Shown: piece by piece, positions 1 through 64,000 of the stretch
How positions within the stretch are numbered: position 1 is the stretch's first letter
How the letters are laid out: every line of letters begins with the position of its first letter
Source of the DNA: Malacoraja senta
Taxonomy: Eukaryota
Length of the DNA: 64,000 bases
NCBI GenBank assembly: GCA_038087875.1
Contig: CM075995.1
Location: 8,682,001-8,746,000, forward strand
Direction: 5' to 3'
The notes under the pieces: model-generated
Told to the model about the DNA's origin: nothing
What the model saw: only the letters and a program-made list of their open reading frames with translations
Database searches by the model: none
Translations under genes and position numbers: made by a program

Positions 1-172
1 GAAACTCAGCTGGTGAGGCAGCATCTATGGAGCGAAGGAAATAGGCGACGTTTTGGGTCTGAAGACTAATGTCGAGACCCGAAACGTCACCCATTCCTTC
101 GCTCCATAGATGCTGCCTCACCCGCTGAGTTTCTCCAGCATTTTAGATTTTCCAGCATCTGCAGTTCCTTCA
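1..172. mobile_element. Penelope pLTR-derived fold-back mini-element
   Basis: Inverted arms gaaactcagc..gaggcagcatctatggagcgaaggaa / ttccttcgctccatagatgctgcctca..gctgagtttc. Confidence 0.65.
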
Positions 173-1444
173 TTAACAGGGTCGGTAAAGTTGTCCTCCA
201 GTGTGTAAGATAGAACTAGCTGGGTTGGCACGGAATGGGTGGGCCGAAAGGCCTGTGTCTCCAGAGTCTAAAGTCATTAGGATCGTTCGGCACAAGTCTA
301 CAGCGAAGGCCTCCATCTGCAGAACACATAGCTCGCGGCGTAACATCAAAATATATTAAAAAAACAAAAGTTTCAAGAAGCAAAAGATCGCATTTGCCAA
401 AACATGTTTCTCAGGAACGGATTGGAAACAGATGTCGATCTTTTCCTGCTACGGCAGATTGCCGTATGAATCATTTTAAGGAGCAAGAATCCCAAAATAG
501 CAAGTGCTGGAAGCAGCCAGGAACTGTTGTCAGTAGCAGTCCAAGTGGACAAATTAAACATGCCAAATCCCAGCGCCCCCCCCCCCCCCCCCCAGGCAAG
601 AACCTCGCACCTTAGGCACGAGGAACGGCAGATGCTGCAGTCTTGAGGGCCTGTCCCACTTACGCGTGCTTGGCACGCTAATTAGGCGACCTCGTGGTCG
701 CGTTGAGGCGCGACGGGCTTCGTGTGTCCGCGCGGGGCCGGCCCCACTGAGAAGGGTCTTGGGCCTGTCCCACTTTGACCGTCAGTTACGCGACAGGCCG
801 TTGGTGCGCAAAGATTTAGTTCGCTACAAAGTTTTCGGAGCGCCGCGCGATATCGCGCACATCTCCATACCCCTCAGTGGGACTGGCCCCGCGCAGCCAT
901 ACGATGCCCGTGTGCCTCAACGCGACCACGAGGTCACGTAATTTGATCAATGTGATCATGGCTGATCATCCCCAATCAGTACCCCGTTCCTGCCTTCTCC
1001 CCATATCCCCTGACTCCGCTACCTTTAAGAGCTCGATCTAACTCTCTCTTGAAAGCAAACAGAGAATTTGGCCTCCACCGCCCTCTGAGGCAGAGAATTC
1101 CACAGACTCACCACTCTCTGGGTGAAAGAGAGTTTTCGCCTGTTTCCGCACTGTATCTCTAAACCAAACTAAATTAAACTGAACTAATCTTTTCTTTCAA
1201 CAATGCGAGCTGCTTCCCGTCTTTCCAAAAGTTCCAAGTTCGCATTAAAGAAGGTTGGCAAAAATAAAGTGAGATCAGTTACCATGCTGCATTTATTAAA
1301 TCATTTATCATGCCGCATTTATTAGATCCATTACAAGTTACCATACGACTGGGAAGATTTGCTTCAGAAACTCCTGGCATTTGAAACACTTTAATAGGAT
1401 AATCAGAAGTCTAAGATGCTACAGTGGGCTGTGTTTAGCTTTTT

Positions 1445-1800
1445 AGTTTAGTTTATTGTCACGTGTATCGAGGTTCAGTGAAAAGCTTTTGTTGCGTGCT
1501 AACCAGTTAGCGGAAAGACAATGCATGATTACAATCGAGCCGTCCACAGTGTACGGATACAGGATAAGGGAATAACGTTTAGTGCAAGGTAAAGCCAGCA
1601 AAGTCCGATCAAGGATAGTCCGAGGGTCACCAAAGAGGTAGATAGTAGTTCAGGACCGCTCTCTGGTTGTGGTAGGATGATTCAGTTGCCTGATAACAGC
1701 TGGGAAGAAACTGTCCCTGAATCTGGAGGTGTGCGTTTGTTTTCACACTTCTGTACCTCTTGCCCGATGGGAGAGGGGAGAAGAGGGAGTGGCCGGGGGT
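1445..1800 (-). mobile_element. Rex1/Babar-type LINE 3' end
   Basis: Same 3' sequence as the 10815 and 57585 copies (TSRFRDSFFPAVIRQLN plus 3' UTR ending gtgacaataaactaaac). Further pieces near 6070-6275, 17610-17790, 18210-18450, 20650-20870, 63880-64000. Confidence 0.75.
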
Positions 1801-1802
1801 AG

Positions 1803-2093
1803 TTTAGAGATACCGCGCTGAAACAGGCTGTTGGGCCCACCGAGTCCGCGCCGACCAGCGTTCACCTCGTACACTAGCGCTATCCCACACACACACTGGG
1901 GACAATTTACAGAAGCCAATTAACCTACAAACCCGCACGTCTTTGGAGTGTGGGAGGAAACCGAAGATATCGGGCGAAAAACCCACGCGGGTCACGGGGA
2001 GAGAACGTGCAAACTCCGCACGGGCAGCGCCCGTGGTCAGGATCGAACTTGGGTATCTGGCGCTGCGAGGAAGCAACTTTACCGCTGCGCCAC
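1803..2093 (-). mobile_element. tRNA-derived V-SINE (HE1-like), near full length
   Basis: A box tggcgcagcgg, B box gttcgatcc, V-domain gtttgcacgttctc..ggtttcctcccacactccaaagac, and LINE-like tail ..gcctgtttc..gtatctctaaac. More than 20 further copies or fragments in the window. Confidence 0.85.
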
Positions 2094-2334
2094 TCGTGAT
2101 CAATCTCGATGATATCGCTGAGTAATCAGATTATTGTCACGCAGTTGTAATTTAATAACTGACGCACAATGAGACTAATCTTATTACTGGGCAAAACTGA
2201 GGCTTCCACAGCAGTGCAGCGGTAGAGTTGCTGCCTCACACCCCTAGAGATCCAGGATCGATCGGTGCTGTCTGTACGGACTTCGTACCATCTCCCTGTT
2301 TTCTCCGGGTTCTCCAGTTTCCTTCCACATCGCA

Positions 2335-3258
2335 AAAAGTTCCCCCTCAGATTCTTAATGAATCTTTGCCCCTTCACCTTAAACCTTTGTCTTCTGGTCC
2401 TCGATTCCCCTTACTCTGGGCAAGAGACTCTACCCGATCTATTCCTCTCATGATTTTGTACACCTCTATCAGATCACCCCTCATCCTCCTGCGCTCCAAG
2501 GAATAGAGACCGAGCCTGCTCAACCTCTCCCTACAGCTCACACCCTCTAGTCCTAGCCACATCCACAAAAGTCGTCTCTGGACCCTTTCCAGCTTGACAA
2601 CATCTTTCCTATAACATGGCGCTCAGAACTGAACACAATATTCTAAATGCGGCCTCATCAACGTCTTGTACAACTGCAACATGACCTCCCAACTTCTATA
2701 CTCAATACTCTGACTGATGAAGGCCAAAGTGCCAAAAGCCTTGTTGACCACCTTATCTACCTGCGACTCGACCTTCAAGGAACCATGCACCTGTACTCCT
2801 AGATCCCTCTGCTCTACAACACTACCCAGAGGCCGACCATTCACTGTGTAGGTCCTGCCCATGTTTGACGTCCCAAAATGCAACACCTCACATTTCTCTG
2901 TATTAAATTCCATCAACCATTCCTCCGCCCACCTGGCCAATCGATCCAGATCCTGCTGCAATCGTTCACAACCATCTTCACTGTCTGCAAAACCACTCAC
3001 GTTTGTATCATCAGCAAACTTGCTAATCTTGCCCTGTATGTTCTCATCCAAATCATTGATGTAGATGACAAACAGTAACCGGCCCAACACCGAACCCTGA
3101 GGCCCACCACTAGTCACAGGCCTCCAGTCTGAGAAGCAACCGTCCACCATCACCCTCTGCTTCCTTCCATGGAGCCAATTTGCTATCCATTCAGCTATCT
3201 CTCCTTGGATCCCATGCGACCTAACCTTCCAGAGCAGCCGACCATGCGGAACCCTTTC
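2335..3258 (-). mobile_element. CR1/HER1 LINE ORF2 fragment with RT core
   Basis: ORF 2623-3153: [32 protein letters not shown]; internally deleted. Confidence 0.92.
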
Positions 3259-3710
3259 CTAAACCTCGATCCCTCTAGATGTTGAAGTCTTCGAGTCGCC
3301 CAGCGAGGAAATGTCGCCCAGCGAGGCCATCAAACCTCATACACCGCGATCAGCGGTCGATAAGCGCGAGGGGGGGGAGGGGAAGACAATGGGGACCCGG
3401 TGAGTGGGGACGGTGGGAGAACAAAGGGGGGCCCCAGTGTGGGGGAGGGGGGTGGGGACACTCTAGGTTTAGAATCCACTGCCCAGGGGTAAGCCTGCGT
3501 TCGTTCATTCGTTCGTTCCGGTTAAGGCGCTGTGCACACGGCAGCAAGCCAATGGCCGCTTGTCTTGTTCTGCACTTTGCATTTAACATTAATTTCAAGA
3601 ATTCCTACACCTGTCGTGTGTTGTGATTGTTGGCAGACCAGGTTTCCCTCCGGGGATGAATAAAGTTCGATCGTATCGTATCGAAACAGGCCCTTGAGCC
3701 CAACTTGTCC

Positions 3711-4355
3711 ACATCGGCCAACGCTAGTCCCACCTGCCCACGCTCGGCCAACGCTAGTCCCACCTGCCCACATCGGCCAACGCTAGTCCCACCTGCCCAC
3801 ATCGGCCAACACTAGTCCCACCTGCCCACATCGGCCAACGCTAGTCCCACCTGCCCACATCGGCCAACACTAGTCCCACCTGCCCACATCGGCCAACACT
3901 AGTCCCACCTGCCCACATCGGCCAACACTAGCCCCACCTGCCCACATCGGCCAACACTAGTCCCACCTGCCCACATCGGCCAACACTAGCCCCACCTGCC
4001 CACATCGGCCAACACTAGTCCCACCTGCCCACATCGGCCAACACTAGTCCCACCTGCCCACATCGGCCAACGCTAGTCCCACCTGCCCACATCGGCCAAC
4101 GCTAGTCCCACCTGCCCACATCGGCCAACACTAGCCCCACCTGCCCACATCGGCCAACGCTAGTCCCACCTGCCCACATCGGCCAACGCTAGTCCCACCT
4201 GCCCACATCGGCCAACGCTAGTCCCACCTGCCCACATCGGCCAACACTAGCCCCACCTGCCCACATCGGCCAACGCTAGCCCCACCTGCCCACATCGGCC
4301 AACACTAGTCCCACCTGCCCACATCGGCCAACACTAGTCCCACCTGCCCACGCTC
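3711..4355. repeat. 29-bp minisatellite, about 22 copies
   Basis: Unit acatcggccaac(a/g)ctag(t/c)cccacctgccc, embedded in a LINE 3' UTR fragment. Confidence 0.95.
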
Positions 4356-4549
4356 GGTCCACATCCCTCCAAACCTGTCCTATCCATTTACCTGTCTAAC
4401 TGTTTCTAAAACGTTGGGTGTCTGAAGAAGGGTTTCAGCCCGAAACGTTGCCTATTTCCTTCGCTCCGTAGATGCTGCTGCACCCGCTGAGTTTCTCCAG
4501 CACTTTGTGTCCACCTTCGATTTTATCCAGCATCCGCCGGTCTTTCTCA

Positions 4550-5140
4550 CATACCATATAATATAACCATATAACAATTACAGCACGGAAACAGGCCATC
4601 TCGACCCTTCTAGTCCGTGCCCAACACGTATTCTCCCCTAGTCCCATATACCTGCGCTCAGACCATAACCCTCCATTCCTTTCCCGTCCATATAACTATC
4701 CAATTTATTTTTAAATGATAAAAACGAACCTGCCTCCACCACCTTCACTGGAAGCTCATTCCACACAGCCACCACTCTCTGAGTAAAGAAGTTCCCCCTC
4801 ATGTTACTCCTAAACTTCTGTCCCTTAATTCTCAAGTCATGTTTGAATCTTCCCTACTCTCAATGGGAAAAGCTTATCCACGTCCACTCTGTCTATCCCT
4901 CTCATTATTTTAAAGACCTCTATCAAGTCCCCCCTTAACCTTCTGCGCTCCAAAGAATAAAGACCTAACTTGTTCAACCTTTCTCTGTAACTTAGTTGCT
5001 GAAACCCAGGCAACATTCTAGTAAATCTCCTCTGTACTCTCTCTCTTTTGTTGACATCCTTCCTATAATTAGGCGGCCAAAATTGTACTCCATACTCCAG
5101 AATTGGCCTCACCAATGCCTTGTACAATTTTAACATTATA
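4550..5140 (-). mobile_element. CR1 LINE 3' fragment
   Basis: LYKALVRPILEYGVQFW..LGLYSLERRRLRGDLIE..FFTQRVVAVWNELP; (GGTTATAT)-type tail. Confidence 0.9.
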
Positions 5141-5488
5141 CAAGCATAAACTAAACTAAAACTCGGACAGCACTACTTTAGGCAAAGACACCATCGGCAT
5201 TTCAGCTGATACTCTGTTCCCCCGTTTATTGCATGCTCGCACTCTGTGTCCGTAAATCTTACATCACCGTGGCCCTTCACTGAGCCCAGCTTTTCTCTGC
5301 TTCAGTACTAAATTAGAGGCCCATTTTCCTTTTCTGCTCTGACCTTGCCCTTGTGTTCTGGGCATCGCGTTCTCCCGCGGTACTCCGTGTTCACTTAAAC
5401 CATTTGCAGGGTCTGCGCGCGTTTCTCCTCTGGTCTCCAGTCAGAGGGCAGTGAATCTGTGGAATTCACTGCCACTGACGGCTCTTTA

Positions 5489-6025
5489 TAGGGTCGCCAA
5501 CTTTCTCAACACCCAAATAAGGGACAAAAGGCCAAAATACGGGACAAATTCCCCACGGCGACTCGTTGAGCGACTCGGCCGTGGCTGGGTGGGTGAATGA
5601 TGAGTTGGCCCCGGGTGCTGGACTACACACAAAGCCCAGCCGGCGGGCCAGCTGAGGAGTTTTGGCCCGGGGGGCCGCGTGATGTCGGTCACACAAAGCC
5701 CGGCGCTCCGTCAAACTCATGAACCGATGATCGGCCGTGAGAAGGAGGGGTGGTGGTGGTGGTGTCGACGGTAAGCGAAGGTCCGAAGGTCAGACAGTTG
5801 GCCGGGCTGCCGACCGACGGGGGCCACGGGCGAGGCGCTGCTGCTGCTGCTGCACTCCACGGGCTGCACTACGTCGGGACGGGTGAGGCGGGGCCGGACG
5901 CGACAGTCCCCTCGACCCGAGTAGTAGCGGTCAAATACGGGACAAGGGGCGGTCCCGTACGGAACAAACCAATTTAGCCCAATATACGGGATATCCCGGC
6001 TAATACGGGCCAGTTGGCAACCTTA
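5489..6025. mobile_element. Non-autonomous DNA transposon (hAT/Blackjack-like MITE)
   Basis: TIRs TAGGGTCGCCAAC...GTTGGCAACCTTA, with repeated subterminal AATACGGG(AC) motifs at both ends. No clear TSD. Confidence 0.7.
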
Positions 6026-6281
6026 GGGACATTATACAGAAGCCAATTAACCTTCAAACCTGCACGTCTTCAGTTCAGTTTAGATTATTGTCACATGTAC
6101 TACTTTTGTCGCGTGCTAACCAGTCAGCAGAAAGACAAAACATGATTACAATCGAGCCGTCCACAGTTTACAGATACATGATAAGGGAATAACGTTTAGT
6201 GCAAGGTAAAGTCCGAGGGTCACCAATGAGGTAGATGGTAGTTCAGGTCTGTTCTCCAGTTGAAGTAGGATGGTTTCCCAG

Positions 6282-7015
6282 TCAAGTTGGGAAAAGGGGA
6301 AGTACAACGGGATCTGGGGGGTCCTTGTTCATCAGTCAATGAAAGTAAGCATGCAGGTATAACAGGCAGTGAAGAAAGCGAATGGCATGTTGGCTTTTAT
6401 AACAAGAGTTAAGTATAGGAGCAAAGAGGTCCTTCTGCAGTTGTACAGAGCCCCAGTGAGACCACACCTGGAGTATTGTGTGCAGTTTTGGTCCCCTAAT
6501 TTGAGGAAGGACATTCTTGCTAGCGTAGGTTTACAAGGTTAATTCCCGGGATGGCGGGACTGTCATATGCTGAGAGAATGGAGCGGCTGGGCTTGTACAC
6601 TCTGGAATTTAGAAGGATGAGAGGGTATCTTGTTGAAACATATAAGATTATTAAGGGCTTGGACACGCTAGAGGCAGGAAACATGTTCCCGATGTTGGGG
6701 GAGTCCAGAACCAGGGGCCACAGTTTAAGAATAAGGGGTACGCCATTTAGAACGGAGATGAGGAAACACTTTTTCACACAGAGAGTGGTGAGTCTGTGGA
6801 ATTCTCTGCCTCAGAGGGCGGTGGAGGCAAGTTCTCTGGATGCTTTCAAGAGAGAGCTAGATAGGGCTCTTAAAAATAGCGGAGTCAGGGGATATGGGGA
6901 GAAGGCAGGAACGGGGTACTGATTGGGGATGATCAGCCATGATCACATTGAATGGCGGTGCTGGCTCGAAGGGCCGAATGGCCTACTGCTGCACCCATTG
7001 TCCGTTGTCTATTGA
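6282..7015 (+). mobile_element. CR1 LINE 3' fragment of the dominant local subfamily
   Basis: MAGLSYAERMERLGLYTLEFRRMRG..RTRGHSL..GYGEKAGTGY* plus 3' UTR and (ATTGTCT)-type tail. Same subfamily at about 8955-9570(+), 18600-19243(+), 19628-20355(-), 22985-23275(+), 23938-24225(-), 24690-25114(-), 26436-26910(+), 29275-29555(+), 31450-31715(+), 36008-36427(+), 43940-44546(-), 52793-53100(+), 54468-54935(-), 57107-57350(-), 59156-59443(-), 61292-61472(+). Confidence 0.92.
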
Positions 7016-7710
7016 TTGAGCTGCCTGATAACAGTTGGGGAGAGACTGTGCGGGTGAAGCGCCCATTTCCACGCTGTACCTCTGAACGAATCTAAATTAA
7101 CCGGCACATCTTTGTGGGAGAGTGTGGGAGAAAACTGGAGCACCCGGAGAAAAGCCACGCAGGTCTCGGGGAGAACGTGCAAACACCTTACAGGCAGCAC
7201 CCGTAAGCCAGGGTAAAGCAGCAACTCGACGCTGCATGCCGCCACTGTGCAGTGTTGGATCAGTCTGAACAGCAGCAGGTGCCCTGACCTTGACAAAGCA
7301 GCAAGATAAAATGGTAAAAATAAAACTAACTGAATTCCCATGCAGACCCAATGAAAATAAAGCCTCCTGCTGTAATCTGCACCGCTCAGACATGATGTGT
7401 CTAACGCTCACACACGAGAAACAGTGAACACGATTTTCCTACCAGGTTTTGAGTCACCCAACATTCTCAGAAGAGCTTCAGACACATGCGAACAATTTAG
7501 ACTCTACGCTTGAAAGATACAGTGTGGAAACAGGCCCTTCGGCCCACCGATCCCGTGCAGACCCACGATCAAACACGCAATATCCTACACACACACACAC
7601 ACACACACACACATACTAGGGACAATTTACAATTTACAGAAGCCAATTACTTTGAGTTCTGCTCCCGGTTCCTGCACGTGCAGTCTATTGTGTCTGCCAT
7701 CTTGAACGTC

Positions 7711-8035
7711 AAACCCCTGTCCCACTGTACGAGTTCATTCCAAGAGCTCTCCCGAGTTTGCCCTGATTCGAACTCGGAGATTTACGGTAATGGCCGCTCG
7801 TCGGGTACTCGGGGCTCTCGTGGACATTTTTCATCGTGTTGAAAAATCTTCCCGAGTCTCCCCGTGCTTACCTGCCGTTAGCGAGTCTTCCCGAGTCGCT
7901 GCCACTAACGCTAAGAGACGTCCCCGAGCTCCGACGTACCCGCTACGTTCATTCTCCGTGCTTACCACGAGTTTGATTTTTTTTAAACTGGGGTGAGCTC
8001 TTGGAATGAACTGGTACCGTGGGACAGGGCTATAA
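7711..8035. mobile_element. MITE with CCCTGTCCCAC termini (PIF/Harbinger-like)
   Basis: TIRs cccctgtcccactgtacgagttcattccaagagctc / gagctcttggaatgaactggtaccgtgggacaggg. Related copies at 29903-30235, 45853-46176, 59510-59776. Confidence 0.75.
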
Positions 8036-9946
8036 GCCTGTGGAGGCCAAGTCAATGGATATTTTTAAGGCAGAGATTGACAGATTCCTGATTAGTACGG
8101 GTTTAGTTTAGAGATACAGCACGGAAACAGGCCCTTCGGCCCACCGGGTCCACACCGAGCAGTGATCCCCCACACATTAACACCATCCTACACCCACTAG
8201 GGACAATTTTTACATTTACCAAGCCAATTAACCTACAAACCTGCACGTCTTTGGAGTGTGGGAGGAAACCGGAGCACCCAGAGAAAACCCACCCGGTCAC
8301 AGGGAGAAAGTACAAACTCCGTACAGACACCACCCGTAGTCAGGATCGAACCCCAGTCTGTGTGTCAAAATACGCCTTATTTTCTTCTTAAATCTTTCCC
8401 CTCTCACCTTAAATTTGTTGACGGTGTCCTTTTTAAAAGCCTCTATAAAGTTTAGAAGGATGAGGGGGCACCTCATTAAAATTTACTGAACAGTGAAAGG
8501 CTTGGATAGAGTGGATGTGGAGAGCATGTTTCCACTAGTGGGAGAGTCTAGGACTAGAGGTCACAGCCTCAGAATTAAAAGACGTTCTTTTAGGAAGCAG
8601 GTGAGGAGAAATTTTGTAACTCAGAGGGTGGTGAATCTGTGGAATTCATTGCCACAGACGGCTGTGGAGGCCAAGTCAATGGATATTTTTAAGGCAGATT
8701 TTTGATTAGTGCGGGTGTCAGGGGTTATGGGGAGAAGGCAGGAGAATGGGGTTAGGAGGGAGAGATAGATCAGCCATGATTGAATGGCAGAGTAGCCTTG
8801 ATGGGCCGAATGGCCTAATTCTGCTCCTATCCCATATGACGACATTATAAGGCTGGAGACCGACTTAGGGGAGCTCCAACCGCGGGAGCCTGTGGACTTT
8901 AACTGGTTAGAGACCGACTTCGGGAGCTCCAAAGCTGCAGGAGCTTCGACCGCCAGGAGCAAAGAGGTCCTTCTGCAGTTGTACAGAGCCCTAGTGAGAC
9001 CACACCTGGAGTATTGTGTGCAGTTTTGGTCCCCTAATTTGAGGAAGGACATTCTTGCTATTGAGGGAGTGCAGCGTAGGTTTATAAGGTTAATTCCCGG
9101 GATGGCGGGACTGTCATATGTTGAGAGAATGGAGCGGCTGGGCTTGTACACTCTGGAGTTTAGAAGGATGAGAGGGGATCTCATTGAAACATATAAGATT
9201 ATTAAGGGTTTGGACACGCAAGATGCAGGAAACATGTTCCCGATGTTGGGGGAGTCCAGAACCAGGGGCCACACACAGTTTAAGAATAAGGAGTCAGCCA
9301 TTTAGAACGGAGACGAGGAAACACTTTTTTCACACAGAGAGTGGTGAGTCTGTGGAATTCTCTGCCTCAGAGGGCGGTGGAGGCAGGTTCTCTGGATGCT
9401 TTCAAGAGCGAGCTAGATAGGGCTCTTAAAGATAGCGGAGTCAGGGGATATGGGGAGAAGGCAGGAACGGGGTACTGATTGGGGATGATCAGCCATGATC
9501 ACATTGAATGGCGGTGCTGGCTCGAAGGGCCGAATGGCCTCCTCCTGCACCTATTGTCTATTGTCTACTGCCTTCCATCACAGTGAGGAACGTGGGGAAT
9601 CGGCTGTGGTGGATGTTTACATTAACTTTCAGGTAGTTGTGTGTCTGGTTGCTTTTTTTTTAAGCAAGGCTGTATTACCATATATATGTATTCCCCTGTC
9701 ACCGTACCTTACTCAGTACATGTGACAATAAACTGAGACCTTGACACCGTACAGTACCAGCCTCAATGACTCACCACCCTGGGTCTAAGGCTGGCCATGT
9801 GTGTTCTAAATGCAGTTATTGCACCCGCCTCACCTCTTATAAAGCTGGCAGGTCGCCAGGGTTCCCGGGTGGCCTTGTTCAACAGCCCCAGAGACAAGCC
9901 TGAAGACTGTCGTAAAAGCCCATCTGTTTCTCTAATACTCTTAAGT

Positions 9947-10497
9947 TTGCGTCCAGTTTTGGTCTCCTAATTTGAGGAAGGACATCCTTGTGATTGAGGC
10001 AGTGCAGCGTAGGTTCACCAGATTGATCCCTGGGATGGCGGGACGGTCATATGAGGATAGATTGAAAAGACTAGGCTTGTATTCACTGGAGTTTAGAAGG
10101 ATGAGGGGGGATCTTATAGAAACATATAAAATGATAAAAGGACTGGACAAGCTAGATGCAGGAAAAATGTTCCCAATGTTGGGCGAGTCCAGAACCAGGG
10201 GCCACAGTCTTAGAATAAAGGGGAGGTCATTTAAGACGGAGGTGAGAAAAAACGTTTTCACCCAGAGAGTTGTGAATTTGTGGAATTCCCTGCCACAGAG
10301 GGCAGTGGAGGCCAAGTCACTGGATGGATTTAAGAGAGAGTTAGATAGAGCTCTAGGGGCTAGTGGAGTCAAGGGATATGGGGAGAAGGCAGGCACGGGT
10401 TATTGATTGGGGACGATCAGCCATGATCACAATGAATGGCGGTGCTGGCTCGAAGGGCCGAATGGCCTCCTCCTGCACCTATTTTCTATGTTTCTAA
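9947..10497 (+). mobile_element. CR1 LINE 3' fragment (young subfamily)
   Basis: ORF 9972-10406; its C-terminal 79 aa are identical to the inverted copy at 12785-13128. Confidence 0.92.
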
Positions 10498-10814
10498 TTG
10501 CTGCCATCCCAGGGATCAATCTTGTGAACCTACGCTGCACTGCCTCAATCACAAGGATGTCCTTCCTCAAATTAGGAGACCAAAACTGTACTTTACTTGA
10601 GAGATGCAGCGTGGAAACCAGGCCCTTCGGCCCATTGGCTCCGCCGCATCCAGCGAGGTGTTGGAGTTTACGGGGAGAAGGCAGGAGAACGGGGTTAGGA
10701 GGGAGAGATAGATCAGCCATGATTGAATGGTGGATTGGACGATGGGCCGAACGGCCTAATTCTGCTCCCATCACGAATGGCCTTGTGATCAACCCCCCAT
10801 ATCCATTGCAGTGA

Positions 10815-11285
10815 ATTGTGGACGCAGCCCAGACCGTCACACAAACCAACCTCCCTTCCATCGACTCCATCTACACCTCACGCTGCCTCGGCGAGGCCGG
10901 CAGCATCATCAAGGACCAGTCTCACCCCCGGCCACTCCCTCTTCTCCCCTCTCCCATCGGGCAAGATGTACAGAAGTGTGAAAACAAACGCACACACCTC
11001 CAGATTCAGGGACAGTTTCTTCCCGGCTGTTATCAGGCAACTGAACCATCCTACCACAACCAGAGAGCGGTCCAGAACTACTATCTACCTCATTGATGAC
11101 CCTCGGACTATCCTTGATCGGACTTTGCTGGCTTTACCTTGCACTAAACGTTATTCCCTTATCCTGTATCTGTACACTGTAAACGGCTCGATTGTAATCA
11201 TGTATTGTCGTTCCACTGACTGGTTAGCACGCAACAAAAGCTTTTCACTGTACCTCGATACACGTGACAATAAACTAAACTGAAA
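10815..11285 (+). mobile_element. Rex1/Babar LINE 3' end
   Basis: DAAQTVTQTNLPSIDSIYTSRCLG..SLFSPLPSGK..TSRFRDSFFPAVIRQLN, frameshifted. Confidence 0.85.
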
Positions 11286-12784
11286 CACAAGCACTATCCT
11301 ACACAATAGGGACAATTTACTATTTTGCTTAACGGAAGCCAATTAACCTACAAACCCTCACATCTTTGGAGTGTGGGAGGAAACCGGAGCACCCAGAGAA
11401 AACCCACGCAGGTCAATAGACAATAGACAATATGTGCAGGAGTAGGCCATTCGGCCCTTCGGGCCAGCACCGCCATTCAATGTGATCATGGCTGATCATC
11501 CCCAATCAGTACCCCGTTCCTGCCTTCTCCCCATATCCCCTGACTCCGCTATTTTTAAGAGCCCTATCTAGCTCTCTCTTGAAAGCATCCAGAGAACCGG
11601 CCTCCACCGCCCTCTGAGGCAGAGAATTCCACAGACTTTATCACCCACGGGTCACGGGGAGAACGTGCAAACTCCGTACAGCCAGCACCAGTAGTCGGGA
11701 TGGAACCCGGGTCTGTGGCGCTGTGAGGCAGCAACTCTACCGCTGGTCCAGCTCGCCGCCCTGCCGTGTTGGATGTTAGTAAGTCGACGCCACACACATG
11801 GAATGGATCTTGGTTTGCCGAGCAAAGCAAGAAGAGGAAGCAGTGGAGGCAGATGACAATGACGGAACCTTTATGGGCTCCACCAGCAGTGCTGGCGATC
11901 GTGTTATACAACTCTCGCAGGAGGGATGAAACGGGAAATTAATTTAGCAGGCCCAACGTCAGCAGTGGGATCGTTAATGTAAGCTATGTGAGCAGGTGGC
12001 AAGGTGGCGCAGCGGTAGAGTTGCTGCCTCAACAGCTCCGGTGACCCAGCTTTGACCCTGACTACGGGCGCTGTCTGTACGGAGTTTGCACGTTCTCCCC
12101 GTGACCTGCGTGGTTTCCCCCCCCCACCCACCACACTCCAAAGACGTGCAGGTTTGTAGGTTAATTGGCTAGATAGGGCTCTTGAAGATAGCGGAGTCAG
12201 AGGATATGGGGAGAAGGCAGGAACAGGGTACTGATTGTGGATGATCAGCCATGATCACATTGAATGGCAGTGCTGGCTCGAAGGGCTGAATGGCCTACTC
12301 CTGCACCTATTGTCTATTCGGTAAATTGCCCCTAGTGCGTGTAGGATTGTGTTAGTGTACGGGGATCGCTGGTCGGCAACGACTCCGTGGGCTGAATTGG
12401 CCTGTTTCCGCACTTTATCTCGCAAGTCAGCTCGCAGAGTCATAGAGTGCGGAAACAGGCCCTTTGGCCCAACTTACCCACGCCGACCAACATGTCCCAT
12501 CTACCACAAGTTGATCCACCAGCGATCGACCCATACACTAGCACTATCCTACAAACTAGCGGCAGCTCACAATTTATCATTGTTACTGAAGCCAATTAGC
12601 CTACAAACCTGTAGGAGTCTTTGGAGTGTGGGAGGAAACCAGTGCACCCAGAGAAAACCCACACGGTCACAGGGAGAACGTGCAAACTCCGCACAGACAG
12701 CACCTGTAGTCGGGCTCGAACCCGGGTCTCCGGCGCTGTGAGGCAGCAACCCTACCGCTGTGCCACCGTGCCGCCTAGTGTAGT

Positions 12785-13128
12785 AGAAACATAGAAAATA
12801 GGTGCAGGAGGCCATTCGGCCCTTCGAGCCAGCACCGCCATTCATTGTGATCATGGCTGATCGTCCCCAATCAATAACCCGTGCCTGCCTTCTCCCCATA
12901 TCCCTTGACACCACTAGCCCCTAGAGCTCTATCTAACTCTCTCTTAAATCCATCCAGTGACTTGGCCTCCACTGCCCTCTGTGGCAGGGAATTCCACAAA
13001 TTCACAACTCTCTGGGTGAAAACGTTTTTTCTCACCTCAGTCTTAAATGACCTCCCCTTTATTCTAAGACTGTGGCCCCTGGTTCTGGACTCGCCCAACA
13101 TTGGGAACATTTTTCCTGCATCTAGCTT
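12785..13128 (-). mobile_element. CR1 LINE 3' fragment inserted in a (TAGTG)n linker
   Basis: ORF 12871-13110; flanked by tagtgtagt on both sides. Confidence 0.9.
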
Positions 13129-13347
13129 GTAGTGTAGTCTGTTGCAGTGGGCTGTAGTACAGTTCAGTTTAGGAGGGGTGGCACGGTGGCCCAGCGGTAA
13201 CCCACAGCTAACAATGGCCTGTTTCCTTTATCATCATTACTTCTTTGCATATCTTTCATTCATTTGTTCTATATCTCTCTACATCACCGTCTGTATCTCT
13301 CGTTCCCCTCTCCCCTCACTCTCAGTATCAGGCAGTGTCTCACCCCG

Positions 13348-13658
13348 AAACGTCACCTATCCATGTTCTCCACAGATGCTGCCTGACCCGCTGAGTTACT
13401 CCAGCACTCTGTGAAACGTCACCTATCCATGTTCCGGCAGCATCTATGGAGCGAAGGAAATAGGCAACGTTTCGGCCCGAAACCCTTCCGGGTTTCGGCC
13501 CGAAACGTTGCCTATTTCCTTCAGGGTTTCGGCCCGAAAGGTTGCCCATTTCCTTCGCTCCACAGATGCTGCCTGACCCGCTGAGTTACTCCAGCACTCT
13601 GTGAAACGTCACCTATCCATGTTCTCCACAGATGCTGCCTGACCCGCTGAGTTACTCC
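13348..13658 (+). repeat. 66-bp Penelope pLTR-derived tandem repeat with palindromic cassette
   Basis: Unit gaaacgtcacctatccatgttctccacagatgctgcctgacccgctgagttactccagcactctgt; cassette at 13436-13573. Confidence 0.9.
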
Positions 13659-14977
13659 TGTGTGTTTTTTTTAAATTGTAAACCAGTTCTTTGTGTCTAC
13701 ATCGGACAATTCATTCATCACTTAGAATCATCAACCCACATCATTTTGACTCATAAGTAATATAGTAAAATGTCCCAAGGCACTTCATAGGAATGCAGTC
13801 AGACAGTACGTGTGACACAAATCCAAGACAGACAGGATGAGCGGTGAGTAATAACTCGGTCAAAGTTTCGTGGACTCTTTTTGAAGGAGAATAGGAGAAA
13901 ACTCAAAAGTTTAGTTTAGAGATAAAGCGCGGAAACAGGCCCTTCGGCCCACCGAGTCCGTGCCGGCCAGCGATCACCATGTACACTAGTACTCTCCTAC
14001 ACACACTGGGGACAATTAATGGGCCCCATATCTGAGGAAGGATGTGCTGGCTCTGGAGAGGGTCCAGAGGAGGTTTATACAAGAATGATCCCAGGAATGA
14101 GTGGGTTAACCTATGATGAGCGTTTGTCGGCGCTGGGCCTGTACTCGCTGGAGTTTAGAAGGATGAGGGGGGGCCTCATTGAATCGTACATAATAGTGAA
14201 AGGCCTGGATAGAGTGGATGTGAAGAGGATGTTTCCACTAGTGGGAGAGTCTAGGACCAGAGGTCACAGCCTCAGAATTAAAGGACGTACTTTTAGGAAG
14301 GAGATGAGGAGGAATTTCTTTATTCAGAGGGTGGTGAATCTGTGGGATTCTTTGCCACAGACGGCTGTGGAGGCCACAAGTCAGTGGATATATTTTAAGG
14401 TGGAGGTAGATAGATTCTTGATTAGTGCGGGTGTCAGAGGTTATGGGGAGAAGGGAGGAGAATGGGGTTAGGAGGGAGAGATAGATCAGCCATGATCGAA
14501 TGGCGGAGTAGACTTGATGGGCCGAATGGCCTAATTCTGCTCCGATCACTTCAGATCTTATGATCTTACGGAGATGAGGATAGACACAAACTGCTAGAGT
14601 AACTGACTGTACCTCGGTATATGTGACAATAAACTACACTGCAAACTGAGGCGGGCAGCAGTGGGAACTCAAGTGCAATGTGAGATTGTTGCAGTGAGGG
14701 GCTGATTCTCTGGGTATTTTCAGCAGCTGGTTCCGCAGTGAACATGCACTACTGGTCTGGAGTTCATCATATGATGCTTTCTGCGGCAATACAATGCAGC
14801 TTCTGTGCACTGCGCAGACAGATGACTTCAGACCGGGGGAGAATGTGAAAAATTGCAACGTTCACAGAATGCGCATTTCGAAGTCACAAGAGCTGTCGAC
14901 TTTTAGACACTGGGCTTTCCGAGACACAGCGTGGAAACGGGCCCTTCGGCCCACCGAGTCCGTGCTGCCCTGCGGTC

Positions 14978-15511
14978 ATAGATACATAGAAACATAGAAA
15001 ATAGGTGCAGGAGTAGGCCATTCGGCCCTTCGAGCCTGCACCGCCATTCAATGTGATCATGGCTGATCATCCAACTCAGTATCCCGTACCTGCCTTCTCT
15101 CCATACCCCCTGATCCCTTTAGCCACAAGGGCCACATCTAACTCCCTCTTAAATATAGCCAATGAACTGGCCTCAACTACCCTCTGTGGCAGAGAGTTCC
15201 AGAGATTCACCACTCTCTGTGTGAAAACGTTTTTCCTCATCTCGGTCTTAAAGGATTTCCCCCTTATCCTTAAGTTGTGACCCCTTGTCCTGGACTTCCC
15301 CAACATCGGGAACAATCTTCCTGCATCTAGCCTGTCCAACCCCATAAGAATTTTGTACGTTTCTATAAGATCCCCTCTCAATCTCCTAAATTCTAGCGAG
15401 TATAAGCCAAGTCTATCCAGTCTTTCTTCATATGAAAGTCCTGACATCCCAGGAATCAGTCTGGTGAACCTTCTCTGCACTCCCTCTATGGCTATAATGT
15501 CCTTCCTCATA
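14978..15511 (-). mobile_element. CR1 LINE 3' fragment (young 'KILMGLDRLDAGRL' subfamily)
   Basis: ORF 15076-15510 is nearly identical to the copies at 33277-34250 and 37163-37808. Confidence 0.92.
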
Positions 15512-15934
15512 CGCTATCCTACACGCTCTAGGGACAAGGTAGCGTAGCCAGTCGACCCACAAACCCGCACGTCTTGGGAGTGAGGGAGAAACCGGAGCAC
15601 CCGGAGAAATCCCACGGGGAAGAACGTACAAACTCCGTACAGACGGCACCAGTAGTCTGTACACCGTGGACGGCTCGATTGTAATCATGTGTTGTCTTTC
15701 CGCTGACCGGTTAGCACGCAACAAAAGCTTTTCACTGTACCCCGCTACACGTGACAATAAACAAAACTATCCATGTACCTGTCCAAATGTGCCTTTAGAT
15801 GTTGTTATGGTTACTGCCTCTAATACCTGCTGTGGCTGCTTGATCCACACACCTACCTCCCTCTGGAAAACGTTATTAACCAACACACCTATTATTGACC
15901 TATTAAATCATCCCTCGCTCGCAAACCTAACTTC

Positions 15935-16502
15935 CTGAGAAGATTACGGAGAGTCGGTTTGTCAAGGAGGACTCTCTCTAACTTCTACAGGTGCACAGTA
16001 GAGAGCATGCTGACCGGTTGCATCGTGGCTTGGTTCGGCAACTTGAGCGCCCTGGAGCGGAAAAGACTACAAAAAGTAGTAAACACTGCCCAGTCCATCA
16101 TCGGCTCTGACCTCCCTTCCATCGAGGGGATCTACCGCAGTCGCTGCCTCAAAAAGGCTGGCAGTATCATCAAGGACCCACACCATCCTGGCCACACACT
16201 CATCTCCCCGCTACCTTCAGGTAGGAGCCTGAAGACTGCAACGTCCAGGTTCAGGAATAGCTACTTCCCCACAGCCATCAGGCTATTAAACTTGGCTCGG
16301 ACAAAACTCTGAACATTAATAGCCCATTATCTGTTTATTTGCACTTTACCAGTTTGTTTATTCATGTGTGTATATATATATATAATGGTATATGGACACA
16401 CTGATCTGTTCTGTAGTCAATGCCTACTATGTTCTGTTGTGCTGAAGCAAAGCCAGAATTTCATTGTCCTATCAGGGACACATGACAATAAACTCTCTTG
16501 AA
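15935..16502 (+). mobile_element. Rex1/Babar LINE 3' end
   Basis: NFYRCTVESMLTGCIVAWFGN..RLQKVVNTAQSIIG..IIKDPHHPGH..RFRNSYFPTAIRLLN*. Confidence 0.88.
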
Positions 16503-19500
16503 TCTATGTCCTCTGGTCCTCGATTCCCCTACTCTGGGCAAGAGACTCCGTGTGTCTACCCGATCTATTCCTCTCATGATTTTGTACACCTCTATAAGAT
16601 CTGCCCTCATCCTCCTGCGCTCCAAGGAATAGAGTCCCAGCCTGCTCAACCTCTCCCTGTAGCTCAGGCCCTCGAGTCTTGGCAACATCCCCGTAAATCT
16701 TCTCTGTACCCTTTCCTGCTTGACAACATCAAGAGAAAAGTCCAGTGAGGTAGATTGGAAGATCGGTCAGCACCCCTAGCTTATGGAAGGACCGTCTAGA
16801 AGCCTGAGGGGAAGAAGCTGTTCCTGAGTCTGGTGGTGCGGGCTTTCAAGCCGGACGGGAGCGGGGAGAAGAAGTATGAGAGGCGGGGGGACCTCGTTGA
16901 AACTTACCGAATAGTGAAAGGCCTGGAGAGAGTGGATGTGGAGAGGATGTTTCCACTAGTGGGAGAGTCTAGGACCGGAGGCCACAGCCTTAGAAATAAA
17001 GGACGTTCCTTTAGAAAGGAGATGAGGAGGAATTTCTTTAGTCAGAGGGTGGTGAATCTGTGGAATTCATTGGAGGCCAAGTCAGTGGATATTTTTAAGG
17101 TGAAGATAGACAGATTCTTGGTTAGTGCGGGGTGTCGGGGGCTATGGGGAGAAGGCAGGAGAATGGGGTTGAGAGGGAACGATAGATCAGCCGTGATTGA
17201 ATGGCAGAGCAGACTTGATGGGCCGAATGGCCTAATTCTGCTCCTATCACTGATGAAATTACATGAAGATGGAATAACCGGGGTGTGAAGGATCCTGGAT
17301 GCTCTCGATAGATCAGGGAAGTTACTAACCAGGCAGGAATGCTACGCCGTATATTTTGGGATGAGTTATCGCTACTGAGTAAAGGGATTTTCCAGTGATG
17401 AGGTTTGGATAGAATTTTACTTACAGTTTGATGGAGCCAAAAAACTAGAACGATCGTGTAGTGTGGGTGTCGGGGGTTATGGGGAGAAGGCAGGAGAATG
17501 GGGTCAGGAGGGAGAGATAGATCACCCGCGATTACAGTGCATGGCGGAGTAGACTTGATGGGCCGAATGGTCTAATTCTGCTCCTGTCACTTATGACCTC
17601 ATGAATTCGTACACCTCACGCTGCCTCGGCAAGGCCAGCAGCATCATCAAGGACCAGTCTCACCCCCGGCCCTCCCTCTTCTCTCCCCTCTCCCATCGGG
17701 CAAGAGGTACAGAAGTGTGAAAACAAACGCACACACCTCCAGATTCAGGGACGGTTTCTTCCCAGCTGTGATCAGGCAACTGAACCATCCCATCACGGTG
17801 GCCCAGCGGTAGAGTCGCTGCCTCAGAACGCCAGAGACCCGGGTTCGATCCTGACTGCGGGTGCTGTCTGTACGGAGTTTGTACGTTCTCCCCGTGACCT
17901 GCGTGGGTTTTCTCCGGGTGCTCCGGTTTCCTCCCACACTCCCGAGACAATAGACAATAGGTGCAGGAGTAGGCCATTCGGCCCTTCGAGCCAGCACCGC
18001 CATTCAATGTGATCATGGCTGATCATCCCCAATCAGTACCCCGTTCCTGCATTCTCCCCATATCCCCTGACTCCGCTATCTTTAAGAGCCCTATCTAGCT
18101 CTCTCTTGAAAGCATCCAGAGAACCTGCCTCCACCGCCCTCTGAGGCAGAGAATTCCACAGACTCACCACTCTCCTACTTGCATTATCCTACACACCAGG
18201 GACAATCTGTTTAAGTTTGAGTCGAGTTTATTGTCACCTGTACCGAGGTACAGTGAAAAACTTTTGTTGCGTGCTAACCAGTCAGTAGAAAGACAATACA
18301 TGATTACAATCGAGCCGTCCACAGTGTACAGATACATGATGAAGGGAATAACATAAATAATGCTTATTGTAAGATAAAGTCCATTAAAGTCCAATGAAAG
18401 ATAGTCTGTGGGTCTCCAATGAGGTAGATGGTGCTCAGGACTGCTCTCTAGTTGTCTCTAGGATGTTTAACGTACAAACCTGCACGTCTTTGGAGAGTGG
18501 GAGGAAACCGGAGCACCCGGAGAAAACCCACGCAGGTCACGGGGAGAACGTACAAACTCCATGCGGACAGCGCCCGCACTCAGGATCGAACCCGGGTCTC
18601 TTTACAACAAGAGGAATCGAATCGAATATAGGAGCAAAGAGGTCCTTCTGCAGTTGTACAGGGCCCTAGTGAGACCACACCTGGAGTATTGTGGGCAGTT
18701 CTGGTCCCCTAATTTGAGGAAGGACATTCTTGCTATTGAGGGAGTGCAGCGTAGGTTTACAAGGTTAATTCCCGGGATGGCGGGACTGTCATATGCTGAG
18801 AGAATGGAGCGGCTGGGCTTGTACACTCTGGAGTTTAGAAGGATGAGAGGAGATCTCATTGAAACATATAAGATTGTTACAGGCTTGGACACACTAGAGG
18901 CAGGAAACATGTTCCCGATGTTGGGGGGAGTCCAGAACATGGGGACACAGTTTAGGAATAAGGAGGAAGCCATTTAGAACGGAGACGAGGAAACACTTTT
19001 TCTCACAGAGAGTTGTGAGTCTGTGGAATTCTCTGTCTCAGAGGGCGGTGGAGGCCGGTTCTCTGGATGCTTTCAAGAGAGAGCTAGATAGGGCTCTTAA
19101 AGATAGCGGAGTCAGGGGATATGGGGAGAAGGCAGGAACCGGGTACTGATTGGGGATGATCAGCCATGATCACATTGAATGGCGGTGCTGGCTGGAAGGG
19201 CCGAATGGCCTACTCCTGCACCTATTGTCTATTGTCTATTGTCTCTGGCGCTGTGGGGCAGCAACTCTACTGCTGCGCCACCGTCCCGCCACTTTGCTTC
19301 GTAACTTGATATACTTCTATTAGGGTCTCCTCTGAGCCCAAGTTTGCATTCTTCTAAAAAAAGAAAATTTTCAAAGAAATCTTCAAAGACATTTTTTAAA
19401 CCAACAATCAGTCGTTAATGTCGGAGGCAGTCTCTATTCAGGCCAGCTTGGTTTCTCAGAGTAATGCTGACTGCACTGACTTATGTTGGGATTAAACTAC

Positions 19501-20869
19501 CACAAACGACACCAGTCCCCACCCAAATGCCCATCCCACACACACGCCCGCAAGCATTCAACCACACACTCTACACCAACTCAAGTCATTTCCTCTCATC
19601 CTCTTGGATCCATGCGTTCCAGCTTTATAGACAATAGACAATAGACAATAGGTGCAGGTGTAGGCCATTTGGCCCTTCGAGCCAGCACCGCCATTCAATG
19701 TGATCATGGCTGATCATCCCCAATCAGTACCCCGTTCCTGCCTTCTCCCCATATCCCCTGACTCCGCTATCTTTAAGAGCCCTATCCAGCTCTCTCTTGA
19801 AAGCATCCAGCTTTCTGGACAAACCTCACATTCGCAGACAGACACAAAATGCTGGAATAACTCAGTGGGACAGGCAGCTGCTCTGCGGAGAACAGATGGA
19901 TTACTTTTCGGGTCAAGGCAATAGACAATAGACAATAGGTGCAGGTGTAGGCCATTCGGCCCTTCGAGCCAGCACCGCCATTCAATGTGATCATGGCTGA
20001 TCATCCCCAATCAGTACCCCGTTCCTGCCTTCTCCCCATATCCCCTGACTCCGCTATCTTTAAGAGCCCTATCCAGCTTTCTCTTGAAAGTATCCAGAGA
20101 ACCTGCCTCCACCGCCCTCCGAGGCAGAGAATTCCACAGACTCACCACTCTCTGTGAGAAAAAGTGTTTCCTCGTCTCTGTTCTAAATGGCTTACTCCTT
20201 ATTCTTAAACTGTGTGGCCCCTGGTTCTGGACTCCCTCAACTTCGGGAACATGTTTCCTGCCTCAAGCGTGTCCAAGCCCTTAACAATCTTATATGTTTC
20301 AATGAGATACCCTCTCATCCTTCTAAACTCCAGAGTGTACAAGCCCAGCCGCTCAGATTCTTCTTCAGACTCAACCCGGAGTTGATTGACTTCAGTCTCG
20401 ACCCGAAACGTCACCCATTCCTTCTCTCCAGAGATGCTGCCTGTCCCGCTGAGTTACTCCAGTAATTTGTGTCTATCTTCGATTGAAACCAGCATCTGCA
20501 GTTCCTTCCCACACATCTCACATTTGTATCTCTGGAACATCGGAGGTTGAGGGGAGACCCGAGAAGATTATGAGAGGCCTCGATAGGGTAGACAGTCAAA
20601 ACCTTTTTCCCCAGGGTGGAAATGTCGAACACTTCCTCCCACACTTGTGTGAAAACAAACGCACACACCTCCAGAATCAGGGACAGTTTCTTCCAGCTGT
20701 TATCAGGCAACTGAACCATCCTACCACAACCAGAGAGCAGTGCTGAACTACTATCTACCTCATTGGTGACCCTCAGACTATCCTGGATCGGACTTTACTG
20801 GCTTTACCTTGCACTAAACGTTATTCTATTATCATGTATCTGTACACTGTATCTGTAAATGGATCGATT

Positions 20870-22085
20870 GTTAGTGCTATACGGGTGGGTTTAAACTAAA
20901 TAGTGGGGGGGGGGGGTTGACAAATTGGGAGTATAAAGATGGAATTAAAGGGAAAGAGAGCACAGGAAAAGTTACGAGTGGCTGCTGAATTTATGGGACA
21001 GAAAGTTCAAGAGGGATAAGAGAGTATGGTCAGGTGAAATGGGAACCGTTGTGAGAGGGGAGGTGGACAACGGATTAAAAGTGTTGTGTATGAATGCGCG
21101 AAGTATAAGGAATAAAGTGGACGAGCTTGAGGCTCAGTTAGAGATTGGCAAGTAGGGTTATTGATCGGGGACGATCAGCCATGATCACAATGAATGGTGG
21201 TGTTGGCTCGAAGGGCCGAATGGCCTCCTGCTGCACCTATTTCCTGTGTTTCTATGTTTCTATGTTAAGTATGATGTTGTGGAAATTACAGAGACATGGC
21301 TGCAACAGGGCCAGGGCTGGGAACTGAATATTAGACAATAGACAATAGGTGCAGGAGTAGGCCATTCGGCCCTTCGAGCCAGCACCCCCATTCAATGTGA
21401 TCATCCCCAATCAGTACCCCGTTCCTGCCTTCTCCCCATATCCCCTGACTCTGCTATTTTTAAGAGCCCTATCTAGCCCCCTCTTGAAAGTATCCAGAGA
21501 ACCTGCCTCCACCGCCCTCTGAGGCAGAGAATTCCACAGACTCACCACTCTCTGTATACCTTCAAGGGTATACCTCCTATCGAAAAGACACACAGGTGGG
21601 CAGAGGGGGTGGGGTTGCTCTGTTGGTGAGGAATGAAATTCAGTCCCTTGCAAGGGGTGACATTGAAACAGGAGATGTGGAGTCAGTATGGATAGAACTA
21701 AGGAATTGTAAGGGTAAAAAGACCCTAATGGGACTAATCTACAGGCCCCCAAACAGTAGCTTGGACATAGGGCACAAGTTGAATCAGGAGTTAAAATTGG
21801 CATGTCGCAAAGGTAATGCTGTGGTTGTTATGGGAGATTTCAACATGCAGGTAGACTGGGAAAATCAGGTTGGTACTGGACCCCAAGAAAGGGACTTTGT
21901 AGAGTGCCTTCGTGATGGATTCTTAGAACAGCTTGTATTGGAGCCTACCAGGGAAAAGGCAATTCTGGATTTAGTGTTGTGTAATGAAGCGGATTTGATA
22001 AAGGACCTTGAGGTTAAGGAGTTAGTGACCACAATACGATAAGTTTTAATCTGCAATTTGAGAGGGAGAAGGTTAAATCAGAAGG
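20870..22085 (+). mobile_element. CR1 LINE ORF1-end / ORF2 APE endonuclease region, interrupted by two CR1 3'-end insertions
   Basis: Reassembled: LKVLCMNARSIRNKVDELEAQLEIGK-YDVVEITETWL..GWELNI-QGY..GRGGGVALLV..IYRPPN..VMGDFN..ILDLVLCN. Confidence 0.88.
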
Positions 22086-23479
22086 CAGTGGAGGCCGATT
22101 CACTGAATGCATTCAAAAGAGAGTTAGATAGAGCTCTTAGGGCTAGCGGAGTCAGGGGATATGGGGAGAAGGCAGGAACGGGGTACTGATTGGGGATGAT
22201 CAGCCATGATCACATTGAATGGCGGTGATGGCTCGAAGGGCCGAATGGCCTACTCCTGCACCTATTGTCTATGTTTCTATGTAATCGCGTATTGTCTTTC
22301 TGCTGACTGGTTAGCACGCAACAAAAAGCTTTTCACTGTACCTCGGTACAGGTGACAATAAACCCCCGTGGGTTGTCTCCGGGTGCTCCGGTTTCCTCCC
22401 ACACTCCAAAGACGTGCGGGTTTGTAGGCCAATTGGCTTCGGTAAAAATGGTACATTCCGTAGCATTGTAAATGGTCCCTTGCGTGCGTAAGACAGTGTT
22501 AATGTACGAGGTGATCGCTGGTCGGCGCGGACTCGGTGGGGCCGAAGGGCCTGTTTTCTGCGCTGTATCTCTGAAGCTAAATGTCCAACGCGAGGATGAA
22601 GAGGGGGGGGGCTCTAAAAAGGAAAACGTTGTTGTCACAGGATTCCCCGAGCAGAAACCGGAACAGAATCATTTGCCAGTTCGCAACTAGCACAGAGCTT
22701 TTTCTTGTGCAAGGCCACCGAGCCTTTCATTCATTCGAAGGTACAATTCTCAATGCAAAAGCTGTTCAGATTCCAGCGAATGCAAATGACTGGAGTAAGT
22801 CAACACATGCAGCTCACCCTTCAAAGCCCAGCGGCATGAATGTTGATTCCCCCAACCTCAAGTAACCCTTGCTTTCCCCTCTCTCTCCGTCCCTCACCCA
22901 CCCTAGTTCTCCGACCAGTCTGACTGTCCCCCCCGCCCCCCGATTACATTTTATCTGAAGAAGAGTCTCGACCTGAAACCCAGGGGGGGTCCAGAACCAG
23001 GAGCCACAGTTTAAGAATAAGGAGTAAGCCATTTAGAACGGAGACGAGGAAACACTTTTTCTCACAGAGAGTGGTGAGTGTGGAATTCTCTGCCTCAGAG
23101 GGCGGTGGAGGCAGGTTCTCTGGATGCTTTCAAGAGAGAGCTAGATAGGGCTCTTAAAGATAGCGGAGTCAGGGGATATGGGGAGAAGGCAGGAACGGGG
23201 TACTGATTGGGGATGATCAGCCATGATCACATTGAATGGCTCAAAGGGCCTACTCCTGCACCTATTGTCTATTGTCACCCATTCCTTCTCTCCAGAGATG
23301 CTGCCTGCCCCGCTGAGTTACTCCAGCTTTATTGTGTCGATCAACATCTTAAATTTTATCGTTGTCACCTTCTCCTAGTTAACGTGAACCATTCTTCCTT
23401 TGTCCTTGAACTTCCTCCCCTTTGATGTCTCGTTTTCACACCTCACCCTTCCTCATCTCGGTGCCTCCCTCTCCCCTGA

Positions 23480-23669
23480 AGGGCCTGTCCCACTTGGGCG
23501 TCATTTGCGCGTCACGCAGGTGGCGGGCGAAGATTTGGCGAATCCCAAAATCCTGGGGCGCCGCGCGCAACCGAGCGTCACGGCCTACGTCACCACGCAT
23601 CGTGCTTCGTGACGCGTAAACGATGTCGCGTAAATGACGGGCAAATGACGCCCAAGTGGGACAGGCCCT
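23480..23669. mobile_element. Intact PIF/Harbinger-like MITE with 3-bp TSD
   Basis: TGA-AGGGCCTGTCCCACTTGGGCGTCATTTG...CAAATGACGCCCAAGTGGGACAGGCCCT-TGA. Related or partial copies near 645-940, 29150-29275, 46690-46848, 52100-52526, 61945-62259. Confidence 0.8.
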
Positions 23670-25329
23670 TGACTCTCAGTCTGAAGAAGGGTCTCGACAC
23701 AAAACGTCACCCGTTCCCTCTCTCCAGAGGTGCTGCCTCACCTGCTGAGTTACTCCAGCATTTTGTGTCTGTCCAAAGCTGCCTCATGGTTTCAGTACCA
23801 GCAGCTCAACTGTTACCAGGCAACTGAACCATCCCACTGCAACCAGGGAGCAGTCCGGAACTACTATCTACCTCATTGGTGACCTTCAGACTATCTTTAA
23901 TCAGACTTCACCGGATTTCCCTTACACTAAACGTTACTAGACAATAGACAATTGGTGCAGGAGTAGGCTGTTCGGCCCTTCGAGCCAATCAATGTGATCA
24001 TGGCTGATCAACCACAATCAGTATCCCGTTCCTGCCTTCTCCCCATATCCCCTGACTCCACTATCTTTAAGAGCCCTATCTAGCTCTCTCTTGAAAGCAT
24101 CCAGAGAACCGGCCTCCACCGCCCTCTGAGGCAGAGAATTCCACAGACTCACAACTCTCTGTGAGAAAAAGTGTTTCCTCGTCTCCGTTCTAAATGGCTT
24201 ACTCCGTATTCTTAAACTGTGGCCCTTATCGTGTGCATGGTTCGATTGTAATCATGTATTGTCTTTCCGCCAACTGGTTAGCACGCAACGAGAGCTTCAC
24301 GCCGACCCTCGGTACAGGTGACAATAAACTAAACTGAAACTGAAAACGTTTGGTGTGCTGTAGTTTCGAGGTACAGCGCAGAAGTGGGTCCTACAGCCCA
24401 CCGAGCCCACCACGACCAGCGATCGACCGGTACACTAACACTATCCTACACACTAGTTACAATTTATTATTTTTACCAAAGCCAATTAACCTACAAACCT
24501 GGACATCTCTGGAGTGTGGGAGGAAACCAGTGCACCCGGAGTAAACCCACACAGTCACAGGGAGAACGTACAAACTCTGTACAGACAGCGCCCGTGGTCA
24601 GGATCGAACCAGGGTCTCTGGTGCCGTGAGGCTGCAACCCCACCGCTGTGCCACCATGCCGTCTAGTGTAGTGTAGTCTGTTGCAGTGTGACAATAGACA
24701 ATAGGTGCAGGAGGAGGCCATTTGGCCCTTCGAGCCAGCACCGCCATTCAATGTGATCATGGCTGATCATCCCCAATCAGTACCCCGTTCCTCCCTTTTC
24801 CCCATATCCCCTGACTCCGCTATCTTTAAGAGCCCTATCTAGCTCTCTCTTGAAAGCATCCAGAGAACCGGCCTCCACCGCCCTCTGAGGCAGAGAATTC
24901 CACAGACTCGCCACTCTCTGTGAGAAAAAGTGTTTCCTCGTCTCCGTTCTAAATGGCTTACCCCTTATTCTTAAACTGTGGCCCCTGGTTCTGGACTCCC
25001 CCAACATCGGGAACATGTTTCCTGCCTCTAGCGTGTCCAAACCCCTTAACAATCTTATATGTTTCAATAAGATTCCCTCTCATCCTTCTAAACTCCAGAG
25101 TGTACAAGCCCAGCTGTGGGCTGTAGTACAGTTCAGTTTAGGAGGGGTGGCGTGGTGGCCCTGCGGTAACCCCCAGCTAACAACGGCCTGTTTCCTTTAT
25201 CATCATTACTTCTTTGCATATCTTTCATTCATTTGTTCTATATCTCTCTACATCACCGTCTGTATCTCTCGTTCCCCTCTCCCCCGACTCTCAAGCAGTG
25301 TCTCGCCCCAAAACGTCACCTATCCATGT

Positions 25330-25750
25330 GTTGAAGAAGGAACTGCAGATGCTGGAAAATCGAAGGTAGACAAAAATGCTGGAGAAACTCAGCGGGTGCA
25401 GCAGCATCTATGGAGCGAAGGAAATAGGCAACGTTTCGGGCTGAAACCCTTCTTCAGACTGATAGGGGGTGAGGGGCGGGGAGAAAAAAGGAAAAAGGAG
25501 GAGGAGGAGGAGGTTGCGAAACTGTCTCAGGAGAGAGGAATCTCCTCAAGGTATGGTATGCCTACTTTGAAGAAGTTCTCCTCCTCTCTCCGGAGACAGT
25601 TTCACTTCCTCCTCCTCCTCCTCCTTTTTCCTTTTTTCTCCCCGCCCCCACCCCCCCACTCCCTATCAGTCTGAAGAAGGGTTTCGGACCGAAACGTCGC
25701 CTATTTCCTTCGCTCCATAGATGCTGCTGCACCCGCTGAGTTACTCCAGC
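25330..25750. mobile_element. Penelope-derived fold-back element with long inverted pLTR arms
   Basis: Arms about 25377-25535 and 25585-25750 are reverse complements; hammerhead-like motif in each arm. Confidence 0.8.
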
Positions 25751-26012
25751 ACTCTGTGAAACGTCACCTATCCATGTTCCCCACAGATGCTGCCTGACCC
25801 GCTGAGTTACTCCAGCACTCTGTGAAACGTCACCTATCCATGTTCCAGCAGCATCTATGGAGCGAAGGAAATAGGCAACGTTTCGGCCCGAAACCCTTCC
25901 GGGTTTCGGCCCGAAACGTTGCCTATTTCCTTCAGGGTTTCGGCCCGAAAGTTTGCCCATTTCCTTCGCTCCACAGATGCTGCCTGACCCGCTGAGTTAC
26001 TCCAGCACTCTG
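25751..26012 (+). repeat. 66-bp tandem repeat with palindromic cassette
   Basis: Same unit as 13348; cassette at 25847-25984. Confidence 0.9.
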
Positions 26013-27234
26013 TGTCTATCTTCTGCACTGTTCTGTGTTCCATGATCCTCCAATTCGGCAAGTGGGAAAATCAGTTAATGATATCGGGAATGACTCATAT
26101 TTTTTTTTTTAAAGCTCGTTATCATTTTGTGCGAGGCAGCCGTCCACAGACCCAAGTGCAGACTGACCCTGTTTACATTTAAAATATCCAATCAGAATAC
26201 AGAGTAGTGTTGCCGGGCAACAGTGACTGTAAATGGCTGCAAGTCTTTACGTGTAAACCATCTGCCCGATTCAAGTCATCGTCGTTGTCAAGTTCCTTCA
26301 TGTGTGTCTGTGAATCTTTCCTGTAGTTTGGTTGAGAGACACAGCAAGGAAACAGGCCCTTCGGCCCACCCAGTACATAGGTTCATAAGTGGACCGGGGC
26401 AGAATTTGGCCATTCTGCCCATCAAGTCTACTCCGACCAGGTTAATTCCCCGGGATGGCGGGACTGTCATACGCTGAGAGAATGGGGCGGCTGGGCTTGT
26501 ACACTCTGGAGTTTAGAAGGATGAGAGGGTATCTCATTGAAACATTTAAGATTATTAAGGGCTTGGACACGCTAGAGGCAGGAAACATGTTCCCGATGTT
26601 GGGGGAGTCCAGAACCAGGGGCCACAGTTTAAGAATAAGAGGTAAGCCATTTAGAACGGAGACGAGGAAACACTTTTTCTCACAGAGAGTGGTGAGTCTG
26701 TGGAATTCTCTGCCTCAGAGGGCGGTGGAGGCCGGTTCTCTGGATGCTTTCAAGAGAGAGCTAGATAGGGCTCTTAAAAATAGCGGAGTCAGGGGATATG
26801 GGGAGAAGGCAGGAACGGGGTACTGATTGGGGATGATCAGCCATGATCACATTGAATGGCGGTGCTGGCTCGAAGGGCCGAATGGCCTACTCCTGCACCT
26901 ATTGTCTGTTGTTATGGGGAGAAGGCAGGAGAATGGGGTTAGGAGGGAGAGATAGATCAGCCATGATTGAACGGTGGAGTAGATTCGATGGGCCGAATGG
27001 CCTAATTCTGCTCCTATCACTTATGATCATGAAGCTTCTTGACTAGTAAGGGTGTCAGGGGTTATGGGGAGAAGGAGGGAGAGAGGTGTTGAGAGGGAGA
27101 GATAGATCAGCCATGACTGAATGGTGGAGTAGACTCGATGGGCCAAATGGCCCAATTCTGCTCCTATATGGGCGTCGAAGGTTACGGGAAGATGGCAGGA
27201 GAATGGGGTTTGGAGGGAGAGATAGGTGGAGCAT

Positions 27235-28460
27235 GTAGAATGGATAAGGGAGAGCCAGTGGATGTGGTGTACCTGGACTTTCAAAACGCCTATGACAAGG
27301 TCCCACACAACCGATTCGTGGGCAAAATTAGGGCACATGGTATTGGGGTTAGGGTGCTGACATGGATAGAGAACTGGTTGGCAGACTGGAAGCAAAGAGA
27401 CAAATTAATTGGTCCTTTTCAGAATGGCAGGCAGTGACTAGTGGGGTACCGCAAGGCTCGGTGCTGGGACCCCAGCTATTTACAATATACATCAATGATT
27501 TGGATGAAGGGATTCAAAGTAACATTAGCAAATTTGCAGATGACAAAAAGCTGGGTGGCAGTGTGAACTGTGAGGAGGATGCTATGAGAATGCATGGTGA
27601 CTTGGACCGGTTGGGTGAGTGGGCAGATGCATGGCAGATGAAGTTTAATGCGGATAAATGTGAGGTTATCCACTTTGGTGGCAAGAACAGGAAGGCAGAT
27701 TATTATCTGAATGGCATCAGATTAGGAGAAGGGGAGGTGCAACGAGACCTGGGTGTGCTTGTACATCAGTCACTGAAAGTAAACATGCAGGTACAGCAGG
27801 TAGTGAAGAAAGCTAATGGCATGTTGGCCTTCATTGCGAAATAATTTGAGTTTAGGAGCAAGGAGGTCCTACTGCAGTTGCACAGGGCCCTGGTGAGACC
27901 ACACCTGGAGTATTGTGTGCAATTTTGGTCTCCTAATTTGAGGAAGGACATTCTTGCTATTGACAGAGTGCAGCGTAGGCTCACCAGGTTAATTCCCGGG
28001 ATGGCGGGACTGACATCTGATGAAAGAATGGATCAACTGGGCTTGTATTCACTGGAATTTAGGATGAGATGAGATCTTATAGAAACATATAAAATTCTTA
28101 AAGGATTGGACAGGCTAGATGCAGGAAAAATGTTCCTGATGTTGGGGGAGTCCAGAACCAGGGATCCCAGATAAGAATAAGGGATAGGCCATTTAGGACT
28201 GAGATGAGGAACAACCTTTTCAACCAGAGAGTTGTGAATCTGTGGAATTCTCTGCCACAGAAGGGAGTGGAGGCCGATTCACTGTATGTTTTCAAGAGAG
28301 AGTTAGATTTAGCTCTGAGGGCTAAAGGAATCAAGGGATATGGGGAGAAAGCTGGGACGGGGTATTGATTTTGGATGATCTGCCATGATCATATTGAATG
28401 GCGGTGCTAGCTCGAAGGGCCGAATGGCCTACTCCCACACCTGTTTTTCCATGTTTTTGC
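27235..28460 (+). mobile_element. CR1 LINE ORF2 RT region to 3' end, degenerate
   Basis: VDVVYLDFQNAYDKVPH..PQGSVLGPQLFTIYINDLDE..KFADD..; stops and frameshifts. Confidence 0.92.
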
Positions 28461-28603
28461 TATGTTTCCAGATCAGCCGCGATTGAATGGCGGAGTAGAC
28501 TCGATGGGCCGAATGGCCTAATTCTGCTCCAATGACTGATGAACATGCATCGTCGGGCAACGTTCAACACAGGAGTAGTCGGTGGCGCGGCGCTGAGCCT
28601 TAC

Positions 28604-28702
28604 CTGGCCTTGGGCGGTGGTGAAGTTGATCACTCCTCCCACGCACGCGGAAACGAAGCAGGGAAGATGCTGGCCATTCTCCCTCAACCACACGGCCGTC
28701 CC
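28604..28702 (-). CDS. MYO10: Myosin-X (MYO10 or MYO10-like paralogue) coding exon 2, N-terminal region preceding the motor domain
   Basis: Minus strand ...gttgttccttggtgcag|99 nt|gtaagg, phase 0/0, encoding GTAVWLRENGQHLPCFVSACVGGVINFTTAQGQ. Human MYO10 as I recall it reads GTRVWLRENGQHFPSTVNSCAEGIVVFRTDYGQ, the same length. Orthologue versus paralogue is unresolved. Confidence 0.9.
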
Positions 28703-29743
28703 CTGCACCAAGGAACAACCACAGCGTCAACAAAAATCACCGCCCCTCCACCCACCGTACACCCACAGTTGACATTTTTATGGTTAGTTCACTGGGCGGC
28801 ACGGTAGCGCTGCTGCCTTACAGCGCCAGACACCCGGGCTCCAACCTGTCTGAGTCATAGAGGGATACGGCATGGATACAGGCCCTTCGGCCCAACTACA
28901 CTATAGTCCCACCTGCCCGCGTTTGGTCCATATCCCTCCAAACCTGTCCTATCCCTGTACCTGTCTAACTGTTTCTTAAACGTTGTGGTAGTCCCAGCCT
29001 CAACTACCTCCTCCGGCAGCTCGTTCCACACGCCCACCACCCTTTGTGTGTAAAAGTTACCCCTCAGATTCAGATTAAATCTTTTCCCATTCATTTTAAA
29101 CCATGTCTTAGATTCCCCTACTCTGGGCGAGAGACTCTGTTCATCTATAGATCGTGATGCTAGTCGTAGGCACTCGTGGCATCAAGTTGGTCGGGGCGTT
29201 TTTCCTAGCCTGATGAAAAATGTCCACGAGTAAAAAAAGGTCGTGAATTAGGTCGTGAAAGTGGGACAGGCCCTTGAGAATAAGGGGTAAGCCATTTGGA
29301 ACGGAGACGAGGAAACACTTTTTCACACAGAGAGTTGTGAGTCTGTGGAATTCTCTGCCTCAGAGGGCGGTGGAGGCGGGTTCTCTGGATGCTTTCAAGA
29401 GAGAGCTAGATAGGGCTCTTAAAGATAGCGGAGTCAGGGGATATGGGGAGAAGGCAGGAACGGGGTACTGATTGGGGATGATCAGCCATGATCACATTGA
29501 ATGGCAGTGCTGGCTCAAAGGGCCGAATGGCCTACTCCTGCACTTATTGTCTAATGTGTAGGGAGTGGACGAGAAAGTGGGACAACATAGAATTAGTGTG
29601 AATGGGTGATCGATGGTCGGCATGGGCACGGTGGGCCGAAGGGCCTGTTTCCTTACTGTATCTCTCAACTAAAGTGCCCCAGAAACTATGCCTCCATATC
29701 TATTGATTTGCACTATTATTGTTAGTGTTTTGAAAGTGTACAT

Positions 29744-29797
<54 letters not shown>

Positions 29798-32700
29798 CAG
29801 TATGTACGCACATTATATATATACACACAGGATTTTTTTCTCATTTATTATATTGTTCACAGTGCACTGTGTTTCCATATTGTGCCCCACTGCTGCAAGT
29901 AATAGCCCTCTCCCACGGTACAAGTTCATTCCAAGAGCTCTCCCGAGTTAAAAAAAAATCAAACTTGTGGTAATCACGGAGAATGAACGTAGCGGGTACG
30001 TCGGAGCTCGGGGACGTCTCTTAGCGGCTCGTAACGCTAACGGCAGGTACTCAGGAAGACTCGCTAACGGCAAGTAAGTCCGGGAAGACTCGTGGAGATT
30101 CTTCAACATGATGAAAAATGTCCACGAGAGCCCCGAGTACCCGACAAGCGGCCATTACCGTAAACCTCCGAGTTGGAATCAGGGCAAACTCTGGAGAACT
30201 CTTGGAATGAACTCGTACCGTGGGACGGGGGTTTAAGAATAGCATTGTTCCATCTAGGACATCCGACAATAAAACTCTCTTCACTCTCTCTCCCTTGAGC
30301 AGGAAGGAACTGCAGATGCTGGTTTACACCGAAGATGGACACAAAATGCCGGGGTAACTCAGCGGGACAGGCAGCACCTCTGGGCAGAAGGAACGGGTGA
30401 CGTTTCGGGCCATGATCGGTCTGAAGAAGGGCATCGACCCCGAAACGTCGCCCATTCCTTCTATCTGAGTTGGATACTGAGTTGGATGATCAGCCATGAT
30501 CATATTGAATGGTGGTGCAGGCTCGAAGGGCCGAATGGCCTACTCCTGCACCTATTTTCTATGTTTCTATGTTTCTATCCAGTGACGGTGCCTGTCCCGC
30601 TGAGTCACCCAACATTTTGTGTCCACCTTCGATCTGCAAGAGAAACTACTTGAAGAATGCACATCTGAATGCTTCACGGACATCTGTAAACGAAGACTTG
30701 CGTTCACGAGCAAAGTCATGACGGAATTTTTTAGGATAGACAGTCCGAACCTAGTTGCCGGGTATGGAACAATCAAAGACCAGGGGAGCACGGCTTTAAG
30801 GTTGAGAGGGGCAAAGTTGGAAGGAGATGTGCGTGGGGCAAGCTCGTTCTTGCACAGAGGGTGGTGGGGGCATGGAACGCTCTGCCAGAGGTGGTGGTGG
30901 CGGGAGCAGATACGGTCGTGGCGTTTAAGAGACCTTTGGATAGGCACGTGCAAGGAATGGAGGGATATGGATCGCGTGTGGGTTGATAAGAGTGGGTCTT
31001 GGCATCATGTCCAGCACAGATATTGTGGGCCGAAGGGCCTGTTCCTCTGTTGAAGCGTCACTGAACCTTAATTGGTACACGTGACAATGAACTACCTTTG
31101 AACCTTCCAGGTTGGTAGATTAGTGGTGTTACTCCCAAACCATAGAATGTTTGTTTCATAATCAGTGATGGGTAAAGTAGATGAGGCAGAATCTTAATCA
31201 CCGCTATTGGGCAATGATTGAAGATTTTACAGTCCAAAACATTCATTAGTCTGGATATAATTTAAACCACAAAATGGCAGAGTCACAGAGTGTCATAGAG
31301 TGATACAGGGAAACAGGCCCTTCGGCCCAACTCGCCCACACCGGCCAACATGCCCCCCCATCTACCCTAGTCCCACTTGCCTGCGCTTGGTCCATATCCC
31401 TCCAAACCTGTCCTATCCATGCGCCTGTCCAACTGTTTCTTAAACAGTTTTTTAGAACGGGGACGAGGAAACACTTTTTCTCACAGAGAGTGGTGAGTCT
31501 GTGGAATTCTCTGCCTCAGAGGGCGGTGGAGGCAGGTTCTCTGGATGCTTTCAAGAGAGAGTTAGATAGGGCTCTTAAAAATAGCGGAGTCAGGGGATAT
31601 GGGGAGAAGGCAGGAACGGGGTACTGATTGGGGATGATCAGCCATGATCACATTGAATGGTGGTGCTGGCTCGAAGGGCCGAATGGCCTACTCCTGCACC
31701 TATTGTCTATTGTCTAAACGCTGGGATAGTCCCAGCCTCAACTACCTCCTCTGGCAGCTTGTTCCATCCACCCACCGCCCTCTGTGTGGAAAAGTTACCC
31801 CTCGGATTCCTCTTCAATCTTTTCCCCTTCACCTTGAACCGATGTCCTCCGGTCCTCGATTCCCCTACTCTGGGGAAAAGGCTCTGTTGATCTGTTCATA
31901 ATCAGCTGGAAGTTATCACTTCATAAGCGAGAGGAGCAGAGTTAGGCCATTCGGCCCATCAAGTCTACTCCGCCATTCAGTCGTGGCTGATCTATCTCTC
32001 CCTTGTCTCAACCCCCTTCTCCTGCCTTCTCCCCATAAACCCCAAGATTGAGGTCGAGCAAGCTGTTCAAAGGTTCATCAGTGATAGGAGTAGAACTCTG
32101 CCTTAAAAATACCCACTGACTTGGCCTCCACAGCCGGTCTGTGGCAATGAACTCCACAGATTCACCACCCCTCAGTGGCGTTTATGTGAATCCTTTGTGA
32201 CCACGTTTGCTCCGGGTTCATCCCACATCCCAGAGGTGTGTGGGGTTGCTCAGGTTAATTGGCCCTCTGCAAATCATAGAGTCATCGAATGATACAGCGT
32301 GGAAACAGGCCCTTCGGCCCAACTTGCCCACACTCACCGACCAACATGCCCCATCCACACAAGTCTCACCTGCCTGCATTTGGCCCATATCCCTCCAAAC
32401 CTGTCCTATCCATGTACCTGTCCAAATGTTTCTTTAGGTCCCAGCCTCAACGACCCCCTCTGGCAGCTCGTTCCATACACCCACCACCCTTTGTGCCGAA
32501 AAGGTTACCCCTCAGATTCCTACTAAATCTTTCCCCCTTCACCTTAAACCTATGTCTGGAGGCCAATTCTCTGTGGCAGAGAATTCCACAGACTCACCAC
32601 TCTCTGGGTGAAAGGGTTTTTTCCTCATCTCAGTCCGAAATGGCCTACCCCTTATTCTTAAACTGTGACCCCTGGTTCTGGACTCCCCCCGACATCTGGA

Positions 32701-33276
32701 AAAAAAAATTCTGCATCTAGCCTGTCCAATCACTTAAGAATTTTATATGTTTTTTATAAGATCTCATCCTAAATTCCAGCGAATATAAGCCCAATCGATC
32801 CATTCTTTCATCATATGTCAGTCCCGCCATCCCGGGAATTAACCTGGTGAACCTACGCTGCACTCCCTCAATAGCAAGAATGTCCTTCCTCAAATTGGGA
32901 GACCACAACTGCACACAATACTCCAGGTGTGGTCTCACCAGGGCCCTGTACAACTGCAGAAGGACCTCTTTGGTCCTGTACACAAATCCTCTCGCTCTGA
33001 AGGCCAACATGCCATTAGCTTTCTTCACTGCCTGCTGTACCTGCACGCTTGCTCGCAGTTATCTTCCACACTCCAAAGACGTACAGGTTTGTAGGTTAAT
33101 CACCTTGGTATCAATGTAAAACGTCAATGTGAAACTGTCCCCAGTGTGTGTAGGGTGGTGTTAGTGTGCGGGGATCGCTGGCCGGTCTCTAAACCACATA
33201 TCACCAACAACGTTGTCTACAAAGCCCTTCCACAAAACAACCAAATGAGTGACTAAATGGACAGTCGAGAACCAAA

Positions 33277-34250
33277 ACATAGAAACATACAAAATAGGTG
33301 CAGGAGTAGGCCATTCGGCCCTTCGAGCCTGCACCGCCATTCAATATGATCATGGCTGTTCATCCAACTCAGTATCCCGTACCTGCCTTCTCTCCATACC
33401 CCCTGATCCCCTTAGCCACAAGGGCCACATCTAACTCCCTCTTAAATATAGCCAATGAACTGGCCTCAACTACCCTCTGTGGCAGAGAGTTCCAGAGATT
33501 CACCACTCTCTGTGTGAAAAAGTTTTTCCTCATCTCGGTCTTAAAGGATTTCCCCCTTATCCTTAAGCTGTGACCCCTTGTCCTGGACTTCCCCAACATC
33601 GGGAACAATCTTCCTGCATCTAGCCTGTCCAACCCCATAAGAATTTTGTACGTTTCTATAAGATCCCCTCTCAATCTCCTAAATTCTAGCGAGTATAAGC
33701 CAAGTCTACCAGTCTTTCTTCATATGAAAGTCCTGACATCCCAGGAATCAGTCTGGTGAACCTTCTCTGCACTCCCTCTATGGCTATAATGTCCTTCCTC
33801 AGATTTGGAGACCAAAACTGTACGCAATACTCCAGGAGTGGTCTCACCAAGACCCTGTACAACTGCAGTAGAACCTCCCTGCTCCTATACTCAAACCCTC
33901 TTGCTATGAAAGCCAACATACCATTCGCTTTCTTCACTGCCTGCTGCACCTGCATGCCTACTTTCAATGACTGGTGTACCATGACACCCAGGTCTCGCTG
34001 CACCTCCCCATTTCCTAGTCGGCCACCATTTAGATAATAGTCTGCTTTCCTGTTTTTGCCACCAAAGTGGATAACCTCACATTTATCCACATTATACTGC
34101 ATCTGCCAAACATTTGCCCACTCACCCAGCCTATCCAAGTCACCTTGCAGTCTCCTAGCATCCTCCTCACAGCTAACACTGCCCCCAGCTTAGTGTCATC
34201 CGCAAACTTGGAGATGTTGCTTTCAATTCCCTCATCCAGATCATTAATAT
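33277..34250 (-). mobile_element. CR1 LINE RT-to-3'-end fragment
   Basis: [47 protein letters not shown]. Confidence 0.92.
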
Positions 34251-34649
34251 AAATATAAAAGGTCCCCATTGTTTCAAGGAGTTAAAACCAGCCCCCGCAA
34301 CCACACTTTGGGGGACCAGACCCAACTGGTCTGCACTTGGTGTAGTTATTAATAAAAAATGATTCAGCGTACGTTTTGTAGTCACTTCCAGTTATTGAAA
34401 TTGGGTTAGTCACGGCGAGCAGACCTGACAGCAATTAAATATCAAGCCACAGGAAACTGCAGTTAGAGAGCTTAGCGACACGGCGTCAGGACAACAGCCT
34501 CAGCAAGGCGGCGTTGGGCCGTCACGGTGGCGCAGCGGTAGAGTTGCTGCCTCACAGCGCCAGAGACCCGGGTTCCATCCTGACTACGGGTGCCGCCTGG
34601 GCAGAGTTTGTACGTTCTCCCCGTGACCTGCGTGGGTTTTCTTCGGGTC

Positions 34650-35662
34650 CTAACAAGAGGAGTCGAGTATAGGAGCAAAGAGGTCCTTCTGCAGTTGTAC
34701 AGGGCCCTAGTGAGACCACACCTGGAGTATTGGTGTGCAGTTTTGGTCCCCTAATTTGAGGAAGGACATTCTTGCTATTGAGGGAGTGCAGCGTAGGTTT
34801 ACAAGGTTAATTGGTGGGACTGTCATATGAATGGAGCGGCTGGGCTTGTAGACTCTGGAGTTTAGAAGGATGAGAGGGTATCTTATTGAAACATATAAGG
34901 GTTTGGACACGCTAGAAGCAGGAAACATTGGGGGAGTCCAGAACCAGGGGCCACAGTTTAAGAATAAGGGGTAAGCCATTTAGAACGGAGACGAGGAAAC
35001 ATTTTTTCTCACAGAGAGTGGTGAGTCTGTGGAATTCTCTGCCTCAGAGGGCGGTGGAGGCAGGTTCTCTGGATAATTTCAAGAGAGAGCCAGATAGGGC
35101 TCTTAAAGATAGCGGAGTCAGGGGAGTTCAATGTGATCATGGCTGATCATCCCCAATCAGTACCCCGTTCCTGCCTTCTCCCCATATCCCTTGACTCCGC
35201 TATCTTTAAGAGTCCTATCTAGCTCTCTCTTGAAAGCATCCAGAGAACCGGCCTCCACCGTCCTCTGAGGCAGGGAATTCCACAGACTCACCACTCTCTG
35301 TGAGAAAAAAGTGTTTCCTCGTCTCTGTTCTAAATGGCTTACTCCTTATTCTTAAAACTGTGGCCCCTGGTTCTGGACTCCCCCAACATCGGGAACATGT
35401 TTCCTGCCTCTAGCGTGTCCAAACCCTTAACAATCTAATATGTTTCAATGAGATACCCTCTCATCCTTCTAAACTCCAGAGTGTACAAGCCCAGCCGCTC
35501 CATTCTCTCAGCGTATGACAGTCCCGCCATCCCGGGAATTAACCTTGTGAACCTACGCTGCACTCCCTCAATAGCAAGAATGTCCTTCCTCAAATTAGGG
35601 GACCAAAACTGCACACAATACTCCAGGTGTGGTCTCACCAGGGCTCTGTCCAACTGCAGAAG
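34650..35662. mobile_element. Two CR1 3' fragments joined tail-to-tail (long inverted repeat)
   Basis: Plus copy 34650-35128 abuts minus copy 35129-35662. Confidence 0.88.
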
Positions 35663-37162
35663 GAGTGGGGGAGGGGGGGCAGGTAATAGAGACGGGGTCA
35701 GCGGGGAGAGTTCAGAGCTCATTTCCCGGAGCCCATCAATGGAGGCAGCAGGTGCAAGATACGGCCTGTAGTGTTGCCTCCACATGATAAGATAAAGTCT
35801 AGAAATATTTTATAATTCCATCTAGTGAAGCCAAAATATTAACAGACATACCAGGCTGGTGTCCGATACATTTTCCTTTGAAAGTTCACAACTGCATAAC
35901 TTACGCTCAGAGAGTCACAGAGTGATCCAGTGTGGAAACAGGCCCTTCGGCCCAACTCGACCAACATGTCCCATCTACACTAGTCCCACCTGCCTGTGTT
36001 TGGATCGTATACTCTGGAGTTTAGAAGGATGAGAGGGGATCTTATTGAAACATATAAGATTGTTAAGGGTTTGGACACGCTAGAGGCAGGAAACATGTTC
36101 CCGATGTTGGGGGAGTCCAGAACCAGGGGCCACACAGTTTAAGAATAAGGAGTAAGCCATTTAGAACGGAGACGAGGAAACACTTTTTCTCACAGAGAGT
36201 TGTGAGTCTGTGGAATTCTCTGCCTGAGAGGGCGGTGGAGGCCGGTTCTCTGGATGCTTTCAAGAGAGAGCTAGATAGGACTCTTAAAGATAGCAGAGTC
36301 AAGGGACATGGGGAGAAGGCAGGAACGGGGTACTGATTGGGGATGATCAGCCATGATCACATTGAATGGCGGTGCTGGCACGAAGGGCCGAATGGCCTAC
36401 TCCTGCACCTATCGTCTATTGTCTATTATCCCTCTAAACCTGTCCTATCCATATTACCTGTCCAAATGTTTCTTAAGCACTGAGATAGTCCCAGCCTCAA
36501 CTATCTCCTCCGGCAGCTTGTTCCATACACCCACCACCCTTTGTGTGAAAAAGGTTACCCCTCAGATTCCTATTAAATCTTTTCCCCTTCACCTTAAAAC
36601 TATGTCCTCTGGTCCTCGATTCCCCTACTCTGGGCAAGAGACTCTGTGCGTCTACCCGATCTATTCCTCTCATGATTTTGTACACCTCTATAAGATCACC
36701 CCTCATCCTCCTGCGCTCCATGGAATAGAGACCCAGCCTACTCAACCTCTCCCTGTAGCTCACACCCTCAAGTCTATATTGTTGCGTTCCGGGACATATG
36801 ACAATAACACACTTTGTTTGGCTTAGTTAAGAGGTACAGCACGAAAACAGGCCCTTCGGCCCACCGAGTCGGTGCCGACCGGCCATCTCCATACACCAGC
36901 ACTATCCCACACATTAACACACACGAGGGACAATTTACAATTACACCCAAGCCAATTAACCTACAAAGCCGTATGGGGATGATCAGCCATGATCACATTG
37001 AATGGCGGTGCTGGCTCGAAGGGCCGAATGGCCTACTCCTGCACCTATTGTCTATTGGCCACTCAAATTTCACTGTACCAGTTGGTGCAGGTGACAATAA
37101 ATGTGAACTTGAACTTGGTCTTTGGAGCGTGGGAGGAAAGCGAAGGTCTCCTATTAAATCTT

Positions 37163-37808
37163 TTCTTCATAGCAAGAGGATTTGAGTATAGGAGCAGGGA
37201 GGTTCTACTGCAGTTGTACAGGGTCTTGGTGAGACCACACCTGGAGTATTGCGTACAGTTTTGGTTTCCAAATCTGAGGAAGGACATTATAGCCATAGAG
37301 GGAGTGCAGAGAAGGTTCACCAGACTGATTCCTGGGATGTCAGGACTTTCATATGAAGAAAGACTGGATAGACTTGGCTTATACTCACTAGAATTTAGGA
37401 GATTGAGAGGGGATCTTATAGAAACGTACAAAATTCTTATGGGGTTGGACAGGCTAGATGCAGGAAGATTGTTCCCGATGTTGGGGAAGTCCAGGACAAG
37501 GGGTCACAGCTTAAGGATAAGGGGGAAATCCTTTAAGACCGAGATGAGGAAAAACTTTTTCACACAGAGAGTGGTGAATCTCTGGAACTCTCTGCCACAG
37601 AGGGTAGTTGACGCCAGTTCATTGGCTATATTTAAGAGGGAGTTAGATGTGGCCCTTGTGGCTAAAGGGATCAGGGGGTATGGAGAGAAGGCAGGTACGG
37701 GATACTGAGTTGGACGATCAGCCATGATCACATTGAATGGCGGTGCAGGCTCGAAGGGCCAAATGGCCTACTCCTGCACCTATTTTCTATGTATCTATGT
37801 ATCTATGT
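37163..37808 (+). mobile_element. CR1 LINE 3' fragment (young)
   Basis: Uninterrupted [29 protein letters not shown]...GYGEKAGTGY* within ORF 36989-37708; (ATCTATGT) tail. Confidence 0.92.
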
Positions 37809-38139
37809 CTCGGAGAAAGCCCGCAGCGGGCACAGGGAGAACGTAATACTCCCTACAGACAAGCGCCCGGAGTCAGGATCGAACCCGGGTCTCTGCTGCT
37901 GTGAGGGCAGCAACTCTACCGCTGCGCCACTGTGCCTCCACACTCTTGACACCAATTCACTGATCAAATTACTTACTCTAATATATACAAACAGCTTAGA
38001 ATTACAGTAAACAAATGCACGTCCTTTGTGGTGATATTTGATTGGGACAGGACTGTAAAACCGGTTATGCAAAACGGCACTACATCAAGTGTAAAACACA
38101 CACAGAGTGCTGGAGTAACTCAGGGGGCAGGCAGCTTGC

Positions 38140-39014
38140 TCCAGCACTCTGTGAAACGTCACCTATCCATGTTCCCCACAGATGCTGCCTGACCCGCTGA
38201 GTTACTCCAGCACTCTGTGAAACGTCACCTATCCATGTTCTCCACAGATGCTGCCTGACCCGCTGAGTTACTCCAGCACTCTGTGAAACGTCACCTATCC
38301 ATGTTCCGGCAGCATCTATGGAGCGAAGGAAATAGGCAACGTTTCGGCCCGAAACCCTTCCGGGTTTCGGCCCGAAACGTTGCCTATTTCCTTCAGGGTT
38401 TCGGCCCGAATGTTTGCCCATTTACTTCGCTCCACAGATGCTGCCTGACCCGCTGAGTTACTCCAGCACTCTGTGAAACGTCACCTATCCATGTTCTCCA
38501 CAGATGCTGCCTGACCCACTGAGTTACTCCAGCACTCTGTGAAACGTCACCTATCCATGTTCTCCACAGATGCTGCCTGACCCGCTGAGTTACTCCAGCA
38601 CTCTGTGAAACGTCACCTATCCATGTTCCGGCAGCATCTATGGAGCGAAGGAAATAGGCAACGTTTCGGCCCGAAACCCTTCCGGGTTTCGGCCCGAAAC
38701 GCTTCCGGGTTTCGGCCCGAAACGTTGCCTATTTCCTTCAGGGTTTCGGCCCGAAGGTTGCCCATTTCCTTCGCTCCACAGATGCTGCCTGACCCGCTGA
38801 GTTACTCCAGCACTCTGTGAAACGTCACCTATCCATGTTCTCCACAGATGCTGCCTGACCCGCTGAGTTACTCCAGCACTCTGTGAAACGTCACCTATCC
38901 ATGTTCCCCACAGATGCTTGCCTGACCCGCTGAGTTACTCCAGCACTCTGTGAAACGTCACCTATCCATGTTCTCCACAGATGCTGCCTGACCCGCTGAG
39001 TTACTCCAGCACTC
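38140..39014 (+). repeat. 66-bp tandem array with two palindromic cassettes
   Basis: Longest array in the window; cassettes at 38308-38445 and 38630-38789. Confidence 0.92.
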
Positions 39015-39309
39015 CGTGTCTATCTAAGTCAATAGATATTTTTAAGGCAGAGATGGACAGATTCCTGATTAGTGCGGGTGTCAGGGGGTTACGGGGAGAA
39101 GGCAGGAGAATGGGGTTGGGAGGGAGAAATAGATCAGCCGTGATTGAATGGCGGAGTAGACTTGATGAGCCGAACGGGCAAATTCTGCTCCGATCATTTT
39201 ATGAACCAGGGCATCCTCTGCTCTCTGCTCTCCCCTGTCCGCAGGGTGCCTGAAGGTGAGGATGTTGGGAATGGGGCGCAGCCAGAAAGCGAGGCGCAAC
39301 CCCATCAAA

Positions 39310-39478
39310 TACTGAGACCGGGGTGGAGAAGCTTGTGTGGTCCTGAGATCCTGAGAACGATGCCGTCTGGAGCCATGCTCCTGGTAGGGCCACCCATGGC
39401 GGTGAGGTCAAGGGGAAGGTCTCTGACAAAGAGCCAATCCAACCAAGACCTCAATGGTGGAACAGGCGGAGGACGATG
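39310..39478 (+). mobile_element. Probable RTE-type LINE 5' UTR fragment
   Basis: gatgccgtctggagccatgctcctggtagggccacccatggcggtgaggtc..gacaaagag..ccaaccaagacctcaa resembles fish RTE/Expander 5' regions (from memory). Confidence 0.45.
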
Positions 39479-39479
39479 C

Positions 39480-40118
39480 ATATGTCAGAAGATCTTTCCT
39501 GGACCCAGCACACCGATGCAATTGTAAAGATGGCACATCAGCCTCTACTTCCCGAGAAGATTACGGAGATTCGGCATGTCGAAGAGGATTCCCCTAAACT
39601 TCTACAGGTACACGGCAGAGAGCATTCTGACCGGTTGCTTCGTGGCCTGGTTCGGCAACTTGAACGCCCAGGAGCGGAAAAGACTACAAAAAGTAGTAAA
39701 CACTGCCCAGTCCATCATCGGCTCTGACCTCCCTTCCATCGAGGGGATCTATCGCAGTCGCTGCCTCAAAAAGGCTGGCAGTATCATCAAGGACCCACAC
39801 CATCCTGGCCACACACTCATCTCCCGGCTACCTTCAGGTAGAAGGTACAGGAGCCTGAAGACTGCAACGACCAGGTTCAGGAATAGCTACTTCCCCACAG
39901 CCATCAGGCTATTAAACTCAACTCAAACAAACTCTGATCATTAATAGCCCATTACACTTTATCTGTTTATTTATGTGTGTATATATATATATATTCAATG
40001 GTATATGGACACACTGATCTGTTCTGTATTCATGCCGACAATATTCTGTTGTGCTGAAGCAAAGCAAGAATTTCATTGTCCTATCTGGGACACATGACAA
40101 TAAACTCACTTGAATCTT
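39480..40118 (+). mobile_element. Rex1/Babar LINE 3' fragment
   Basis: ORF 39576-39944, very similar to the 15959 copy. Confidence 0.88.
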
Positions 40119-40129
40119 GAATTCTATGC

Positions 40130-40445
40130 TATCTTTCTGTGCCTTTAATAGACCCGCTGGGTGTTTGAGTACTGGAAGGGGCCGTGTGAGATTGGCGGGG
40201 TTGTTTGGGTGGAGGCAAGTTAGACCGCAGCAGCAGAACGTCTGGCCCGGGAAGTTGGCGACGGGCTGGGGGAAGGAAGCAATCTCCCCGACGGAGGATG
40301 TGGCCTGACTGTGGAGCTGGAGCTGGAGCTGGAGCTGCAGGTGCTCCAACCAACATCCACCCTCCCGCCCGCCCGCCCGCACCACAACCAGCCACATCCG
40401 CCCCTTCCTGCCGGGAAGGAAGTTGGGCCCAGCTCCTCTCATTCA
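40130..40445. promoter_or_regulatory. GC-rich unique island with GC boxes and ETS-like sites; possible MYO10-like promoter or enhancer
   Basis: cccgcccgcccgcccgc, tccgcccc, several GGAAG; lies upstream of the myosin exon on the minus strand. Confidence 0.3.
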
Positions 40446-42899
40446 GAAGTCCGTATGATTGGGGCCATTCGGCCCATCAAGTTTAGACTCATAGAGTGAT
40501 ACAGCGTGAAAACAGGCCCAACTTGCCCACACGTCCAACATGTCCCATCTACACCAGTCCCACCTTCCCATATCCCTCCAAACCTGTCCTATCCATGTAT
40601 CTGCCTGACTGTTTCTTAAACGTTGGGATAGTCCCAGCCTCAACTACCTCCTCCGGCAGCTCGTTCCATACACCCTCCATCCTTTGTGTGGAAAAGTTAC
40701 CCCTCAGATTCCTATTAAATCTTTTCCGCGTCACCTTGAACCTATGTCCTCTGGTCCTCGATTCCCCTACTCTGGGCAAGAGACTCTGTGCATCTACCCG
40801 ATCTATTCCTCTCATGATTTTGTACACCTCTATAAGATCATCCCCCTTCGCTCCAAGGAAGAGAGTCCAGGCCTGCTCCGCCTCTCCCTAGAGCTTAAAC
40901 CCTCTAGTCCTGGCAACATCCTCGTAGTGATACAGCGTGGAAACAGGCCCTTCGGCCCAACCTGCCCACTCCGACCAAGATGTCCCAACTACACTAGTCC
41001 CACCTGCCTGAGTTTGTCCCATATCCCTCTAAACCTGTCCTATCCATGCACCTGTCTAAATGTTTCTTGAACGCTGCGATAGTTCCAGCCTCAACTACCT
41101 CCTCTGGCAGCTCATTCCATACACCCACCACCCTCTGTGTGTAAATAAAGGTCACGGGTGGAACGTGCAAACTCCGTACTGACTCTGCCATCTTTAAGAG
41201 CCTTATCTAGCTCTCTCTTGAAAGTATCCAGAGAGCCTGCCTCCACCGCCCTCTGAGGCCGAGAATTCCACAGACTCGCAACTCTTTCAAGAGAGAGCTA
41301 GATAGGGCTCTTAAAAATAGCGGAGTCAGGGGATATGGGGAGAAGGCAGGAACGGGGTACTGATTGGGGATGATCAGCCATGATCACATCGGTGCTAGCT
41401 CGAAGGGCCGAATGGCCTACTCCTGCACCCATTGTCTATTGATTTCATAAGATCACCACCTCAGCCTCCTGCGCTCTAATGACTAGAGTCCCAGCCTGCC
41501 CAACCTCTCTCTGCAGCTCAGGCCCTCAGGTCCTGGCAACACCCATGTAAACATGCCTGCAAGTACAGACGTATAAAGCCATGACTCGCTAGGATGGAGC
41601 TTGGCAAGCTCAGTTAATGAAAGCAACTCTTGGTTGATCTGGCTTGACGTATGGGGGCAATTTCCAACCTGCGTGTCTGTACTGATGTCCGGTGGCATGT
41701 TGAGGTGTGATTAGTGGAGATCCCAACCCCAACAGCACAAGCATTCATTTGGAAGACAGTTATTAAGATATTTCACATGATATCAGCAGTTTTTCCATTC
41801 CCTCGAGTGTGATGTTGAATTTCAACAGAACAGAACGGATACTTTAACAAATGCGCCAAGCTCCGAGCGCGAACAGCTCTGTTATTCACCGTCTACGGCA
41901 CTTCTCTTCCCCCCATTTGGCTCCAATCTCGTGAGCAGCCCCAGGCTGGGCGCAGCGGGTAGAGTTGCCTCCTCACAGCGCCAGAGACCCGGGTTCAATC
42001 CCGACTACGGGAGCTGTCTGTAGGGAGTTTGTACGCTCTCCCCCGTGACCTGCGTGGGTTTCTGTCCGGGTGCTCCGGTTTCCTCACACGCTCCAAAGAC
42101 GTGCAGGTTTGCAGGTTGATTGGCAAACGCCTCCGTTGCCATGCTGTGAGAACGGACAGGTTGAGAAGGAGTTTCTTCCCAGAGGCCATTAGGACTGTAA
42201 ACTCCCACCTCACCAGGGACTAACTTTACTGAACCATTCTACTGGGTTTTTTTAAATCGCTGTGTTTTTTTCCTTTTCTTCTTTTTCCTTCCTCCCACAA
42301 TATTTAATATGTAAAAGAATATGTGATTCTGTTCCATTCTGTTTGTAGTTTTTGTGTTTGTTTGTTTGTGTTTTGCACAAAGTCCGCGACCATTGCCACT
42401 TTTCATTTCACTGCATATGTGACGAATAAACTTGACTTGACTTGGAGGCTAATTGGCTTTGGTAACTTTCCTAAATTGTCCCCAGTGGCGCGGAGGACAG
42501 TGCGAGTGTACGGGGTGATCGCTGGTCGGCGCGGACTCGGTGGGCCGACGGGCCTGTATCTCTAAAGTCTAAAGCCTGGCGTGGCCGTCTGACACAGAGT
42601 GGCTTTTGAGGGTCGGTGTGTGGCCAACATCAGCTGCGTGGCTTCATCCAACCCCTCAACCGCTTCAAAGGACTCAAATCCATCAAACATGATTTGTTCT
42701 AAGGTCAGCTATTTGTTCCTTCGCTCCATAGATGCTGCCGCACCCGCTGAGTTTCTCCAGCATTTTTGTGTACCTATGATTTGTTCTAAGGTCAGCTATT
42801 CATACTTGCCAACCGCTTGGTCATTTTCCCCAAACATATTGTTTCCAGCAGCTTCTCACCCGAGCATAGAGCAGAGAGAACAGCACAGGAGGTCAGCAG

Positions 42900-43190
42900 G
42901 GTGGCGCAGCGGTAGAGTTGCTGCCTCACGGCGCCAGAGACCCGGGTTCCATCCCGACTACGGGCGCTGTCTGTACGGAGTTCGTACCTTCTCCCCCGTG
43001 ACCTGCGTGGGTTTTCTCCGGATGATCCGGTTTCCTCCCACACCACTCCAAAGACGTGCGGGTTTGTAGGTTAATTGGCTTTGGGACCTTTGTAAACTGT
43101 CCCTGGTATGCGTAGGATAGTGTTAGTGTGCGGGGATCGCTGGCTGGCGCAGACTCGGTGGGCCGAAGGGCCCGTTTCCGTGCTGGATGA
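42900..43190 (+). mobile_element. HE1-like V-SINE, full length
   Basis: A/B boxes, V-domain and LINE tail. Similar near-full copies at 44640-44940(+), 43660-43935(-), 54930-55215(-), 56397-56705(-), 24365-24660(-). Confidence 0.88.
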
Positions 43191-45386
43191 CTCGACGAAT
43201 AACAAAGAACTAGTGCAAACGCCCGGGTGATCGATGGTCAGAATGGACTCGGCGGGCCGAACGGCCTGTTTCCACGCTGTATCTTAAGCCAAGTAAATAA
43301 CGAGAGTGATTTTTCTGCGCGCCGGTGACATTTGGAGAACTCGTCTTGTACCCTGGTGACAAGGCTAGCTGAACGTGCCAAAATCATGCTGGGAACAGCT
43401 CAGATCAGCAGCCAAGAGTCTGTGGAGTGATACCAAGTGCTACCAAGCTGACTACACCGAAGAGACTAATGTCAGGTTTACTATCTCCCATCATGGTTGA
43501 TGGATTGAACATAAGTGGTGGAATTATCGAGCTACTATTCAGAAAACACACACAGAGGGTTCCAGCAACAGCAACAGCACCAGATGAGTCATACAGCACG
43601 GAGACAGGCCCTTCAGCCCAACATGACCATGCCCACCATCTAGGTTTAGTTTAGTTTAGTTTGGAGATACAGTGCGGAAACAGGCCCTTCGGCCCATCGA
43701 GTCGGTGCCGACCAGTCGTCACAATCAAACTCACACTAGGGACAATTTACAGCTTTTTTCAAAAACCGGAACCAATTCACCAACAAACCCGTGGGAGGAA
43801 ACCGGAGCACCAGGAGAAAACCCACACAAGTCACAGAGAGAACGTACAAACTCCGTACAGGCAGCACCCGTAGTCGGGGGTTGAACCCGGGTCTCTGGCG
43901 CTGTGAGGCAGCAACTCTACCGCTGCGCTGCCATGCCACAATAAACAATAGGTGCAGGAGTAGGCCATTCGGCCCTTCGAGCCAGCACCGCCATTCAATG
44001 CGATCATGGCTGATCATCCCCAATCAGTACCCCGTTCCTGCCTTCTCCCCATAACCCACTCTGTGTTGTATGCAAGATTCCTTGCTGGATAGGGCTATCT
44101 TTAAGAGCCCTATCCAGCTCTCTCTTGAAAGCATCCAGAGAACCTGCCTCCACCGCCCTCTGAGGCGAGAATTCCACAGACTCACCACTCTCTGTGAGAA
44201 AAAGTGTTTCCTCGTCTCCGTTCTAAATGGCTTACTCCTTATTCGTAAACTGTGTGGCCCCTGGTTCTGGACTCCCCCAACATCTGGAACATGTTTCCTG
44301 CCTCTAGCGTGTCCAAGCCCTTAACAATCTTATATGTTTCAATGAGATTCCCTCTCATCCTTCTAACCTCCAGAGTGTACAAGCCCAGCTGCTCCATTCT
44401 CTCAGCATATGACAGTCCCGCCATCCCGGGAATTAACCTTGTAAACCTACGCTGCACTCCCTCAATAGCAAGAATGTCCTTCCTCAAATTAGGGGACCAA
44501 CACTGCCCACAATACTCCAGGTGTGGTCTCACTAGGGCCCTGTACAAGTGCCACACACTTGCAGGTCAGTTTAGCATTATCACGTGTACTGAGGTACAGC
44601 GGAAAGCTATTAAAACACAAAGTATTTGTGCTATAAGCACGGCACGGTGGGGCAGCGGTAGAGTTGCTGCCTCACAGCACCAGAGTCCTGGGTTCGATCC
44701 CGACTACGGGTGCCGTCTGTACAGAGTTTGTACGTTCTCCCCGTGACCTGCGTGGGTTTCCTCCGGGATCTCCGGTTTCCTCCCACACATCCAAAGACGT
44801 GCAGGTTTGTAGGTTAATTGGCTTTGGAAAACATTCTAAATTGTTCCTAGTGTGTGTAGGATAGTGCTAGTGTACGGGGCGATCGCTGGTCAGCACGGAC
44901 TCGATGGGCCGAAGGGCCAGTTTCCACACTGTATCTCCAAACCACACCAGGATAAGCGCTCAACCAAGAAAACCAGGCCTAAAGCCAAAGGAGTACCTAA
45001 ACTACCAATACACACTTATACTAGAGGACAATAACTACATATTCAGTAATAAACTATCTACAGGATAACAAACGCACAAAATGAATGTTTAACTAAAAAC
45101 AAATCTCAATGCCACATGTGCATCTAAGATGCCTTTACACAGCTAAGCTATGGGACAATAAAAGCTAGGCGTGGGTTAAAACTATCACAACGTTTAAGAA
45201 ACATTTAGACAGGTACATGGATGGGACAGGTTTAGAGGGATACGGGCCAAACGCAGGCAGGTGGGACTAGTGGAGATGGTCGGCATGGTCAAGTTGGGCC
45301 GAAGGGCCTGTTTCCACGCTGTATCACTCTTTGACTCTTTACGATGCCAGTATTTCATGACCAGGCAATGCTTTGGGTCGGCACGC

Positions 45387-45775
45387 TATCCATGTTCTCC
45401 ACAGATGCTGCCTGACCCGCTGAGTTACTCCAGCACTCTGTGAAACGTCACCTATCCATGTTCTCCACAGGATGCTGGCTGACCCGCTGAGTTACTCCAG
45501 CACTCTGTGAAACGTCACCTATCCATGTTCTCCACAGATGCTGCCTGACCCGCTGAGTTACTCCAGCACTCTGTGAAACGTCACCTATCCATGTTCTCCA
45601 CAGGATGCTGCCTGACCCGCTGAGTTACTCCAGCACTCTGTGAAACGTCACCTATCCATGTTCTCCACAGGATGCTGGCTGACCCGCTGAGTTACTCCAG
45701 CACTCTGTGAAACGTCACCTATCCATGTTCTCCACAGGATGCTGGCTGACCCGCTGAGTTACTCCAGCACTCTGT
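45387..45775 (+). repeat. 66/67-bp tandem array, about 6 units
   Basis: Same unit with array-specific variants (cacaggatgctggct). Confidence 0.92.
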
Positions 45776-48491
45776 GTTGTATGCAAGATTCCAGCATCTG
45801 CAGTTCCTTGCATCTGTGCTTGGAAGCAGTTTAGAAGTAACAAGGCAGGGATAAAGGGTCTGTCCCACTGTACGAGTTTACCCAAGAGCTCTCCCGAGTT
45901 TAAAAAAAAATCAAACTCGTGGTAAGCACGTAGAATGTACGTAGCGGGTAAGTCGGAGTTCGTGGGCGTCTCTTAGCGGCTCGCAACGCTAACGGCAGGT
46001 ACTCGGGAAACACGGTAAGCTCGGGAAACCCGTGAAGTTTTTTCAACACGTGTGAAAAATTTCCAAGAGTAAAAAAATACTGGTGATGAAGCAGAAGTAC
46101 CACGAGTTAGATTTTTTTTTTTTTTAAACTCGGGAGAGCTCTTGGGTGAACCCGCATCGTGGGACAGGGGGTTTAAGAGTTGGTGAAGACGAGCTGCTGC
46201 AGTGTTTGCCTGTGGTCTGCATGTTTGTGGAGTCTGGAGGAATGTCTTGCTACACAAGACCACAGAAGCTGATTCCTTTCTGGAATTAGGTCTGGAGTCA
46301 GCAAGTTAATGCTTTTCCCAACGGCTCAATCACAGAGTTTGGCTTCACTGCTGAATTCGCAACTCCTGAGCACACGCTTTCTAGCTGAGAGCTTGGAGTA
46401 ATTTCAATAGTGAGAATAGTTTTTCAGTTGCTTTAAATACTGCTGCAGTTTCAGCGTTGCAATATCAGTGTCGCCAAAAGATCTTGGCCATTCGGCCGTT
46501 CAAGTCTACTCCGCCATTCAATCACGGCTGATCTACCTCTCCCTCCTAACCCCATTCTCCTGCCTTCTCCCCGTAACCCCTGACACCCGTACTTATCAAG
46601 AATCTATCTATCTCTGCCATTCACATTGAATGGCGGTCGGTGCTGGCTCGAAGGGCCAAATGGCCTACTCCTGCACCTATTGTCTATTGAACATTTCAAA
46701 ATCCAGAGGCGACCAAAAAAATGTCGCGACTCTTGGAAAAAACACCGCGCGTCAATACGTCATCACGCCGGGAATTTTTCGGTGACCTGATGCGTCAGTC
46801 AATGGTGCCGGCAGTCGCCAAAAAAATCACCGAGTGGGACAGGGCCCTTTATTGTCACCTGTACCGAGGTACAGTGAAAAGCTTTTGTTGCGTGCTAACC
46901 AGTCAGCGGAAAGACAACACATGATTACAATCGAGCCTTCCACAGTGTACAGATACATGATAATCCAATAAACCTGTGTCTTTGGAGTGTGGGAGGAAAC
47001 CGGAGCGCCCGGAAAAAACCCACGCGGTCACAGGGAGAACGTGCAAACTCCGTATAGACAGCACCCGTAGTCGGGATGGAACCCGGGTCTCTGGCGCAGT
47101 GAGGCAGCAACTCTACCGCTGCGCCACCCACCAGCGGTCAGGTATTTCTGTAATTAAGCCTTGAATGGGTCATGAATTCAAGACAAGCAGCAAAAATTGG
47201 CGCATGGATGTGGAGAGGATGTTACCACCAGTGGGAGAGTCTAGGACCAGAGGGCACAGCCTTAGAATCAAAGTACGTTCCTTTAGGAAGGAGATGAGGA
47301 GTATTTTCCTTAGTCAGAGGGCGGTGAATCTGTGGAATTCTTTGCCACAGACGGCTGTGGAGGCCAGGTCATGGGTATTTTTACGGCAGAGATTGATAAG
47401 ATTCTTGATCAGTACGGGTGTCAGGGGTTATGGGGAGAAGGCAGGAGAATGGGGTTAGGATGGAGAGATAGATCAGCCGTGATTGAATGGCGGAGTAGAC
47501 CTGATGGGCCGAATGGCCTAATTCTGCTCCTTTTCACTTATGATCTAATGTGTCAATCCGGTACTGATTGGGGATGATCAGCCGTGATAACATTGCTGGC
47601 TCGAAGGGCCGAATGGCCTACTCCTGCACCTATTGGTTCACACGCTTGATCAATGGTGTTTTATCATTAATGTTTTATTATCATTAATGTTTAGTGTTTT
47701 CCGAGTCATCCGTAACTGTCACTGTATGTCATGTTGTTACTTGTGGGCGGAGCACCAAGGCAAATTCCTTGTATGTGAATACTTGGCCAATAAACTATTG
47801 TCTTTTGTTTCCACGCTGGCTGGCTGGTGAGCAGGCAACAAATGCGTATGCACCGTCCCTCCCTACACGCGACAATAAACTAAACTGAACTGAACTGAAC
47901 CATCGGCGATTGGTGACACAGTGCGAGCAGCTGCTGGACGTGCCCACGTGGGGAATCTTGAATAAATTAGATTTCTGGTTGTGGGCAAGAATTGGAAACT
48001 CATGGCTGCAGTTTGCAGAGAGCTGCGTTGTTGGCAGCAACTTCAAACAGTGCCAATAGTTTCTATAAAGACTGATGTTTGCGCTAACACACCAAAGCAA
48101 ACAATAAAATACAACCCTTCACCCGCTCGGCTGCTCGATGGTCACAATACTCCATCCTTATGTTCATCGTCACGTGTACCGAGGTACGGTGAAAGGCTCT
48201 GGGCCCGTGCCAACCAGTCAGCGGAAAGACAGCACGTGATTACAATCGAGCCGTTCACAGGCGCAGAGATCCATGATAAAAGTATGCAGATACACCCCTG
48301 TACATCGGCGAGACCAAGCGCAGGTTCACCGATGATCGTTTCGCTGAACACCTCTGCTCAGTCCGGCTAAACCTTCCTGATCTCCCGGTGGCCCAGCACT
48401 TCAGGTCCCCCTCCCATTCCCCAAGTCTGAAGAAGGGTTTCGGCCCGAAACGTTGCCTATGTATGTAATTGTTTGTAATTGTATTTGTTAG

Positions 48492-48736
48492 TCTGTGTTC
48501 AAGATGGCGGTCGGAGGGGAGAGTGGACGCTGGCGCGGTTTCATTGCCGCTGCTCTCTCCTCAAATCTGATTTTCTTTTTTATGTTTTTGGAAGGAATTC
48601 TGTCCCTGATTTGTATATTGGTCTTTATAACATTTTTTTAAATTCTGATTATATGTTTCCTATAAATCTCTGTAAGGTGTCCTTGAGACCTCGGTATAAG
48701 GCGCCCGTAAATAAAATTCATTATTATTATTATTAT
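48492..48736 (+). mobile_element. Short non-autonomous L2-tailed element
   Basis: 5' caagatggcg (YY1-type) motif; 3' tgtaaggtgtccttgag..aaggcgcc..aaataaaat plus (ATT)n. Confidence 0.55.
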
Positions 48737-49027
48737 TTCCTTCGCTCCATAGATGCTGCTGCACCCGCTGAGTTTCACCAGCATTTTTGTGTACCTCCCA
48801 ACCTGACCTTTCTGTCCTGGGCCTCCTCCACTGTCAGAGTGAGGCCCAGCGAAAATTGGAGGAACAGCACCTCATATTTCGCTTGGGCAGCTTACACCCC
48901 AGCGGTATGAACATTGACTTCTCTAACTTCAAACAGCCCTCTCTCTCCATCCCCTCCCCCTTCCCAGTTCTCCTTACTGTCTCCACTTACATTCTATCTC
49001 TGTCCCGCCCCCTCCCCTGACATCAGT

Positions 49028-49055
49028 CTGAAGAAGGGTCTCGACCCGAAACGTC
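49028..49055 (+). ncRNA. Minimal hammerhead-ribozyme-like motif in Penelope pLTR
   Basis: CTGAAGA-A-GGGT(CTCG)ACCC-GAAAC-GTC; stem I poorly supported. Confidence 0.55.
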
Positions 49056-49411
49056 ACCCGTTCCTTCTCTCCAGAGATGCTGCCTGTCCCGCTGAGTTAC
49101 TCCAGCATTTTGTGTCGATCTTCTGGTTTGTGGGTCGATTTGCTTGGGTAATATTACAAATTGCTGCGAGTGTGTAGGATGGTGTTAATGTGCGGGGATC
49201 GCTGGTCAGCGCCGGCTGGATGGGCCGAAGGGCCTGTTTCAGCGCTGTATCTCAAAACTAAACGAAAAAATCCACAAATTACGCAGTGTGGATATGTAGA
49301 TTTGTCTGTTTGTACTAAAAATATTTTGGTGCGCGATATACTATTGCTGACTAGAGTCTAGATAATTGGTAGTTAAATCAACCATGTCTGAAATGATGCA
49401 TTATCAAACCC

Positions 49412-49563
49412 TTATTTAATTTTTGCAAAATACAACTCAGGAACAGATTCTTCGAATGCGGCCCATAACCCGTAACCATCCAGCCCGCTGAGCGTGGCCG
49501 AGCGCGGCCGAGCTCTGGCTGTCCCGCATCCTGCGCAAAGCCGCCGGCACGGCCCCGCTCCTT
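49412..49563 (-). CDS. Putative terminal coding exon of the unidentified gene
   Basis: gtgttcacag|AA GGA GCG...AAA TAA; phase 1 start; (E)GAGPCRRLCAGCGTARARPRSATLSGLDGYGLWAAFEESVPELYFAKIK*. An AT-rich UTR-like stretch follows (about 49270-49411). Confidence 0.55.
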
Positions 49564-49575
49564 CTGTGAACACGT

Positions 49576-49705
49576 TTAAGAAAGAACTGCCGATGCTGGA
49601 AAAATCGAAGGTGGACAAAAATGCCGGAGAAACTCAGCGGGTGGAGACGTGCGAGGATTGCGCGAGGCTGCCTCACCCGCTGAGTTTCTCCGGCATTTTT
49701 GTCTA
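49576..49705. mobile_element. Penelope-derived palindromic mini-element with 16-bp flanking duplication
   Basis: ccttctgtgaacacgt at 49560-49575 and 49706-49721; internal inverted arms gacaaaaatgccggagaaactcagcgggtg / cacccgctgagtttctccggcatttttgtc. Confidence 0.85.
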
Positions 49706-50366
49706 CCTTCTGTGAACACGTGATTTGATGCCTGCCATCCGGGTGCGGGACGGGGGCGGGATCCGTGTGTACACGTGGTAGATGAGGCCCCCGCCATCCG
49801 CTCACAGACGCGCGTCCCGGCCCCTATGCAGAACAAGGTTGCCAAACCCTGCTTCAGACTTTAGAGAGACAGCGCGGGAAATCAGGCCCTTCAGCCCACG
49901 CCGGCCAGTGATCACCCGTTCACACTAGTTCTGTGTTTTCCCATCTTCTCATCCACTCCCTACAGACTGGGGGCGATTTACAGAGAGTTAATTAACCTAC
50001 AAACCCGGCTTTGGCTTGTGGGAGGAAACCGGAGCACCCGGATTACTTGATCAGTGCGGGAGTCTGGGGGTTATGGGGAGGAGGCAGGAGAATTGGGTTG
50101 AGAGGGGAAGAGAGATCAGCCATGATTGAATGGCAGAGTAGATTGATGGGCCGAATGGCCTAATTCTACTCCTAGAACATATGAACCCAATAAACCTGAA
50201 GGAAACCCACGTGGTCACGGGGAGAACGTGCAAACTCCGTACAGGCAGCAGCCGTAGTCAGGATTGAACCCGGATCTCTGGCGCTGTGAGTAGGATTGCC
50301 AACTGTCCTGTATTTGACGAAGGGTTTGATGAAGGGCCTGTTTCCGTGCTGCACGAGTCCATTAAC

Positions 50367-50474
50367 CGGCATCCGTGTTGTCCATCGCTACTTCACTGAT
50401 TGTAACGAGATTCGGGATATCCGGGCAGGGATGTGAACAGATCTCAGGGGAAGCGACCATTTCCTCCGTCATGT
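50367..50474 (-). CDS. Putative penultimate coding exon of the same unidentified gene
   Basis: ttctaaggcag|AC ATG ACG...GAT GCC G|gttaat; 108 nt, phase 1/1; (D)MTEEMVASPEICSHPCPDIPNLVTISEVAMDNTDA. Both splice sites are weak, but the phases fit both neighbours. Confidence 0.5.
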
Positions 50475-51390
50475 CTGCCTTAGAATTGTAGACACGCTTA
50501 TCCCAATTCTTGCGAGGCGATGGCAGAAAATTGATGCATTGAAAGTTCTTCTCGCTCATTCACGTAAAGAGACCTCCCCTTCATGAGAGGAATAGATCAG
50601 GCAGTCTCAAAATGCTGGAGTAACTCAGCGGGACAGGCAGCATCTCCGGAGAGTAGGAATGGGAGACGTTTCGGCTCGAGACCCATCTTCAGAAATGGAA
50701 ACGTCACCCATTCCTTCCTCTCCAGAGACGCTGCCTGTCCCGCTGAGTTACTCCAGCATTTCGTGTCCATCTTCGGATTAAACCAGCATCTGCAGCTCCT
50801 ACCTACGCAATGGATTGGGCAGGCGGGCAGGCGGGCAGACTCTCTCGCCCAGAGTAGGGGACTCGAGAACCAGAGAAGGTTTACGAGGATGTTGCCAGGA
50901 CTGGAGGGCCTGGGCTACAGGGAGAGGTTGAGCAGGCTGGGTCTCTATTCCATGGAGCGCAGGAGGATGAGAGGGATGATCTTATAGAGGTGTACAAAAT
51001 CATGAGAGGAATAGATCGGGTAGATGCACAGAGTCTCTTGCCCAGAGTAGGGGAATCGAGGACCAGAGGACATAGCGGTAGAGTTGCTGCCTCACAGCGC
51101 CCGAGACCCGGGTTCCATCCTCACTATGGGTGCCGTTTATATGGAGTTTGCACGTTCTCCCTGTGACTGCGTGGGTTTCTTCCAGAAGATCCGGTTTCCT
51201 CCCATACACCAAAGGATCGCTGGTCGGCGCGGACTCGGGGGGCCGAAGGGCCTGTTTGCTTGCTGTATCTCTAAACTAAACGGGACTAGCTTAGATGGGG
51301 CATATTGGTCGGCATGGATGAGTTGGGCCGAAGGGCCTGTTTCCGTGCTGCATAACTTTTTTTGTGTTGAATGGGCGACTGGACCCCCCC

Positions 51391-51523
51391 CCCCCTACGA
51401 CAACGTCTCCAACAACCAGGCACGTGCCGTCAGGGTAGGCCTACACCCTGACTTGACCCACCCCCTATGACAACGTCTCCAACAACCAGGCACGTGCCGT
51501 CAGGGTAGGCCTACACCCTGACT
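51391..51523. repeat. 70-bp-period tandem duplication with internal hairpin
   Basis: ccccctaygacaacgtctccaacaaccaggcacgtgccgtcagggtaggcctacaccctgact, twice. Confidence 0.9.
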
Positions 51524-51739
51524 AAAATTATAAAATGGTAATCACTAAATATAAATAGTAAATGCACGGGAGAATTATGCCTGCCTAAGCGATCGATCTC
51601 TTAGGTCGGCATAATTCTCCGTGCCTTTCATCCGCAGTACACGTAACACGGGAAAGTGTGTGCGGTCCACGTGCTGTCGAAGCTGCTTCAAGCCGTCAAT
51701 GACAAGCGGGGCTGAAGGCAGCTGAAATTCTGCCACCGC

Positions 51740-51865
51740 AGTACTGCGCATGCGCAGCGCTTGTTTCTTGGCGGGTTTTTTCAAATATGGATTGCCATTA
51801 TCTTAAGCGTATTTTAAGAAACAAAGAGAGAAGAATGGAGTTCGTGTACCGATAATGAGGTAAGT
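51740..51865 (+). promoter_or_regulatory. Promoter-like motif cluster: NRF1, E2F/CDE-CHR-like, consensus 5' splice site
   Basis: TGCGCATGCGCA 51745-51756; TTGGCGGG 51768-51775; TTCAAA 51780-51785; GAG|GTAAGT with intron start at 51860. CpG-rich context. Confidence 0.5.
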
Positions 51866-53380
51866 ACATTTCTTGGTGCTATATGTTTTTAAATACCGTA
51901 TTTCCCGGAGTTGGGTGGGGGGGGGGTGATTCCTTTCACAGCGTTTGGGGAGTCTGGCCCGGGGTAAAGTTGCGGGGAGGGCAGGAGCGTTGTGAAGGAG
52001 GGGACCGGGATCATGCAAGAAACCCACTTGCGACGCTCCTTGCACGGAGCCACCGCATTGAGGCTGGGGGGGTGGGGGGGGGGGTGGGGGAGTAGCTCGG
52101 GTGGCTGTGAGCGGCCTAGTCGATGGCAAGCTACGGCAAGCTAGCTTCAACCGGCGACCCAATTGGACGTCCACACCTACGACAACCTACGTCCACCCGC
52201 GACAAGGTAAGACAAGTCAGTCACCGGTACCTGTCGCAGGTTGACGTAGGCAGTCGCCAAAGGAATTCACTGCAGTCAGCACCTGGCGACAATCTACGAC
52301 AGCACCTACGTCAGGAGAAGTCAAGCTACGCTCATTGGCGTCAAACCAACTGTCGCCGACTGTTGGCGAAAAGGTTTGAACATTTCAAAATCCAGCGGCG
52401 ACCAGAAAAACGCTACGATTCTCCGGGCGACTGAGGAGACGACTCACGGCCGTACAGGCGACGCCCCGGCGACAACCTAGTCGCCTGTAGTCGCCTAGAA
52501 AATTGCCTAAGTGGGACAGGGGCATAACTGATGCTAGAGATTCACCGTGCCGCCTCGTGCATGCGGGATCAATACCGCGTGAGTTTTCTCCGGGTGCTCC
52601 GGTTTCCACCCACACACCCAAGACGCGCAGGTTTGTAGGTTAATTGGCTTTGGTAAAAATTGTAGATAGTCCCTACAGTGCTAGTGTACAGGGCAGATCG
52701 CTGGTCAGCGCGAGCTCGATGGGCTGAAGGGCCAGTCTCGGCGCTGCTAAATGCCTTCCTCTGTGCTCTTCCATTTGATAGTCTGCGACTGCAGAACCAG
52801 GGGCCGCAGTTTAAGAATAAGGGGTAAGCCATTTAGAACGGAGACGAGGAAACACTTTTTCTCACAGAGAGTTGTGAGTCTGTGGAATTTTCTGCCTCAG
52901 AGGGCGGTGGAGGCAGGTTCTCTGGATGCTTTCAAGAGAGAGCTAGATAGGGCTCTTAAAAACAGCGGAGTCAGGGGATATGGGGAGAAGGCGAACGGGG
53001 TACTGATTGGGGATGATCAGCCATGATCACATTGAATGGCGGTGCTGGCTCGAAGGGCCAAATGGCCTCCTCCTGCAGCTATTGTCTATTGTGTATTGAC
53101 TGCGCTGCTACAAGAAAATGCCTTTTACTTAAGCTGAAGAGAATTGAAAGGCTTTATCTTATTCAGCAATACGCAGCCCTCAGCACAAGCCACCAACACT
53201 GACAGGCCTGAACACTGCTTGCAGTTCATCAATGACGTAACTCCATTGTGAACGACTTTCCTCATCAGCTTATTCCTCCAACTTTACCACGTAGGACCAC
53301 GAGCCGATGCCAGCATGCCCAGAGAGAGACACTAGAAACTGCAGATGCTGCAAACTGGAGCAAAAAAAAACCCGATAAAA

Positions 53381-53641
53381 TGCTGGAGTAACTCAGTGGG
53401 TCAGGCAGCATCTGTGGAGAACATGGATAGGTGACGTTTCACAGAGTGCTGGAGTAACTCAGCGGGTCAGGCAGCATCTGTGGAGAACATGGATAGGTGA
53501 CGTTTCACAGAGTGCTGGAGTAACTCAGCGGGTCAGGCAGCATCTGTGGAGAACATGGATAGGTGACGTTTCACACAGAGTGCTGGAGTAACTCAGCGGG
53601 TCAGGCAGCATCTCTGGTGAACATGGATAGGTGACGTTTCG
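53381..53641 (-). repeat. 66-bp tandem array, reverse orientation
   Basis: tcaggcagca recurs at 53401 and 53467. A similar reverse array lies at 62260-62500 and a short forward one at 58438-58568. Confidence 0.92.
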
Positions 53642-54297
53642 GGTTGGGACCCGACGATTCAGCCCTGAAAGAGTAGACAATTGACAATAGGTGCAGGAGT
53701 AGGCCATTGGGCCCCTCGAGCCATTCAATGTGATCACGGCTGATCATCCCCAATCAGTACCCCGTTCCTGCCTTCTCCCCATATCCCCTGACTCCGCTAT
53801 CTTCAAGAGCTCGATCTAACTCTCTCTTGAAAGTATCCAGAGAATCGGCCTCCACCGCCCTCTGAGGCAGAGAATTCCACAGATTTCTGTCTAGCTATTT
53901 TTTTTTAGATTTGTGTTTTTTAGGTTTCTTGCTGTCATATGTAGGTTTATTGCTTTCATTTGGAGATACACACTCCAAAGACGTGCAGGTTCGTAGGTTA
54001 ATTGTCTCTGTATAAAATGTAAGCTTTGTCCCTGGTGTAGTAGGATGGTGTTAGCGTGCGGGGATCGCTGGGCGGCACGGACTCGCTGGGCCGAAGGGCC
54101 CGTTTTCATCGCTGAATCTCTAAACTGAACTAAACGAATCTCTTTTCTTTATTATAAAGTGTAGATTGCAAGGATGGATAAGCCGTGACAATAATTGGAG
54201 ACGAGATGCTCTTTGTACTGATACTGGAAGCAAGATGTTAAAATGCAGGCAACCTCAAATATTTGGGGCATTTATGGTGATCAAAGGAACATGCGCC

Positions 54298-54311
54298 GTT
54301 CCCATGGTAAC
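54298..54311. promoter_or_regulatory. RFX X-box
   Basis: GTTCCCATGGTAAC matches GTTNCCATGGNAAC in a unique island. Confidence 0.55.
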
Positions 54312-55489
54312 ATTTCCTTCAATCAGATATTCCCGAAATTAGACATGCATTTTCAATCCAAGTAAACTGTTCTCTTGTGACCGAGCTGCATGTATTTGGG
54401 ACCATCTGATGACTTCTGTCTCAGTCTAAACGATTTCTTTCTGTTTTAGTGTAGAGATACAGCGCGGACAATAGACAATAGGTGCAGGAGGAGGCCATTC
54501 GGCCCTTCGAGCCAGCACCGCCATTCAATGTGATCATGGCTGATCATCCCCAATCAGTACCCCGTTCCTGCCTTCTCCCCATATCCCCCTGACTCTTCAA
54601 GCTATCTTCAAGAGCCCCCATTCAATGTGACCATCCCCAATCAGTACCCCGTTCCTGCCTTTTCCCCATATCCCCCTGACTTTTCAAGCTATCTTCAAGA
54701 GCCCCCATTCAATGTGACCATCCCCAATCAGTACCCCGTTCCTGCCTTCTCCCCATATCCCCCTGACTCCACTATCTTTAAGAGCCCCATCTTACTCTCT
54801 CTTGAAAGTATCCAGAGAACCTGCCTCCACCGCCCTCTGAGGCAGAGAATTCCACAGACTCACAACCCTCTGTGAGAAAAAGTGTTTCCTCGTCTCTGTT
54901 CTAAATGGCTTACCCCTTATTCTTAAACTGTGGCCCTTCGGCCCACCGAGTCCGCCCGGACCAGCAATCCTCGCACATTAACACTATCCCCCACACACAC
55001 ACACACATACACACACAACGGACAATTTACATTTATTCCAAGCCAATTAACCTACAAACCCGCACGTCTTTGGAATGTGGGAGGACACACGAAGATCTCG
55101 GAGAAAACCCGCGCGGGTCACGGGGAGAGGTTCCGTACAGACGGCAACCCGTAGTCAGGTTTGAACCCGGGTCTCTGGCGCTGCGAGGCAGCAGCTCTAC
55201 CCGCTGCGCCACAGTGACGGAGTTGTGCACATCTCGGACTGTCAGATGACTTCTGCATCAGCCTCAATTATTTCCTCCTGATTATTTGCACAAGATCCGT
55301 TAACACAGCACACCACTGATCTTGTCAAATCTACGCTCCGGTATCACAGTGTCCAATTAGGGCGGCACGGTGGCCTAGCGTTGGAGTTGCTGCCTCACAG
55401 CGCCGGAGACCCGGGGTCCATCCCGACCACGGAGTTTGTGCCTTCTCCCCGTGACCTGCGTGGGTTTCCTCCGGGTGCACCGGTCTCAA

Positions 55490-55840
55490 TCAATCAATCC
55501 AATCACAATCAGTTATATCGTCACATTCCACATAAAGTCCAAGTGAAATGAATTTGCCAGCAGCGGTACAATGAAAAAAGAACACACAAAAACACAATAA
55601 AAATTGAACACAAACATCCACAACAGCATTCATCACTGTGGTGGAAGGCACAACATTTGGCCAGTCCTCCTCCATTTTCCCCCCGTGGTCTGGACCTCAA
55701 CCCTCCGCAGCCGTCGCTGCGGGCCTCCAGATGTGTAGACAAGGTAAAAAGTCCAGGTAAGTCCTGAATCGGTGCCTCCCCACCGGAGACCGCGGCTTCA
55801 GGCTGGTGTAGGCCGCAGGCCGGCGGTCGAAGATTTAAAG
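55490..55840 (-). mobile_element. Non-autonomous retroelement with Rex1-like tail, inserted in a SINE
   Basis: Splits a SINE (55360-55485 / 55843-55960). The ccttccaccacagtga..gtggatgttt segment is shared with 9570-9745; (GATT)n tail. Confidence 0.55.
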
Positions 55841-57584
55841 GTCCTCCCACATCCCAAAGACGTGCCGGTTTGTAGGTTAATTGGCTTCTGTAAATTGTGG
55901 ATAGTGTGTAGGAGAGTGTTAGGGTGCGGGGGTGATCACTGGTCGGTGCGGACTCAGTGCAGTGTCCACACTTTATCACTAAAGTCCCAAGTAAAGTCAG
56001 TACATTCAGAGAGTCATACAGGATGGAAACAGGCCCTTCGGCCCTACTCATCCATGCCAACCAAGGTATCTCATCTGCTAGTCCCATTTACCCGCATCTG
56101 AACCATATCCCACCCAGTCTACTCCACCATTCAATCATGGCTGCTCTATCTCTCCCTCTCAACCCCATTCTCCTGCCTTCTCCCCATACCCGTACTAATC
56201 AAGAATCTGTCTATCTCCAGTTTAAAAATACCCATTGACTTGGCCTCCACAGCCGTCTGTGGCAATGAATTCCACAGATTCACCGCCCTCTGACTGAAGA
56301 AATTCCTCCTCGTCTCCATTCTAAAAGGAGATTTCACTGGACCGACCAAGGTACATGTGTCCACGGGGAAAATAGCCTGAAGCCTGCTCTTAGAACTTAG
56401 TTTAGTTTACTTCAGAGATACAGCACGGAAACAGGCCCTTCGGCCCACCGGGTCCGCGCCGACCAGCGATCCCCGCACACTAACACTAACCCTACACACA
56501 CTGGGTACAATTTACACTTATACCGAGCCAATTAACTACAAACCTGTACGTCTTTGGAGTGTGGGAGGAAACCGGAGCGCCCGGAGAAAACCCACGCAGG
56601 TCACGGGGAGAACGCGCATACTCCGTACAGACAGCGCCCGTAGCCAGGACGAAACCCGGGACTCTGACGCGGCCAGGCAGCAACTCTACCGCTGCGCCTC
56701 CGTGAACAACTAAAGTAGACATCTAAAACCAAACACAGACTCCCAAATTGGCAGACAGGCATGTCAAGAGAAATCCCGCCAGATAGGCAAACGGAAAAAA
56801 ATATGCAGTGTGTGCACAAAGAGGATTAGTCTATTTTTGTATGGACGTATTATTTCATTTATATATTTGGAACGGAATTTGTATTTTGCAATGGTCTTAT
56901 TTCAGTCCAGCGGGGAGAACAGACAATGGTGTGGTCAGTGATGGAAGCTGAATATGGTTCGATTATTCTAGTTCAGTTTATTTAACAATACAGCGCAGAA
57001 ACAGGCCCTTCGGCCCACCGTGTCCGCACCGACCAGCGATCCCCGCACACTAACGCAATCCCACACACATTAGGGACAATTTACCAATTAGCCAATTAGC
57101 CTACAAACAATAGACAATAGACAACAGGTGCAGCAGTAGGCCATTCGGCCCTTCGAGCCAGCACCGCCATTCAATTTGATCATGGCTGATCATCCCCAAT
57201 CAGTACCCCGTTCCTGCCTTCTCCCCATATCCCCTGACTCCGCTATTTTTAAGAGCCCTATCTAGCTCTCTCTTGAAAGCATCCAGAGAACCTGCCTCCA
57301 CCGCCCTCTGAGGCAGAGAATTCCACAGACTCACCACTCTCTGTGAGAAAATCTGCACGTGTTTGGAGTGCGGGACGAAACCGAAGATCTCGGAGAAAAC
57401 CCACGAAGGTCATGGGGAGAGCGTGCGAACTCCGTACAGACAGCACCCACAGTCGGGATCGAACCCGGGTCTCCGGCGCCGTGAGGCAGCAACTCTAGCG
57501 CTGCGCCGCGCGTGTGATTGTTGGGAGATTTGGAGAATATTCTGCCTTTAGATGCGGTGATGGGGAAGCGAGGGGTAAGATATT

Positions 57585-58150
57585 CAGTTGAGTTTATTGT
57601 CACGTGTACCGAGGTACAGTGAAAAGCTTTTGTTGCGTGCTAACCAGTCAGCGGAAAGACAATACATGATTACAATCGAGCCGTCCACAGTGTACAGATA
57701 CAGGATAAGGGAATAACGTTTAGTGCAAGGTAAAGCCAGCAAAGTCCGATCAAGGATAGTCCGAGGGTCTCCAATGAGGTAGATAGTAGTTCAGGACCGC
57801 TCTCTGGTTGTGGTGGGACGGTTCAGTTGCCTGATAACAGCCGGGAAGAAACTGTCCCTGAATCTGGAGGTGTGTGCGTTCGTTTTCACACTTCTGTACC
57901 TCTTGCCTGATGGGAGAGGGGAGAAGAGGGAGTGGCCGGGGTGAGACTGGTCCTTGATGATGCTGCTGGCCTTGCCGAGGCAGCGTGAGGTGTAGACGGA
58001 GTCAATGGAAGGGAGGTTGGTTTGTGTGACGGTCTGGGCTGCGTCCACAATTCGCCGCAATCTCTTGAGGTCTTGGATGGAGCCGTTCCCAAACCGTGCC
58101 GTGATGCATCCGGATAAAATGCTTTCTACGGCGCATCTGTAGAAGTTGGT
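57585..58150 (-). mobile_element. Rex1/Babar LINE 3' fragment
   Basis: TLTNFYRCAVESILSGCITARFGN..IIKDQSHPGHSLFSPLPSGKRY..FFPAVIRQLN. Confidence 0.88.
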
Positions 58151-60147
58151 GAGAGTTGTACTGTTGGAAGATATGGTGAATATTCTCCCTTTAGATGTAG
58201 TGATGGGGAAGCGAGCGGTGTAGATGACAGAGGCAAGAGGTGACACAAGGAACTGCAGATGCTGGTATCTTGAGCACAAGACAAAGTGCTGGAGTAACTC
58301 AGCGGGTCAGGCAGCATCTGTGGAGAACATGGATAGGTGACGTTTCGGATCGGGATCCTTCTTCACGTTGTATTCCGACCCCCACCTCTCTTCCAGCTTC
58401 CTATCTCCCCTACCACAATCAGTCTCAAGACCTGACCTGAAACGTCACCTATCCATGTTCTCCACAGATGCTGCCTGACCCGCTGAGTTACTCCAGCACT
58501 CTGTGAAACGTCACCTATCCATGTTCTCCACAGATGCTGCCTGACCCGCTGAGTAACTCCAGCACTTTGTGTCTTCCTAAGTCCTTTAGAGTTGGCTGTA
58601 TTCCCCAAAATACCAATCCCATTTCAACAATTACTTTGGGGTTTGAAGACTATTCTGAAGCAGTAGCACATATAAAAACATAACAGCACACGATAGAATT
58701 TCCAGCCTCTCAACTATAAACCTAAATGTTAATGGGGTAGCTTTGAAGTACAAGCATTAAAGTTTAATAGGATCCACTTGGAATGATTCTGCTTTCCCCA
58801 CTGCGCAAGGCTTTCATTAAACTACAACGTTAGACATTCTCTTCCACGAAACAAGTCGAAACACAGAGGAAGAGAGAAGGCAAAATGCCCATCGGGCAAG
58901 AGGTACAGAAGTGTGAAAACAAACGCACACCACCAGATTCAGGGACAGTTTCTTCCCAGCTGTTATCAGGCAACTGAACCGTCCTCTCACCAACTAGAGA
59001 GCGGTCCTGACCTCCCATCTACCTCATCGCGGACTATCGGACTGTCTCTGGACTGGCTTTACCTTGCACTGAGGCTCACTGACGCTTTTCACTGGTGGCA
59101 TGAAAGCCATCGACCCAGTAACTGATGCTGCCCTGGCCTGGATGTCCACACTTGATAGACAATAGACAATAGGTGCAGGAGTAGGCCATTCGGCCCTTCG
59201 AGCCAGCACCGCCATTCAATGTGATCATGGCTGATCATCCCCAATCAGTACCCCGTTCCTGCCTTCTCCCCATATCCCCTGACTCCGCTATCTTTAAGAG
59301 CCCTATCTAGCTCTCTCTTGAAAGCATCCAGAGAACCGGCCTCCACCGCCCTCTGAGGCAGAGAATTCCACAGACTGACAACTCTCTGTGAGACAAAGTG
59401 TTTCCTCGTCTCCGTTCTAAACGGCTTACCCCTTATTCTTAAACCGTGATGTACAACTTTAGGCTGTACACGCCATAGGCAAGAAGAAGTCACCTTGCGC
59501 TAAATGTTTGAAGGCCCTGTCCCACTGTACGAGGTAATTCAAGAGTTATCCCGAGTTTTCCATTGATTCGAACTCGGGAGAATGTACGTAGAGGCTACGT
59601 AGGAGCTCGTAGTGGCTCGTAATGCTAACGGCAGGTACTCGGGGAAACGCGGTAACGGTGAAAAATGTCCAAGAATAAAAAAAATACTCGTGATGAACTT
59701 ACCACAAGTTTGATTTTTTTTTTTAAATACTCGGGAGAGCTTCTGGGTTAACTCGCATAGTGGGACAGGGGCTTAAGAAAGAACTGCAGATGCTGGAACA
59801 ATCGACAGAAGACAAAAATGCTGGAGAAACTCAGCGGGTGAGGCAGCATCTATGGAGCGAAGGAATGGGTGACCTTTCGGGTCGAGACCCTGAAACGTCA
59901 CCCATTCCCTCGCTCCACAGATGCTGGAGTGCCTCGGCCACTCCCTCTTCTCCCCCTCTCCCATCGGGCAAGGGGCACAGAAGTGTGAAAACGCACACCT
60001 CCAGATTCAGGGAGAGTTTCTTCCCTGCTTCACCAATGTCTTGTACAACTGCAACATGACCTGTAGAATCTTAAAATGTCATAAAAAAAAGGAACTGCAG
60101 ATGCTGGTTGACACCAAAGATGGACACTTAATGCTGGAGTAACTCAG

Positions 60148-60657
60148 CTATCCATGATCTCCACAGATGCTGCCTGACCCGCTGAGTTACTCCAGCACTC
60201 TGTGAAACGTCACCTATCCATGTTCTCCACAGATGCTGCCTGACCCGCTGAGTTACTCCAGCACTCTGTGAAACGTCACCTATCCATGTTCTCCACAGAT
60301 GCTGCCTGACCCGCTGAGTTACTCCAGCACTCTGTGAAACGTCACCTATCCATGTTCCGGCAGCATCTATGGAGCGAAGGAAATAGGCAACGTTTCGGCC
60401 CGAAACCCTTCCGGGTTTCGGCCCGAAACGTTGCCTATTTCCTTCAGGGTTTCGGCCCGAAAGTTTGCCCATTTCCTTCGCTCCACAGATGCTGCCTGAC
60501 CCGCTGAGTTACTCTAGCACTCTGTGAAACGTCACCTATCCATGTTCTCCACAGATGCTGCCTGACCCGCTGAGTTACTCCAGCACTCTGTGAAACGTCA
60601 CCTATCCATGTTCTCCACAGATGCTGCCTGACCCGCCGAGTTACTCCAGCACTCTGT
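60148..60657 (+). repeat. 66-bp tandem array with palindromic cassette
   Basis: Cassette at 60359-60496. Confidence 0.92.
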
Positions 60658-60838
60658 ACCTATCTGCTGTTCCTCCATCACAAGTTGAGGCGATGCCAAA
60701 ATAAAGCCCCAGAACAGAGAGGATGCCGCAGATGAGCTGAGGATTTGGGGAAGGGCCAGACTGTTATCAATGAACAGTGAGGAGGCACGTGTCCGGGGAC
60801 TTGGAAAAATATAATCGGCTCCAAGAAAGAAACACAAC

Positions 60839-60954
60839 CTTCCTCAGTCGAAGCGGGGTTGATGTTCGAAAGAAAGTTGGACAGGCCAAATCTCTTGATC
60901 AGGAGCTTCCCATACATATCCTGCCAGGTTTCAACAGTCTGAGCTTTAATCACT
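60839..60954 (-). CDS. Internal coding exon of an unidentified gene
   Basis: tttatatacgcag|A GTG ATT...GAG GAA G|gttgtg; 116 nt in unique sequence; encodes VIKAQTVETWQDMYGKLLIKRFGLSNFLSNINPASTEE; ends in phase 1. Confidence 0.6.
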
Positions 60955-62879
60955 CTGCGTATATAAACAGTGTCCCCCGAGCGGAAGCAGCCTCTTCATT
61001 CAGAAGTCACGTAAGGTGGACCGGGCCGATGAATCAGTAAGTCGTGATACAGCTTTTACAGGTCCACGTGGAAACAAGCGACAGGTTTAGAGGGACATGG
61101 GCCAAGCGCGCGTGGGCAGGTGGGACAGGTGTAGATGGTCAATGAGGACCAAGTTGGGCCAAAGAGGCTATTTCCACGCTGTATGGCTCTACAAGCCTAA
61201 GGAGGGGGCACGGTGGCGCAGCGGTAGAGTTGCTGCCTCGCAGCGCCAGTGGCCCGGGTGCCATCCCGACTACAGGTGCTGTCTGTACGGAGCTTGTACA
61301 CTCTGGAGTTTAGAAGGATGAGAGGGCATCTCATTGAAACAAATAAGATTGTTTAGGGGTTTGGACACGTTAGAGGCAGGAAACATGTTCCCGATGTTGG
61401 GGGAGTCCAGAACCAGGGGCCACACACAGTTTAAGAATAAGGAGCAAGCCATTTAGAACGGAGACGAGGAAACCGGTGGGCCCGAGGGGTGTTTCCGCTC
61501 TGTATCTCTAAATTGAACAAAACTGACAAGATGTTATTTTACACGCCGGATACAATGTAGATAATGGCAAAGACAATGATAAAATAATTGGGAAGGTCAG
61601 CCTGAAGCCGACCAGGGGACCTGTGAGGCAGGAAACATCCTTGGAGGCAGGAGGGGGATGTGTATTGTATCGGTTGCAGAGTCACAGTCGTACAGCGTGG
61701 AAACAAATTATACTTAAAGCAAGCCTATCAACCTAGAGTTAGGGTTACGGTTAGGGTCAGGGTTTCCTCCCGCACTCCAAAGTCGCACAGGTTTGTATAA
61801 ATTGTCCGTAGTGTGTGTGGGATAGTGTGGGGGCATCGCTGGTCGCAGGATGGGTCCGCAAATGGGGGGGGGGCGTTGGGGAAAGTGGAGAATGGGAGAA
61901 GGGAGGGAGAGGGGGAGAAGGGGATGTGAGGAGGGGGGGGTGGGTAGTGACGCGCAAATGGAGCGCTGACGGCGCACGGTAACGGACATTGACGCACGGT
62001 GACGCATAATAAATCCGTATAAGCAACGTTCGTGCGTCACCACGCGCTACACGTACGCCGTCAGTACGACAGTGTGCGCAAGGGATACGTCACGCAGGTG
62101 GCACGCCAGGATTTTCAGCTGCAAAATCCTGGGGCGCCGTGCGTTACCGCGCGTCACCACATATGCCACCACGCCTCACCATGTGTCACGGCGCGCCAAC
62201 CAATTTTTAAGATGTCGCGTAAATGACGCGCAAATGATGCCCAAGTGGGACAGGCCCTTAACTCAGCGGGTGGGTCAGGCAGCATCTGTGGAGAACATGG
62301 ATAGGTGACGTTTCACAGAGTGCTGGAGTAACTCAGCGGGTCAGGCAGCATCTGTGGAGAACATGGATAGGTGACGTTTCACAGAGTGCTGGAGTAACTC
62401 AGCGGGTCAGGCAGCATCTGTGGAGAACATGGATAGGTGACGTTTCACAGAGTGCTGGAGTAACTCAGCGGGTCGGGCAGCATCTGTGGAGAACATGGAT
62501 TAGGGTCGTGACCCTTCTTCAGACTCTAAGATGCTGCCTGACCCACTGCATTGCCACACACCCGGCTGTGAACGCCAAGTCAACGGATATTTTTAAGGCG
62601 GAGATTGATAGATTATTAATTAGTACGAGTGTCAGGGGTTATGGGGAGAAGGCAGGAGAATGCGGGTTAGGAGGGGGAGATAGATAGAAACATAGAAAAT
62701 AGGTGCAGGGGAGCCCATTTGGCCCTTCGAGCCAGCACCGTCATTCATTGTGATCATTGATCACCCACAATCAGCTCCAATTACTTATGAACTGATGGGA
62801 GAGGGGAGAAGAGGGAGTGCGACTTTGTCCTTGATTATGGTAATGGCCTTGCAGAGACAGCGTATAAAACTATCACGGC

Positions 62880-63150
62880 GTGGTTCGACAAGTTGAACGC
62901 CCAGGAGCGAAGATGACTGCAAAGAGTGGTGGACACTGCCCGGTCCATCACCAGCTCTGACTTCCCCACCGCCGAAGGGATCTACAGGAGTCGCTGCCTC
63001 AAAAAGGCAGCCAGCATCATCAGAGACCCACACCACCCTGGCCACACTCTCACTCACCCCTGCCATTGGGACGAAGGTACAGGAGCCTGAAAACTGTAAC
63101 GTTCAGGAATAGCTACTTCCCCACAGCCATCAGGCTATTAAACATGACAA
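62880..63150 (+). mobile_element. Rex1/Babar LINE fragment
   Basis: Same peptide family (LQRVVDTARSIT..IIRDPHHPGH..FRNSYFPTAIRLLN) with an in-frame stop. Confidence 0.8.
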
Positions 63151-63387
63151 CCTCCAAATAGGCTCCAAATTACACTTAGGCCCACATTTGTTTTGTCTTT
63201 GCATTACTATTGTCTACATACATATAATCGGAACTTCATTTTGTTTGTTATGGGTTTTACCGAGTACTATATTTACATAACGTGTTTTTACATATTTACA
63301 TATCAGGCAACTGAATCATCCTACCACAACCAGAGAGCAGTGCTGAACTACTATCTACCTCTCGGTGACCCTCAGACTATCCTTGTT

Positions 63388-63861
63388 TAAGAAGGAACTG
63401 CAGATGCTGGAAAATCGAAGGTAGACAAAAATGCTGGAGAAACTCAGCGGGTGCAGCAGCATCTATGGAGCGAAGGAAATAGGTGACGTTTCGGGTCGAG
63501 ATCCTTCTTCAGACTGATGTGGGGGTGGGGGGGTGGGGGGGCGGTCTGTCCTGAGCCTCCTCCATGGCCAGAGTGAGTCCCACCGTAAATTGGAGGAGCA
63601 GCACCTCATATTTCGCTTGGGTAGTTTACACCCCAGCGGTACGAACATTGTCCTCCAATTTCAGGTAGTCCCTGCTTTCTCCCTCCTTCCCCTCCCCTTC
63701 CCAGCTCTCCCACAGCCCACTGTCTCTGCCTCTTCCTTTCTTCTTCCCGCCCCCCCCCCCCCATCAGTCTGAAGAAGGGTCTCGACCCGAAACGTCGCCT
63801 ATTTCCTTCGCTCCATAGATGCTGCCTCGCCCGCTGAGTTTCTCCAGCATTTTTGTCTACC
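63388..63861 (+). mobile_element. 5'-truncated Penelope element with inverted 5' pLTR and direct 3' pLTR
   Basis: Inverted pLTR 63388-63545; GIY-YIG C-terminus SVLSLLHGQSESHRKLEEQHLIFRLGSLHPSG; pLTR with hammerhead-like motif at 63769-63796. Confidence 0.85.
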
Positions 63862-64000
63862 ACAGCCTATCCATGATCGGACTTTGCTGGCTTTACCTTG
63901 CACTAAACGTTATTCCCTTATCATGTATCTACACACTCGATACGGACGGCTCGATTGTAATCGTGTATTGTCTTTCTGCTGACTGGTTAGCACGCAACAA

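Follow-up and report, generated by a model that had tools for sequence, protein, structure and literature searches.

Within the 64-kb window, i.e., the whole stretch of skate DNA analysed here, eight arrays of a single 66-bp unit were found by TRF and BLAST, and this unit is a slice of the pseudo-LTR (pLTR) of a Penelope element. The analysis suggests, with about even confidence, that the arrays represent a dispersed, non-coding minisatellite of pLTR origin, which would colonize older copies of its own parent by homology-directed copying. As read from the sequence, the arrays occupy in-register positions within pLTR copies, and the flanks of these copies vary from one to another and have decayed further than the units. 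This in-register position inside older, differing pLTR copies was overlooked in the initial annotation, whose recognition of eight dispersed 66-bp arrays can be retained.

Seven of the eight arrays were detected by TRF at a period of 66-67, and array 1 by BLAST. The 21 full plain units, from which cassette-bearing units and terminal partial units are excluded, share 99.0% identity, with 14/1386 positions differing from one unit of the window. The unit retains only the portion of the pLTR after stem II, its boundary precedes the presumed cleavage site by 8 nt, and its fold is unremarkable (z -0.7). The exact 24-nt junction between units occurs 28 times in the window and involves a microhomology of only 1 bp. 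Array 4 contains private variants that recur in several units and shows local unit duplication, and the first unit of array 2 is of family A in its 5' part and of unit type in its 3' part. The arrays at 53381-53640 and 62259-62500 are on the minus strand, which corrects the initial annotation; all cassettes are on the plus strand, and their common orientation was given correctly. Further TE-derived tandem repeats in the window have periods of 29, 70, and 87 bp.

Coordinates of arrays, cassettes, and parent Penelope sequences in the window
Feature	Position	Strand	Remarks
Array 1	13347..13658	+	unit, cassette-bearing unit, truncated unit
Host of array 1	13146-13346; 13659-13700		5' body; tail
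Cassette 1	13435..13557	+	from decomposition and fold
Family-A pLTR palindrome, full, head-to-head	25330..25730	.	inserted in family-B arm at unit position 20
Array 2	25691..26014	+	3' end is pLTR terminus
Cassette 2	25846..25968	+	
Array 3	38136..39018	+	longest; 3' end is pLTR terminus; preceded by 36-bp inverted arm (38100-38135)
Cassette 3	38307..38429	+	
Cassette 4	38629..38773	+	extra 22/23-bp duplication
Array 4	45386..45776	+	without cassette; followed by pLTR tail, 41/47 to tail at 58346-
Penelope remnant	48280..49116	+	ORF pieces 48280-48423, 48805-48933; pyrimidine-rich spacer; pLTR arm, core at 49028
Array 5	53381..53640	-	without cassette; decayed stem and tail flank both sides
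Array 6	58439..58571	+	two units, forming right arm of palindrome; left arm (58281-58365, minus) not expanded
Array 7	60144..60657	+	preceded by older inverted arm and tail (60086-60143)
Cassette 5	60358..60480	+	
Array 8	62259..62500	-	without cassette; host stem 62503-62526; 3' end cut by other repeat
Head-to-head pLTR palindrome	63419..63861	.	encloses C-terminal piece of same GIY-YIG-type ORF (63542-63655)

The Penelope origin proposed initially is borne out by a GIY-YIG-type ORF that ends directly upstream of the parent arms. The ORF fragments at both parent loci match relatives that contain both pieces in one domain; three of ten such relatives match the Pfam GIY-YIG model at sub-threshold level (E 0.008-0.02), and the Atlas lead for the ORF is GIY-YIG at 0.88. 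The fragments of the window alone gave no Pfam hit, and a homologue search with the decayed N-terminal piece found none. Among the 130 ORFs of at least 98 amino acids in the window, neither a Penelope RT piece nor a host exon was recognized by Pfam, the hits being LINE-type RT and endonuclease pieces plus a single weak one, with RVT_1 hits located in LINE-like pieces elsewhere in the window. Nothing points to an effect on a host gene. Ten parent arms possess the hammerhead-like core, stem II, and the motif GAAACGTY; helix I comprises 2 bp in seven of them and 0, 3, and 5 bp in the others. In an Rfam search with E up to 1, no hammerhead family was among the 50 matches listed, which included only sub-threshold miRNA-type hairpins. 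Head-to-head inverted pLTRs, with tails present or absent, are found at 25330-25730, 58240-58571, 63419-63861, and further sites, and this layout as well as the optional tail have been described for PLEs (PMC3846280; PMC11167929). The first of these palindromes contains two intact hammerhead-like cores (25457-, 25671+), and its right arm switches into array 2.

The parent arms resemble the Penelope-like pLTRs with minimal hammerheads (PMC4209133; PMC3846280; PMC11167929) in their core, stem II, palindromic stem III, head-to-head layout, position after the end of a GIY-YIG-type ORF, and termination with or without a tail of ~30-40 nt. In contrast, the tandemly repeated 66-bp unit comprises nothing but the sequence that follows stem II, and the cassette is a collapsed palindrome devoid of cores. 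None of the eight arrays contains a hammerhead core on either strand under strict or relaxed patterns, which upholds their earlier description as ribozyme-dead.

Five cassettes (at 13436, 25847, 38308, 38630, 60359), spread over four arrays, were confirmed, with their length corrected from 138-160 bp to a net insert of 124 bp (146 at 38630). Cassette 1 consists of a 52-bp inverted family-A arm, which matches the arm at 25364-25461 at 96%, followed by a single base, arm positions 13-45, and a second copy of this 34-bp stretch that continues into the unit. Its DNA fold reaches -59.6 kcal/mol (z -13.7), with 0/200 shuffles as good. Judged by this decomposition, the cassette stems from a second pLTR subfamily, as a head-to-head palindrome with its centre deleted and a 34-bp duplication added; it is not a new module. 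Simple, recent higher-order duplication at the locus does not explain the 38-kb array, since its two cassettes belong to different subtypes, distinguished by several substitutions and the extra 22/23-bp duplication.

An in-register pLTR stem is located upstream of five of the eight arrays, all five stems being different, while the remaining three arrays begin at an inverted arm. Compared with the nearest of five templates, the stems show 22 differences in 113 nt, versus 14/1386 inside the units (Fisher p 4e-17); not all of this reflects age, because pLTR stems and tails vary strongly between subfamilies (PMC4209133, available text). Seven of the eight arrays terminate in sequence belonging to a pLTR terminus or tail, the kind of which varies (the end at 60657 being judged by eye). 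In arrays 5 and 6, non-unit letters are confined to the outer parts of the end units; in array 5 they occupy the first unit in its 5' part and the last unit in its 3' part. At arrays 5 and 7, the host letters are separated by less than 31 bp. An unexpanded arm at 58346 is identical to the unit at 65/66 positions and has differing flanks. With element boundaries set by eye, no convincing TSD was found at any of the eight arrays; the search returned two 6-mers at one site, against a chance rate of 17%. The spread as array plus cassette envisaged in the initial annotation, with common ends, is not supported: the ends differ among arrays, with two or three stopping at the pLTR terminus, convincing TSDs are lacking, and half of the arrays (4/8) carry no cassette.

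For array 1, the age relative to its surroundings could be approached. It differs from the majority of three other cassette blocks at 1/312 positions, while its unique flank differs from a contig of organism B at 18/237 (7.6%). If array 1 were as old as this flank, ~12 differences would be expected (P 9e-5, for one locus only). The organism B contig starts inside the host tail of array 1, covering ~18 nt of it and stopping short of the arm; according to the sequence, this tail would also be present in the orthologue of the second species, though the contig could be a paralogue. A paralogue of the 5' body of array 1 is known at 11 differences in 215 positions.

Outside the window, cassette-specific letters were found at large summed contig depth in 4/4 public runs (3 studies, 3 organism labels), so that neither an assembly artefact nor confinement to this locus, both considered initially, applies. 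In thirteen runs from another five organism labels, 0.41-0.45 of the sequence words are present, with 0.41 expected if all junction words are present and 0.19 if none are. In run X1, one contig continues from the final unit of array 1 into the unique flank, most of which is without coverage in X2 and X5. The summed depth of the cassette centre relative to a single-copy flank is 14,000x in X1 and 43,000x in X3, or ~450 and ~1,400, respectively, if overlapping contigs overcount 31-fold, and these ratios are not copy numbers; many copies of the cassette are claimed on this basis. The junction pattern had no match in metagenome or viral contigs, as expected of a vertebrate repeat.

According to the preferred explanation, a single tandem duplication of a 66-bp pLTR-arm slice, evident from the sequence, created the unit without catalytic core and stem II. 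A head-to-head palindrome of the second subfamily would then have inserted at position 22 of a unit, losing its centre and outer arm and acquiring the 34-bp duplication, this order being less certain than the parts; the resulting cassette would travel as a long variant unit. Spread would most likely begin when one of the very numerous pLTR arms breaks and is repaired from an array elsewhere, either by synthesis-dependent strand annealing with out-of-register re-annealing or by single-crossover insertion of a tandem DNA circle. In either case n fresh units would replace or expand the old arm, with stem and tail remaining, and units may subsequently be duplicated locally, as seen in one array. 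More units would provide more donors, and neither a ribozyme nor a transcript would be required. Common descent follows from the shared junction, found 28 times with its 1-bp microhomology, and from one complex cassette in four arrays; the decayed, differing stems, the pLTR-type ends of varying kind, the mixed end units, the family switch in array 2, the lack of convincing TSDs, the youth of array 1 relative to its flank, and the Rsp-like precedent (PMC7403614, available text) are counted in favour of homology-directed copying. The array-end evidence comes from n=8 arrays in one window, the cross-species argument from one locus, and as no array was spanned by a contig, an empty site was not seen.

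The main rival to homology-directed copying is mobilization by the Penelope reverse transcriptase, a tentative possibility in which array transcripts would be copied in trans by active Penelope RT/endonuclease from the pLTR terminus of the last unit, with insertion often falling within or next to resident pLTRs and pairing with the host arm resolving the 5' joint. It would account for the stop of arrays 2 and 3 (7 by eye) at the ordinary pLTR terminus, or close to it, as well as for the inverted 5' arm at array 3, which has the unit-type letter as a fresh Penelope insertion would; together with the near-identity of the unexpanded 58346 arm, these features count against homology-directed copying. 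Mobilization also fits the nesting of the family-A palindrome at 25330 within a pLTR arm. However, at the 3' end, the expected start of cDNA synthesis, arrays 5 and 6 show tails and non-unit letters, the tails differ between arrays, and TSDs are lacking; six RNA runs contain 0.07-0.12 of the words, below the 0.17 that junction-free parent pieces could account for, the runs being metatranscriptomes and as such uninformative on expression. A further, rather unlikely reading is a homing, ribozyme-free parasite of a parasite, in which the Penelope endonuclease would nick resident pLTRs and the telomerase-related Penelope RT would copy multimeric array RNA in register. If true, this would be RNA-templated, site-directed addition of tandem repeats at internal sites by a relative of telomerase, laid down at pre-existing sites genome-wide in several skate species.

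Formation of each array on the spot by slippage at a pLTR hot spot is very unlikely. In-place growth is usual for TE-derived tandem repeats (PMC3389668, available text), and both the other tandems of the window and the local duplication in array 4 are compatible with it, yet the identical four-joint cassette in four arrays already largely refutes it. The identical junction in eight arrays, with its 1-bp microhomology, also speaks against it, as do the variants in the end units of arrays 5 and 6, which are absent from inner units. Still less credence is given to an assembly or gap-filling artefact, by which repeat-graph consensus paths would have been pasted into homologous sites. Near-identical interiors in diverged flanks are the pattern of graph gap-filling, no record spans a whole array, and the best-matching run, X1, may be the source sample; against this stand the cassette-letter depth in all four runs, the 13 runs far above 0.19, the X1 contig joining the end of array 1 to unique flank, and the private variants of the arrays. 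Least probable is a non-LTR retrozyme spreading via a 66-nt circular RNA. Short, dispersed, pLTR-related tandem arrays of mostly <8 units are shared with animal non-LTR retrozymes (PMC7229834; bioRxiv 10.64898/2026.07.22.740005, available text), and 66 bp falls within the unit range of 51-972 bp reported there. However, the defining feature of retrozymes, a type I hammerhead in every unit, is missing here, the unit boundary is off the cleavage site, and the unit fold gives no support, so that the kinship drawn initially does not amount to membership.

Among known satellites, the Rsp-like satellite of the Drosophila simulans-clade X, which enters existing 1.688 clusters by proposed interlocus conversion or eccDNA, is comparable in its young, near-identical short arrays at older-repeat sites and in mixed higher-order units that travel together (PMC7403614, as far as its available text goes). 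There, unrelated satellites are joined by microhomology, whereas the present arrays target the end of the retrotransposon from which the satellite itself derives and keep register with it over tens of bases. Alu and LTR12 minisatellites are likewise tandems of a TE slice inside TE copies and, in the accessible parts of PMC3389668 and PMC9659126, for the most part expand in place or are carried along by the TE; in the present case, by contrast, one junction lineage occurs in hosts of different subfamily and age.

A literature search, lying mostly outside subscription papers, found no report on this repeat or on Penelope-derived satellites of skates. Supplementary family lists for one cartilaginous fish (bioRxiv 10.64898/2026.07.22.740005) may bear on novelty; going by the available text, the pipeline of that preprint would not have called these arrays, as they are without a hammerhead. 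Tandems of pLTR origin in which the ribozyme has been lost escape screens that rely on the hammerhead. The arrival of satellite arrays at new loci is readable at base level in few cases. Here, host-specific letters on either side of each array mark the crossover points, the pLTR targets probably number in the thousands, and the same junction words occur in several related species, so that conversion, circle reinsertion, and RT homing make different, countable predictions.

The 66-bp unit, a slice of the Penelope pseudo-LTR (pLTR), lies in a repeat-dense window of vertebrate DNA, 70% of which matches another part of the window in self-comparison; Pfam searches of 130 window ORFs returned LINE-type pieces only, and 5′-truncated LINE 3′ ends of several ages are numerous throughout. 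Eight arrays of one unit had been claimed, and this is borne out by six plus-strand and two minus-strand arrays in which 21 full plain units, 1386 positions in all, show 14 differences and the exact 24-nt unit junction occurs 28 times. The long variant insert, or cassette, likewise recurs as annotated, with five copies in four arrays, all on the plus strand. It folds as a strong hairpin (z −13.7; 0/200 shuffles as good), while the plain unit formed no strong hairpin in the same test. The proposed higher-order duplication of the 38-kb array did not hold as a simple, recent event: its two cassettes are of different subtypes, and the array is, therefore, a mosaic and not a recent local doubling.

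Arrays, cassettes, and neighboring repeats (window coordinates)
Feature	Position	Strand	Remark
Array 1	13347-13658	+	cassette 13436
Array 2	25691-26014	+	cassette 25847
Array 3	38136-39018	+	cassettes 38308, 38630
Array 4	45386-45776	+	
Array 5	53381-53640	-	
Array 6	58439-58571	+	
Array 7	60144-60657	+	cassette 60359
Array 8	62259-62500	-	end truncated by one CCTGTCCCACT-bounded MITE-like stretch
Intact arms	25660-25671, 49015-49028, 63755-63769		pyrimidine tract and CAG immediately 5′ of core, splice-acceptor-like
Paralogous pair	13146-13366, 25115-25329		11 substitutions, 1 gap in 215 sites; common decayed stem, each running into an array locus
Penelope GIY-YIG-type ORF end	48280-48933		interrupted by pLTR arm (48424-48460, 48734-48792), itself interrupted by 270-bp AT-rich insert
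LINE-type reverse transcriptase and endonuclease remnants	2626-3258, 27117-27841, 21488-22039	-, +, +	
29-bp tandem (x22)	3709-4351		by eye, like a slice of a common dispersed repeat
70-bp tandem (x2)	51387-51523		
87-bp tandem (x2.9)	54541-54788		by eye, like a slice of a common dispersed repeat
MITE-like stretches	59515-59780, 51629-52573 region, about 62100-62260		short recurring terminal motif CCTGTCCCACT, inverted, at bounds

The Penelope origin assigned to the unit is upheld. Among 33 pLTR-like intervals (merged BLAST, array intervals counted in), the arms (single pLTR copies) at 49028 and 63769 lie about 100 bp downstream of an ORF end whose relatives carry a GIY-YIG-type domain, with sub-threshold Pfam support and an Atlas match that is a lead only; the named protein matches of a Penelope fragment come from skates, so the DNA is probably that of a skate or relative. 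PMC3846280 and PMC11167929 describe the same arrangement, with an ORF end, an arm, head-to-head pairs, and an optional tail, for Penelope elements. Of the minimal hammerhead laid out in PMC4209133, ten arms carry the core, stem II, and a palindromic stem III, though in seven of these helix I has only 2 bp in its genomic form. Splicing might complete this helix in intact arms, as the same paper reports for a D. virilis element. Within an arm, the unit extends from beyond stem II to a few bases short of the pLTR terminus. As the term ribozyme-dead implied, the core is absent from every array (0/8), and 8 nt separate the unit boundary from the presumed point of cleavage; a self-cleaved monomer is thus ruled out.

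Judged by its sequence, the cassette is a head-to-head palindrome of a second pLTR subfamily (family A) lacking its center and outer arm. It comprises unit positions 1-22, an inverted family-A arm (96% identical to family A over 52 bp), one base, a direct arm that starts at stem II, a further copy of this 34-bp stretch, and finally unit positions 22-66. A full-length relative, the family-A palindrome at 25330-25730 (25311-25755 with surroundings), is nested in a family-B arm at unit position 20, versus 22 for the cassette; it would be either a relative of the cassette ancestor or a sign of a preferred pLTR target site.

Part of 13150-13920 is contained in 21/24 listed public runs, from 11 studies. 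The share of its sequence words was 0.81 in run X1, 0.49 in X2, and 0.41-0.45 in 13 runs that carry five other organism labels, the expectation being 0.41 from every array word together with the common body and 0.19 from junction-free words. Alignment covered contigs of four runs; in X1, possibly the source sample, one contig runs from the last repeat of array 1 into its unique flank and shows a single difference. At 13489, a letter specific to the cassette reaches summed depths, which are not copy numbers, of about 341,000 (X1), 71,000 (X2), 986,000 (X3), and 16,000 (X5), against about 23-24 for unique flank in X1 and X3. With this letter deep in all four runs, the misassembly and single-locus confinement considered in the initial annotation are both unlikely. 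The letter at 13540 (70-78% in organism A versus 7-13% in B and D) suggests species-specific cassette subtypes.

Five arrays have an in-register pLTR stem immediately upstream, no two alike (over a pooled 113 nt, they show 22 differences to the nearest template stem). In the other three, an inverted arm marks the start, with a weak match (12/15) for the one at 45386. Seven finish in pLTR terminus or tail sequence of differing kinds (60657 was judged by eye, the automated match there not being meaningful), and one is cut by another repeat. Array 2 starts as family A and switches to the unit within the first repeat; in arrays 5 and 6, non-unit letters are confined to the outer half-units. The search for target-site duplications yielded no convincing case at the arrays. 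Array 1 shows one difference in 312 bp from other cassette blocks, at a shared subtype site, while its flank is 7.6% diverged from an organism B contig that begins within the tail of the host, the surrounding pLTR copy. About 12 differences would be expected if array 1 were as old as its flank (P 9e-5); it therefore arrived after the tail or was rewritten later, which requires sequence-directed transfer unless a new insertion fell exactly in register.

The simplest model would be that the abundant pLTR arms receive units by DNA-level homologous copying from tandem donors. Such copying might use the textbook repair routes of synthesis-dependent strand annealing or tandem-circle insertion. Homologous copying of this kind is proposed in part of PMC7403614 for the entry of Rsp-like into 1.688 clusters. 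Several observations count against it: no empty site turned up in the aligned contigs, part of the flank differences between arrays stems from the variety of pLTR subfamilies, an arm without expansion (at 58346) is also almost unit-identical, and the ends of arrays 2, 3, and 7 resemble those of fresh Penelope insertions. Mobilization via the Penelope reverse transcriptase, though rather unlikely, stays a serious rival because RNA with a dead ribozyme still inserts in vitro (portion of PMC11167929); its homing form, in which the endonuclease nicks resident pLTRs and array RNA is copied there in register, is improbable.

Minisatellites from transposable elements are common (PMC3389668 and PMC9659126, in part), and the repeat behaves like the Rsp-like type of dispersed satellite in the relevant portion of PMC7403614. 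Of the suggested retrozyme kinship, pLTR derivation stands, but the repeat lacks the hammerhead in each unit that defines animal retrozymes in bioRxiv 10.64898/2026.07.22.740005, PMC7229834, PMC4918200, and PMC6155905. The literature search found no account of it, Dfam, Repbase, and the supplements of that preprint lying outside the search. The supposed novelty is partly retained: the kind, a dispersed satellite derived from a transposable element, is already known, while the repeat is real and, as a family, probably undescribed so far.
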